A stretch of DNA of 64,000 nucleotides from Geosiphon pyriformis uo1 (Eukaryota; Fungi; Glomeromycota): positions 682,001 to 746,000 of the forward strand of contig JAAOMT010000040.1 in assembly GCA_016748015.1 (NCBI GenBank), written 5' to 3'. The translations under genes were made by a program, and so were the position numbers. The notes beneath the pieces are model-generated. The model was not told the origin of the DNA. It was given only the letters and a program-made list of their open reading frames with translations, and made no database searches. Each line of letters opens with the position of its first letter. The first letter of the stretch is position 1. Positions 1-64,000 of this stretch are shown one piece after another.

Positions 1-1033
1 TGTTAATCTTTTTATAAGAAAATTTCAGTCAATAATTTTCATGTGAAATTGAATCCAGAACCCAGAAGCCTGAAATATTAAAATTTAACAAATGTCTCGT
101 TTGCAGAGCTGATGAGGATTTCAGTAAATTATCATGTACTGTTTCTTGAAACGTTCCATTCAAATTCTTTCTAACAGTTTTTAATATTTTAATGTTATTC
201 ATTTTCATTAAAGGTAAGAATTTTTTGAAAAAATTCCAGAATCTTTTTGATCTCTCGTTATTATTAAGATCTGTGTGTGTAAATTTAAAATTTAGAATTA
301 AGGAATTTTTCAAAAACAGGTTTGTTACAAATACATTTAAAAAAATTCTTTTTCACTCCCTATATAGCTGTGTTGACACTTTAACTAAGAGAAATGGGAT
401 CATTAATGTCAAAATGAGCTTTTTAATTGGGTAAAGATCTGCTAATGTAATGGAATTTTCTGCAATTATCAATGCACTATCTTTAAACCTCTTGATTAAA
501 TTTAAAATCATTTGGAAGGCATCTATAGGAAAAATCTTTATGGAATCGGTTTATTTCGTTCAAAGAGCATATATCGGGTTTTTTCTTTCTCGCTTATCAT
601 TTGACAAACAAGAAATGTAAGCGCGGTATATAGTATCTAATTCATCAGGAGAATTTAATTTAAAAGTACAAGCCAGAAACGTAATTTCAATCGTCAAGAT
701 GCAAGAACATTTAGCTTAAAAATAAAAAACTGGTCTCTGAGCTAATCCATTCTTGATCTTCATAATAAACAAAAAGAACAATCTAAATGACAGACTTCGA
801 TAGAGGGTGAGATTCATATTATTTATTTGGACCATTAATGAGCGGATAAGATTTTTTTAGTTAAAGCTTTGTACGATGATTCCAGGAAACGCTTCCATAT
901 CCTTTTCCTATCAATTAATTTTTCAACTCAATATGAGCGATATGAAATGTCAAAGTATTAGTCTTTGAAAAGCAGGTATGAGTCTTTGGCTAAAATCTAA
1001 CCTCTCAGGGTTGATACAGAAATAAGAGTACTG

Positions 1034-1063
1034 TATATATATATATGTATATATATATATATA
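1034..1063. repeat. (TA)n microsatellite upstream of the secreted-protein gene
   Basis: tatatatatatatgtatatatatatatata read directly; further (TA)n tracts at 1667-1686 and ~7120-7140. Confidence 0.9.
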
Positions 1064-1151
1064 AAGGACGAATTGCACGAAATGATCTTTAATCAAAGAA
1101 TTCATCCTTTAATTCACTTGTTTTTGCTAAGCTGTTTGGCAAAATAACAGG

Positions 1152-1643
1152 ATGCTTAGAAAACCAAATTGCTTCTTTTTGATCGTCTTTACCGTAATCT
1201 TAACTTTCAATTACCTTGTCTTCTCCACTCCAGTTTCAACCTCTCGCTCGCTCTTTAAACGTGTGGGTACTGGTAATGGTAATGGTAACGGAAATATAGG
1301 CGACAATTATGGGGTCAATATGCAGGGAAATAATCTGGATAACTACAACAACAATCCATCTGGATTGCTTGCTGCACAAGCAAAGGGGTATTATATCCCA
1401 GCATCAAGCCCAACTACGGAGTATTATGTCCCAGCATCAAGCCCAGCTACGGAGTATTATGTCCAAGAATCAACTCCAACTACGATCGAAAGCTCAACTC
1501 CTTATCCAACTGTCACTATACTTCCGAATAAGCCAAAAAGCAAGGGTAAAAAGAAATCAACAAAGAAGGGCAAAAAGAAGCCAAAGAAGCCAAAGAAAAA
1601 AGTTAAAAGTACAAAGAAAACAGTGCAATATATATATTATTAA
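1152..1643 (+). CDS. Small secreted protein (163 aa): signal peptide, Kex2-like KR site, GN repeats, 3x YY(I/V)PASSP-type repeats, Lys-rich tail
   Basis: Single ATG-initiated ORF; hydrophobic N-terminus FFLIVFTVILTFNYLVFS; LFKR; more GC-rich than its flanks; 33-bp in-frame tandem repeat. Confidence 0.8.
   Translation: MLRKPNCFFLIVFTVILTFNYLVFSTPVSTSRSLFKRVGTGNGNGNGNIGDNYGVNMQGNNLDNYNNNPSGLLAAQAKGYYIPASSPTTEYYVPASSPATEYYVQESTPTTIESSTPYPTVTILPNKPKSKGKKKSTKKGKKKPKKPKKKVKSTKKTVQYIYY
1388..1485 (+). repeat. 33-bp coding tandem repeat, about 3 copies
   Basis: gtattatatcccagcatcaagcccaactacgga / gtattatgtcccagcatcaagcccagctacgga / gtattatgtccaagaatcaactccaactacga. Confidence 0.9.
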
Positions 1644-2826
1644 CTTTCTCATTTGATGTATTATTCATATATATATATATATATATGTAACATTTTTTAT
1701 AATTATAGAAATTTGAATTTTTTTTATCGACATTCCCTTGATTGAAAGGGCTGAAGTTGGGTTTACATTTCAATCTATTTAGAAAAAAAACCAGTCTCTT
1801 CTAGCTTAATTCAAATCTTTGTAAAGAATAAATTTCGAAAATAAAATTTTGACTTTGGTTTTAAAATTATTTTATAAAAGAATAAAACAAGTGCATATTT
1901 TTTGTTTATTACTTGTTTGTAATCCAAACAAGTTTGACAACTTTTTAGCGAATTAGGCTAAAGCACTCGATCTTTGTATAATCATACAACACTGCTCAAC
2001 TTATTATTATTATCCGAGTAGATTTAATTAATGCTAATTCTATTTCCAGCAAAAATTCTGTTTAATCAATTAAAGAATCCTTATTAAATTTTATCGCTTG
2101 TTAAAGGTATATGTATATTATTAACGATTTGTAAATGGAGTAAAATTTGTTCAGTAGTGACATATTTTCTTTCTTTCTTTCTTTCTTTCCTTCCTTCATA
2201 ACTATAAATTTAGTGCAAATGAACGACACCAAATGATTTGTATTTTATGTTAAAGCCTTGAAAAAAAAGCAAATTTTCTTTCATTTATTCTTTATAATTT
2301 GCCTGTTATTCAGGGAGCCACTCCCATTCCGACAACCCCATGATCAATCTATTCAGAGTAGTTGTCTGGTGCAACATGCAAAGTGTAAATCACCCAACAC
2401 AAATAGGAGGAAGTTGTCACCACATGTGAGAACCGATTTCTCACACGATGACAGCCATTCCAGACGAAATATTGGATGAAAGTGAAGCCAAGACAGAAGA
2501 TGATGAAGGTATTTTTTTTACTATTCTTCCCAACAAACTTCGTGGGTTTTTTTCATCATTCAAACCAAGTTTTTGCAAATTGAGTCAAATTTTCATATCA
2601 TAGGCGCGCCCCTATTCCCATTGAAATCCAAAAATAACCAAGTAACAATTCCTCCGCAAACACAATTTTCCTTCTTATATCGAGTTAATATAGTCTTGTT
2701 TTGTATTCTATTATTTCAATTTTTCTTCGTCTGGTACAAAAGGACTGATGCTTCATCAAAGGTAATTTACGAACATGCCTCAACATTTTAGTTTGTATTT
2801 TAATCGTTTGATTCTTTCATTGCCAG

Positions 2827-3594
2827 AACCTAGAATTGTCTTCAGATAGTCAAGTTGAACGGATAATGTCAAAAATTTTGGACAGCTTTCTGGACAAAAA
2901 GATTGACGAGAGATTGCAGAAATACTTGCTTCAAACTTCAGTGACAAAAACTGAAAAGTTAAAAAATGACGAACTAGAATTGACCTTAAATGATCAGCAG
3001 CAAGTTCCAGAAATGGAAACGAGTGGTGATAATGCTAATGGTTATCCTTATGCTGCTTTTTCAGAAGAAGCGTCCTCATTGGAGCCAACTACTTTAGCAA
3101 ATTTTCAACGCTCTGAGGCAGTAGGTGCAACGGGATGTGAACCATTTGAAGTTTACTTTAATCAATACCTGGGAATCTTTGGATTGGACCCACCAAATCA
3201 GAAAAAGCAATTGGAACCTCATTTTACGACAATATCTACATTTTTTGGTGAGAAAATTAGTCATTTGACCTTTATATGGCCCAATTTCAGATCTGTGACA
3301 TATGGGGGCCGACGGTTAACAGATCAATATGTTTGGACAAAAGATTTTACATTTGAACCTGGTGAAAAAGTTTTATCGTTGAATGTTGACTATGACGAGA
3401 AACGCGTGCATGGAATTATGTTTCGCACAACTTTTGGCAGAGCCTCTGGAAATACGGGTGTACTTGACAGAGATAGAAAAACTTTTCGTGCTCCTAAAGG
3501 ACATGAGATTGTTGGACTTTATGGTGGTGCGACGGATCATATATGCAGTCTAGGGATAATTTATTCACGTTTTATGATTAAAAAGGTAGATTGA
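2827..3594 (+). CDS. Jacalin-like (beta-prism) lectin domain protein, main exon; probable upstream exons at about 2448-2508 and 2604-2761
   Basis: FTFEPGEKVLSLNV...VHGIMFRTTFGR...FRAPKGHEIVGLYGGATDHICSLGIIY matches the jacalin fold pattern; cag acceptor ending 2826 is in frame; the 5' structure is uncertain (alternative ATG at 2866). Confidence 0.8.
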   Translation, partial: NLELSSDSQVERIMSKILDSFLDKKIDERLQKYLLQTSVTKTEKLKNDELELTLNDQQQVPEMETSGDNANGYPYAAFSEEASSLEPTTLANFQRSEAVGATGCEPFEVYFNQYLGIFGLDPPNQKKQLEPHFTTISTFFGEKISHLTFIWPNFRSVTYGGRRLTDQYVWTKDFTFEPGEKVLSLNVDYDEKRVHGIMFRTTFGRASGNTGVLDRDRKTFRAPKGHEIVGLYGGATDHICSLGIIYSRFMIKKVD

Positions 3595-5033
3595 TTTATT
3601 GGCCATTGAAAAATTTTAATTGATTTTTTGCTTTTCAAATTTTTTAAATTTATACCGAATTTAACTAAAACTTTTTAGTGAACATCATCATTTTCAGTCA
3701 GTGTCCTGAGTGTCGAAAAAACTTTTATACCTAAATTTAAGGGAGAAGGATTTTTAAACTGTGCGTAGGGTGTTTGACGTCGAAAATATTGATAACCTTT
3801 TTAAATCAAAAAAGATACTAATTTGACTTTAAATTCGTAGCTCTAAACAATTCTGTTTCTTAACAATAGCTCAATTGGTTTGACCATAAGTATTATAATA
3901 TGGTGGTGCTTTACTCCATGAAATGAAGCTAAAAAGATTTTTACTTTTTAAAAATATCAAAATATTTATCCAGATCATATGAAAAAATTATAATAACAGT
4001 GTAGAATCTAGCCCGGTTGTGGATCGAAAATATAGTTCATAAGAACCCTTTTGAATCATAAAAACTCATTGCCTTCTGCTCCACATGAGATCTGTGAATC
4101 TGATTTTTTTGATTAATTTGTATTTTATTCATAATAGAAATGTGTCCAAAGAAAACACTCTATATTGCTAATAAAAACACTATCACTCATCTTTTTACAT
4201 GGACAATTTTTTGAACCTGAAAAAGGTCAAGAAGGTCGGTGGTCACAAATGGGAATTTTTTTTTCTTGGCCTTACTATTATTGATTTATTGATTGAATAA
4301 CCATTTGCAAATTTATAAAGCATTTGATGAGAAAAGAATATTCAAATATAAATGGGTTACAAAATAAGGTACATCTATAGCTTGGGAACTTTATCAAAAA
4401 TTTTATGTTTCACAATTAGCGGTTTTCAGAATTTTCAATTCAAACGTTATTTGAAAGACACTCGTTTTGAGTTTTGTTAGATTAATATTTTTTACTTGGG
4501 TGGTTTTAAAACCTACTTGAGTAGAGATTTATCCCCGGTAGAACATATATTTTTGAAATAGTCCTTTGAAATTCGATATTTGATTAAGAATGAAAATTAA
4601 TCCAACAAAAACTCAAAATCGGGTGAAATTTTACAATTTTTGAAAAAAAGGTATCATTAAATTTGAAAATTTCCAAAGATTCTATGCAAAACTAAAAAGC
4701 GTACAAAATATCGGAACAAAAGATTATATTAAAGAAAACTAATAGCTTTCAGTAAATTGATCAAGTTCACAATTTTCCAAGTATTCAACAATATTTCGTT
4801 TTATGGTAATTTAAATGAAAAATATTAAGGACCCAAAAATCTTTATTTAATTGGATTATATTTGTTTGTTTCAAAAATGGTTGTAAATCTCATAAAAAGA
4901 GTCTTATTGCTTGAACAAATTTTTCTTACCAAATAATTTTTCATTTATGCTAAAGTCCTACGAGATTATTTACAGCTGCTAGATACTTTAAAACTCATCC
5001 CCAAACTATTATTTAAAAAGTTTAGTTATCAGA

Positions 5034-6398
5034 ATGCCCTTAAAATCAACACTTTATATTAAAAGGCAATTAGAAAGTCGTATATTTCAGTTCTACTTTA
5101 TCGCTTTTCTTTTTGTATTCAAGTTCACCTTGGTAATAAGACAATGGAGCTTCTCCCAACATTCTGACAATCTTCCAGTAACGGATCTTTCAAGGCTTGC
5201 TCGAGCAGAAAATAATTCCCATGAAAATCCTATGATCCAACAATTAAAAGTTTTAACAGAGCTAAATTTGGAAAGCGAAGAAAAATTTTTAACCGAAAAA
5301 AATATCTCACAACCATTAAATTTCTTAAATTTTAACAAAAGAAATTTTAAAATCTCTCTTTCTAAAGGATTAAATGGTGGGGAAATTAATTTTTTGAAAC
5401 AATTCACAACTTTGACTATGACTTCTTATTGTCTTACTGAAACGCAAGCTATTGGACCAGGAATCTATGGTAGTTTTATTTGAAAATTAGCAGGTGCAAT
5501 TTTCCTTTACTAATTTTGTCGTGACAGAATGGTTTCAAATCTTTTGCAGCGGGCATTTTTTTTGTTGAGAAAACTGTAATTATCGCTGTAAGAGGGGAAC
5601 CATTAGGAAATGAGGAATATTGGGGAAATAGGCAAAATATCTTGGTTCCTTATCCTGGGATCGCTGGGGCAAAAATCGACTATGAGTTTAAGAGTCGTTT
5701 TGAGAGCATAAAACCGAAATTTATAGAGTTTTATGATACTCAACTTAAAAATAAAAATATTGAACATGTTATCGGAGTTGGACATGGTTCGGGTGGTGGT
5801 AAGAAGCTTATGGAATTTTCTAAAATTAAAATGAATTTAAATTTTTTCAATTTAAGTACTAAATCGCATTAATTTTGAAAATTTTAGTTTATGTTTTGCT
5901 TGGAATGCTAGAATTAATAGCGCTCAACGTTAAACAAAATTTAAAAGTGTTTACTTTAGGACAACCTCGTTTTGGCAATCGCCAATTTGCACATTATTTG
6001 AATTCACTCCCCAAGATCAAGATTAGAATTTTTCGGATCACTAATATGGATGATTATGTTCCAAGGCTACCATTGAGTACTTCCAACTCATTTTACACCC
6101 ACACGCTTCTGGAAAATTGGATTGAGGCAGATGATTGCTTGTGTGCTACCGGAAAGGTATTCGCTTGTGCGGGGCCACAATCAGGGCTAGATAATTTTGT
6201 CGAAGAGAGCTCGGTAAATACTTCTTAAGGTTTCCTTAAAATTTAAAGGATTACTTATTTTAATCATCTCATTTTCACCTTTGTTTATAGCAATGTAACA
6301 ACAAATACTCAACCAAGAATTATGTTGCGCATATTGGTCCTTACTTTGGGATGACGATGCAATGTCCTCCTAGACAATTTCCATGGCTGACTATCTAA
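5034..6398 (+). CDS. Lipase class 3 fold protein 1, nucleophile Ser replaced (GHGSGG); exons 5034-5469, 5550-5798, 5888-6213, 6291-6398
   Basis: GT-AG introns join in frame; motifs SYC, VIIAVRG, GHGSGG, FTLGQPRFGN, RITNMDDYVPRLP, YTHTLLENWI, CNNK, AHIGPYFG; N-terminal hydrophobic segment. Confidence 0.9.
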
Positions 6399-8164
6399 GA
6401 TGGAAATATTATAACTCCTAAAAAATTTTAAATGAAATAAAATATAGAATAAATGGTATAAACTTTTCTCTCACTTGTATTCAAATTGCTAATTTCCCTT
6501 ATTAGTTTTCGTATTTACTAAATTAGAATAATCAAATCAAATATATTCACGAAAAGTGTTAAGATATTAATTATCGCTTTATCTACAAATAACGTATCCA
6601 TATTTTATAATATTATGAATAATAATCAAAAATCTAATATTAATCCTAATAAATATGTTCTGTTATTAATCGTGAATATTTCAAATTGGAAACTTTGGCT
6701 CAAGTTTCAAGATTTTAATTAATACATTGAACCTCTAGATTTTATTCATTTAACTTCAAATCATTATCGATGTAATATTATTATGTAATATATTTATAAA
6801 ATCCATGGCGTAAAGAGATTAAAAATTGAAAGTTTTCCGTTAAATTTCTTTGGTGACATTCTATGTACAATTGCATAAAGAAAACTTTTCTGTATCCATA
6901 AAAAACACATGGATACTAAAAAAATATCTGATTGGCCAAATTTTCACGATACATTCAAATAGTAGAAAAATTAACAGAATAACTGTACTACAATTTTTTT
7001 TGTGATTTGAGGTGCTATTACAATATAAATATCAAGAGCTCTAATCTAAAGATTTTTGTTTGCAAAAAAAATTGATTCAAAATTCCAAAACATAAATCGG
7101 TTTTCCTAAATTAATTATGAATATATATATATATATATATGCAAAATTAGAAAATTATCGTATTAATTCAAAAAAAAATTTGAACTCACTTGTTTTTTTT
7201 GTTTTTTTTTAACTTGAAAGCTTGAATAATATGAATTGGAATAAAACATGAAAATACTTAATATAAAAATTTTTGAAAATTAAAAGTTGTTAATTAATTG
7301 AAAATTACAATATTTGATTCATTAATGTAGTAAATATATATTGTTGCAAATAAATTATTTCTAGTTGATCAAATTATCAAAATTCATTAAATATTATTTT
7401 TGGTTTTTTAATTTTGTGAAAAAACTTTAAAAATCAAATAATATATTAAATCAATGCATTTAGAAATTTTTTGTCAATATTAAAGTAATAAATGAGATTA
7501 TTTGAGGGTACATTCAAATTTTCATCTTTTTACCAAATAAAGTATGAAATTTAAACGATTACTTGAAAAAAAAACTTGTTAAGTGTTAAGAAATTTTAAT
7601 TCCATAAATCTTTTTTATTTTCAAATATTTCTTTGAGATAAAATTTCAAAAATATAAAAAAAAATTTTCAAATTTTTTTTTTCCAAATATTTTTTAGATA
7701 TCAAATGCGTGAATTGTAGCCACTTATACAAGTATTTAATCTCAGTTCAAAAAAATTATATTTATTTATTTATTTACAGGATTTGATATTAAAAACAATT
7801 TTCGGTCCTATAAATGACTTTGATCGCAAAAAAGATTAACAGAATTAGTTAGCGTTTTTAATAATTTCAAAGAAATATTTTCACGAAATTTTAAATTCTC
7901 TTTTTTGGAATTTCTTAATATAAAAATAAATTTAGTCTAAATTTTTGATGCATAGCGAATGTTACATAATTATGATTTACGAATAATTTGAATGCAAAAT
8001 AAAATGGAATTTTGAAGGGGTTCAATAAGGGGTTCAATAGTTTGTATATATAGTAAAAGCTCATATCTTTAAAATTTGTCTGAAAAATATATTGTTTGTC
8101 CAAAGTTTCCTTTTAATTCAAAGGCTTAACGATTCATTGAATTAATCCAAGAGGGTTCAAGATT

Positions 8165-9522
8165 TTAAGGGAACAAACAAGACCAACTCATCAACTCATT
8201 GCAGGCCTTCTTTGGATCAACCTTATTCCAAACCACAACCCTCTTTAACTGTGCAAAATTAGCATCAATCACCGGCTGAACCATCGCTCCAGTGACGTTA
8301 ATACAATCCAAAATTTCAATAGAAACTAATTCTCTGCATTTTGCTATCGCAGTCCAAGGTTCACAACCACGAAAATCACAGTGAACAAACTTCAAATGTT
8401 GAATAGTGTGAGATTGGCTATAGACACCGCATAAAATGCTGCTCAGGTAGCCGGCACATTCTTTCAAAGTGAGAGATTCTAGATGATGTTGGGATTCTAT
8501 CACGGTTACGAAATCAGTCATGTGTTTAGGGGACGAGTCACCTTGCCAATTTCGTGCTCGTGGTAAATCAACCAATTCCATCTTTCTCTAAAAATTGTTT
8601 GATTATTGGGAATGAAAAAAGATTCAATGTAATGCAAGTTAATAGAATCAAATTGAATTCTAGTAAAAATTACTCACCACATTTCGAAAATTTGAGGCAA
8701 AAATTCCAAATAATTTGGTGCAACCTCCTAAATTTGCTTCAATTACCAGCTGTTCCACGGGTCTCAACAAGGCATTAAATTCTGCATCTTCCAAAATTTC
8801 AAAATACATTTCGTCAAAGCTGAAACTCATTGGGGCAAATCTAAGCCATGACAAAGTGCCACAATGATTCGAAAATAATTTCAACAAAGCCCTAATCACG
8901 AGTTTCACCTCTTCACTTGGGACATAAGTATAATGACTTTGGGAATAGACTGTCCAAACCGATTCCAACATCACACCATAATCTAAACATTTTAAAAAGG
9001 AAGCGTATATAAAAGTCGGTGAATGTTGTGGTTCGGGTAATATGATTCCTTTTTCCAGTAACAAACGCCTTTGATCACGATCTAACATTGTTAAATAAAG
9101 TCTACAAAGTTGACAGCGATCATAGGCTAGTTCAGTGACCCTGAAGTTATAAAGTCTATGAAGCCTCCATGGATGTTTATATAAAACTTGAACCGCTGAG
9201 TCACACCAAAGTTTATTCACAAGCAGGCAACTAAAAAGGCTTGGATATGCTTCAAGATTAAATAAAATATCGTCTTCAGATGGCTTAGTTAATAAATCGA
9301 AGATTTGAAGTAGAATATCAGGGATTAAGTTCGGTGCTGATTTACGATGAGTTCGTATTAAATGTAATGATCTCTTGAATTTTGAACTGAGTTGGGTTTT
9401 AATAAAATATTTTTTTTTTCAGCTCAAACATTCGAAATTTTCAAAGCTTAGAAAAACAGTAATAATACAACTCACGTTGACGAAATGGCTTGAGCAGCAC
9501 CTTTGATTCTTCTTCGAAACAT
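8165..9522 (-). CDS. F-box / RNI-like LRR protein; exons 9522-9476, 9386-8678, 8587-8165
   Basis: F-box LIPDILLQIF...LFSCLLVNKLWC, then YASFLKCLDY and LRR-like LESLTL / IQHLKF / LVSIEI repeats; both introns GT-AG and in frame. Confidence 0.9.
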
Positions 9523-12231
9523 TTTTCCAAGTACAAAAAAAAGAATGAAAATTAATTAAAACAGCAAAGTGGTAGGTAAAGGAATAAAGGAATAAAGGCA
9601 ATAACAATAATTTTTGAACAGGGTTGCAGGCTTTTAATTAAAATGCAGCAAGCAGATTATGTCCAGATGATATTACGAATATTGGACAAACGTAATTATT
9701 AATTGATTGTGCAAAGTGCTTGCATATATGAGCCCAACGATATTGAGAATGTTAATGTAACTGCTATTTATAAATACTTCATATTTTTGGAAGCAATATT
9801 TGACCTATTCTAAAGTTAACTGTGGCTGAATATTGAATTTGAAAGATTTGTCACCTAAACAAATGGTTTTTATGTCACCATGTTTCATAAACATTAATTC
9901 TTTCAGCAGAAATTGGAACAATAATTGTTAAGCTTATTTTTATTACTGTCACAAATCGAAATAAACTGATAAAAAACAAGGACAAGAATAAATATTTTAA
10001 TTTTGGATAAACTAAAAATTCTGTTATTAGAAAAAAGTTTATAAATATATAGTTATTGATAAATTAAAATATAATATAAAAATTATGTTTAAACATTTAA
10101 TGTAATAAATAAAAATCACATTGATTGTAATTAATTATATTTATATGATTCAAAATTGTAATCATATAATTAAAATGTCATTTTTAACATAAATAGAAAG
10201 ATATAATAATAATGTAATTTGAAGAATATATATTAAAAATATAATATAAATTAAATAATAATAATAATATAATTGCTAAAATAATAGTAATTTTAAATCA
10301 ATATTGGTTTTTCAATGAACTTATTTTATTTAAATAAAATTTAGTTAAATTTTTATGATTGCATTATTATTGTTATGTTTAAAAAAATTTATTAATTATA
10401 TTTTTAACCTGATTATTATTCTGATTATTGACTTGATTATTTATTTGATTATTATTCAATTTTTTGGTTTTTTTAATTACTTAATATTTATTTTAAATTA
10501 TTTATATGAATTTTTTTATCAGTCTGTAATAATAACATTAAAATTTTAATTCAAAAGCATCAATTTATTTTATACTTTATATTTTTGAAATATTAATATT
10601 ATTAAATCTTAATATTACTGTAATATATATAAATTAAATGTTAATATTTTGGTTTTCAACTATTTTTTTTGGTAGTTAACATTATTAAACCTTAAAATAT
10701 TATTCAAGCACTTTTAAAAAGACAAGATTATATTATTATTTTAAAATTTCAAAACAAAATTTTAAGTTTTTATTTTTAAATTTACAAATATTACGAAATA
10801 TGTATAAGCTTTAGTTTTTTTGATAAAAAATAAATTTTAAGATAAATATTATATTCATAGAAATAACAAAATTTGAATTTATTAATATTTTATTTTTCTA
10901 TTATAAATATCTTAAAATCTACTTAAAAAATTATTGGTATTAATTTTAATGTTCTAAGATATTAAAGTATGTATTATAATTAATAGCATCTGCATTTTCA
11001 AAATTAAATTATAGAGTTTCGTTATCTTTGATATATCTAGATTGTCTAAAATATTGAAAAGTAACTATTTAACAGTACTTTTTATTCTTTCACAAAATGC
11101 AGCTGTTATAAGTTAATTGGGTTGTTATTTTAAATTAAAATACATATTTAATTAATAAATGATTTGTTTTTGTAATTATTTTTTTAAAAATAAAAGCTTT
11201 TAAAGAGCTTGTACATAACTTCATTATTACAATTAATATAAAAGCGTTATTATAAAATTAAGAAGAAAGCTATTATTTGTTATAATTATATATTTTTAAA
11301 ATTTTGATTATATATTAAAACAATTATATTTAAAATTGCACAATTTATTGTTATTTACCAAACTTTAATTTTTTTTTATTGTAAGAAATTAATTTAAATT
11401 AAAAATTGGCTTAGCAGTTAAAAAACAATAAACATTTACTTTAAATATATTTTGAGTTTTTTTTGTTAATAAAATTGTTAAATTGTATTATTTTTTTAAT
11501 TGTAATTATTAATTTTATTATTTATAAATTTTATTATTGTTTAAATTAGTAGTTGGATCACACCGTTTAAGAAATAAATTTTTTTTACAATAAAAATATT
11601 GTTAAAAAATTAAACTTAATTGTTTTTACAAAATTTATACTTTTATTTATTTTTTATATTTTTATCAAAAAAAATTAATAATATTTTAAAGTTATAAATT
11701 TTTTAAATAAAAGAACTTTTTAAAAATTATTTATTGATATATATAATTATTGATTTTATTGATTTTTGAATTTTTGAGTTTTTTTATTGCCATTTTGTAG
11801 ATTTTTAAAAAAAAATTGGTCGTAATATTTTTTTATCAATATATAATTAAAGTATTAAATAAAATAAAAATTAATAACTTTTCAAAATTTAAAATTTATT
11901 ATAAAATTATATTCATTTACATCATTTTATTTTTTATTATTATATTGTAATTAAAATAATATATGAAAATTATTTTATATTATTACAATAGATTTTCTAA
12001 ATTATTTCGAATTTTGAATTTAAAAAATAATATTGGTACCATATTTAGTGTTTTTAGTATTAGTTTGTTTTAAAACATAAGATTGGCTAGTACTCTGAAA
12101 AAAATTCCCAAATGTGACAATAAGATAATCAGCATGTTTATTTTAATACTATCTAATTTGAATTAGTCACATCGGTGCCCTGATTTTATTAAAAACTTGG
12201 ATGTTTGTTTCAGTTTTCTTGGTCTTTCGAG

Positions 12232-15200
12232 ATGTCAATTTATCCTCTGTATAAAGAAATTTTTCCACCCACGGTCGTCGAAGAGGTAGCTTATGCCAAT
12301 TTTACAGGGCCAAATGATATCAATCTCATAGTTGGAAGAACATCTATACTGCAAATCTACAAGTTCTTCGAAGAAGTTGATCTAGCTTCGGAGTTGGCTG
12401 CTATTGATGAGAACCCCGTAGTTAGTGAGTTGGGCCACAAGGATGAAGATCAGGTAGGCGAGGACCAAAGCCCACCGTGACGTTTGCTCATTCAACTATA
12501 GTTTTATACCCACCAACACCTAAGGAAGGACTCTATTTATTAGACTTTGGGATTTCAGAGAACATACATTCTTTCTTTTCACTTAACCTTTTAATTAAAA
12601 CTCCTCCTTAGCGCTTTAATAGTTCCCAATATCTTTATTGAATTCCTTTAGAATAACTGATCATTAAATAATTTTCTGATCTTGCTATTGAGATTGAGCA
12701 TTTCTAGTTACAAAAGGCTTTTGGAATTATATCTTACTTAGGAATAAGATAAATAGAAGGATAAAATCCATGTAATTTTTTTTTAAAATAAAAGTTTATA
12801 CAATAAATCCTGCGTTATTGCATCTAAAACGTCCAATAATCGATTTAAATGATTTTTATTTGCTCCACATTTATTTTGCAATAGTTCCCGTTCACATAAT
12901 GATCCATTTTTTTACTCGCCTAATCTTTGCATCTTTCACTAGGACTTTATCTTTCCCGCTTTGAAACCTGCGAATTCCTCACTTACGATGACTGCCCACT
13001 TGGAACTTGTGGCACAGTACAAACTTCACGGAAATATAGCTTCTATTGGGGTTATCCGAACAATTTCCTCAGGAGCAAATGGGATGGATAGTTTACTATT
13101 GAGCTTTAAAGATGCGAAGGTATTTTTTCCGATGATCATTTGTCTTTGATTATCATTGAAATCGATTTCGTTAAACGATCTGGTCACTTTTTTTATTCTT
13201 TTTCCAGTTATCTTTATTAGAATTTTCATTAGCTACCAATAACGTAATTACAGTATCAATACATTACTATGAACGCGAAGAATTTAAGGTAATAAAAGCC
13301 AAATGCTTTCTCTTTCTGCTAAATCCTTTAGAATCGGGCATTTATTATTTTTGAAATTCAAAAGCGAGAATTTCTTTCTAATCCGTGTACAACCGAGCTG
13401 CGTGTGGATCCATCCAATCGTTGCGCGGTGATGAATTTCTACTGCGATCGTTTAGCTATACTTCCATTTCGTCAAGAGGAATCCATGCATATGGATGAAG
13501 AGGAAATTGCCAGGTCAGAGCAGATATCCATTTCACAGTCAAGATTTGAACCCTACAATTCTTTTAACATATAAATTTAAGATACTAACCACCACATAGC
13601 AAGCTTGAAGAATATTTTCTCACAGGTTTCGTTTTTATATAGAAAATGGCCGTATTCACCTAGTTTTGTCGTCAAATTGACTTCGATACATAGAAAACTT
13701 AAAAATGTGATTGACATGAAATTCTTGGATGATTATTATGAACCAACATTGGCTATCCTTTTTGAGCCGTTACAAACTTGGCCAGGGTGAGTTGTTGAAT
13801 TTTTTTCTTCAGGACCTTCAGGAATTTACGCTTTACTTCAAACCTAGGAAACTGTCGTCGAAGAAAGATTCATGCTCTCTAGTTGTAGTATCACTCGATT
13901 TATCGCAAAAATTATATCCAATCATTTACGCCATTGAAGAATTACCTCACTCCAGCGTAAAACTCATTCCCATTCCTAAACCAGTTGGTGGGATTCTGGT
14001 GGTATCCGCCAATTCTCTAATTCACGTGGATCAAAGTGCATCAATAATCGCCCATGCCGTAAACGGCTACGCGGTATCAGCGACTGATATTCCTCTTGAT
14101 CAATCACAAGAACGATTGGGTCTCAGTCTGGAAGGCTCTCAACACCTTGTACTTGATTCCCATCATGTTCTACTTTTCTTGGCCAATGGCAAACTCTACC
14201 TGGTTGAATTTATTATAGACGGACGATATGTGTCAAGGATGGATGTCCGTGAGACTGGCGAAAGTACTCTCGCATCATGCGTTTGCCGGATCAATGATGA
14301 ATATGTATTTGTTGGGTCAAGGCTAGGAGATTCCCATTTAATCAAATATAAATTAAACCAAAACGAAAACGAGGTAATAAGGTCATCCCAAAATCGAGTG
14401 TTTTACTAATGGAAACAGCATAACCAAATGAATATCGACATTATTAGGTCAATAAAAACACAATTGATGAGCCAGGTGAGCAAAGCAAAGCTGGAAAAAC
14501 TTGTAATTCAGTTGTCTAATAAGAATTCTATTAAAAACCTTCAAAATATTAGATCTCTATGGAAGTGGCTCAAAAGTTGCTGCCAACAACACACTGAATG
14601 AGACGATTGATGGAAATGAAACATCTTCAAATGAAATTGATTTCAAGATTTGTGACACTTTGACTAATGTGGGACCAATAATTGATATGGCTTACGGTGA
14701 GCCAGCTTATCCCGAGGTATAATCCAATTTCTGACAGTATTTGTTGCGACATATAGTCTAATGTCATAAGAATTTTTAAATTTTATTAATTAAAGGGAGT
14801 TGATCATACTTTACATAAGGATCTGGAGTTAGTCACATGTTCCGGATACGGCAAATCAGGCTCTCTTTATGTATTTCATGTAAGCGTTAAATATGGCAAT
14901 TTAAAATTATCAGTTCATTGTTCCTTTCTTCTAATTTTGATTCTTAATAATAGCGTAACGTTGATCCGCGCTTAATCAGCTCTTTTGCTTTGGAAGATTG
15001 TCAGAATATGTGGACTGTACGTTGCCGTAAAGAATATATGTATGAAGGAATAAAAATTGACAACGGGCGCGATTTAAATGACGATGAAACATTTGACAAC
15101 TACCTTTTTATATCTCTAAACAATAGGACCATGGTAAATTATGGATTTGTGAAAATTTAAATTGGGAATAGAGTTTTAATTCTATTAGGTTTTAGCTATT

Positions 15201-18200
15201 AGCAACCGGCGAAGAACTACAAGAACTCGAGAATTCTGGATTCTATGCTGATGGGCCAACTATTGCGGTCGGATCCTTACTGAATGAACTAAGGATTGTT
15301 CAAGTTCACTCTGGGGGCCTATACTTGTTAGACGGTGGTAAATATTTGAAAACCCTAAAAATATTTTTTCGCCAAAGTCAGTACGATATCGTTCACATTT
15401 TTATTGATTACTAGATTGCAAAGAAAAGCAGTTATTGCCCATGGCAGAGGACTCGGAGAAGGGATCCATTGTGTTCGCAAGTATTGTAGATCCGTACGTT
15501 CTGCTCTTATTCCAGAACGGAGACATCACTTTGTTAAAGGCTGATGAAAAGACTAATGATATCGATTTTTATCAGCCATCCACAATCAATGTAAATTTTT
15601 AATTTTATTGGTGCATATAAAATTTTTAAAAGCAGCATCACCTCATCAGTTATTCATATACTAAACTTAGGATAAAGGTATCCCTATCGAATCATGCTGT
15701 CTCTACCGAGATGACACAGCTCTTTTCGCCCTTGTGGAAGATGTTTCAGTATCTATGCCCCAAAAAGCAAAAATCAAGAAGAACGATGTTGAGCAAAGAG
15801 AGATAATTGAGAAGGATTTAATATATCCTACATCCTCCCTTGATATCGATGATCAAATTGACAATGAGTTGTATGGGGATGCAAATGATCCTGCTGACAA
15901 TATAATAAGCGAGGAAGATGAAAACATGAAACTAGATAATGACCTGGAGCATCAGGAAGGATTTCACTTTCTAAATGATGAAATTCAAGGGAATGATAAA
16001 GAACAGATAACTTACTGGTGTACTATTCACAGGAAGGATGGCTCTTTGGAGGTACAAAGTATCGTGATAGAATATTGAATATCTTGAATAATTTTTTTGC
16101 ATGGTCTGATCATATATATTTGCTCCTATTAACAGATTTATAGATTGCCAGAGTTTGAAGAAGTTTTCTATTGTCCACATTTTGATTTATTTCCGGCTGT
16201 TCTGTCTGATATGATTATTCCGCAAAAAAACAAATCTCCAGGACTTTCCACCGAAATCAATGAAATAACAATGGCTAATCTAGGAGGAAAGAAAAAAGCT
16301 CCTTATCTAATTGTAACTAAGAATTGTTATTTCGGGAAAATTATTTCAATTTCAATTATTCTTAATACTCATTAAGCATTTTTTAGGCGCGATCAAACAT
16401 AGGGGATATTGTTATATACAAAGCATTTCGATATTTACCAGGGAACGAAACCTCTTCTGAGCCATCACAAGCTATCAATTCTGAAGATTATAGGTCGCGA
16501 CTTGCAGTTCGCTTTTCACGAGCGCACAACGAATACATCTCCCGAGAAACGATTCATAGCGACGATTACGATAAACCAAGTTTTAAAAAAAATGTAACAC
16601 AAAATGGCGCCAGCCACGAATCAAATGATCTGAAAAACAATGATCCAGAAAAGAAAATTTTTGCAATCAGCGAAGCTCGACAATCTCAGTTAATACCATT
16701 TACTAATATATCGGGATATTCTGGTGTGTTTGTGACTGGGGATAGGCCTGCTTGGTTGATATGCTCAGGGAAAAGTTACTTAAGGATTCATCCGATGAGT
16801 GGAGACGGTGTGATAAAATGTTTTACTCAATTTCATAACATCAATTGCCATCATGGATTCTTATACTCTAATAAAGAGGTAATTATCTATTAGAAATGTG
16901 AATAGGAGTTATTATTTACGTTATACAAGAGCTTAAAATATAGTTATGTGATTGCCTAGGAAATATGTCGGATGTCTGAATTGCCTAGAGATTTTTCCTA
17001 CGATATGGAATGGGCGGTGAGAAAAGTTCCACTCGGACGTTCTGTACATGGTGTGGAATACCATCCTGAAATGCAAGTTTACATTGTCATGACATCTGAA
17101 CCTATTCCATTTCACATAAGAGATGAGAATGGTGACCCAATTGATGGAGAACATGGTAAATTTGAATTGAAGATTACTTGTTTTTTAATAAAGATTAAAC
17201 TGATTTTTTTCATAGATGATGCCCACTATCGTCCCGACACATATAGGTATTTTCTTGAACTTGTTTCACCGATAACATGGGAGACTGTAGATGAGTAAGT
17301 GTCATATTTACTCTTCTTATTTTCATCATTGTATCCTTTTCTAAAGTTATCCTCTGTTTGTAGACATAAGTTTTACGAAGATGAGCAAGGATTAAGTGTA
17401 AAATGTGTTAGCCTTCAAACGAAATCAACAGCAAGTGGCCGTAAATTTTTTGTAGCCGTCGGCACTGGTTATTTTAGGGGTGAAGATGTTGGCACGAGAG
17501 GAACAGTATGTATTTTTTCAGGCGTTACAAGGAATCGATAACAAACGATTGATGATTGTTCTTCTGATTTAGGTTTATATATTTGAAATTGTCGAAGTGG
17601 TACCTGAACCTGATAATCCACAAAGCAATCACAAATACAAAATGTTGTGTTTCGAAGATACAAAAGGGTCAGTTACAGCAATGTGTGATGTGAATGGATA
17701 TCTTCTAACTTGTGTTGGACCAAAGGTAACAAATTCAGATTTTCATTGTTCTCATTATGAAATTATATTGACCTTCAAATATTCATTCTTAGATATTCAT
17801 TCGTGCATTTGAAGACAATGACCGACTTATCAGCGTTGCATTCATAGATATTCAAATTTATGTCACTACAGTAGCATCAATAAAGGACTTTATTTTATTG
17901 GGAGATGTTTACAAAAGTTTATGGTTCTTGGGATTTCAGGTAGGAATCCAAACAATCGTAAAAATTTTCTATTTCATTTCTATATTTCTGATAGCTGTTA
18001 AACTATACAGGAAGAACCTGCGAAGCTGGCCTTACTTGGCAAAGACTATCATGAATTAGAGGTCGTATCGGCAAATTTTATCCTTGATGGCAAGGTTTTA
18101 TCTTTTGTGGTCTCGGATATCAATAAAAATCTGCACTTATTTCAATATGCCCCTCATAGTATGCTTTTCCCTTGTTATTTAATCTCAATTAATTATGATA

Positions 18201-18903
18201 TACAAATATCTAATATTCACTTAAATTACAGATGTTCAATCTTTTGCCGGTCACAAATTAATACGACGTGGAGACTTTCACGTTGGAGGACAAGTCAAAG
18301 CTACTTTGATGATGCCTCAGCGTGAAGTGACACGACGTTACCTCGACAGAGATCACATGATAAATGAAGATGAAGGGGAAAGTGTAAAAAGGCTTTGTCT
18401 TTGTGGTATGTAATAATCTTTTTATTCTGAAAGAAAAATAATGTGACATAGCCAAATTTCTAAATATCTTTTTGGAATTTTTTTTTACTTTAGGAACTCT
18501 CGATGGTAGTATAGGCATGATTACACCAATTCCCGAGAAAATGTATAAACGAATGCAGCTTTTGTATTCCCAGATGGTGAATGGGATTCAGCATCCAGCT
18601 GGGCTAAATCCAAAGTCTTTCAGGTGGGATTTCATTCATCTAACCCTTAAATGTTCAAAAACCGATAGGAAAATAAATTTCATTTATAATATTTTAATCT
18701 AAATCTTCTTTCGCAGGCTTTTACAGTCAAACCAACGCTTAGCGACTAATCCGGCGAAGGGAGTATTAGATGGTGATCTGTTATTTCAGTTCCCGAATTT
18801 ATCGCTCAATCGGCAGCGAGAAATGACCAAACAAATTGGTACCACTCCAGAGCGGATAATGGATGATTTGCTGGCAGTACAAATATCTTGTGATTATTTT
18901 TAA
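12232..18903 (+). CDS. CFT1: Cleavage and polyadenylation specificity factor subunit 1 (CPSF160/Cft1), multi-exon
   Basis: N-terminal YKEIFPPTVVE, DSLLLSFKDAK, TVSIHYYE, YYEPTLAILFEP, FVGSRLGDS, GYSGVFVTGDRP, VGTGYFRGED, LLGDVYKS, HPAGLNPKSFR, LDGDLL; about 20 GT-AG introns; stop TAA 18901-18903. Confidence 0.96.
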
Positions 18904-21900
18904 TATACCCTTCAAGGCTTTTGGGATAATATTTATTGTTCAAGTAACATTTCAGCAATCACTTAAAAATGAAGACCAGCGTGGTTTTAATCTTTTAATA
19001 AGAGATACCCAGACAAGTAGAGTAAGAGTATTAAAGTTATGTTTTACTTGTTTAGTGTTTGGAACTTTTTAGCGGTTGAACTTTTGAGCCTTTAGCTCGA
19101 AGATTCGATCGTAGAAATGTTCAAGATCTCCGAGAAAAAATGACTTTTTGTACCCTTACTTATATCCTCCATTACGTTGATTTGTCCATTTTGTATAGTC
19201 CAATCACAGCAATGATTTTCACCAAATATATTATAATATAGATTTAAATAAAAAATATAAGTTGCTTTAAAAATTTTAAATAAAACAATATAATTTTAAA
19301 ACAATAGTTTAAAATCATATAATGTTAAAAATATAGTAATGTTAAAATTATATAAACATAATTAAAATTAACTGAAAACATATTTTTATTTCAAAATTTT
19401 ATCTGAATTTTAAAATTTAATATAAATATTAAAAACATTTGTTATAAAAAATATTATTTATAAATTAAAATTTAATTTTTCTTATTTAAAAATAAATTAA
19501 CTTTGAATTAATTTTCATAGTTTTAATTGTTAATTATATAATTTATATAGTTTACAAATGTACATAAATTTTATTTATATTAAATATTTATTGAAAATTT
19601 TTTTAATTTAATTAATTTATATTTATCAGAATTTATATATATTTACACTTAAATTGAAATTACTTGTGTCAAATTACATTTTAAATTTTAAAATTAAGAT
19701 TAAAATGAATATTAAAATAATTATTAAGCTAATAAAACAAAGAAATAATTATCAATTTATATATTTAAAATATTTTATTAATAATTAAATTTGAAATCTT
19801 ATTATTAAAAATAGTAGACTATAATATATGTTTGAATTTTTTATTTTATTTAAAACATTAATATTAAAAATTACAGCACTTGTAAGTTAAAAAAGATAAA
19901 TTATGCAAATAAACAAAAACAAAAAACCAGTTATTATTTCTTTTTATGCCATAATATACACAGTATTTAACTAAAAACTATATAACTATTTTTCATATTA
20001 TAATTAACATCACTTATATATCAAAAAGCTAATTTAAATAAGTATTAAATATTCTCAACATTTATTTTATAATTATAATTAACAAAATTTTGTATAAATT
20101 AATTATAACATATGCAATTTGTAATTAATATACTTTGTAAATAAAAATCACCTATTTTTTCTGTACATATTTGTAAGACCAATAAAAACTGATTATAACA
20201 ACTTATTGTTAAATTCAATTTTATAAGCACATTTAAATAACTTAATACTTTTGATGTCAATATTTTTCAACAATTGATGTTAACAAAATTAATAAATCAA
20301 TTAATTTAAAAAGTTATCTTATTAATATTTAGTAAATTTTCTATTATAATGTTTTAAATTTTTGCATTATTTTATAAAGAAAAAAAGCTCTTAATAATAT
20401 TTATAATACAATTTTAAATATAAAAGAAATAATTTATTCTCAAAACAGTTAAATCAAGAATATTCTTTAGGATTTTTGAAAATATGTTTATTAATTTAAC
20501 ATGAAGAATAGATTTTTTAAGAATGTTATGCAATTATTAAAATATGAACAATACTTAGTTTTTTATAATTATGTTATCTCCAACTTATGCTTAAATTTTT
20601 ACTTGATAATTAAAAATTTAATAGCAAATGAGTTGATTAAAAAAGGATTAAATTTTTTTCGTGTAGAAAATCTTAAAAGATGTTTTTTTATTTGATACAT
20701 GAGTTGTATAATAGATCGGTCTATAATATTCCAGTTTCTAATCTTATGTAATACTTAAGGCTTTGAAAGAAAAATAATTTTCAGGTAAAAAAAATCTCTC
20801 AATATCTTGGTATTATTATACATATAGTTAAAAATATAGAAAAAATCACAATAAGTAGAAAATTTTTTATAATAATTTTAGTTAAGGATGATTCAAAAGC
20901 TTTTTTCTGTGATCATTAAAATGCCAATCTCCTAAAAATTTTCAGTGCAAATTATTTTGTTATTCTGAACATTATCATATCAAAATATGCATAATAATTA
21001 ACCAAAATTTTTAAAATTTTATATTTTGTATCTTTATAAATTTGTATTTGAAAAATTGTTGGTTAATTTTATTATTTTATCAATAAATATATAAAAAGAA
21101 ATAGACTAAATAATCAACTTTTTAAATTCACAAAAAATATTTTGTTATTTGATATTGTTTTTATTTACTATTTACTACTTTTTATTTAATAGCTAAAATT
21201 ATAAACTTTAATTTTTAAATTTAGCTTGAAATTGTAATATTATATTATTGCAATTAAGACAATAATTTAATTAGCTTAAAACATATTTTAGTTTTTATTT
21301 TACATAAGAATTTTTTATATTAAAAATTATAATAAATTTCAATTGTTGCAAATATATATTTGTGAAAATTTTATTTATTGTTATACTTAAATCTAAATTT
21401 AAATAAAAAATTCAAACTTATTTAAAGTTTGTTAACAAATGCAAGAAATTAATTTTATTTTATTTTATCTAACAGAAAATTTAAGATCCAAGTTTTAAAA
21501 TCCCATAGGTTTTTTAATTATTTATTTCAATCTCACTTCAACATTTATTAAAGTCTTTATGTCTGACAAAATATCTCAAAAAGAAAGTATACAATAAAAG
21601 TGGTTCATAATAGTTAGATTTCTTACAGGTATTTGCTGATATTGGAAACGCTAGGATTTGCATCCTGTTAAACAATTTCACAATTTGGAAATTTATAGAC
21701 AGTTCTAAGGATTCAATTCTTGATGTAATGCATACTTGTCTTGTGTTATGGTTACTAATTGAATCGAATTTACTTCCAATTCTATGCCTAATTGAAAAAA
21801 TCGTTTCTCAAAAATTCATCTTAGTCCTGAAACGTAGAAATTATTAAGGATAATGGAAAAATTTAATGAATATGAATTCATTAGATAACTTCTGAAGATT

Positions 21901-22575
21901 AAATTGAAGTAATTTAAAAATTAAAACTTTTAATAATGTAGAGTGATTTAGTTACGAAAAAGACTTCATAGTGAATTCAATATTACCTAAGGATTGATAA
22001 GATAACGATATGGGTAGTACAAATTAATTTGTAAATACCGGAAATTTTAAAGCTACCAAAAATCCGAAAAGTTTTTTATCATTAAAAAAACTATTCTGAC
22101 CTTTATCACTTTTGTGTATCTTCACATCACTTCTTAGTGTTTGATATTTGGAATTAAAATCTTTTTAAGAAAAACCACACATTTTAAAAATCAGAAACCG
22201 TTGTGTAACTTCAAAAACAATGAGAATAAAAGTTATCTATTTTAAGGAGTGCTGAAACAGGTGTTACCTGCAAATTTAAAACAATAAAACCTAAATATAA
22301 CACCATTTAGATGTTCCGTATCCTGATGAATTTTAATATCAAATTCGGAAATCATGCAATGTTCCACTAAAAGTCTTATCGTTGTGAAATGCGGTTATTA
22401 TTTATTAATGTCTAACTTATATTTAATTTCATACTTTTTTCTATTCATCTTTTCTCATCTCTTTAAAAATGTTCTTTTGAATTAAAATTTTCTTCTTTCC
22501 TATTTGTATATATATATCATTCTTCATTTAATACTTAGCAATTATATCAGTTATATTATTAAAATTTTCTAAATC

Positions 22576-23478
22576 ATGCGGGGACATGAAGAATCTCAAA
22601 GCAAAGTGCTAATTACTCGACTCCTATTTCCACAACTTGTAAACCGAAATGTGTGCATTATTGCATTCTTTCTTGCCATATTTTTATTTGCCACTATGTT
22701 TCAAATTGTTGATGCTTCTCTTCTAAAGAACAAAATTTCAGTTATGAATGTGAATGTAAAATGGGAGAATGTGGAAAGGTCTGATAATATCAAAAAATGG
22801 GGAATCAAAAGGGATCCGCTAACGAAGAAATCGAGAGAAACCACGAAAGAAGAGAAGCTTAATGACAAAAACACAAATTTTATTCAGATTGTCGAGGAAA
22901 AAAAAGATGTAATTAATAATGGAAGTAGACTTTTGAAACAATTATGCCGTCGTGATAATCATTCCAAGTCCTCAGTTGAGAAAGTTAAATCGTCAAAAAC
23001 TAAAAATAAGGGGGATAATAACAGCGATAGTAACAGCTCTGGGAATTCTTTGAAGAAAGATTTAATTACTGAAAATTCCACCTTACCAGAACCAAATAAT
23101 GAAAATAACAATTTTAATAATACCAGCCTAATTGAAACTGCATTAAATTCTGAAATCTCCAACCCAAATGCACTCCAAAACGTAACCTCATCAATAATCG
23201 CACAAAACGATGGCCAAGATGAACCTCTCCCTGGTCGAGAAATTAATATTTTTGCCATGAGCCTGGTAGTCATTGGAATTCTAATTGTTTTTAGTGCTAT
23301 TTTTGTGATGTGTAGTATTTTAGAACGAGGAAGGTATCGAAAACAATTTCGAAGAAGGCGACGAGTTGTGTCGCAAAATAGGGTTGGGATCATTGGGAGT
23401 GGGGCTGGTGTTCCTTTTGACATTGATAACCGTCATAAATCAAATCAAGTGGATGAAGAAATTGGGACAGCAAGATGA
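22576..23478 (+). CDS. Uncharacterised type I membrane protein (N-terminal signal/anchor, N/S-rich stalk, C-terminal TM helix, poly-Arg tail)
   Basis: 300-aa ATG ORF; hydrophobic VCIIAFFLAIFLFATMF and IFAMSLVVIGILIVFSAIFVMC; RYRKQFRRRRR after the second helix. Confidence 0.75.
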   Translation: MRGHEESQSKVLITRLLFPQLVNRNVCIIAFFLAIFLFATMFQIVDASLLKNKISVMNVNVKWENVERSDNIKKWGIKRDPLTKKSRETTKEEKLNDKNTNFIQIVEEKKDVINNGSRLLKQLCRRDNHSKSSVEKVKSSKTKNKGDNNSDSNSSGNSLKKDLITENSTLPEPNNENNNFNNTSLIETALNSEISNPNALQNVTSSIIAQNDGQDEPLPGREINIFAMSLVVIGILIVFSAIFVMCSILERGRYRKQFRRRRRVVSQNRVGIIGSGAGVPFDIDNRHKSNQVDEEIGTAR

Positions 23479-24184
23479 ATGTTGATAATTGATACAAAAG
23501 TTTTAAACTTTTTACTCAAACTAGGACAATGAGTATATTCGTTTCAGGAGTAAAAGATTGATTCTTTTATTTTTTTATTATAACAAATTCAAAAATTTCC
23601 ATACAAAACCCGAATCTTATTTTATTCTCATTAAAGAGCTAACTGTTATATTATAGAATTACATTTGTTTTTATTCATTTGATGGCCGAAAACAATGTTC
23701 ATGAATTAAATGTGGCTATATTTTGATAAAAAATGAGAAGTATCTTCAACGAAAGTTACAGTTGTCGCGAAAAGCAATAACTGTTAAAGTTCTTCCGCAA
23801 TACGAATTATGATGGATTCATTTCCTGATTACTTTGAGATGTAGTATGATTTTCGATTATGGGGTAAAACTATAACCAATTCATTGATCATAACATTCAA
23901 GGATGATTGTTCAAGAGGAGATGCGCAACAAAGTATTTCAATGTACTCCCTCTCTCTCATATGCCATCTTTAATATTTACATATTAAACGTTCACAGCCT
24001 CTATATTTTAGGCAATGTATCAATTTTGTTCTTGAAAATCTTTACTAAAAAGCTCATTTATATCCAAATAATTATATTTGAGAAACGTGAAAATGCCGAA
24101 AAAGGAGGATATCTGCTATTGTTCGTCATTTTAAAAATTTTCTCCTTAAACTTTTACCATTTCAATTAAATAAATTACATGTCT

Positions 24185-24870
24185 TAATTTGAGTTTTATG
24201 AATGGGACATGCTGTTGGTTTTGGTAGTTAAGAACAGTATTAGGATCTTTTTCTTTATCAATCAAAGAAAAGTTATTGCCTCTAATAATAGGTTTAAGGC
24301 CAAGTTGGTCAATCTTCTTTTTGATTGCACAGTTTTAAAATCAATAAATTGGTCTTTCAGTTTCATGGTTGTATTTGTTTTATTTTCTATTTTTTTAATT
24401 CTGCTCAATACTACAATTATTACTTTTGGATCTCAAAAGAATGTGAATGCTACAATTGTTAAAACTAGTATTTTAAAAAGATATATTTAGTAAAAAACTT
24501 TTGGATGTTAGATTATTTGATTTTAGATTACAAAATGTCTTTTTCTTTTTTTTCAAAAACTTTGTTTAAATATGTAGTCGGTTTTAAGATTTTTAAGTTT
24601 TATATTAAAGTTTTTGCTTTTTTGGCTTTTTAAATTTGAGCTGGCTAAGTTGGCTTTATTAATTAAATTTATTATTAAGTCTATTAATGTTTTGGTTTTT
24701 ATGATAATAAAGTTAATTGATATATTTTTTGCTTTATATACAAAGTTAAAAAAAATCTGTTTTGTTTTTAAAAAAATTATTAATAAGTTAAGTAAAAAAA
24801 TTATTAAATTTAAGATAAATTATATAATTAAAAATAATAATATTATTAAAAATATATTTGTTTAGATAAT
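24185..24870 (+). mobile_element. Degenerate non-LTR retrotransposon ORF1 fragment (divergent relative of the 41.7 kb element)
   Basis: VLVVKNSIRI...ASNNRFKAKLVNL...ITFGSQ resembles the younger ORF1 segment FLIGKDSVHM...ASKNWFRVLLFTL...VVGFES; decays into AT-rich sequence. Confidence 0.5.
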
Positions 24871-26671
24871 AGCTTTTTAAAAGCATTAAACATTTAATAT
24901 TAAATTAAATACAAATAAAATTAATAAATAATTAAGTAATATAATTATATATAATAATATATTAGTTGTTTTTATACATAAAATGTTTTTTAGAGTAAGT
25001 TTTTTATTAAATTTAATATAGTTTAATATAAACTAAATTTTTATTTAATTATATATAAAAAATATATAAATTATATTAATTTTAAACTATTTAAACATTA
25101 TATTATAATAAATTATTATTATTTTTTTTAATAGTTTTATGAATAAAATCCAAATACTATCTAGTATATACATTAAACAAAGTAATTTAAACTAAGCATA
25201 AATTATGTATTTATTACATGTAATTAGTATTATCCAATTAGAAAAACTAATTCAAAACTGTTGAAAAAATGTAATAACTACATAAGAATATAAAATAACA
25301 TAGAATAATACAAAATAACATGTAATAATGCAAATTAATATAAAAAAACATACAATAATATACAATAACATAAAATAGTACAGAGTAACTAATAATAACA
25401 TAGAATAACTAATTATAATATAAAAAACAAACACAATAACTGAAATAGTAAGTAATAGTTAATAATAACAAACAATTGAAAACAATTTTATAAAACTAAA
25501 AAATATGTATTAAAATAAGTAATTTTAGAAATAAAATAACAGACTATATAAAAATTAAAATAATATTTTTATTTTATTTTTAGTCTTAAAAATCTTTTTT
25601 TATTATTTATTATTTTTTTATTTTTTTTTATTTCTTTTGCAAAATGGCAATATTAAAAATTAACTGTTTTAGAATTAAATTTTATAATAATTTGGTAAAA
25701 AAAAAGCTTTTTTTAGATTTAGATATTAACTTTATCTTGTTAACTTATTAAAAAAACAAAAAAATAATATTAATAGTAATTATACTTAATTAGTTTAGAA
25801 AAAAACACAAATATAATAACATAATTAAAAAAACAATATTTTTGTGTCTTATAACAAAAATACTTAACAAGTAAAATTTTAAACAAAAAAACTTTCAAAG
25901 ATTGATAATTTATTTTATTAACAAAACCAATTTATTTGAAATTATTTTGTTTTTAATATTAATTTATAAACATCAAATATTATAATTATATCTTATTAAA
26001 TTTATTTGTAATAGCCACTTAAGCCAATTAAAACAATATTAATACTACTGTTAATATTAAAAATAAATAAACATAAAATATATATGTCAAAACTTATACT
26101 TAAAGCTTTAGCAATACTAAATAATTTAATTATACTCTTTGACTATATACTTAGAAAACTGTCAAAAAAAGAAGACATCAAACTATCTAATAGAATTAAA
26201 TCTTTTTTTTCTATAATCACATAATACTTAAAACATATGAACCAAATTCTATTTTTGTAAGCCAAAACCAAAACCAAACCACAAACAAAGTTTATAATCT
26301 TATTAACAGTAATATTAAAATTTTTAAAAACAAAAAAAAAATTTACAAATCAAGTTTTAAAAACAAAATTCTTGTATAAAGCAATATAAACTATAGAATT
26401 TTATAAATATAATAACAATAATTAAAACATACAAAATAAAAAATTAACACAGACCAAAAAAATTTTACATGGTAGTCTAAGAAACCAACAAAATATTATA
26501 AACAACAGAATTCAATTTTATAATCTTTGAAAATTTAATATATTGAAAAGCTTACAAAATTGAAATTTTAACAATTTTCAGACCAAATTTTTTCAATAAT
26601 TTTGGTTTACTATCTAGAAATTACAAACAATATTTAAACTTTAATAAAGCTTAGTTTTAAAAAAAAAATTA

Positions 26672-26872
26672 TGTTATTAGCAAAAATTTGAGATATTATT
26701 TAACATAAAATTATTTTTATAATTTTTATTATTAATTAACATATATTATTATTTCAATTTATTATTTATTATCTTATTAAATTATCTGAATTATTATTTA
26801 ATTAATAATTTGATTTATATAAAACACAAATATAATTAAATTATAATAATTAGATTATATAATATATAGAAT
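26672..26872 (+). repeat. About 200-bp direct repeat, copy 1 (LTR-like, begins TGTTA)
   Basis: Aligns by eye along its length with 32159-32361; preceded by an A-run that may be a decayed polypurine tract. Confidence 0.7.
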
Positions 26873-26875
26873 TAT

Positions 26876-29800
26876 TTTTATTATTATATTTTATAAGTAT
26901 AATTTAGTTATTATCTAGTACATAAAATCAAATTAAATAATTTTAATTAAATATAACTTATGTTATTGTTATATGTGACCAGTTATTAAACCAATTTAGA
27001 CAATACTAAACATTTATACATACAATTAAATCATTATTAATGTTAGAATAAAACACATAAAACACATGTTTATTAAAACTTCTGTTATTAACTCAATAAT
27101 ACTAAACATATAAACCATTTTATTTGACAAATCTAAACAAAATATATTAAGCATTTTTAATATTATATTATTATTACTTATTAATTCAGCTTTTTTTGTT
27201 TTTAATTTAAGCTTAATCTTAATTAATTATATTTTATACTAATAATATTTAACTAATTAACAAAAAAAAATTATTAATATAAAAATTTCACCTTTTTTAT
27301 TATTATATATTACTAAAACATTTTTGAGTCAATTCTTAAAAACAAAACTTTTGCAAAGCACTATATACAACTCAATATTTAAAAGACAAAAGAAAAAAAA
27401 CTATAATACCAAAAAAAACATAAATGCTTTTCTACTAGCCAAAAATTTTTAAAACTTAATATAATCTATAATTAAATTTTTTTGCCAATTTGCATTACTT
27501 GAACATATAAATAAATAATCAAAAAATTCTACTTCTTTCTAAAATAAACATAGAATACCTAAATATAACTTGTTATATAGCTTTTTTTAAATAATAATTG
27601 AAAGTTTTTCATAAATAACTTTCATTATATAAGTTCTAAGACCAGTCATAATTTGGTTAGTAATACTAGCTAATATATAAAAATCAGAATGTTAAATCAA
27701 AGCCAATTAAACTTAATTAATATCACAAATAAAATAGTTGGCTGTAATTTTTATATTAGAATTTGCTTTTTAATATACACAAATAATTTTTTTATAAATA
27801 TTTTTTTAAAATTCCAATAAAAAGAAACAAAAAAATCAGTGGTTATTCTAACCAGTTTATTAGTTTAATTATTATTAAAAACACCCAAATAATTGTTAAT
27901 TTTTAATCAAACTATCAAAATATTTTTGTTTTTTATTAAATTAACAATATAATATTTCTTCATTCAACACCAATTGCAAAAATCTGGGTTGAACAAACTG
28001 AGTTCCAAAGTTTATATATTAATAAGTACTTGGCTATTTAAATAAGACTTCAATATTAAAAAAACATGTATTTTAAAGCCAAAACAATAGCTTATAGCTT
28101 AGCCATTATAAAAGACATTATTCTAAAGACTATAAAACCAATATTTATGTTCACATTTGAGAAATATTCAGCCATTTCTGACAAATCAAAATTTTTTAGT
28201 AAGTTATTAATATAAATATCAAAAATATTAGCCCAAATTTTATGCAAAATTTTTTTTATTAACTTAAAATTATCTAATTCTAAGACATTATAAGACAAAA
28301 AATTAAAAACAGTATTTTTATATTTAATATTAAATAACTTACTTTTTAAAAAAATAAATGTTATAATGAATTATAATAAAACAAAATCTCTTGGATTTAG
28401 TCTTTTTTAACAATAAAAAATTTTTCAAAACATTAATAATCTATGTTTATTCAAAAGTCAATTAATAAAAACAACACCAAAATGCTTCAAAAATTGCACA
28501 ACCTTAAAGTAAACTGTTTTTTCTAAGATATTAGACATTAAAAACCTGTTTAAATTGCAAAAAACATTTAATAAGTTGTTTATTAATAAAAACTTATTAA
28601 TTAAAAATACTTTTATTATTTCAATAAAAAAATTGTTCATAAAACTAACTCTTAATCTAACAAGATACTGCAAAAAATTGGCTAAAACTCAGTCCAAAAT
28701 CTGTAAATTTAAAAAACAATGATCAAAAAAACAGCTAAAAACATCTTTAAAATTTGTAAACATAATTACTGAAGCCATTTTATCTTCAATTTGTAATTAC
28801 TTAAAAAATTTCAAGTTGTACAACAATAAATAATACAATACTTCATTTGAAAAGTTTCTAAACAACTCTGTTTTTAATTTTAATTTTTTTCTAATTATGA
28901 TGTTTTATTTTTGGTAAATATTAAGTAAAACAAAACTAAACTGCACACAGTAATTAATTATAAAATATAAAACTACTAAAACCAAGTAATAAAACTACTT
29001 ATTTAAAATTGTTTTTTTTTAAAATTATATTTGCAAAAAATTTAATATTAGAATAAACTTTGGCCAAACTGAACTTAAACAAATTTTTAATGAAAAAAAA
29101 TATATCCAAGTATTAATATAATTTACTCTTTTTTGTAACTAATATAAAATCTTTACTGATTCTTAATAAAATATTTTTTACTTTTTAATTAATAAAAATA
29201 ACTACTGTTTTATTATTATTTATTAAAATATTATTGATTTTAAAGAATTTACTTGTAATATCTAAAATATATTATTCTCAATTAAAAAAAACATCTTAAA
29301 AAATTTATTTGCATCTAAATATGACTAAATTTGCATAAAAAAATTAAAATTTATAATTGTTTCTAAGAAGAAAGCTTTTACAACTTTAGAAACCAAAACT
29401 TCTAATTTGCAAAATTTAAAAAACTGCTTATTTTTAAAATTACCAAAATTTTTAAACTTATTTTTTAAAAAATTTTATCTGCTAATTCTACTATTATTTT
29501 TTTAAAAAATCTTATATTGCTTTCAAATTGTTCTGTTTTTTTGTACTTTAAAACTTATTTAGCATTAAAAATATTTTTGCAGATAAAAAATCTTTAAATC
29601 TAGCTTATTTTGCATTATTCATATTCTTAAAACCAAACTTTTATTGATTTTTATTAGCATGTTTTCAAATAACATCTAGATATTTGTTCAAAAAACTGTC
29701 TAATTCAATAAAAACTATTATAGTTAAATAGTTAATATTAAAAAATTCAAACACACTACTAATTTCTTATTTAATTACAGCTATTAAAAAATGTTTGCTA

Positions 29801-32158
29801 ACAAGAATATAATTAATAATTTTATTTATACTTCTTAAATTATTTTATATTAAAAGCTTAGCAGCAAAATTATTCAAAAAAAAATTGTTTAAACCCAAAT
29901 TAAAACATTTTTTAAAATTTGCACTTTATTTCATATTGTTTTATTAAAATTATCTCTTAATATTACATAAATCTTAAATTAATTACATTAACAATATAAT
30001 AGTTTACTTTACAAACCTAACTAAACTACATACAGGCCAAAATCTCAACATATAAACTCAAAATTATTACTGAAAACTTATTGTTAAACAACAGACAAAT
30101 AAAGAAAATATAACCTGAAATTTCAAAAACTTTATATATATATTAGATAAAAGTATTATTTATTATTATTACAACTCTTGTATTCAGATAACCAAAGTTC
30201 AAACCAGAAACAAAACTTTAAAATTCAAAAATTTGTCTTTAATTTATGATTTGGTTTGTTTTTTTAACTTTGTTACAATAATTATAGAAACCAAATTACC
30301 AAAATTTTTGTGTCATTTAATAATACTTTTCTGTTTGGCCAAATTGTTTATATCTTTAATATTACTAATAGCAAATTTCTAAAACAAATCATTTATTAAG
30401 ATAAAAAAAAACCAAAAAAACTGAATTAATAAACAATTAATTTAGCTTTACTAAAACTGAATCAATCAAAGTCTTAAAAGTTATCAATTTTAACTTTAAA
30501 CTATTTATTTTAGTAGTTAAAACTTTAATACTATTCAGATTTAACATTAAAATTTCAATACTTATCAATAAAAAAAAAAGTGGATAATACTTATAAAATA
30601 TTTAAAACTATGCTCAAATTCAATATTAGATTAAACTCTATAGAATTTGCTAAAATAAAAAAATAAAAAAATCAATAGCACTAAATCTATATTATTTAGT
30701 TTGTGTATAATACTAAATACTTAATTAGTTAACAATTTCAAAGACTATTACAGAGACACCAAGCAAGTATTAATAAATAAAACATCTTGCAAAAAATAGA
30801 AACAAAAATTTTAATTAAAATACATAATATTAAAAAAAAAAGAACTAAAGCCAAAAACAAAATAAATAGTATTAAAAACAAGACTAATAAGACCACTTAA
30901 GCCCAAAACTTGTCATTAAAAGCAGTAGAATATGAGATAAAAACACTTTTTTTGGCATATAACTTGGCCAGCTAAAAATAATTTTTGTTGAACATAGGCT
31001 TTTTATATATTTTTTTTAAAAAAAAGTTAATGTACTTAAGATATTGTATTTTAAAGCAAAATATCTAAAATATTTATATATTTTACACTAAATTAAATTC
31101 AATTTAATTCAAAAAAACTTAATGTCACCCAAAATTGACTTTGTACAAAAGTCTGTTTTTAGATTTTTTTCTAATTCAAAACTAACTATAATATAGTAAA
31201 CTCTATTATTAGTTTCAAAAAACTAATTAATAATACAAGTTTTCTTACCAGCTCTTTTCAATAAAGTATTGAGATTATAAACTATTGTTTTTACAGACAA
31301 AATAAATAACAGCATCTTAAAACAGTCTTTAGACATTCAAATATTATGATTCCTTATAGTTTTAACTATATACACAAAATTTTTTTTAATTAAAAATAAT
31401 TACTTAAATGCTAACTGATTTGTCTAATTCAATTTAGCAAATTTTACTATAGTCTTTTACTACAATTCAATTAGTTGTAATTAAATTAACATAATCTGTT
31501 TAAATTTGACTACTATAATAATAATTATATCTTTTGACATATTTATAAGATTTTTTTTGATGATTACAGTCTAATCTAAATAAATATCTTGTCTTTTAAG
31601 ATTGATGTTTACTTTAATATCTTTTTTTTTAGCCAATAATACAGCTTTTTTTATGCTTTTCTTTAATGTAAACATAAATTTGATGATTTTTTCAAATTTT
31701 AAAAAAATATTTGTCTCTCTAAAACTATTGACTGTTGAAAAAAATTTTCCAATTGTCTGAGTTTTTGTGGTTAATAATTTGTTTTTTACTGCTAAATAAT
31801 TGATATTTAATGCAAAAAAAATTTTAACAGTCATTTTTATTTGAGTTTTAATAATTTTGAAATCAATCTATTTTCTGTTTAAGAAAATATTAAGAAGAGA
31901 TAAGAAATGTTTAACATTTTTTTCAATTTTGAAATTAAGAGAATCAAAGAGAAAGCCACAATATATGCCAGTATTTATTTTTTAATTTTAGAAATAACAG
32001 CAACTGAATTCAAAAAAGATTTACTATTAATGTCAATCATAATATTACTGCCTTTACTATTACTAAACTCACTGTTTATATTCGAATATACACCAATACC
32101 AGAACCAGACTTGATCAAAAAACATTTTTTTTGTTATTAAAGTGTTTAATATTACCAA
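26876..32158 (-). mobile_element. Old, heavily eroded non-LTR retrotransposon related to the 41.7-48.5 kb element; RT core deleted, 5' end truncated
   Basis: Minus-strand translations are collinear with the younger copy: ORF1 (VKIFFALNINYLAVKNKLLTTKTQ vs VKKSFALDINLSAVEEKSATLKTQ), endonuclease (FVSGLNFGYLNTRVVIIINN), SLAKVYSNIKFFAN, RNase H region (28092-28298), LCKSFVFKN, 3' UTR (ttgtctaaattggtttaataactggtcaca) and poly(A) relic. Confidence 0.85.
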
Positions 32159-32361
32159 TGTTACCAGTAAAATTTTAGTCAATAATTAATATAAAATTAC
32201 TTTTATAATTTTTATTAATAATTAGCATATATTATTATTGTTTTATTTATTACTTATTATTTAATCAAATTATTACAATATTTTTATCTAATTAATAATT
32301 CAATTTGTATAATGCACTAATATAACCAAATATAATAATCAGATTATGCAATATTTCGAAC
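32159..32361 (+). repeat. About 200-bp direct repeat, copy 2 (LTR-like; possible 5' LTR of the gypsy-like relic)
   Basis: tgttaccagtaaaattttag...ataataatcagattatgcaatat matches 26672-26872. Confidence 0.7.
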
Positions 32362-35300
32362 TTAATAATATTCAAAAATTTGTCGAAATTTGTAAAAAAT
32401 CTTAATAGTATACCAAAATAATTCATAGTTTGTGAAAACAATTTGTAGTTTACTGAAATATATTTTTAATTTATTAAAATTGTAGCAAAAAAAAAGTTCA
32501 AGTTTATAGACTAGTACTATAACAAGCTGTATAAAAGAAAAACTTTTTTCTTTAAAAAAATATATTTTGTTTTGAAATCACAATTTTAACTAAAATTAGC
32601 TTCATTAAAAAAAATCTTTCTTAGTATTAATACAAATTATTTCATTAAAAACCATCTTAAAAAACAAACAAAAATTACAATTAATTTACTTGAAATTTTC
32701 TGAATTTTTATTAATATTTTAAAATTGATTTGTTATTAATTTTGGTAAATCTATTAGTAACTTCAGGCCTAAACAAAAAACAAGTCTCTTAAAAAAATTA
32801 TATTTTTTTATATTTTTTATTATATATATTAAAATAGTCTACAGACAAAATTTCTGTAAAAAAATTAACTTTCACAACAAAATAACTACATATTTTATTA
32901 AACTTTCAGATAAGCATTTTCTGAAAAAAATTTGACTTTTACTGCAAAGTAATTACACAAAATAACTAGTACAGAATTGGCTATACTACTTATAAACTTA
33001 GCAATTTAAATTATAAAAGATAATTTGAAAATAAATTCAGTTATTAAAAGTTTAACAGCTTTCAATAAATTGAAATTACCAGCAAAATAATATTAACAAT
33101 ATTCAAAAAAAGAAACTAAAAATCCCCAATAATATTTGATGCTCTTTTACAAATTAATACAGCAACAATAACTTTAAAGTGGCAACTGTTTCAAACATAA
33201 CAACTTTAGAGTATTATTAATTAGTTTATATTTACTGTAAACAATAATTTGAAATTCGAAATAAAATCATAGTTTTTAAATAAACACTTTTTCAATACAT
33301 TAAAAATTGAATTAATAATTACTTTTTTGAAAATTACAATATTATAGAATTTAAGTAAAATCTTGAAAATCTCATCTATTACTTAATTAAAAACCCAAAA
33401 AATATTAGTGCTGATAACTGTATTACTTATTTCAAAGAACTTAATTACAATATTATCAAATTTTGTGAAGAAAAATATCTTGCCAACTCACAATTTGTTA
33501 TTAAACTTAAATCTGAATCCAAAACAAAAAAAAAGACAAAAAAAACGCTGACTAGTTTATATAATGTCTAACATTCCAAAAACAACTTTTTAGCCTTTGT
33601 AAACACCTAAATAAAGAACCAATTCTAAATTATCACTTTTAATTACTCTTTTTTTAGCTTTACTTGTTCAAACTTAAATATTAAATTTATTATTTAGCTG
33701 TTTTTTGAGACTAAAAGGCTTTATATTATCAAAAAACCCAATACAACAGCTTAAACAAATTTTTATCAACACAAATCTTCTTAATTACTTACTAGAAAAC
33801 CAGAGTAATCACTCTGATAATATAGACAACAATAAAAACGTTTTTGAATTCACTAAAAAAAACTGCTAAAAACAAAAACACAAAAAAAAAGATATTATTT
33901 ATATTGCAAAAATCACTAAATTTACAAGAAAAAATACTGATACTAGTAACTAAGAATAGCTTGACAAAATTTCAAAAGCAAGAAATACAAATTATTGAAA
34001 TACAACAAAAATACTAAAAATTATTTCTTATTTTTTTCAAAGAACAGCAAAAAAATGGTTTAAAAATTAGTAAGCATTCAAAAATGCTTTTTTGGAACAA
34101 TTTATTAACAACAATATCTTAATTATATTTTAAAATCAGTTTCAAAACATAAAACAAGAACTTTTTGAATTTGTTATAATCTATTTAAAAAAGTTCAACA
34201 AGCTTTTTTGATGAATTTGCCAATTAGAAACCAATAATTATTATTTCAATGCACAAATTTTGGACCAATTTACTACTAAATTGAAAAATAAATTATTTAA
34301 AAAAGTTAGTTTACATGCTCCAAAAAATTAAGTAACTGTTATTTAATATGTTAAAGTCTATAAAATAGCTATAAAAAAAGCCAACTGTAACAGAAATTCA
34401 TCAACTTAGTTATTAAAAATACTAGCTCAATAGCTAAAAAAAAATGACCAATTGACCAAAAAAGTTGAAAACTATTTTACTAATTAACAATGACAACAGC
34501 AACAAACATACCAATTACTACAATAATTCAACCAAAACAATTATTTATTATTATACAACAATTAACTACAAAACTATTATTATTGTGAAATTTTAGAACA
34601 CTAAAAACAAAATTGCTAAAAAATATAACAAAATTAGCAATTAAAGAATAATTAACATTATTTTTAATATTAACAGTTATATTATTAATTTTTGTTATTA
34701 GTATACTATTTATCTATATTCCAATATTAAAACAACTATTATTAATTAATTTTATAGTTAATACAATTACAATACCAACAATTTTTACAGATTTAACAAT
34801 ATTAATAAAACTACCAATTTAACAATACCAAATATTTGCAAAAAAAGTGATTTGACAAAACCAATTTTTACTTCAGAATTGATTTACAATTAACAATAAC
34901 AGAATTAATACCAACAACTAATTAGTTTTCTAAAATAGTTTACAACAAAAATTTACATATTATTATACTCAAAACAATTATTTAATAATGCCTAAAGAAC
35001 AGAATTTTTAATAAACTGTACTTTTTAAAAGTAAAACTATAGCAATAAGATAAAATCTTTTAACAACTATTATATTATCTCATCAGTTCAGATTACTAAA
35101 AATGCCAACTTTTAAATATTTTTTTATTTAAATTCAAAACAAATAAATTATCATTTTTGTTTAACAATATACTGTTACAGAACAAAAAACAATTACTGTT
35201 ATATATATTGAAGCTAAAGTTAAAGAAAAACCAATTTAATTAATCTTAGATAATAAATTTACCAGAAACATTATTATCTATTAATTAATATAGTAGCTCA

Positions 35301-35544
35301 AACAAAATATTAACAAAACAGCTCAAACAATTATTGTTATAATCAATAATATAAAAAAAATTCCAGTTGGAAAAAATTGATAATTTTCTATTCACAATTA
35401 GTGAAATTATAATTTCAGTCAAAATTTTAGTTATAAATGTATTCTAATATTAAGTTTTTGTTAGAAATAATTGGCTTCTTAAAGCCAATACAAATTTAAA
35501 TTAAAAAACTCAAGAATTCAAGATTTTATACTAAAAACAATATA

Positions 35545-36898
35545 CAGGGGGGTATAAAAAGTATTGGACACTTAATATAATATATAAAAAAGGCTATATA
35601 TTGTAATACCATTATCAATTAAGCCATAATTTTTTTTATAATTACTTATAGTTATAATCTACAAATCAACATAAATCGCGTCCTTGTAAAACACAACAGT
35701 GGATTATATGTGTATATATAAAATATCAAATATTTTTGTTATAAAAAAATTTACCACATTAAATATGTCTTGGAAAAGAACTTTCTGAATACCAAAAAAG
35801 AGGGATTATTTCTGCAAAAAAGTTAGGACATACAAACAGTGAAATTTTTATGACTATTAGATGTTTACATTCTTCTATAATACGTGTATGGAAGTCATAC
35901 AAGCTAAAAAAACTTCCTAAAAAACAAATAGACTGACCACAAATTCTTGACAAATGCACACATAAACAACTCAAATATTCAATAATAAAGAATAAAGAAA
36001 CCTGCCACTAAACTTTTTCTCAAATACAATTAAATTTTATTAAAGATACTAACAAATCTATTTCTATACAAACTATTCGAAATGGATTAGCTCAAGAAAG
36101 ACTTTGCTTGTGCATTTCTCATTTCAAGCCATTAATTTCCAAATAAAATAAAGAAAAATGTTTACAATAGGCTTGTACTTATGAAAATTAGACAGTAGAA
36201 GATTTTAACCAAGTTGTTTAGTCAGATGAATCTACATATACACAATTTAGAAGTACAGGATTTGGACGTGTATAGTGTAAACCTTCTCAAGAGTTTCATA
36301 AAAATTGTATTACAGCCACAGTTAAAAAAAGCTTTGGTCGCATGTTTTGGAGATATATTTCATGGGTTAGTTTGGGTCCTTTAGTTCCTTTGGTTGGTTA
36401 TATTACTTGAGTTATACACCATAAAACCTTGGCTAATTATGCAATTTCTAGGGTAAAACTTCATGCAAAAAAAACTAAAAAAAAGTTTTTTTTTTCAGGA
36501 AGACAATGCACCAATTCACACATCAAAAGTCACACATTTTTTTTTTATCTCTTCAAATGTTGAATTACTTCTTTGGTCACCACAAAGTTCTGATATTACT
36601 CCAATAGAAAATTTTTGGTCATATATTGAAGTTAAAATTCATTAACATAATTCACAACTCTTAAATATTGTACAATTGGAACAGTGGATTAAAGAAGAAT
36701 GAGATGCGATATCTGTAAATTATTATAATAATTTGATCAAGTCTAGTCACGTTGAGTTTAAGCTATTCTTGAAGCAAATAGAGGTCAAACAAACTACTAA
36801 CATGTATTTTAATATAATAATAAAAAATTAACGATTCATAAGTTAGTTCTTTAATATAATATATTATAAAAGTGTCCAATATTTTTTATACCCTTTTG
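35545..36898 (+). mobile_element. Tc1-family DNA transposon (DD34E), complete ends, pseudogenised transposase
   Basis: 29-bp TIRs caggggggtataaaaagtattggacactt / aagtgtccaatattttttatacccttttg; TA on both sides; SDES, QEDNAPIH, WSPQSSDITPIENFW with 34 residues between D and E. Confidence 0.95.
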
Positions 36899-38253
36899 TA
36901 ACAGAGTATTTGCTATTTGTGATATATTTAAAAAGTAATCAGAAAAAACTCTTGTGTTTAAGTTTGAAAAAAAAAACCAATTGGCAAAACTTACATAATT
37001 TTTGGATTAACATCTAATTAAGCTAAAAAAACTGAGCAGTTATTTAAGACATTTACATTATAACTAATATTATTATGATCCAAAAAAACTAGTTAACAAT
37101 CTACTTCCACAATTAAATTAATTAACAATTAGTATATTCTATGTTCAAAATCAGAACCAAAAAAACAATCACTTTATATTCTACTTAAATACAAAAACTA
37201 CAACAAAAAACTTTCATTTATAGAAGCTTGCATATCACCAGAAAAAAAATATAAAATTTGTATTTGCTATTACTGTAAAACCTGTTATTAAGGATGATTT
37301 AACAGTCTAAAATAAAGCAGAAAATAAAATAAAATATTTTGTCTTAAATTTAAAGAATTATTGCCAAAGAAATACAACTAGATTAATATTATAATAAGAG
37401 AAAAAATATGAAATTAGATCTGCCAATATGTCTTATTAATTGCCAAAAAAGTTAAAAGAGAAACTCTATTCAATATAGTATACAAAAATATTTTTAATAA
37501 ACTATATTATTATTCTTATGATGCTAAAATAATCTATAAACTAAAAATAATTTTGATGAATAAAAAAACCCAAAAAAAATTTTCCAAATAAAAAATCTGA
37601 ATACATTGAATATATATTTAAAATTGCTAAATACGACTATAAAGATAAAATAAAAGTATACTACCAAATTATAAATTACAATTAATTAAATAATAATTAC
37701 AATAAGAATACCAAAACTTATAAACAGTATATTAATAGTTTTCTTAAAAAATTGTCTAAAATTATATTAAATTAGCAATTGACATTAAAAAAAAAGCATC
37801 ATTATAAAAAAACAATAAAAAAAACATTTAATTTCACAAATATTAATAAAATTTGATTAAAAAAAAACTTCAAATTATGTTTTAATTTATTTAATTATAA
37901 AACTACAAAAGAGAAAATATTATTAAAAAGTATTCTAAAAAGAAATAAAATTAATTTATTATTATTAAAAATCTTATTAAAAAAAACTATTTATGTTCAA
38001 AATTTATTACTAAAAGCTATCAGATAAAATATAGAAATGTTTTTTTTATAAAATATAGTCAACTAAAAACAATTAATTTTCAAAGTATGTATTTATAAAA
38101 CTTTATAAAAAAACTTTTAAAAAAATCACATTCAATTTCAAAAGAATCAAATTTTTTACAATTTTTACAATAAATTAAATTCAGTTTGACTTATAAAAAA
38201 TTAATTTTACTAAAAACAATAATAGTATAATAAGCTTAATCTATAATTACATA

Positions 38254-39526
38254 CAGTCTGGTAAAAAAAATTGGAAATATAAAAATAATTACTATGTCTT
38301 AACTAATGTACCAAATTATATAAAACAACTTTTATTAGAAAGTCAAATACTATCTAATTTTATTAAAAAAATTTAATAGGAAATTCTTTCACCATTTGTC
38401 TTAATTATTATTTTACAACACTTTTTCATTGATCCTACTAACTTAATTAAGATAGATTTAGGAATATCTTGTCACTCTTCTCCCATAAATCTTTCTAATT
38501 CACTACAATTTTGAGGCATTCTTTTTTTTACATTTTTTTTAACAATAGCCCAAAGGTTTTCTATTGGGTTTAAGTCGAGACTATTAGATGGCCACTCCAA
38601 CAAATCAGTTGTATTCTCAGCAATAAACTCTTTAGCAAGTTTGCTAGTATGCTTGTGGTTATTATCTTGTTGGAATTGCCAATTATTCTTCAGCATTGCT
38701 TTAATTTTAGGTAAGTGGTTATGAAAAATATCTATATAAAATTGAGCATTCATTATTTGAACAAAACAGAATAAACTAGTCTTTTTTTTTTCGTAGAAAC
38801 TCCCACGTGAGAATTTTTGTTTGATCTTTAGGTATAGGACAAATTGGTCGAGTACCTTTATGTCAATGTTTTATCATATTTTGAAAAATTTGAAAAGATG
38901 TTTCATCAGTAAAAACTGTTCTTTTCCAATCATCGTTCAGGTGTTTTTGGCCCATTTTACACATTTTTACTTATGCTCTTTGGTTAGCATTGGAGTTGCT
39001 TTAGGAAGACTTTTTTTATAATTAAGGTTAGATAAATAGTTTTAAATAGTAACATGAGAAACATTTATTTCCTTCTTAGCCAACTTTATTGCTAAATATC
39101 AGACAAAACTGAGGAATCTTTACAAATAATCTGCCCTAATACTTTTAAAGAATTTCCCATAATCTTTCTTGGCCGACTATTACTAATCACATGCTTTATT
39201 GTTTCTTTTTTTTTGAGTTTTTCGAGGATATTATAGATTTTAGAAAGGAGTATATTCGTTTTATTTTGTATTTTTTTCGCCTTTTGTATTCCTTGCTTCC
39301 ACAAATATAATATAACTTGCTCTTATATTTTTTGCTTTGAAGTAAACATTTCAAAGACAAGTTTTAAAATAAACTATTAGTTAATATGCGAGAAAATGTT
39401 TTTAAAGCTCAGCCACTTACCTAATATTCTGTTTTCATTTTTACCATCACAAAACTTATCAAAAAAGTTAAACCAAACGCAATCTTAGTAGATTCATATT
39501 TTTCTAATTTTTTTCTTATCAGATTG
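38254..39526 (-). mobile_element. Second Tc1-family DNA transposon (DD34E), different family, pseudogenised
   Basis: TIRs cagtctggtaaaaaaaattggaaa / tttctaatttttttcttatcagattg with flanking TA; FTDET, QQDNNHKH, WPSNSLDLNPIENLW with 34-residue spacing; HTH-like N-terminus at 39092-39304. Confidence 0.93.
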
Positions 39527-39868
39527 TATCTGACTTTATTATAATTAATAAAAAATCTATTAATTATATAAGTTTTTTTATTAGTCTTTTTTAACAAATC
39601 TTTAAGATTATATATTATGTATTTATAAACAAAATAAACAACATAATCTTATACAGATTTTTTGTGTTTAAGTCAATCTATTTAAATTTGTTTTAATAAT
39701 ATGTACAGAATACTTGCCAATTAAAAATATTTTTTTAAAAGCCAACAAATTAGTCTGAATTAATTTGGTAAATTTTATTATAATCTTTTATTACAGACTT
39801 ATTAATTATAACTTGATTAATATTACTGTTTTAAACTTAAATAAAATTAAAACAATATTTTTTAGAAT

Positions 39869-41053
39869 ATTATTACTTATAAAATAATCAAGAAAAATAA
39901 TTAATAATTAAATATAACATAAATTAGCTAATTATATATTAGATAACATAATACCAAAAATTTTAAAAATACTATTAAGAATATCAAAATTTTTAAAAAT
40001 ACCAAAATTTCAACTATAATTTAAAAAAATATAGAAATCATTAAAAATTTCAGAAATCTCCTATTACACCAATTTATATATATATAATAATAGTATTAAA
40101 AGCATAAAAAATAACAATCCTTTTATTAAATTTTTTTCAAATAATTTAATAATTAAAAATCTAATATTTAAAATGAAATTTACTTTGAATAAAATTACAA
40201 TAAGTTATTTACTATCCAAATTTTATGAATTAATATTGATTTTATTGAAAATTACTTATTTTAATTAATATTAATAGCATTTATTCAAAAATTCTAACAA
40301 TATCAAAATATTAATTTGTTATTTTATTATTTCTTTTTTTTTTACTTTTTTGTTTTATTTGTTTTATTGTTTCTATTAATTAATTAAGAAAAAACATTAA
40401 GATTACAATATTAAAAATTGTTTGATAAAAAATGCAAAAATAACCATAAAATTAATTTATTGATATATTAAATTGTTTACCAAAAAGATAAAAAATATTA
40501 ATATAAACTAATTATTATGCCAATAAAGTTAAATATTAATATTACTTATAAAATAATATAAGAAACTAATTAATAGTTAAATATAACATAAATTAGCCAA
40601 TTATATATTAAGAATTAGTAGATAATATAACAACAAAAATTCTAAAAATATTAGCAAAAATGTTAAAAATTCTAGTAATGACTTAGAAAAAGTATAAAAA
40701 TTATTAAAAATTCTAAAAATTTTGTATTATAAAAATTTATATATATATAATAATAGTATTAAAAGCAGAAAAATAACAATTTTTTTATAAATAACTTTAA
40801 CAATTAGAACTTAATATTTAAAATAAAATTTTTCTTAATAAATTACTAATCAATTATTTACTATCAAAATTTTATAAATTAATATTCATTTTATTAAAAT
40901 TACTACCAACCAATACTAACTATATTTATCTAATAATACTAAAACAATAACTCTTAATTATGATTATTAATAAAATATTAGTTTTATATTTTATTATTTT
41001 TTTTGTTTGTTTTATTCTTTTACTATTTAATTAAGAAAAAAATTATTTTTTAC
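39869..41053 (+). repeat. Two diverged direct repeats of about 520 bp (39869-40407 and 40540-41053), probable decayed LTRs
   Basis: Shared blocks tattacttataaaataat, aaatataacataaattagc, atatatataataatagtattaaaagca, aattaagaaaaa...ttaca. Confidence 0.75.
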
Positions 41054-41855
41054 AACCAAAATAAAATCAAGTATTACAATTAATATAATTATAACAAAGA
41101 TAATATAAATAATAAAAAATTAGATTAAAGTTAATATCTTGTTTTTTATAAAAAAAATAAACTTTAAATTAAAAACATTATTTTAAAAAACAAAAAAAAA
41201 TACTTTAAAAAGATTGCTTATTTACATTTTGGTTATTTAAATAATAATAAAAAATGAATTTTATTATTAACTTTTTATTAAAAATTTTAAAATTTTTTAT
41301 AATAATAACAATTATATTATAACTAATTTTATTTAATTGCTTAAAAAGAAACTTTTATTAAAACTAAAAAAAAGAGTTAAAGATTGCTTAATATTTATAC
41401 TAAAAAAATATTTTAAAGAAATACTAATTAGCAGATTTTATTTATAAAAAAGCTTTTTAAATATTAAAGTTGGTAAAAATAATAAAATAAAAAAAATTTT
41501 TTTCATTTTTTATTTTAGTAACAAAAAGAAATTATAAGTTGCATAATATCAATAAAATTATTTATGTAATTTATTTTAGATTAATGTATTGTTTTTAAAC
41601 CAGAGACAAGATTCCAAAAAGATTTCTTACCATATTTTGATTAATAATCTTAAATAAATAACAGATTTATTATTTTTAAGTACAATTTTACCAAAAAAAA
41701 CACAAAAAACTTTCTCTCTTACCTCCACAAACCCTCAAAAAGTGCTTTTCTGATAAAAAAGTTTTTTTTATTTTTATTTCTCTTATTAGTATTTCACAAT
41801 TTCTCTTTCTAATAACCCATTTTTCGTGGATCTGGAGGCTGCCTTTAGTAGCAAC

Positions 41856-43710
41856 ATGTCTAAAAAAAAGGCACCAAAGGGTGCTTTTCATGGTCTTGCT
41901 GGTGGTTCCTTCTCACAGAAGAAGAAAGTTGTGCTTGAGAATGTCAAACACTCAGGTAATAAAAAGGATATTTCTCTAAACAGATCTGAGCTTGGTAACA
42001 ATGTGTACTCTGATGTGGATAGTGTGTCTGGTGATGAAAAAAGTACTAATATGACCAGCATTAATGTTGGGTTTCTTCTGGATTCTGCCGCCAATACTCT
42101 TAAAGCCAAGCGTGTCAATACTGGTGCTGTTTTTGGTTTACCTCTTGGTTCTCCTAATTTTGTCATGAATGATGATGAGGATGTCTCTTTTCCTTCTCAT
42201 CTTTCAATCTCTCTGAAAAAGAAATGGATTGACCCTAAAATTGTTAAGACCCAGGTTGAGGTGTTGGTTAAGAAATCATTTGCTTTGGACATTAATCTTT
42301 CAGCTGTAGAAGAGAAATCGGCTACATTAAAAACTCAGTTCATCAGAAAATTGTTTTCAAAAATCAATGATTTTGGGGGGGCCACTACCTTCTCAAAATT
42401 TGAAGGGATCATCCGATCAACGTTTACTTCTGAAGAAAGCTGTATCATTGGCTGAACAAGAAGAGATCGTCGTAAACAATGATGTGAGGAAACAAGGAAT
42501 TCATTCAGATTAAACCATAGTAATAAAAGAAATTCCCATGGATACACCAAAGGGAATGATTGTTGCAGCTCTTTCTGAGTTTGGTCAAGTGGTGTCGATT
42601 TAATTGCAACTCATTGGGCTGTGACAGAAGGCTGTAGTGGAGTTTGCTGAATCAAGTCAAGCAGATCTACTGGCAGCTAGGTGGTCATTCTTGATCGGAA
42701 AAGATTCAGTGCACATGGCCAAAGCTGTGGGAGATTGTGAGACATAGGCATCAAAGAATTGGTTCAGAGTGCTTTTGTTTACTTTGCCTGTGAGTACAAC
42801 TGCGCATGATCTTGGAAATCTTTTGGAAGGGGCTGGTGGGAAGATGTGTATCATTAATTGGTCATTGAAAAGTGGCAATAGGACTTGCTGTGCTGTGGTT
42901 GGCTTTGAGTCTGATAAAATATTGGAGTCGGCTTTTCACACGGTTCCAATTCTTGGTAGAGTAAAGCTTTCTTGGGCTAGATTGGGTCTTGTTCAGTGTG
43001 ATAGGTGTGGGAAGCTTGGTTATTCAGTTTTGGAGTGTGATGTTGAAATTGCTTCCACTCCCAAGCCTCCAAAATCATTTATAAAGTGGGTCACTTTGGA
43101 TGAGAATTGCCTCCAACTTGCCAAGTTGTATGTAAAAAAGAGTGTTCCCATTTTTTGCCCAGCTGCCTTTGGTGGTAAATCATGAGCTCAAGTTATTTCT
43201 TCTGCATCTATGTCTTCTGGTTTTTCTGTTGGTTTTGAATTGAGTCTCTCTTCTTCTGGTGGTTTGCTTTTTTCTACTTTTTCACTTAACTCTGCTTTAA
43301 ATGAACACTTGTCGTCTTTGGAATGATCTTTGGGGCTCCTGTCAGACCAAGTATCATGTATACTAAAATGCCTAGATGGTATCAGGTTGGTGCCTTTGGT
43401 GCCTGTTTCAGATGATACTCCAGCTGTGTCTGTCTCTTAACTTTTTGCTTCAGTACTGTTTGTGGTTGCAAATTCAAATTCTCTTTCTAATATGGTCTTG
43501 GATAGTCCAGATAGTCTTTCTAATACCCTCCTTCCTATTGCTACTGATAGTCCAGCTCTTGGCTCAAGCAGTTCTAAGGTCTTAACTTCCAAGTTGGACA
43601 GTCTTAAATCTAAATTTGTGGCTCTGGAAGTTTTGGTAAATTCTATTTTGGTGAAGTTTGATCAGTTGTTTGCTGGCTCAGGATCGTCATTGTTCTTCAA
43701 GTCTCAATGA
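41856..43710 (+). pseudogene. LINE ORF1 (nucleic-acid-binding, zinc knuckle)
   Basis: ATG at 41856 (MSKKKAPKG); CDRCGKLGYSVLEC is a CCHC knuckle with H>Y; several stops and at least one frameshift. Confidence 0.85.
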
Positions 43711-46700
43711 ACAGTTTGGTTTGAAAAGTTGCAATGTGTAATATTAGGGGAATGAACAATCCTGCAAAATAGGATGATATTATTTGTTGGCATAAAGAAA
43801 TGAACAATGTGATTTCAATTATTACTGAAACTAAGTTAAAAGATAAAGTCCATCCTTGGATCATGGACAAGTTTGATGGCATTCGGGTTTTTATTTCTGG
43901 TTTGGAATCTGGTCATCTGGGTTCCAGGTTTGTAATTATTATAAGCAATTTTTTGGCTCAGCATGTATGCAAGGTTTTGGATATTCTTGGCCGGCTTCTT
44001 TCTCTTAGGCTCCTTTTCAAAAATAATCTTTCTGTGTCAGTTTTGGGGCTGTATACTGGAGCTTCTCTGGTAGTTTGTTTCTTTCAGGCAGATAATGTTA
44101 ATTCTCTGATTGCAAAGGCAGTGAATGAGTCCTCTTTTGTCATTCTGAGTGGCGATTTCAATGAAGATAGTTCTCACAAAAGTGCAAGTTTCAAAAAATG
44201 TTTTGATTTAAGTTTGGTTAACTTCTTAGGTGGGAGCTCATATGGAAAAGAAGCTACGTGGAACAATTTTCGGGGAGTTGCCAAAACTATTGACTGTGTG
44301 TTTGTGTCGTCGAATCTTGTTAATGTGATTTTAGATCATAATGTGGCTGGCATTGAGGAGTTTTTTGATACTAATCATAGCACTGTTTTTGTTTCTGTGG
44401 GTCTTGGTGGTTTGCTGGATGTGCAATTAAACTTATTATGTAAACAAGCCAACAGAGATCATTGAAAGTTTGATGTTAATAATGCTAATAGGGTGAAATG
44501 ATGCAAATTTAAAGATGCAACAGCTGCTAATGCTGCTATGCTTTCAGATGACTTTGCTGTGGCTAAGAAATTCTCAGATATGGATTCAATGTAAGACATT
44601 GTTCGCAAAATTTTGGTTCTGTTGGCTGTTGGGACATTCAAAAAGAAGTGGTTTAAGGGTTTTGATTGTGTTTTTACCAAGATGTCTTCTAAGTTCTATA
44701 AGCTGAAGCTTCTGGTTTCCAAGCTGGTAAAGGCTTCTTGTGAGTCATCTAGTGACAATTTTGAGCGATTATTGGAAGCATGAATCAAAATTGACCCTGA
44801 TAGTGCTACAGTAACTTATTCTTTTTTTCTCTCAGATTTTAATTTTGATGCTGTCTGTTCTTTATTGGCTAAGGCTAGAAAATTTTACTGTTCCTCTAAG
44901 CTGCTGAAGTCCAGGCATGCTGAGGAATCTCAAATTAAACAAGCTATTGATAGAAGAATGGAGGGTTTTGAATTAGATAAAGGTCATACTATCAGGAGTG
45001 TTTTGGAGCGACCCTTTCGAAAAGTGGTTTTGGATCATCTGGTGGTTGACGAAGAGTTGATCTTGGAGCCTGAATTGGTTAAATCTAAGGTGGATGAAAT
45101 TATGGAGAGTTGGACTAGGAAGCATGCAGTGGTCTTTGACATCTCTAATAATTGGGCTTAACAATATTTGCCTTTAAGTTATGTTTTTGACAAAGCCTTT
45201 TCTGATGTGATGGGTTTGATTGATTTTGATGAAATGTCTACTGTCATTTCGAATTTGCCTAATAGAAAAGCGGCTGGTCTTTTTGGCATCTCAAATAAGT
45301 TGTAGAAACATTGTGATAAATCGGTTTTGGATATGCTTTTGGTGCTCTTAAATTTCTGTTTGGCTCATGAATCAGTGCTTGGGCCTTGGAAGAAAGCATA
45401 GGTCTCTATGATTCCCAAACCTTATGAATGGAAGGGCATTCTTACGAATACTTGTCCTATTGCTTTGATTGAAACAGCTTGCAAAGTTCTCTCCAAGATT
45501 CTTTCCGATAAGATCCCTCTAGCTTGCAGCAATTTTGACATTCTTTGTGGTGACAATTTCTCAGTTTTAAGAGGTACTTCAACTCATTCCCCTATTTTCA
45601 CTGTGGGTTTGGTAGTTGAGAATGCTTTGGAAAAGAACCAAGAGCTTTGGTTGGTTTTGCAGAACATGTGAAAAGCATATGATTCTGTTGGATGGGAGCA
45701 CCTTGAGAAAAGTTTAGTTAGAATCAAGATGTGTAGCAAGTTTATTTGTTTCTTTGGAAGTATTTATAGAGGTTGCACAAATCAGGTTATGACTGATTTT
45801 GGGCTAACTGATGAGTATCAGGTGCATGATAGTTTGGATCAAGGAGAGATCTTCTCTCTCCTCCTTTGGCACATATTTTACGATTCTCTTCTATGTGAAG
45901 TCAAATGACAGGAAAGTATGTGCGAATACAGATTAAACTTTTATTTCATCTTTAAGACTGGTCATGCTGAATCTAGGGCTGGACATTCTTTCTTTTTCGC
46001 TGTCGGTGCCTTTGTGGATGATACAATCTGAATTGGCAGCAGTCAGGTTGCCACTTAGCATATTCTTAATATGGCCAGTGAGTTTTTTCAGATAAATGAT
46101 ATATCTATTAATATTGATAAGACAGTTGCCATTCCAATCAATTGCCGAATCAATGCTCTATCTCTTTTCATTAGTGGTTCTCCAATCTCTATTGCTAAAA
46201 AAGGCAAATCTCATCATTATCTGGGTATTTTTCTGTCTACTAAAGGTCTTTCTAAACCAAGTTTGGCCAAAGCTCACACAGATGTTAGATTTTTTACCAA
46301 TCTTGTGCTGAAAAAGACCATTTCAGATAAACAGTTTTTTTATTTGGTTTCCTCAGTTCTTTATTCTATTGTTTGTTACAGAACTCAGTTCAGTTTTGTT
46401 CTCTTAAGTGTGTGTAACAAGTGGGATACTTTGATTTGTAAGGGTTTGAAATCGACATCTGGCCTGCCTCTTGACTTCTCCAATAATGCGTTTCATCATC
46501 CTTACTTGTATAGTTTTAAAACTTTTGAACAAATTCAGGCTAAAAGCAAGCTAGCTTCGATTGTAAGCTTTGCGAATTCTGTTGGTATTTTGGGTCGTCT
46601 ATTCTCTCACAGGGCACATGATTTACAAGTTCTCAGTTGGCATCCACTACATTCTTTGTGTTTTTTTATTCATGTTAAAATACCCTTTTTAAACAATTTC

Positions 46701-48392
46701 CTGGCTGGCATAGTTCGTGTTTTCCTCGATTATAATTTGTTTTTTAGCAATTCTATGGCCAGTGCTTTTCGTTTCTGGAATAGGACCCTCTTGTTAAGTG
46801 TTTTTGGTGAATCATGTTTCGTCAGTTGTCAGTTGTCACTATAACACTATGATATTGTTTTTGTGGAACAGCTTTTTTGTCATAATGGCTCAATTTTTGA
46901 TTGGCATACCTTCAAATGGTGAAAGAGATTAGACCTCTGTGGTTCCATTCCTTGCTGGTTTGATTTCACTGTTGATTTTCTTAGGCACTTGGCTTTGTTT
47001 TCTTCATCCTCTTATGTTGTGGACAATCTTGGACTTTTGAATATTTTGAAATCTAGTCAGTTTGACATGGTTTGCAATAATCTGCTTAGTGTGGAAGCTA
47101 ATAGTCTCTCTGTATACACAGATGGTTTTGTGGCTGGTCTGGGGACTACTGGCATGAAAGCTGGAGCTGCAGTCTTTTTTGAGAATGTTGGTATGGGTCT
47201 GGGAATTGAAGTTTCTGGTTTGGTTTCTTCAACTCTGGTGGAATTGCAAGCCATTGCCTTGGCTCTTGAGTGTGTTTTCCCTTCTAGTTCAGTCAATTTA
47301 TTTTCTGATAGTTAAGCTGCCTTGAATGCATGCAAACCGGAATTGGTTTTGGTACATTCAGATTTTCGTAATTGTTACTGAATTGAGCATTGTTACATAA
47401 AGAACATTATTCAGACTAAAAACTTGAATGTTGTCTGGTGTAAAGTGAAAGGTCATTCTGGTGTTTTAGACAATGATGTCACAGATATGCTTACAATTCA
47501 GCTTCTTCTTCTGAATGTTTTCTTTTTCTTTGTCTTAAAGAACATTTTATCTTGGCTGATGGCTGTGTCGTTTCCAGTAATACTAGGCATTTTGCTCGTG
47601 ATATCTTTCGGTCTATTCATCATGCGCATTGGGAAGTTAGTTCTGGTTTAAGGGTTGTTGTAGATAATTTGTTGGCTGATATAGATTGGTACAGGTCTTC
47701 TCTTGTGTGGCATCCCAACTTACACATGGCTGCTGGTTTTACAAGCAAATACACTGCTAGTGCTCACTCATATTTTATGAAGGCTCTATATTATTAGTTG
47801 TCAGTTGCTGTTTGTAAACATCTTTATGACAAGTGTTACCCTAGTGTAGTGTGTCTTTTTTGTGGTAATGTTAAGATTTCTGATCATGTGTTTATATGCA
47901 TTTCTGATATGGCTGTTCATGCTCATTTATTGGATTCTCATGCAGCTATCTGAAAGTCTCTCTCTGGTCTTATGTGGTCTTTTTTATGTCTTATGCAGTT
48001 AATGTCGCCTGGTGCTTCCAATGGGGTGGTGTTTACTGCTCTCTGTAAAGGTGTTGTTTTCAATGATTGGTTCCTAGAAGCTGTTTCCATTTTTGGTGAT
48101 TCTAAGATTGCAGGCCATTTGGTGATCGATTTTGTGTAGAACTTTTGTCTAGCTTTTAGAGAAAGTTTGGTTGGTCTGTGCTAAGCATCGCATTCTTATA
48201 AAGAAAAATAGATTGATTCCGAAGAATGGTTCTATGTCTGTTTTTGTGTCTGGGTTTTCTACTACTTTTTCTGCTAGTGTGGTTAAGTTATTAAGTATAT
48301 CTGAAGCTTTTGGTATTAGTTCTGGGTTGTGTAAAACTTGTTTGTTTTTTTCTGGCATAGGGAATCTAGTTTCTGTTCATATAGACATTTAG
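43707..48392 (+). pseudogene. LINE ORF2 polyprotein: AP endonuclease, reverse transcriptase, RNase H, C-terminal CCHC
   Basis: CNIRGMN, ITETKL, GDFN, IDCVFVS (endonuclease); NTCPIALIE, KAYDSV, LDQGE, AFVDDT, YLGI (RT); VYTDG, ELQAI, FSDS, KVKGHSG (RNase H); CLFCGNVKISDHVFIC. Confidence 0.93.
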
Positions 48393-48699
48393 TGTTGTCC
48401 TGATTGGCCTGAGTGGCTGGTCACGTGTAAAAAAAGCATGATTCACACTTAGTTTAGATTATTTAGTTTGATGTATTGTACTAAGTATTGTTTGGATCTC
48501 GCTCATTAAAACATAAAAAAAAAAAAAATAATCTTTAAATTCTGTATAATAAGTTAATGATTAACAAAGTAAACTGCTAAAGTTTTCAAGCATTAGATCA
48601 AAAAAAATTGATAGTGTGTTCTTTGAACAAACACTTTATAAGCACTCATTCGTGTAAAAATTTCATGTATGGTATCATAAACATAAGCTTTACAATTCT

Positions 48700-49030
48700 G
48701 ATGATAAATAAAAGTGGACATAAGATATATTAGTAAACAAGATTTGAATTATGTGATTGGTACTCTCTTAGACACCAATGATAATAATCCCTAAAGAAGC
48801 AATATACCAGAAAGATAACACTTCAATTCATGAGTGCAGGCTTTGAAAGAACTCCAAAATAATCTTGGAATTGTTGCTTTGAAATGGCCTCCGCAATAGC
48901 CAAATCTTAGTCTAATAGAAAATATGTGAAGGGAAGTTAAAAATTCGATTTAGCAAAAGAACCAGAAGCCATAACAGAAGCTAACTTGAAAGCAGGTAGT
49001 CTTTATTGCATGGAATGCTATTCCATTAGA
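48700..49030 (+). mobile_element. Tc1/mariner transposase C-terminal relic (third copy, no TIRs seen)
   Basis: YQKDNTSIH at ~48805 and KWPPQ*PNLSLIENM*REV at ~48881-48940; boundaries approximate. Confidence 0.75.
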
Positions 49031-51320
49031 GACAATTATGATTTGAGTTATCATTATCAATCTCGAGAAAATCATCCTAATTCTGTGTGACCTGTTTGTA
49101 CACATGTCTTAACACTTAATGTTTTGACTAAGATTATGCTAATGATTGTATAAATGAATAACAGCTATAACTGGACTATTTTTCCTTCCAAGAAAATTCA
49201 TCGTTTTTTTTTTAATGTGGATCTCGTTCTTTTCACTGTTTGCTAATTTAAAAAATTATAACAAACTATTAAGATTTTATTAAAAATTTGTTAAAATGGT
49301 TTTAAAAAAACTTTTGTAAAAATTAAATAATATAATTATTTAAAAATCGTATTTATTATTGTAATTGCTTTTTAAAATACTAAATTTTTAAATATTTTAC
49401 AAAATTAAAAGAGTGATATCATATTTTAAAAACAATAATCATTCAAAATATTCATAATAAACGACAAATTATTTTAGCTTTGAAAATTTGAAGTTAAACC
49501 ATTTAAAATTACAATCAAGTTTATAATTTTTCATTATAACTTTTTATCAAATTGATAATACAAATAAAAGTTTTGAATTATTAAAATAAATTTATTTTTT
49601 GAAACTTTTTTATTTACTAACGTATTTCATGTTAATTTATTCAAATTTGTTATTTGCACAATTAAAATTTTAGCAGCTTAAAAATAAAAACTTGTACACT
49701 TAATCATATATTTTAAACCAATTATTTGTTTTTATTTTAATTCTATAAACATTATAATATTTAATAATAATAAGATTAGATATTTTGAATTTAAAAATAA
49801 TTATATTGAATAAAATAAATACAAACCAAATTTCAAAAAACTTTGATTTTTAATTAAATCTTTGAACAATTATAATTCATTCTTTAAAAAATTCATACAG
49901 TTATGTATCAAAAGCTGAAATAATAAATAACAAGAAATTTAGTTTTAATTGTAATAAAATTTAAGTTACTGGGTTTGAAACTGTATTTTAAGAATTTAAA
50001 TAACAAATATTATTTCAAGTTAAGAATATTTGACATATTTTTTATATAAAACCTTAACATATTTAAAGCAATTTTCATCAACTGTTACTTGTTAAATTGT
50101 TATTGATGTAATTGTTTTGATTGATATCTAATTTTCTATTCATTATATGAATACTGCTTTTATTTTTTTCAAAGTAATTGATAACTATTTAATTTTTTTA
50201 AGCATAATACTATTTTTATAAATTTTTATTTATTCTTACTTAAAGAGTTAATTTTCATTATTTTTTTGTGTATATTTACCATAAAATTTCTGCGTACAAA
50301 TATTGTGCTTATTTTGATTTATTGTACTCTTTTATATATAGTATTTTTTTTACAAGAAAAATGTATTATATCTAGAGTGTTTGAAACCACTTTTTATAAT
50401 ATATACAATTTTTTTTTTAGTTTATTGTAAGCATATTTTTAACCGTATAAATATTTAAAAATAAATAAAAAATTCAAAACATTAATGATAAACCATATTC
50501 AGACTGATTTTGAATTTATTTCATCAATTCAATTTAGAAAATATTTAAATGCTGTTCAAATCAAAAAAAATAAGCCATTTCTTTATTTGGGATTGATAAA
50601 AGATAATATTATTAAAAAAATTGGTGCACATAAAAAGTTATGCCAAAAATTAAATTTGAAAATGACAAAATAATTATTAAAATAACCGATGATATTGGAA
50701 ATTTTTGTAAAATTGATGAATAAATGCTATAATTTGAAGAAACATAATTTACATTTAAATAATTAATAAAAAATAATAATTTTAATTAATCAATGTCCAT
50801 TAAAACTCAACCTTTTTTTTAAAAAAAAACCAGTCTGGAATTGAATAGGCTGTATTAAATTTTTCCCATTAATCTTTGGATGGTTAATACCACAAATTTC
50901 TTAATTCAAAAACAGGATTGTCACAATCATTTTTGCACTCAATTATTAATTCACATTAACACGAAATAATATTGGGAAAATAAAGCTCAGTAAGTTTTGA
51001 CCTGGCTTGCTAAATAAAATTCTAATTTTCTTGTTTTTGGGTCAATCGGTTTTATAGAAATACTTGGAAATTTTAGGACCTACAAAAAATATCAGACAAG
51101 TTTGGCATTATTTTAACGGAAAAATCATGGCCATCACATGAAAACAAAAGATTAGCTTGATAAATATTTAAAGTAATATTGACAAGATTTGAAACAATTG
51201 GTTCCATATAAATGAAAAAGCTTCTCAGTGATCAAACTATAGAAATGAAGGTTTGAGTTATTGCTTTGTTCCTTCTCATTTTTCTTTCCCCCGATTTTGA
51301 AAATTTTATTAGAAAAAAAA

Positions 51321-53599
51321 ATGGAAAAACATCACCAATATTCAAACGATGATGACAGTGACCATTTCGGGCGAACTAATAAGAAGGAAACACTAACCGA
51401 GTTTCTAAGATCAACCCAATTTGACTCATCCTCCAAGAATGAGCCAAATTTCACTCAGATACAAGAAGATACGCGCCTTTTGGACAAAAATTTGAGACGG
51501 AAACTCGATTGGCGTATAGTACCTATTACTACTTCGATCTATTTTTTGTGTTATTTAGATAGGTTGGTTGGCGCTCGTTGACGTGTTCAATGAAATAAAA
51601 AAATGATTTGAACATTTTGTGGGTTGGTTCATTCAAATCATAAATTTATATATTTAATGTCGTCCTGCAATTTTTTCATTTTGGTTTAAATGAAACTCCA
51701 ACAGAGTAAATGTTGGTAATGCAAAGTTAGCCAACCTTGAAGATGATTTAAATTTAACAAAAGACCAGTTCAATATTGCGCTAAGTATCTATTATGTGTG
51801 AGTTAATCTGCTGTCTCTTCTGACATCCTCAAAATCTCTATTCGCTAATTTAATATTTAATTAAAAAAATAAAGCGGGGCTCTTCTCGTGGAGGTATTTC
51901 CAAAGTATTCCAATAAATGATCATTATTCTATTAAAACAATTCCTTAATCATATTTCTCCGTAGATTCCTTTCAACATATTACTTATAAAGGCAGGTCCA
52001 ACAATTTGGCGTGAGTTTAAATGTATTCGTTTTTGATGAGATTTTTTGAGAAGTTTAACTTGTAATATTTTTGTTTTTCTCTGAATTATTTAGTCTCAAC
52101 ATTGATGTTTTCATGGGGAGTAGTGACCACAATGATGTCGTTGGTAAATGGATTTAAATAATCATTTAGGTGTCGTTCAATTTTCTCAACGTCTGCTTAA
52201 CAAGCATTTTTTTATCGAAGGTAACAAATATAAATGGCCTCCTAACTGCAAGGTTCTTTCTCGGTATAGCCGAGGGTGGCTTGTTTCCGGGCATTGTATA
52301 TTTCTTGACTCTCTGGTATAAACGCTGTGAACACAATTTAAGAATTGGACTTTTCTTTTCTGGTGCTTCTCTTGCGGGAGCAGCTGGTGGTCTGCTAGCA
52401 TATGCTATTATGCAATTAGATGGACTAGCTGGTTTCCATTCTTGGCAATTGGTAAAGGAGGTTACATTAAGATACTTTCCAGATGATTTATGTGACTTTA
52501 TGACTTTCCTCTTTTTTATGAAAACCTCTAGATTTTCCTTTTCGAAGGCCTATTGACTATTTTGATGGCCTGCGCCGGATTTTTTGTGATCCCTAGTTCA
52601 CCAACCAAGATATCTTGGCTAACTCCAGAGGAACAAAAATATGCAGCTCAAAGAATGAAGAATGATGATGGCCAAGGTCATATTACCAAATTCCAAAAAG
52701 CTCACGTCTTGGATGCATTCAAAGATTGGGTAAATTTATCTGGGAGATTAACCTTTTGCTTTCACTTTAGGTCTTAATCTAGCTAATCAATATAAACAAC
52801 CCACAGAAAATATATCTTACATTTATCGCGCAAACTGGAACTATGATCTCCGTCGCCTCTTTTTCTTTTTTCTTACCATCAATTATAAAAGGGCTTGGAT
52901 TTTTTGACGGTATACATTAAACAAGTTAATATCTTCTTAAAAGTATGTTTGCTAAAATTCTCAAAATTTGGGTACTAGTAACTGCCCAACTCCTCACCAT
53001 CCCACCATACGTATGTGGACTTATTACGACTGTCTTGATCGCTATATATTCAGACCGTAAATGTCTACGCAGTCCTTTTATTATTTTTGGAACGATTTTG
53101 GCGGCCTTTGGTTATATTCTTCTAATTTTTCTCGACTCAATCCCAGGTAAATTGCGAAATTTAGCAGCCTGCAAATTATTTAGTATCAAATTACTCATAT
53201 TTAAATGTTGTATTCACAGGAAAATATGTGGCTGCATGCCTTGTTATTAGTGGTAGTTTCCCCTCTATAGCAACAACGGCAACATTTGTTTCCAATAATT
53301 TTGCTCCACATGTAAAACGAGCAGTATGTATCGGAATAATGGCGGCAGGATCTAATTTAGGTGGTATTATAGGGGGCCAAATTTATCGTAAAGCTGATGA
53401 ACCTCGCTATTTGGTCGGTCATACGATTGCGGCCTCGTCTCTTGGAATATCATTGATTTCTACAGTTCTTTTACTCTTTTATTTCATGCATATCAATAAG
53501 ATCAAACGTGAGAATCCAGAAAAAATTCTTCAAATGTTGAGTGAAGAAGAAATTAAAAATTTGGGAGATAGACATCCAGGATTTATTTATACATATTGA
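51321..53599 (+). CDS. MFS transporter, anion:cation symporter family (Tna1/Dal5-like carboxylate or vitamin permease), about 10 exons
   Basis: RKLDWRIVP, YLDRVNVGNAK, RFFLGIAEGGLFPG, YFLTLWYKR, WQLIFLFEG, AQLLTIPPY, YSDRKCLRSPF, LGDRHPGFIYTY; GT-AG introns including a 19-nt microexon. Confidence 0.93.
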
Positions 53600-54856
53600 T
53601 TTCAAGTGTGATACCTTCTAATTTTACAAGCTAATAGTGAGAAAACTTTGAGGGTATATTTTAATTTTAATTTTCGAAGAGATTTTAAAGTTTTGTACTA
53701 GATTCATAATATTTCAAAAACAATTAAAAAGTTTTCATTAAATAACCAATTGGTATTATTGCAGAAGCTTAAGCTTAAAAAACGTAAGATTAAAATAATT
53801 CTTAAAAAAACATGTGTAATCTTATTATTCAATTTCCTCCATGAAAAAAATTTAGCACCTTAAAATATACTGCTCCTGAATCCTTAAAAACAAAGGCCAT
53901 AAAAAGTGGAACAGCTATTAATCTGACTTAATATTAAGCATACTTGATTTAAAATATAAAAAAGGTAAAAAGCTTAAAAAATAGCTTTACAACCTATTAA
54001 ACTTTACATGGAAGGAATCGTTGTATACAAAATGATTGCAAATTTTTCTACCAAAAACTACTTAAAAAGGTTTGCCAAGAATTTATAAATAAATAAATAT
54101 TATTATCTGACAACAATGAACATAATTAAATTCGATTCCTAACATAGACTTTAGCGTGCAATATCAATATTTTAACTTTATTTAAAAACAAAAATAAATT
54201 CAAAAGATCATAAAGTTTTCTGCGCCTCCTGGGTTTCTCTTTCATAAGCTATTTTTTATATTTTAAGATTTTAAATCTAGTTTCCAAAATGAAAATGAAA
54301 TAAAATTTTATGGTGTGCAAGTTTTCAATATACATTTTTACTTTTTCAAAAAAATAAATTTGAAGTGAAAAAAATTATTATTTTTTCAAAAATCTCCATG
54401 TTTCAATTAGAGTTACATATTTTTTAAATACTTTTAAAATTTCAGAATTTAGGTTTCTTCAGAATTTAAATCAAGATTATCAAGACAAGTTTTATTTGCT
54501 TCAAAATTTGAATATTAAACTTTTTAAAGTAAGCTTCAATAAATGTGTTATTTCAAAAAACAATTTTTGCTTTATATAAATTTCTTTGGTTGAATTATTT
54601 TAAATAGATATTTGGGATATTTTAAAATAATTCCTTTAATAAATATTTTTAAAATTTAAAATTTTGAATACAGCCCCCATTAAACTTGGGTATATTTGAA
54701 GTAATATTAAGAGAGACTTTCACTTGAATTTTTAAATATATTTTGGCAAAACCACTTTTTTGTAAAATTAATAGTTTTGTTAAACATTTGTTTTAGAAAG
54801 GTATTAAAATATACAAAATCGCAACTTGCATATTACTAAATCTTATCAAGAGATTA

Positions 54857-54871
54857 TAGATAGATAGATAA

Positions 54872-54913
<42 letters not shown>
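54857..54913. repeat. (TAGA)n microsatellite
   Basis: About 14 units read directly, with one variant unit. Confidence 0.95.
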
Positions 54914-55611
54914 CCTTTTCCAATTTTGAAATTCATAAATCGGGATCATTTTTTAATAAAGAAGTGGAATATTGTGTTATTAGATGTCATTTCTTAAAAC
55001 TTGTAAATTTTAAAAATTCCTTCAAATAATCTATAATTATATATTCACCATAAATAATTTGACAGACGTTGAACAGTTACTGAAAGTCTAAGAGTGGCTG
55101 AGATATATAAAAATTAATCAGAGGCGTGAAAAAATTCATAAAGAAATATTGGTGAAACTTTTTAATTCATTTTAGATTTTGAAATTTAACCATTATCCAA
55201 GGAAACAGACCATTTTTAAGACTGTTAAAAAAATTTTCGTCTGATAAAATTTACTTATGAAATTTATTAATTAATATTTTTTTCTTTGGTTACAAGTTTT
55301 AAAGTAGAAAAAAATCCTAATTCACTTATTAAATTGATTTACAAACTCAACCACTAAATTTGAAAGTAGGCTTCCTGAACAATTTTATCACACACCTATC
55401 ATATTATTAGACATTGATGAAGTACTATATAGATTAAGCCTTCTGCTAGAAAATATGTTGCATCTTTTTGAATTTCTTCATTTTTCACGATTTTTAAATT
55501 ATTTCTTTTAAAAAAAAAATAAATGCTCACAAAAACTTTAGCAGACTTTGCTTCAGTACAGTATAGTAAATTTAAAATTGATCATTTTAATCAAACATGT
55601 GTTATATGATG

Positions 55612-55648
<37 letters not shown>
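55612..55648. repeat. (AAT)n microsatellite
   Basis: Read directly. Confidence 0.95.
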
Positions 55649-55649
<1 letters not shown>

Positions 55650-55971
55650 TGATCATTCTATTTTAACCAATGAATTAATTTATATAAAATATATGTCATT
55701 AGTATTCCATTTTTCTCAATAAGCGAAAAATATTACATCATTTATTTCTGAGTTTACCTAAAAGAGTTAATGGAGCTAAAAGCACTAAAATAATAACAGT
55801 TTATTTAGTAAAAATGTGATGAATTTAATGATGATAATTTATTATGAGGATGTGTATCATCTGCCAGAAATATAATCAGAATTGTTTCAACTGTACGCGC
55901 AATCTTACCTTTGAACCCCCTGCTTGCTAAGAAAATGCTTGAAAATTTTAACGTCTTTCTCAATTTTTAAA

Positions 55972-56661
55972 ATGTTATCTACCACAAATTTTTATCACCT
56001 TGACCCTAAAGAATCTGAATATATTATAGTTCAAAAAAAATTTAAACAAACTCTTCCATCCATTCAAATTTATGGTATTCTAAAATTGCAAATGCCAAAA
56101 TATTTAGTCGAGAGGCACGAAACATACAAGCGTGAAACCGTTGGATCTTTACATCAAATGTTTCATGGTACTTCATTACTATGTGATCCTCAAAAGATTT
56201 TGCGACAACAAGAACTCTGTTCTAATTCTAGTTGTGGAACATGTGGAATTGTAAGATACGGGAATCTCCTTTCAAAGTTGAGACCAAATAGTCCAGGTAG
56301 CTAATAATTTTATTTTTCAAATTATTCAATTCATAACGGTGGAGGAAAACAATAAGAATCTTAAAATTTTTATAGATAGTTATTTATGGTTTGCCGAACA
56401 CGCCTCAATTTCACTCGATTATTGCAAAGGCCCATCTCTACGGAAATCCTCAGATTTAAAAGCCATGTTTTTAACTGATGTCCTCGTATTGAATTGGTTT
56501 TCTGGACTTATTAACGGGAGGACTACTTTTATCAATAACGAATCTGTATGTGATTTCGAAACTGCTTTTTAATCTTTTTTGTTTTTTGTTCAGAGAGCTC
56601 ATATTTCTCTTATAAATTATAGGCACATTTGCCTCGTTTTTTGGTTATTTTCAAAACCTGA
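55972..56661 (+). CDS. Stand-alone PARP-like ADP-ribosyltransferase-fold protein (~177 aa); exons 55972-56296, 56376-56545, 56623-56661
   Basis: LDPKESEYIIVQKKF, MFHGT, CSNSSCGTCGIVRYG, LWFAEHASISLDY, KAMFLTDVL, terminal HLPRFLVIF; introns GT-AG and in frame. Confidence 0.82.
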
Positions 56662-57351
56662 AAAGTCTTTGCCCTGTCTAGGTTACTTTTGGACGGGGAC
56701 TCAGTAAATGACGAGGAGTTTATTGCTACACAAAATCTTTTCAAGCAGATATTGGCAAAGTTTGATTAAATTTTTTCCAGGAAAAATAAATGGTTCTTGG
56801 AGCTCAATTTTATAATAAGTATTTGTATTATTTTCAAAAAAAAAATTTCATCGAGTTGAACAAAATATTTTATCTAAATTGGAAAATTTGCATATTGTAT
56901 CGTGACCATTTTCAAAAACTTTATGATTTATGCACTAATTTATCGATTCGAATAATTGCTTAGTAGAAATAACTGGATATGGATTTTAAATGTTGCTTTA
57001 TGAAATTTAAAATTTGATTTAAATGGGGGGGAGGAATTTTTTTTTGCTAAATGTACAAAAGATGTTTAATGGTTAACCAGTCGTTTTTATTATTATGAAG
57101 AGTTTTTCAATTGACCGAGAAGGCCATTTTGGCTCGTAGATAATTCAAAAAGAAACTTGAAAATTTAAAAAAGCAATCATTTTATGTAATTATTATTTGT
57201 TTTTCTCAAGAATATTACTAATTTGTTTCTTTTTTTTTTAAGTATAAAAAAAAATTGGAAATATTTGTTATATTATTAAAATTTAATTTAATTAAACAAA
57301 ATTGATACAAAGTTATAAAACTGCAAAATAAATATTTATTCTGATTAATCT

Positions 57352-57367
57352 AATGATGATGATAATG

Positions 57368-57420
<53 letters not shown>
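57352..57420. repeat. (GAT/AAT)n microsatellite
   Basis: Read directly. Confidence 0.95.
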
Positions 57421-57745
57421 TTCTAAATTCTAAATTATTTTATATATTATTTAATAAAATTATAAAATATTAAATGAAGTTGTTTTTTTTTGAATCTTTA
57501 TTTTAAATTAATACCAAAAATTTACTTTAATTATTTTATCACAATATTTTTCTTATTAAATAACAATTTCTTATTCAAAAATCCTTTTTATTCTAATCCC
57601 TAAAAATTTCATTTCTCTTCTTTATTCATTAAAAGACAATAAATTTTAAAAATATATTTTTATATTCCAATTTTATTTTGGAGATTTATCTCAATAATGT
57701 TATTTTTATGATTTGATAATGTATAACTAAAAATATTTTATTTGT

Positions 57746-59390
57746 TTAGTCCTCCTTTTCTTCTAAAGCAGGACAAATCATCATGTAACTGAAATAAGGC
57801 CCAAAATGTGTTAATTCAGCTTCCCCTCTAACATTTGTAATTAATGAACTACATTCCTAAAAAACAATGAGAATGCGTGATTAATAGTTGAATCAAGAAA
57901 AACTTGAATCAGGGAATTTGATTTAATTGATACCTCTGACTCATCCCGATACCCATTTTCCTTGTCACCAATCCATTGACCGTGGCACTCAAATACGTCC
58001 ATGGTGTAGCAATCACATGAAGGAGATATCCAATATTCAGTTTCATGATGCAAATAGCCCGTTTCACCTGTCCTTGCTGGGAATTGTGGCACATAGTCAT
58101 CGTGATTTGTTATTCTATATATGACAAGTGATTGTTTCTTTAAATATTTGGCAAAGGTTCGGTCACCCATACGTGGAGCCCCGTATGTATAAACTGATAT
58201 ATTTTCCTTGGATAACTTTTCATATTCTTTAAGTTTAAGCGCCGCAAGTACCGCCCAAACTAATGAAATTATTAAGAAATCTCAAATTTAGAATGTGATT
58301 TTAAAAACCAACATGAAAAAATTAACTCACCTCCAGCCGATCCATGCCCTACAACACTTATTTTGTTTGATTGCTTGACAAAAGCCCTCATTTTATCATA
58401 AATCTTTATCCAAACATTGATAAAATCAATATAGAACTTTGCATCAACCTTGCCAAACTCTTCATTATTATTGAGATAGGCATAGGAATTTTCTCTTTGA
58501 GACCATTCCCATTTCGTCATAAACTTTGCTTGAAAATAAAGGATCATTTCTGATTGAATTGTAGTTACTTGTGCTAGAATTTTTTTTAAAATATAATGAA
58601 TAGTGCAAAAAGTATATACCGAAATACAGAATTTATTCTAGACTTTACCATATACAGGACCTCCATAAATTCCATCGGTCAATTTGTCCTCAGGTAAATG
58701 TAGACAGTAAGCTTTTTGAGCAAAATATGCGTATCGTTTAAAAGCTTCTAGTAATTTGTTATTTGTTACCATCAATGAATAACCAGAAGATAGTAATGGT
58801 TTTGATGATTTTCTGCTTTCACTCAAAATCTGAGGCATTTTATGAGTAAATTTTTGGCTTATTTTTCTTTTTAAATTTATGCTAGGGTTGTCACTTGAGT
58901 TTATCCAATTAATTTTTGAACGAGTCCCTTGTCTGTAACTATATGTGAATTTGATAGGAACTTGAAAATGATGACTTGATGGATTTTTTCGAGTATTTTT
59001 TAGATTTTGGCTGCATTTTAAGGGTACTACTTTGAGCAAGTTAGTCTTTTTTGGATTAATGAAGATGGTAGAATTTAAAAAATTGCATAGAGAACTCAAG
59101 TTTTCATTATTAAGAATAGCTTTTCCCAAAAAATTTTTAAAATTTCTAAGAGTCAAGGGAAAAGTAGTTGTATTAATTTGTTCGTGGCTAGCTGTGTGAA
59201 AATTTTCTTTTTGATCTTTCCCGTTATCACGTCGGAATAAATGTTGTTGAACACCGAGAGGAATTTGTTTTGCCATCATATGTGCTACAATTACTGCCAT
59301 CCACGAGATTAATAAAAATTTCTTGAGATGATTAATCGAAAAATGAAGCCTTGATTTCCTGAAAGAAATTCTAAAAGAATATTGACACAT
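57746..59390 (-). CDS. Lipase class 3 fold protein 2 (GHGSAG); exons 59390-58649, 58573-58331, 58259-57934, 57856-57746
   Basis: YAYFAQKAYC, VVGHGSAGVWAVLAAL, YTYGAPRMGD, RITNHDDYVPQFP, YLHHETEYWI, THFGPYFS; intron positions and phases match gene 1; start codon uncertain. Confidence 0.9.
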
Positions 59391-62300
59391 TAGTAAATTT
59401 TTATTTGGCTATTCCAAAGATGCGTAATTTGGCACAATCTTTTCGATATTTGATTAAACCTTGGAACAAATTTCTAAATGTCACCATACCTTGCTACTAG
59501 TGAAACGTTTGTCCGCGAGTGTAAAGATATGAGGATAATCTATTTTAACTGGTTTTTTCAACCATTTTTTCATGGAGCCAAGTAAATAAAGGATAAAACT
59601 TTTAAGTTTTAAACAACAAAAAATTATGATCATCGATAATGTGATGGTTGTTATCAAGAATATATTTCAATCTTTTATTTGAATAAAAATCCTCCAGCCC
59701 TTTATAATTCAATTTAACCTATCCTTTTTGAATGTGAAGTTCCATGATATTTATTTAGTTTGAGAGATAAGAAAGAAGTATATTTTACTTAACATAATTT
59801 TTTCAACTAAAAGAATATCAGATATCCTTTGAACAAAGAGAATTAAATATTTTGTCGATTGAGTAGATGGAGTATTTTTTTGAAATTTTAAAAATCATCA
59901 AATCTCAAGGAATTAAAAAGTTATGGCTTAACCACTAATATGAAATGATTGGATTAAAAAAGAAAAAGCTATCAAAACCAAAGTCTTGAACAAATTCTTT
60001 TTGTATTGATTGCACAATCCAAAACATTATCTCTAAAAAAAAAAAAAATTTAGGGCCAGAAATCTATTTGATTAAATTGTCAAGTTCAAATTTTTTTATT
60101 TTAATAATTTTATTTATCTTATCATCAAGAGTAGTTATTTTTAGTAAAAAAATTGTTCATCTGATTGATTGACTCTTTTCAATAAATATATTATGAACTT
60201 TAAAATTATATAAAAACATGATTGAAATCAAAATTAAAAAATTTTTTTTTCCATCTAAAGTGTAAATTTTTATTACTTTTGTTATCAAAATCTAAAATTC
60301 AACAAATTATTGTGATTCTTAAACTTGATTTTTTGAAGATTGATTTTTATTATTATTATTATTACTTATTTCATTATATTCAGAACTTTATATATTTTCA
60401 ATTCAATTTTCTTGTGATCAACTCATCTTGTTTACAATGTTATCCATAACTTTGTTCCAAATAAATGAAAATACCATCAATTTGATATTATTTCTATACC
60501 AACTATATTACTGTTAAAAATCTAATTCATTGGCAAAGATTTCTAAAATAAATATTCTACTTAACTTATTCCTTCCAAATTACGAAATTTGAATTAGAAT
60601 TTGAGCTTCTGTATTTAATTGTCAGTTATATCTTCAGAAATTTTATATTAACAAAAATTTTCAATTTTCTAAAAAATTTGAATAAATAGCACGTTGTCGA
60701 AATTAGCACGAACGACACCGTATTAAGTATGTAATCCTGCTCATTTTTCAGTATTTTTTTGGGACGAGTAATATTTTATTCTAGAAATCAAACGAGACTC
60801 TTTTTTCAATTTTTACGTCGATTAAATGTGAATATATTCAACTGTTTCTCTATTACGCAAGTTCCTAATTAACGCTTACTGTTAAACAGACGTAAGAGTA
60901 ATGATAGTTACTATTTAAAAAAAGGTTTGATAAATTATATCTGGTGTTTTAGATATCTTTCTCAGATGTTCACACATTTTCCAAAAAAAACCACTTTCAA
61001 GAATAATCTAAATCCCAATGAGAGATTGACAAATTTTGAAGTTTACTTATCATGTAAATAAGGCTCCCTTAAAGATGAAATATTTTGTAAAATTTGAATT
61101 CCTCAAAGTAGTCCCCTTTGGCAACATTATTTAAGCTAAATTTATTTAGTCAAGGCTAAAATAGATAGCTTTACAAATTTCATTATACTTATATTAAAGC
61201 ACTTAATTTTTGAAAGAAAAATTCAAATATTAGAATTAAACAAGTGTTGAAAAATTTTTAAGAAAATTGTCAAGATATGAAAACCTCTTGAATTTTCTAT
61301 TTTAAATTCTCAATTGGAAAAGGAAAATATAAATGTTTTGGAATAAAATAAAGCTGAATATGATATTTGAAGAAAATAGTGAAACAAGTTTGTAATAAAA
61401 TTCCATATGTTTAACTACCTGATTAAAAAAATTTCTCAAGGTATTATTGTCATCAAATAAGTAATAAACGGGTAATGCAAAATGTTCTTATTTATTTATT
61501 GTTTATATATGCATTCCTAAAAATTGCACGATTTTTTCTAAAAAAAGAAAATTTACTTTTTGAACAAAGAGTTACTTTAACATGATCAGGAAATAAAAAG
61601 TTTTGAATGATTTGGTGTAATTGCACATCGTTTGGGATATATGATGATATTGATTATCTTTTGTATCGTAAACTTGAATTATTTTATATATAAGGGGATT
61701 TTTCGAAATTTGAATTCGAACTTAATCACGGGACATTGGATATCCTTTTTAGTAAAGTTCAATGGAAAATCTATGTTTATATATATATATTTTTTACGGA
61801 ATATCTCTAAAATCAACAAAGCAATAACTAAAAAACAAATTGGATTTTTATTCATAAAGGGGACTGTGTAGGGCTTTTCCATTTTAGGAATTAACAGGTT
61901 TAAATTCTTTATTTTCTGCTTAATTTGCTTTCTTCTTTTAATTGATTTGTTGTCAAGCATATCATTTTGATTCATTTACAAAAAAGTTACATCTGTTATT
62001 CTCTTTTAAAATGTATAAAGAGATTAAGTTTAATACATAATATTTGACCATTATCTTTTAATGGAACGTGTCTAAATCAAAATTTTTTTTTGCTATTTAT
62101 TAAAACTTTTGATTTCTGTTCACTGATTTTTCAAGATAACCTGGATGTAGAGAAAAGTTCTCAAACATTTGATGTGGATCAATTTAGTGAAATTTGTATC
62201 TAGTAATAAATCCTAAAATCTTGTAAAAATATGCATTTGACACGAGTTTGGATTGGTAAATTGAAAAAGATCAAAAATTTTCTTGTCGTAAAAGTTAATC

Positions 62301-62677
62301 GATTAAAAATCAAAGATTTTAGAAAATATCGATGCTAACTTAGTTTCTTTCTGCATGCCTTGACTCAAAAATTGATTTTAACTATTTTTCAATTTAAAAT
62401 TGAAAGAACAACTACTGATGCTAGAATCTTCTTCTATGATTTTTTTTTTAATAATCACAAAATTTCTTTCTCTTTTCGTTGGGCCAACTTGATTAATCTA
62501 ACCCATTGCTATATATAGAAAAAGATCATAACATCTTTTATTATTCAACTCAAAAACACTTTTTAAGCATTCTATAATGATCAACTTCTATAAATTTAAT
62601 GCTGTTAATTTTAGAGAAAAACTTTTCACTGATCGCGCGATTAATGAAGGATATCAAATTGACAAAGTCATTTTCAT

Positions 62678-63932
62678 TCATAATTTCTTATAATCTTTAA
62701 ATATAACGCTTTTTGGGGAAGTAGCCTTTTCGACGTTTGCCATTGTATCATCCGGACAGAGACTCATATCATACCCAAAATAAGGACCATTATGAGGATT
62801 AGAAATGTAGCCGTTTGAAATTTGTGCACCACCATTGCATTCCTTTTAAAACAAAATTTTTTAAGAATTCATATATTAACTAATTAAATGGCAAAAAAAT
62901 GAATAAAATATAAATTTTTGATACCGTATTTTCAAAATTCGTTTCTGTGCTGGAACATCGATAAACCTCGAAAGTCTGATTTTGACAATCACAATTTTGC
63001 TCGCGAGTGATCCAATATTCTGTTCCAAGATGTTTGAATAATTTTTGACCATTCTCATCTGACAAAGGAAAATGTGGAACATAATCATTTGCATTGGTAA
63101 CCCGAAAAATTGGATATATTTTCTCATTTGCATGTTTTGCAAAATTTAGATCCCCAATCCTAGGCTGTCCAAATGTGTATACTTGAATGTCATTATCTGG
63201 AAATCTTCTTCTTAATGTCAAAGCTAAAAGAACGGCATGTGCTAAAAAATAATAAAAAGTATAGAAATTGGGTAAAAATTTAATTAAATGAAAACGATTG
63301 GATAGGAATAAATTTTTTTAATCATAATATTTATGTGATCATTTACCTCCACCTAAACCATGACCCACTAATCGATATTTATAATTTTTTGTCTCCTTTG
63401 TATGTCCTTCAAGCTGATTTAAAATTTTAGTTGCACCTTCAGTTGATTCTAGTAACAAATGACGAGAAATCATTCCTGACTCAAAAAAAGGGTAATGAAC
63501 AAGGGGTGGTCGTTTTTTGCTCCATTGACGCTGATTTTGTCGTTCAGCATTAGATCTAAGAGAGATTATAATTTCTCCATGATCATTGCTTGTATAAATT
63601 TTGGCTGAGTAAGTTATCAAGAATAGAGAAAAGAAGAAATTGTTTTAAAAAAATGCCAGTGAATATATTTTGAAAACAAAAAATTATTTAAAAATTTCAA
63701 AAAAGTGAAGCTTACCGAATATTTTTTTTTGAATTAAATCCTCTTCATCGACGAGACAGTAAGCTTTATTAGCATAATATGCATATTTTTTTAAGTTGTT
63801 CAAGATTTTTTCATCGATAACACGTTCTTTTGAAGCGTTAGAAGATCGTTTTTCATCCACTTTTCGTTTTTCAATCCTTGGAGATTTTATTATTGGAAAA
63901 TTTTGGGAATTATGATAATCAAGAAATTTGAA

Positions 63933-63968
<36 letters not shown>

Positions 63969-64000
63969 GGCGCTGGATTTTTTGATTTCTCGTGACAATT
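62678..64000 (-). CDS. Lipase class 3 fold protein 3 (GHGLGG), 5' end beyond the window; exons >64000-63716, 63604-63347, 63241-62925, 62842-62678
   Basis: YAYYANKAYC, LVGHGLGGAHAVLLAL, YTFGQPRIGD, RVTNANDYVPHFP, FKHLGTEYWI, PHNGPYFG; poly-Asn from (AAT)n at 63933-63968. Confidence 0.9.

Follow-up and report, generated by a model that had tools for sequence, protein, structure and literature searches.

A stretch of 64,000 nucleotides from the genome of Geosiphon pyriformis (hereafter, the window) carries three genes for proteins that resemble class 3 lipases and lack the nucleophilic serine. The question raised by this locus is whether such proteins are still enzymes, decaying copies, or members of a family retained for some other function. 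The three genes are located as follows.

5034..6398, + strand: gene 1, Ser-less class 3 lipase-fold gene, 372 aa, four exons (5034-5469, 5550-5798, 5888-6213, 6291-6398)
57746..59390, - strand: gene 2, Ser-less lipase-fold gene, longest ORF 473 aa, four exons (59390-58649, 58573-58331, 58259-57934, 57856-57746)
62678..64000, - strand: gene 3, Ser-less lipase-fold gene extending beyond the window; its exons within the window are ..63716, 63604-63347, 63241-62925, 62842-62678

Gene models and catalytic motifs

The initial annotation described these genes as three intact and highly divergent paralogues with three shared intron positions, and the gene models agree well with this description. Stop codons are absent from all three genes, and every intron is of the GT..AG type. 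The introns display phases 1, 1, and 0 and are homologous, being located in identical columns of the family profile (about 44, 126/127, and 236/237). Pairwise protein identity is only 32-35%. The introns of gene 1 (80, 89, and 77 nt) leave an open spliced frame, and exons 2-4 are matched by the family profile; a 372-codon open frame has a chance of about 3e-15 at the base composition of the window. Gene 2 corresponds to KAG9306406.1 (P0001), a public model of 289 aa that starts at an internal ATG (58838-58836). The frame of gene 3 is open from 63998 on, and its first ATG lies beyond the window, at the window-equivalent position 64250 (L012).

Against the curated Pfam cut-off of 22 bits for Lipase_3 (PF01764), the gene 2 protein scored 74.8 bits. 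Exon 3 alone was sufficient for recognition in all three genes (42-54 bits; gene 1, 42.4 bits, E = 8e-11; gene 3, 53.6 bits), while exon 2 by itself remained under this threshold in each of them. The catalytic motifs are the following.

5780..5797, + strand: gene 1 nucleophile elbow GHGSGG, Gly codon GGT at the position expected for Ser
6052..6063, + strand: gene 1 acid motif DYVP, catalytic Asp position retained
6330..6347, + strand: gene 1 His motif HIGPYF
58332..58349, - strand: gene 2 nucleophile elbow GHGSAG, Gly codon GGA
58087..58098, - strand: gene 2 acid motif DYVP
57791..57808, - strand: gene 2 His motif HFGPYF
63348..63365, - strand: gene 3 nucleophile elbow GHGLGG, Gly codon GGT
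63075..63086, - strand: gene 3 acid motif DYVP
62777..62794, - strand: gene 3 His motif HNGPYF

The three elbows were found exactly where they had been reported. When the family profile is aligned to PDB lipases, the glycine falls on the catalytic serine of G-H-S-x-G, which is missing in genes 1-3. DYVP aligns to D-I-V-P of solved lipases and HxGPYF to H-L-x-Y-F of 6A0W; thus, the catalytic Asp and His are present. Six Cys residues are also retained, including those of [AS]YC and C-x-C and the later Cys. The F-R-G-S/T oxyanion loop is absent from genes 1, 2, and 3, which display AVRGE, YFQAK, and SLRSN, respectively. The claim of preserved acid, His, and Cys motifs next to a drifted oxyanion loop was therefore correct.

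In genes 1 and 2, the glycine is directly followed by a serine (GHG-S-GG and GHG-S-AG), and GHGSGG is common to the subclade of gene 1. If this serine were a shifted nucleophile, both proteins would be active lipases, which we consider very unlikely. Only 11 of 151 Ser-less copies possess a serine at the +1 position, the others having Val, Ile, or Leu; gene 3 has Leu. In the Sm-X-Nu-X-Sm-Sm elbow the +1 side chain points away from the pocket, and the alignment to solved lipases without an indel predicts the same packing for the +1 residue here.

Fold and comparison with known proteins

Structure prediction was made for one protein, that of gene 2 (AF2; pLDDT 90.2, pTM 0.89). Foldseek matched this model to 6QPP, 6A0W, and 3TGL with a probability of 1.0 and TM values of 0.63-0.75, and the family profile matched PDB lipases with E of about 1e-42, GHG lying over GHS without an indel. 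The gene 2 protein is thus confidently predicted to retain the class 3 lipase fold, and the comparison with Rhizomucor miehei lipase suggested in the initial annotation gave a clear match (probability 1.0, TM about 0.7).

The lipases of Rhizomucor miehei, Rhizopus, and Thermomyces lanuginosus (3TGL/4TGL, 6A0W, 1TIB/1DT3) share this fold (Foldseek TM about 0.7), the position of the G-H-x-x-G-G elbow, the Asp strand, the His loop, the N-to-C disulfide (A-Y-C to the C-terminal Cys), and the lid segment after the F-R-G strand. Unlike these enzymes, the Geosiphon family has Gly in place of the nucleophile Ser, no Ser/Thr after F-R-G, an extra Cys forming a CxC motif, a Tyr after the elbow, and, as seen in genes 1-3, a long hydrophobic segment at the N-terminus that leads into a low-complexity linker. 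It also comprises about 300 very divergent paralogues as compared to few in Rhizomucor-type lipases. The canonical class 3 lipases of Geosiphon and arbuscular mycorrhizal fungi (e.g., C710:460 kb, C729:810 kb, and C787:877 kb in Geosiphon; P0120 and P0045 in Entrophospora and Ambispora) have the intron after the elbow and the H-x-GPYF motif in common with the Ser-less family, but keep GHSLGG and FRG-T/S and lack CxC.

Several relatives of this fold serve other functions. Aspergillus niger feruloyl esterase A (1USW/1UWC; profile E about 1e-37, also matched by Foldseek with a probability of 1.0 and a TM of about 0.7) illustrates that the class 3 lipase fold can accept non-lipid esters but, unlike the Ser-less family, is an active Ser-His-Asp enzyme. 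The lipase-like domains of plant EDS1/PAD4/SAG101 have this fold without hydrolysis, and SAG101 also lacks the triad; they were matched by the family profile (E 1e-12 to 5e-5) and by the gene 2 model in Foldseek. These plant proteins are cytosolic, possess a C-terminal EP domain, and form heterodimers that bind nucleotide signals. The Geosiphon proteins, in contrast, are single-domain, Cys-rich, equipped with an N-terminal hydrophobic segment, and much nearer to secreted fungal lipases. No EP domain is present: the proteins of genes 1-3 end 14-32 residues past the His motif, and Lipase_3 is the only Pfam domain in the gene 2 protein. Neuroligins use a non-catalytic alpha/beta-hydrolase fold as a binding module and also have Gly at the nucleophile position, but they are animal proteins of a cholinesterase-like branch, form small families, and bind protein ligands.

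The hydrophobic N-terminal segment of genes 1-3 starts at residues 17-28 and ends by about residue 46 (Kyte-Doolittle 19-residue maxima 1.6-2.4), its reading as an anchor or signal being a hydropathy call in an AT-rich genome. Of 36 long public models, only 14 display such a segment; public models are, however, often truncated or fused.

Family size and loss of the nucleophile

The genome-wide survey for elbow motifs with a strict pattern revealed 147 GH-G versus 32 GH-S elbows, with zero counts in the controls. The relaxed pattern yielded 335 GH-G (control 15) versus 49 GH-S(AGY) elbows (control 1). The Ser-less family in G. pyriformis therefore comprises roughly 300 genes. Many family copies are arranged in tandem arrays. 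At the nucleophile position, the 150 top-ranking representatives in the database have G (84), S (28), A (8), R (7), D (5), or one of a few other residues. Nineteen of the 20 non-Ser representatives sampled originate from Geosiphon, and all nine relatives sampled from outside this fungus possess GHS; the GHG domain also occurs in one metagenomic protein (P0133). In this database sample, the Ser-less expansion appears to be Geosiphon-specific.

Since a single transition converts Ser AGY into Gly GGY, an assembly or sequencing error, or recoding or editing back to Ser, could be suspected. This possibility is practically negligible. The Gly elbow occurs at about 320 independent loci with all four Gly codons in use (GGA 21, GGT 19, GGC 3, and GGG 1 among sampled copies), and the gene 2 protein is identical in the public annotation. 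The Gly codon of gene 3, GGT, is unchanged in a spliced transcript contig, in which 63347-63415 is joined to 63241 with 0 differences.

The initial annotation explained the shared glycine by a single ancestral Ser>Gly loss. This was not supported. In the tree, whose closest outgroup is formed by canonical class 3 lipases of Geosiphon and arbuscular mycorrhizal fungi, Ser-bearing copies nest among Ser-less ones within the Geosiphon-specific clade, and monophyly of the Ser-less copies was rejected by the AU test (p = 0.00017). The oxyanion Ser/Thr is present in 12 of 13 canonical proteins versus 1 of 16 in-clade Ser copies and 9 of 136 in-clade Ser-less copies (together 10/152). The first Cys of CxC shows the opposite distribution (0/8 versus 152/153 in the clade). 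As judged from these sequences, the clade-wide shared change is the loss of the oxyanion Ser/Thr together with the gain of CxC, not Ser>Gly. The nucleophile appears to have been dispensable after that change, and the serine was probably lost, or regained, several times.

Selection and expression

The dN/dS value for gene 1 and its nearest sampled paralogue was 0.39 (bootstrap 0.24-0.59); other pairs without the nucleophile Ser gave 0.21-0.52. Canonical Ser-bearing paralogues displayed lower values (0.11-0.26). Every bootstrap interval was below 1; purifying selection thus acts on the close paralogue pairs compared, including that of gene 1.

RNA-derived contigs (run X1) were confined to exons and, in genes 2 and 3 together, skipped three of the predicted introns at GT..AG. 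In gene 2, they covered exons 1, 3, and 4, up to position 59026, and skipped the intron at about 57856-57933. In gene 3, they skipped 63242-63346 and about 62842-62924 exactly. Correctly spliced transcripts are therefore available for two of the three genes (2 and 3).

These data bear on the view that the family consists of pseudogenes in decay, or of dead weight spread by duplication. Such a view is suggested by the many tandem copies, the loss of a key catalytic residue, and dN/dS of 0.3-0.5, above that of the canonical paralogues. It is, however, largely refuted and highly improbable: frames are open despite the low protein identity, exons 2-4 are complete and correctly ordered in 67 of the 78 copies sampled, dN/dS remains below 1 throughout the bootstrap intervals, the Cys, Asp, and fold core are invariant, and spliced transcripts exist. 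The selection and expression check proposed for recent pseudogenes thus gave dN/dS values below 1 and, for genes 2 and 3, spliced messages. The claim that the family was retained and amplified without the nucleophile Ser stands as well (dN/dS 0.2-0.5, about 335 GH-G elbows, transcripts for two of three genes).

Catalysis or binding

We favour, with modest confidence, a non-catalytic, Geosiphon-specific family of about 300 class 3 lipase homologues that binds but does not cleave a lipid or acyl ligand in the secretory pathway. According to this view, the function as an acyl-enzyme hydrolase would have been given up at the root of the expansion, with loss of the oxyanion Ser/Thr and gain of the CxC motif and the Tyr after the elbow. 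Later, the nucleophile would have become dispensable and been substituted again and again, Gly being the commonest replacement, presumably as the residue most compatible with the strained turn of the elbow. Entry into the secretory pathway would be mediated by a putative N-terminal hydrophobic anchor, followed by the low-complexity linker, and the retained pocket beneath a variable lid would hold a lipid or other acyl ligand uncleaved. The outcome would be a diversified family for binding, recognition, or sequestering, perhaps where fungus and Nostoc symbiont meet, or in lipid scavenging by the fungus. Lid variability is no greater than that of other surface helices and thus gives no specific sign of ligand diversification. 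Nested in-clade Ser-bearing copies could be active enzymes.

A counter-point to the non-catalytic reading is the conservation of the remaining triad. In the Ser-less domains, Asp is kept in 148 of 151 (98%) and His in 115 of 134 (86%), far above the mean top-residue frequency of 0.40 per column across the 151 domains; five Cys are kept in 94-100% of them. The most conserved blocks are the elbow, the helix following it, and the GxPRxGN strand. This pattern also fits surviving His-Asp chemistry, in which the His-Asp pair would activate water or a substrate hydroxyl (Ser-independent hydrolysis, transacylation, or a lyase-type reaction) and Gly would open the elbow; the minor variants GHD and GHC even offer a potential alternative nucleophile. 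We regard persisting enzyme activity of this kind as unlikely, though worth serious consideration. The oxyanion Ser/Thr is missing too, about 14% of the Ser-less copies have Asn or Tyr instead of His, and the nucleophile position tolerates Arg, Phe, and Tyr. Replacement of Ser by Gly or Ala in serine hydrolases usually lowers activity by 4-6 orders of magnitude. The class 3 lipase fold also relies on Asp and GPYF structurally.

Implications for the biology of Geosiphon

Geosiphon is, to our knowledge, the only fungus with an intracellular cyanobacterium (Nostoc). It is akin to arbuscular mycorrhizal fungi, which rely on partner lipids, and is itself a presumed fatty-acid auxotroph. A huge, fast-diverging, lipase-shaped family in a fungus with this symbiosis is therefore a candidate for handling lipids or symbiont surfaces. 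A more far-reaching and rather doubtful possibility is that a lineage-specific receptor-like family evolved with the Geosiphon-Nostoc endosymbiosis, or that a new Ser-independent His-Asp chemistry arose, the nucleophile being toggled repeatedly. Located at the surface or in the lumen, such receptor-like proteins would serve in the recognition, sequestration, or trafficking of lipids from the cyanobacterium or the host.

Non-catalytic lipase descendants are already known from the plant immune node EDS1/PAD4/SAG101. No description of the Ser-less Geosiphon family was found in the literature searched, the Geosiphon genome paper lying outside that search. A transcribed family of this kind, with hundreds of Ser-less class 3 lipase homologues maintained by selection in a single fungus, is thus apparently undescribed in the searchable literature. 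This lipase-shaped family probably binds rather than digests its ligand, and its Ser and Gly copies, interleaved on an oxyanion-less background, would represent a natural series for the transition from an enzyme fold to a binding module.

Gene models, motifs and transcription

Each of the three lipase-fold genes in the window lacks the nucleophile serine of the elbow, the G-H-S-x-G motif of lipases. The gene models are as follows.

Exons of gene 1, + strand: 5034-5469, 5550-5798, 5888-6213, 6291-6398; open frame of 372 codons, rebuilt from the raw sequence
Exons of gene 2, - strand: 59390-58649, 58573-58331, 58259-57934, 57856-57746; 473 codons, rebuilt from the raw sequence
Exons of gene 3, - strand: ..63716, 63604-63347, 63241-62925, 62842-62678; runs past the window end

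The introns of gene 1 (80, 89, and 77 nt) are of the GT..AG type. In the genome locus L012, the frame of gene 3 remains open on to the first ATG at window-equivalent position 64250. Intron phases 1, 1, 0 are common to the three genes, and their exon borders map to identical columns of the family profile (about 44, 126/127, and 236/237). The elbows are GHGSGG (gene 1), GHGSAG (gene 2), and GHGLGG (gene 3). The acid motif DYVP, the histidine motif H-x-GPYF, and the cysteine pattern of [AS]YC, C-x-C, and two or three further Cys were found in all three. The sequences at the oxyanion loop are AVRGE, YFQAK, and SLRSN, respectively. The encoded proteins share only 32-35% pairwise identity. The chance of a frame of 372 codons staying open at the base composition of the window is about 3e-15, and exon 3 of each gene gave a Pfam Lipase_3 match above the cut-off. 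Database searches used single exons; spliced models were joined in local scripts only. Since gene models, elbows, motifs, open-frame chance, and Lipase_3 matches agree, the observation of the initial annotation is confirmed, including the exact elbow coordinates, the three shared intron positions, the stop-free exons, the retained acid, His, and Cys motifs, and the drifted oxyanion loop.

The only public sequencing run listed as holding this DNA, X1, is typed 'RNA? (probably DNA)'. Its contigs, which were placed on genes 2 and 3 only, lie on exons only and omit segments of 77, 82, and 105 nt bounded by CT..AC, which correspond exactly to the third intron of gene 2 and to the third and second introns of gene 3, respectively. 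The run was taken as RNA-derived solely because of these exon-only contigs and the removal of introns exactly at GT..AG, and an RNA origin is the simple reading. Transcripts of genes 2 and 3 therefore exist, and their splicing follows the models. In one contig, 63241 is joined to 63347 and the sequence runs on through the gene 3 elbow with 0 differences, so the Gly codon of this gene is not edited; an artefact or recoding of the Gly codon is an unlikely source of the missing serine.

A full HMMER scan revealed one public protein with 100% identity to exon 3 of gene 2, the hypothetical protein KAG9306406.1 (P0001) from Geosiphon pyriformis. This model, 289 aa long, takes an internal ATG (58838-58836, - strand) as its start codon. 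As the open frame extends upstream to 59390 and transcript contigs extend up to 59026, the true protein probably exceeds this length, reaching up to 473 aa and including a hydrophobic segment at its N-terminus.

Genomic surroundings

The family-profile search detected no Lipase_3 genes in the 64-kb window besides genes 1-3. Two further family members lie 11-13 kb past the window end, L027 (G000:C708:755410-758592) and G000:C708:759154-759327, which makes genes 2 and 3 part of a loosely spaced group of four copies or more. In the L027 copy, the elbow GHGLGG precedes GGCAAG, which may serve as a GC donor.

Other features of the window include an ORF at 2836-3594 (+) that encodes a Jacalin-like lectin domain (PF01419, E = 1.2e-8) and lies 1.4 kb upstream of gene 1. 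A further ORF, at 13729-14409 (+), has a match to the first beta-propeller of RSE1/DDB1/CPSF1 (PF10433, E = 1e-17) and probably represents a single exon of a longer gene. The stretches 10001-12000 and 24001-42000 are extremely AT-rich (12-22% G+C); large tandem arrays and Rfam matches were not found in them, and window-wide Rfam and tandem-repeat scans returned nothing relevant. GC skew is strongly negative at 26-36 kb (-0.17 to -0.32). A block of 37-39% G+C at 41826-46844 (+) contains three long ORFs (209-257 aa) with no Pfam match.

Family size and distribution

When the 128-Mb assembly was scanned in six frames for Pfam Lipase_3, 783 first-look candidates emerged, with 171 matches among the 150 that were scored. 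Strict DNA elbow patterns combined with a phase-1 donor identified 147 GH-G, 27 GH-S(AGY), and 5 GH-S(TCN) sites genome-wide; the reversed-pattern controls were all 0. Relaxed patterns gave 335 GH-G sites (control 15) versus 49 GH-S(AGY) sites (control 1).

The nucleophile residue in the best 150 database representatives was G (84), S (28), A (8), R (7), D (5), N (2), Y (2), F (1), and C (1). Nineteen of the 20 non-Ser representatives whose source was looked up originated from Geosiphon and one (P0133) from a metagenome. GHS was kept in all nine non-Geosiphon relatives looked up, namely Coemansia, Massospora, Ambispora, Neoconidiobolus, Entrophospora, Jimgerdemannia, Paraphysoderma, one amoeba, and one fly. 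Word-indexed protein searches returned only two proteins with P0001 as query and 18 with the 98-sequence alignment; they are uninformative on distribution because the paralogues are too divergent. The protein atlas search returned generic Lipase_3 clusters only.

Residues other than Gly at the nucleophile position comprise Arg (GHR subclade), Asp (GHD), Cys (GHC), Ala (GHA), Asn, Phe, and Tyr (examples: P0016, P0050, P0062, P0130; P0037, P0070, P0123; L003; L011). In a small group on contig C572, the elbow His is gone as well (GDG, GEG, GVG). The metagenomic protein P0133 has 797 aa and two Lipase_3 stretches, with the elbow GHGTGG in its family-profile domain (residues 181-476); it occurs on Logan and JGI contigs about 2.5 kb long and is not known to come from Geosiphon.

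Phylogeny and order of changes

The elbow columns were excluded from the trees, as were the five TCN-type GHS copies and many arrays. Genes 1-3 were placed inside a well-supported Geosiphon-only clade (FastTree support 98, 170 rows; IQ-TREE PMSF 99, 63 rows), in which about 80-88% of copies have no nucleophile Ser. Three canonical Geosiphon GHSLGG genes fell outside this clade, with Entrophospora. The Ser-less copies do not form one clade. Copies with Ser are interleaved with Ser-less ones, requiring at least 8-17 state changes, and a tree holding all Ser-less copies together was rejected by the AU test (delta lnL 129.8, p = 0.00017). The single ancestral Ser>Gly loss proposed earlier is thus ruled out. 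The remaining histories are repeated loss of Ser and an early loss followed by regain.

All 20 sampled Ser codons were AGY, which differs from GGY by one transition. The sampled Gly codons were GGA (21), GGT (19), GGC (3), and GGG (1), and this spread argues for old Ser losses. Four GHSIGG elbows with a near-identical 24-mer (G000:C25:5336, C228:4454, C604:14039, and C640:211431) use the Ser codon TCA, two changes from any Gly codon; these copies may represent a young Ser-bearing subfamily.

The changes common to the whole clade are not Ser>Gly but the loss of the oxyanion Ser/Thr and the gain of the first Cys of CxC and of a Tyr after the elbow.

Table. Residue states in canonical/outgroup, in-clade Ser, and in-clade Ser-less copies
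Ser/Thr after F-R-G (oxyanion loop): 12/13; 1/16; 9/136
First Cys of CxC: 0/8; 14/14; 138/139
Tyr after elbow: 0/14; 17/20; 104/149

Integrity, selection and predicted fold

Exon-by-exon stitching showed exons 2-4 open and in order in 67 of 78 distinct copies, drawn from 50 loci and the window. Nei-Gojobori dN/dS between gene 1 and its nearest sampled paralogue, a copy more distant than its closest paralogue representative P0067, was 0.39 (bootstrap 0.24-0.59, dS 0.79). Four other pairs without the nucleophile Ser, three of them GH-G and one the C572 pair that has no elbow His as well (GVG, GDG), gave values of 0.21-0.52, with all bootstrap intervals short of 1. Canonical GHS pairs gave 0.11-0.26. 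These Ser-less copies are under purifying selection, looser than that on the canonical enzymes, and it is unlikely that they are pseudogenes.

Fold prediction covered gene 2, as its public protein P0001. The AlphaFold2 model (98-sequence alignment; pLDDT 90.2, pTM 0.89) was matched by Foldseek to the Rhizomucor miehei, Rhizopus, and Thermomyces lipases and to feruloyl esterase A (probability 1.0, TM 0.63-0.75), with EDS1/PAD4 lipase-like domains lower in the list. The family profile matched the same PDB chains with E about 1e-42, aligning GHG on GHS, D-Y-V-P on D-I-V-P, and H-x-GPYF on H-L-x-YF. The elbow contains no indel in this alignment, and a nucleophile shifted to position +1 is unlikely. 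Within the family, the core strands, elbow, and helix C are most conserved; the lid and surface helices are most variable.

Possible function

The proteins of genes 1-3 each have six conserved Cys and, ahead of a low-complexity linker, an N-terminal hydrophobic segment (19-residue window starting at residues 17-28); this fits predicted secretory or type II membrane proteins with disulfides. Lipase-fold pseudoenzymes are known from EDS1/PAD4/SAG101 and, further, from neuroligins. The searched literature, which did not extend to the Geosiphon genome paper, contained no description of a fungal family of about 300 Ser-less lipase-fold proteins. The points tested directly in this analysis are that the Ser-less copies do not make up a single clade and that loss of the oxyanion Ser/Thr extends across the Geosiphon-only clade.

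Among 151 Ser-less domains, 98% retain the Asp, 86% the His, and 94-100% the Cys, against a mean top-residue frequency of 0.40. Given this strong retention of Asp and His, the main rival explanation is a putative His-Asp chemistry surviving in the Ser-less proteins, which we consider rather improbable. We somewhat favour, as the best explanation, a putative family of lipase-fold proteins that would bind ligands in the secretory pathway without catalysis. By the time the expansion began, its ancestor would already have been past classical acyl-enzyme catalysis; the nucleophile side chain would then have been free to be lost, and Gly, judging from the known fold geometry, may have taken over at the elbow as the residue best suited to the strained turn.
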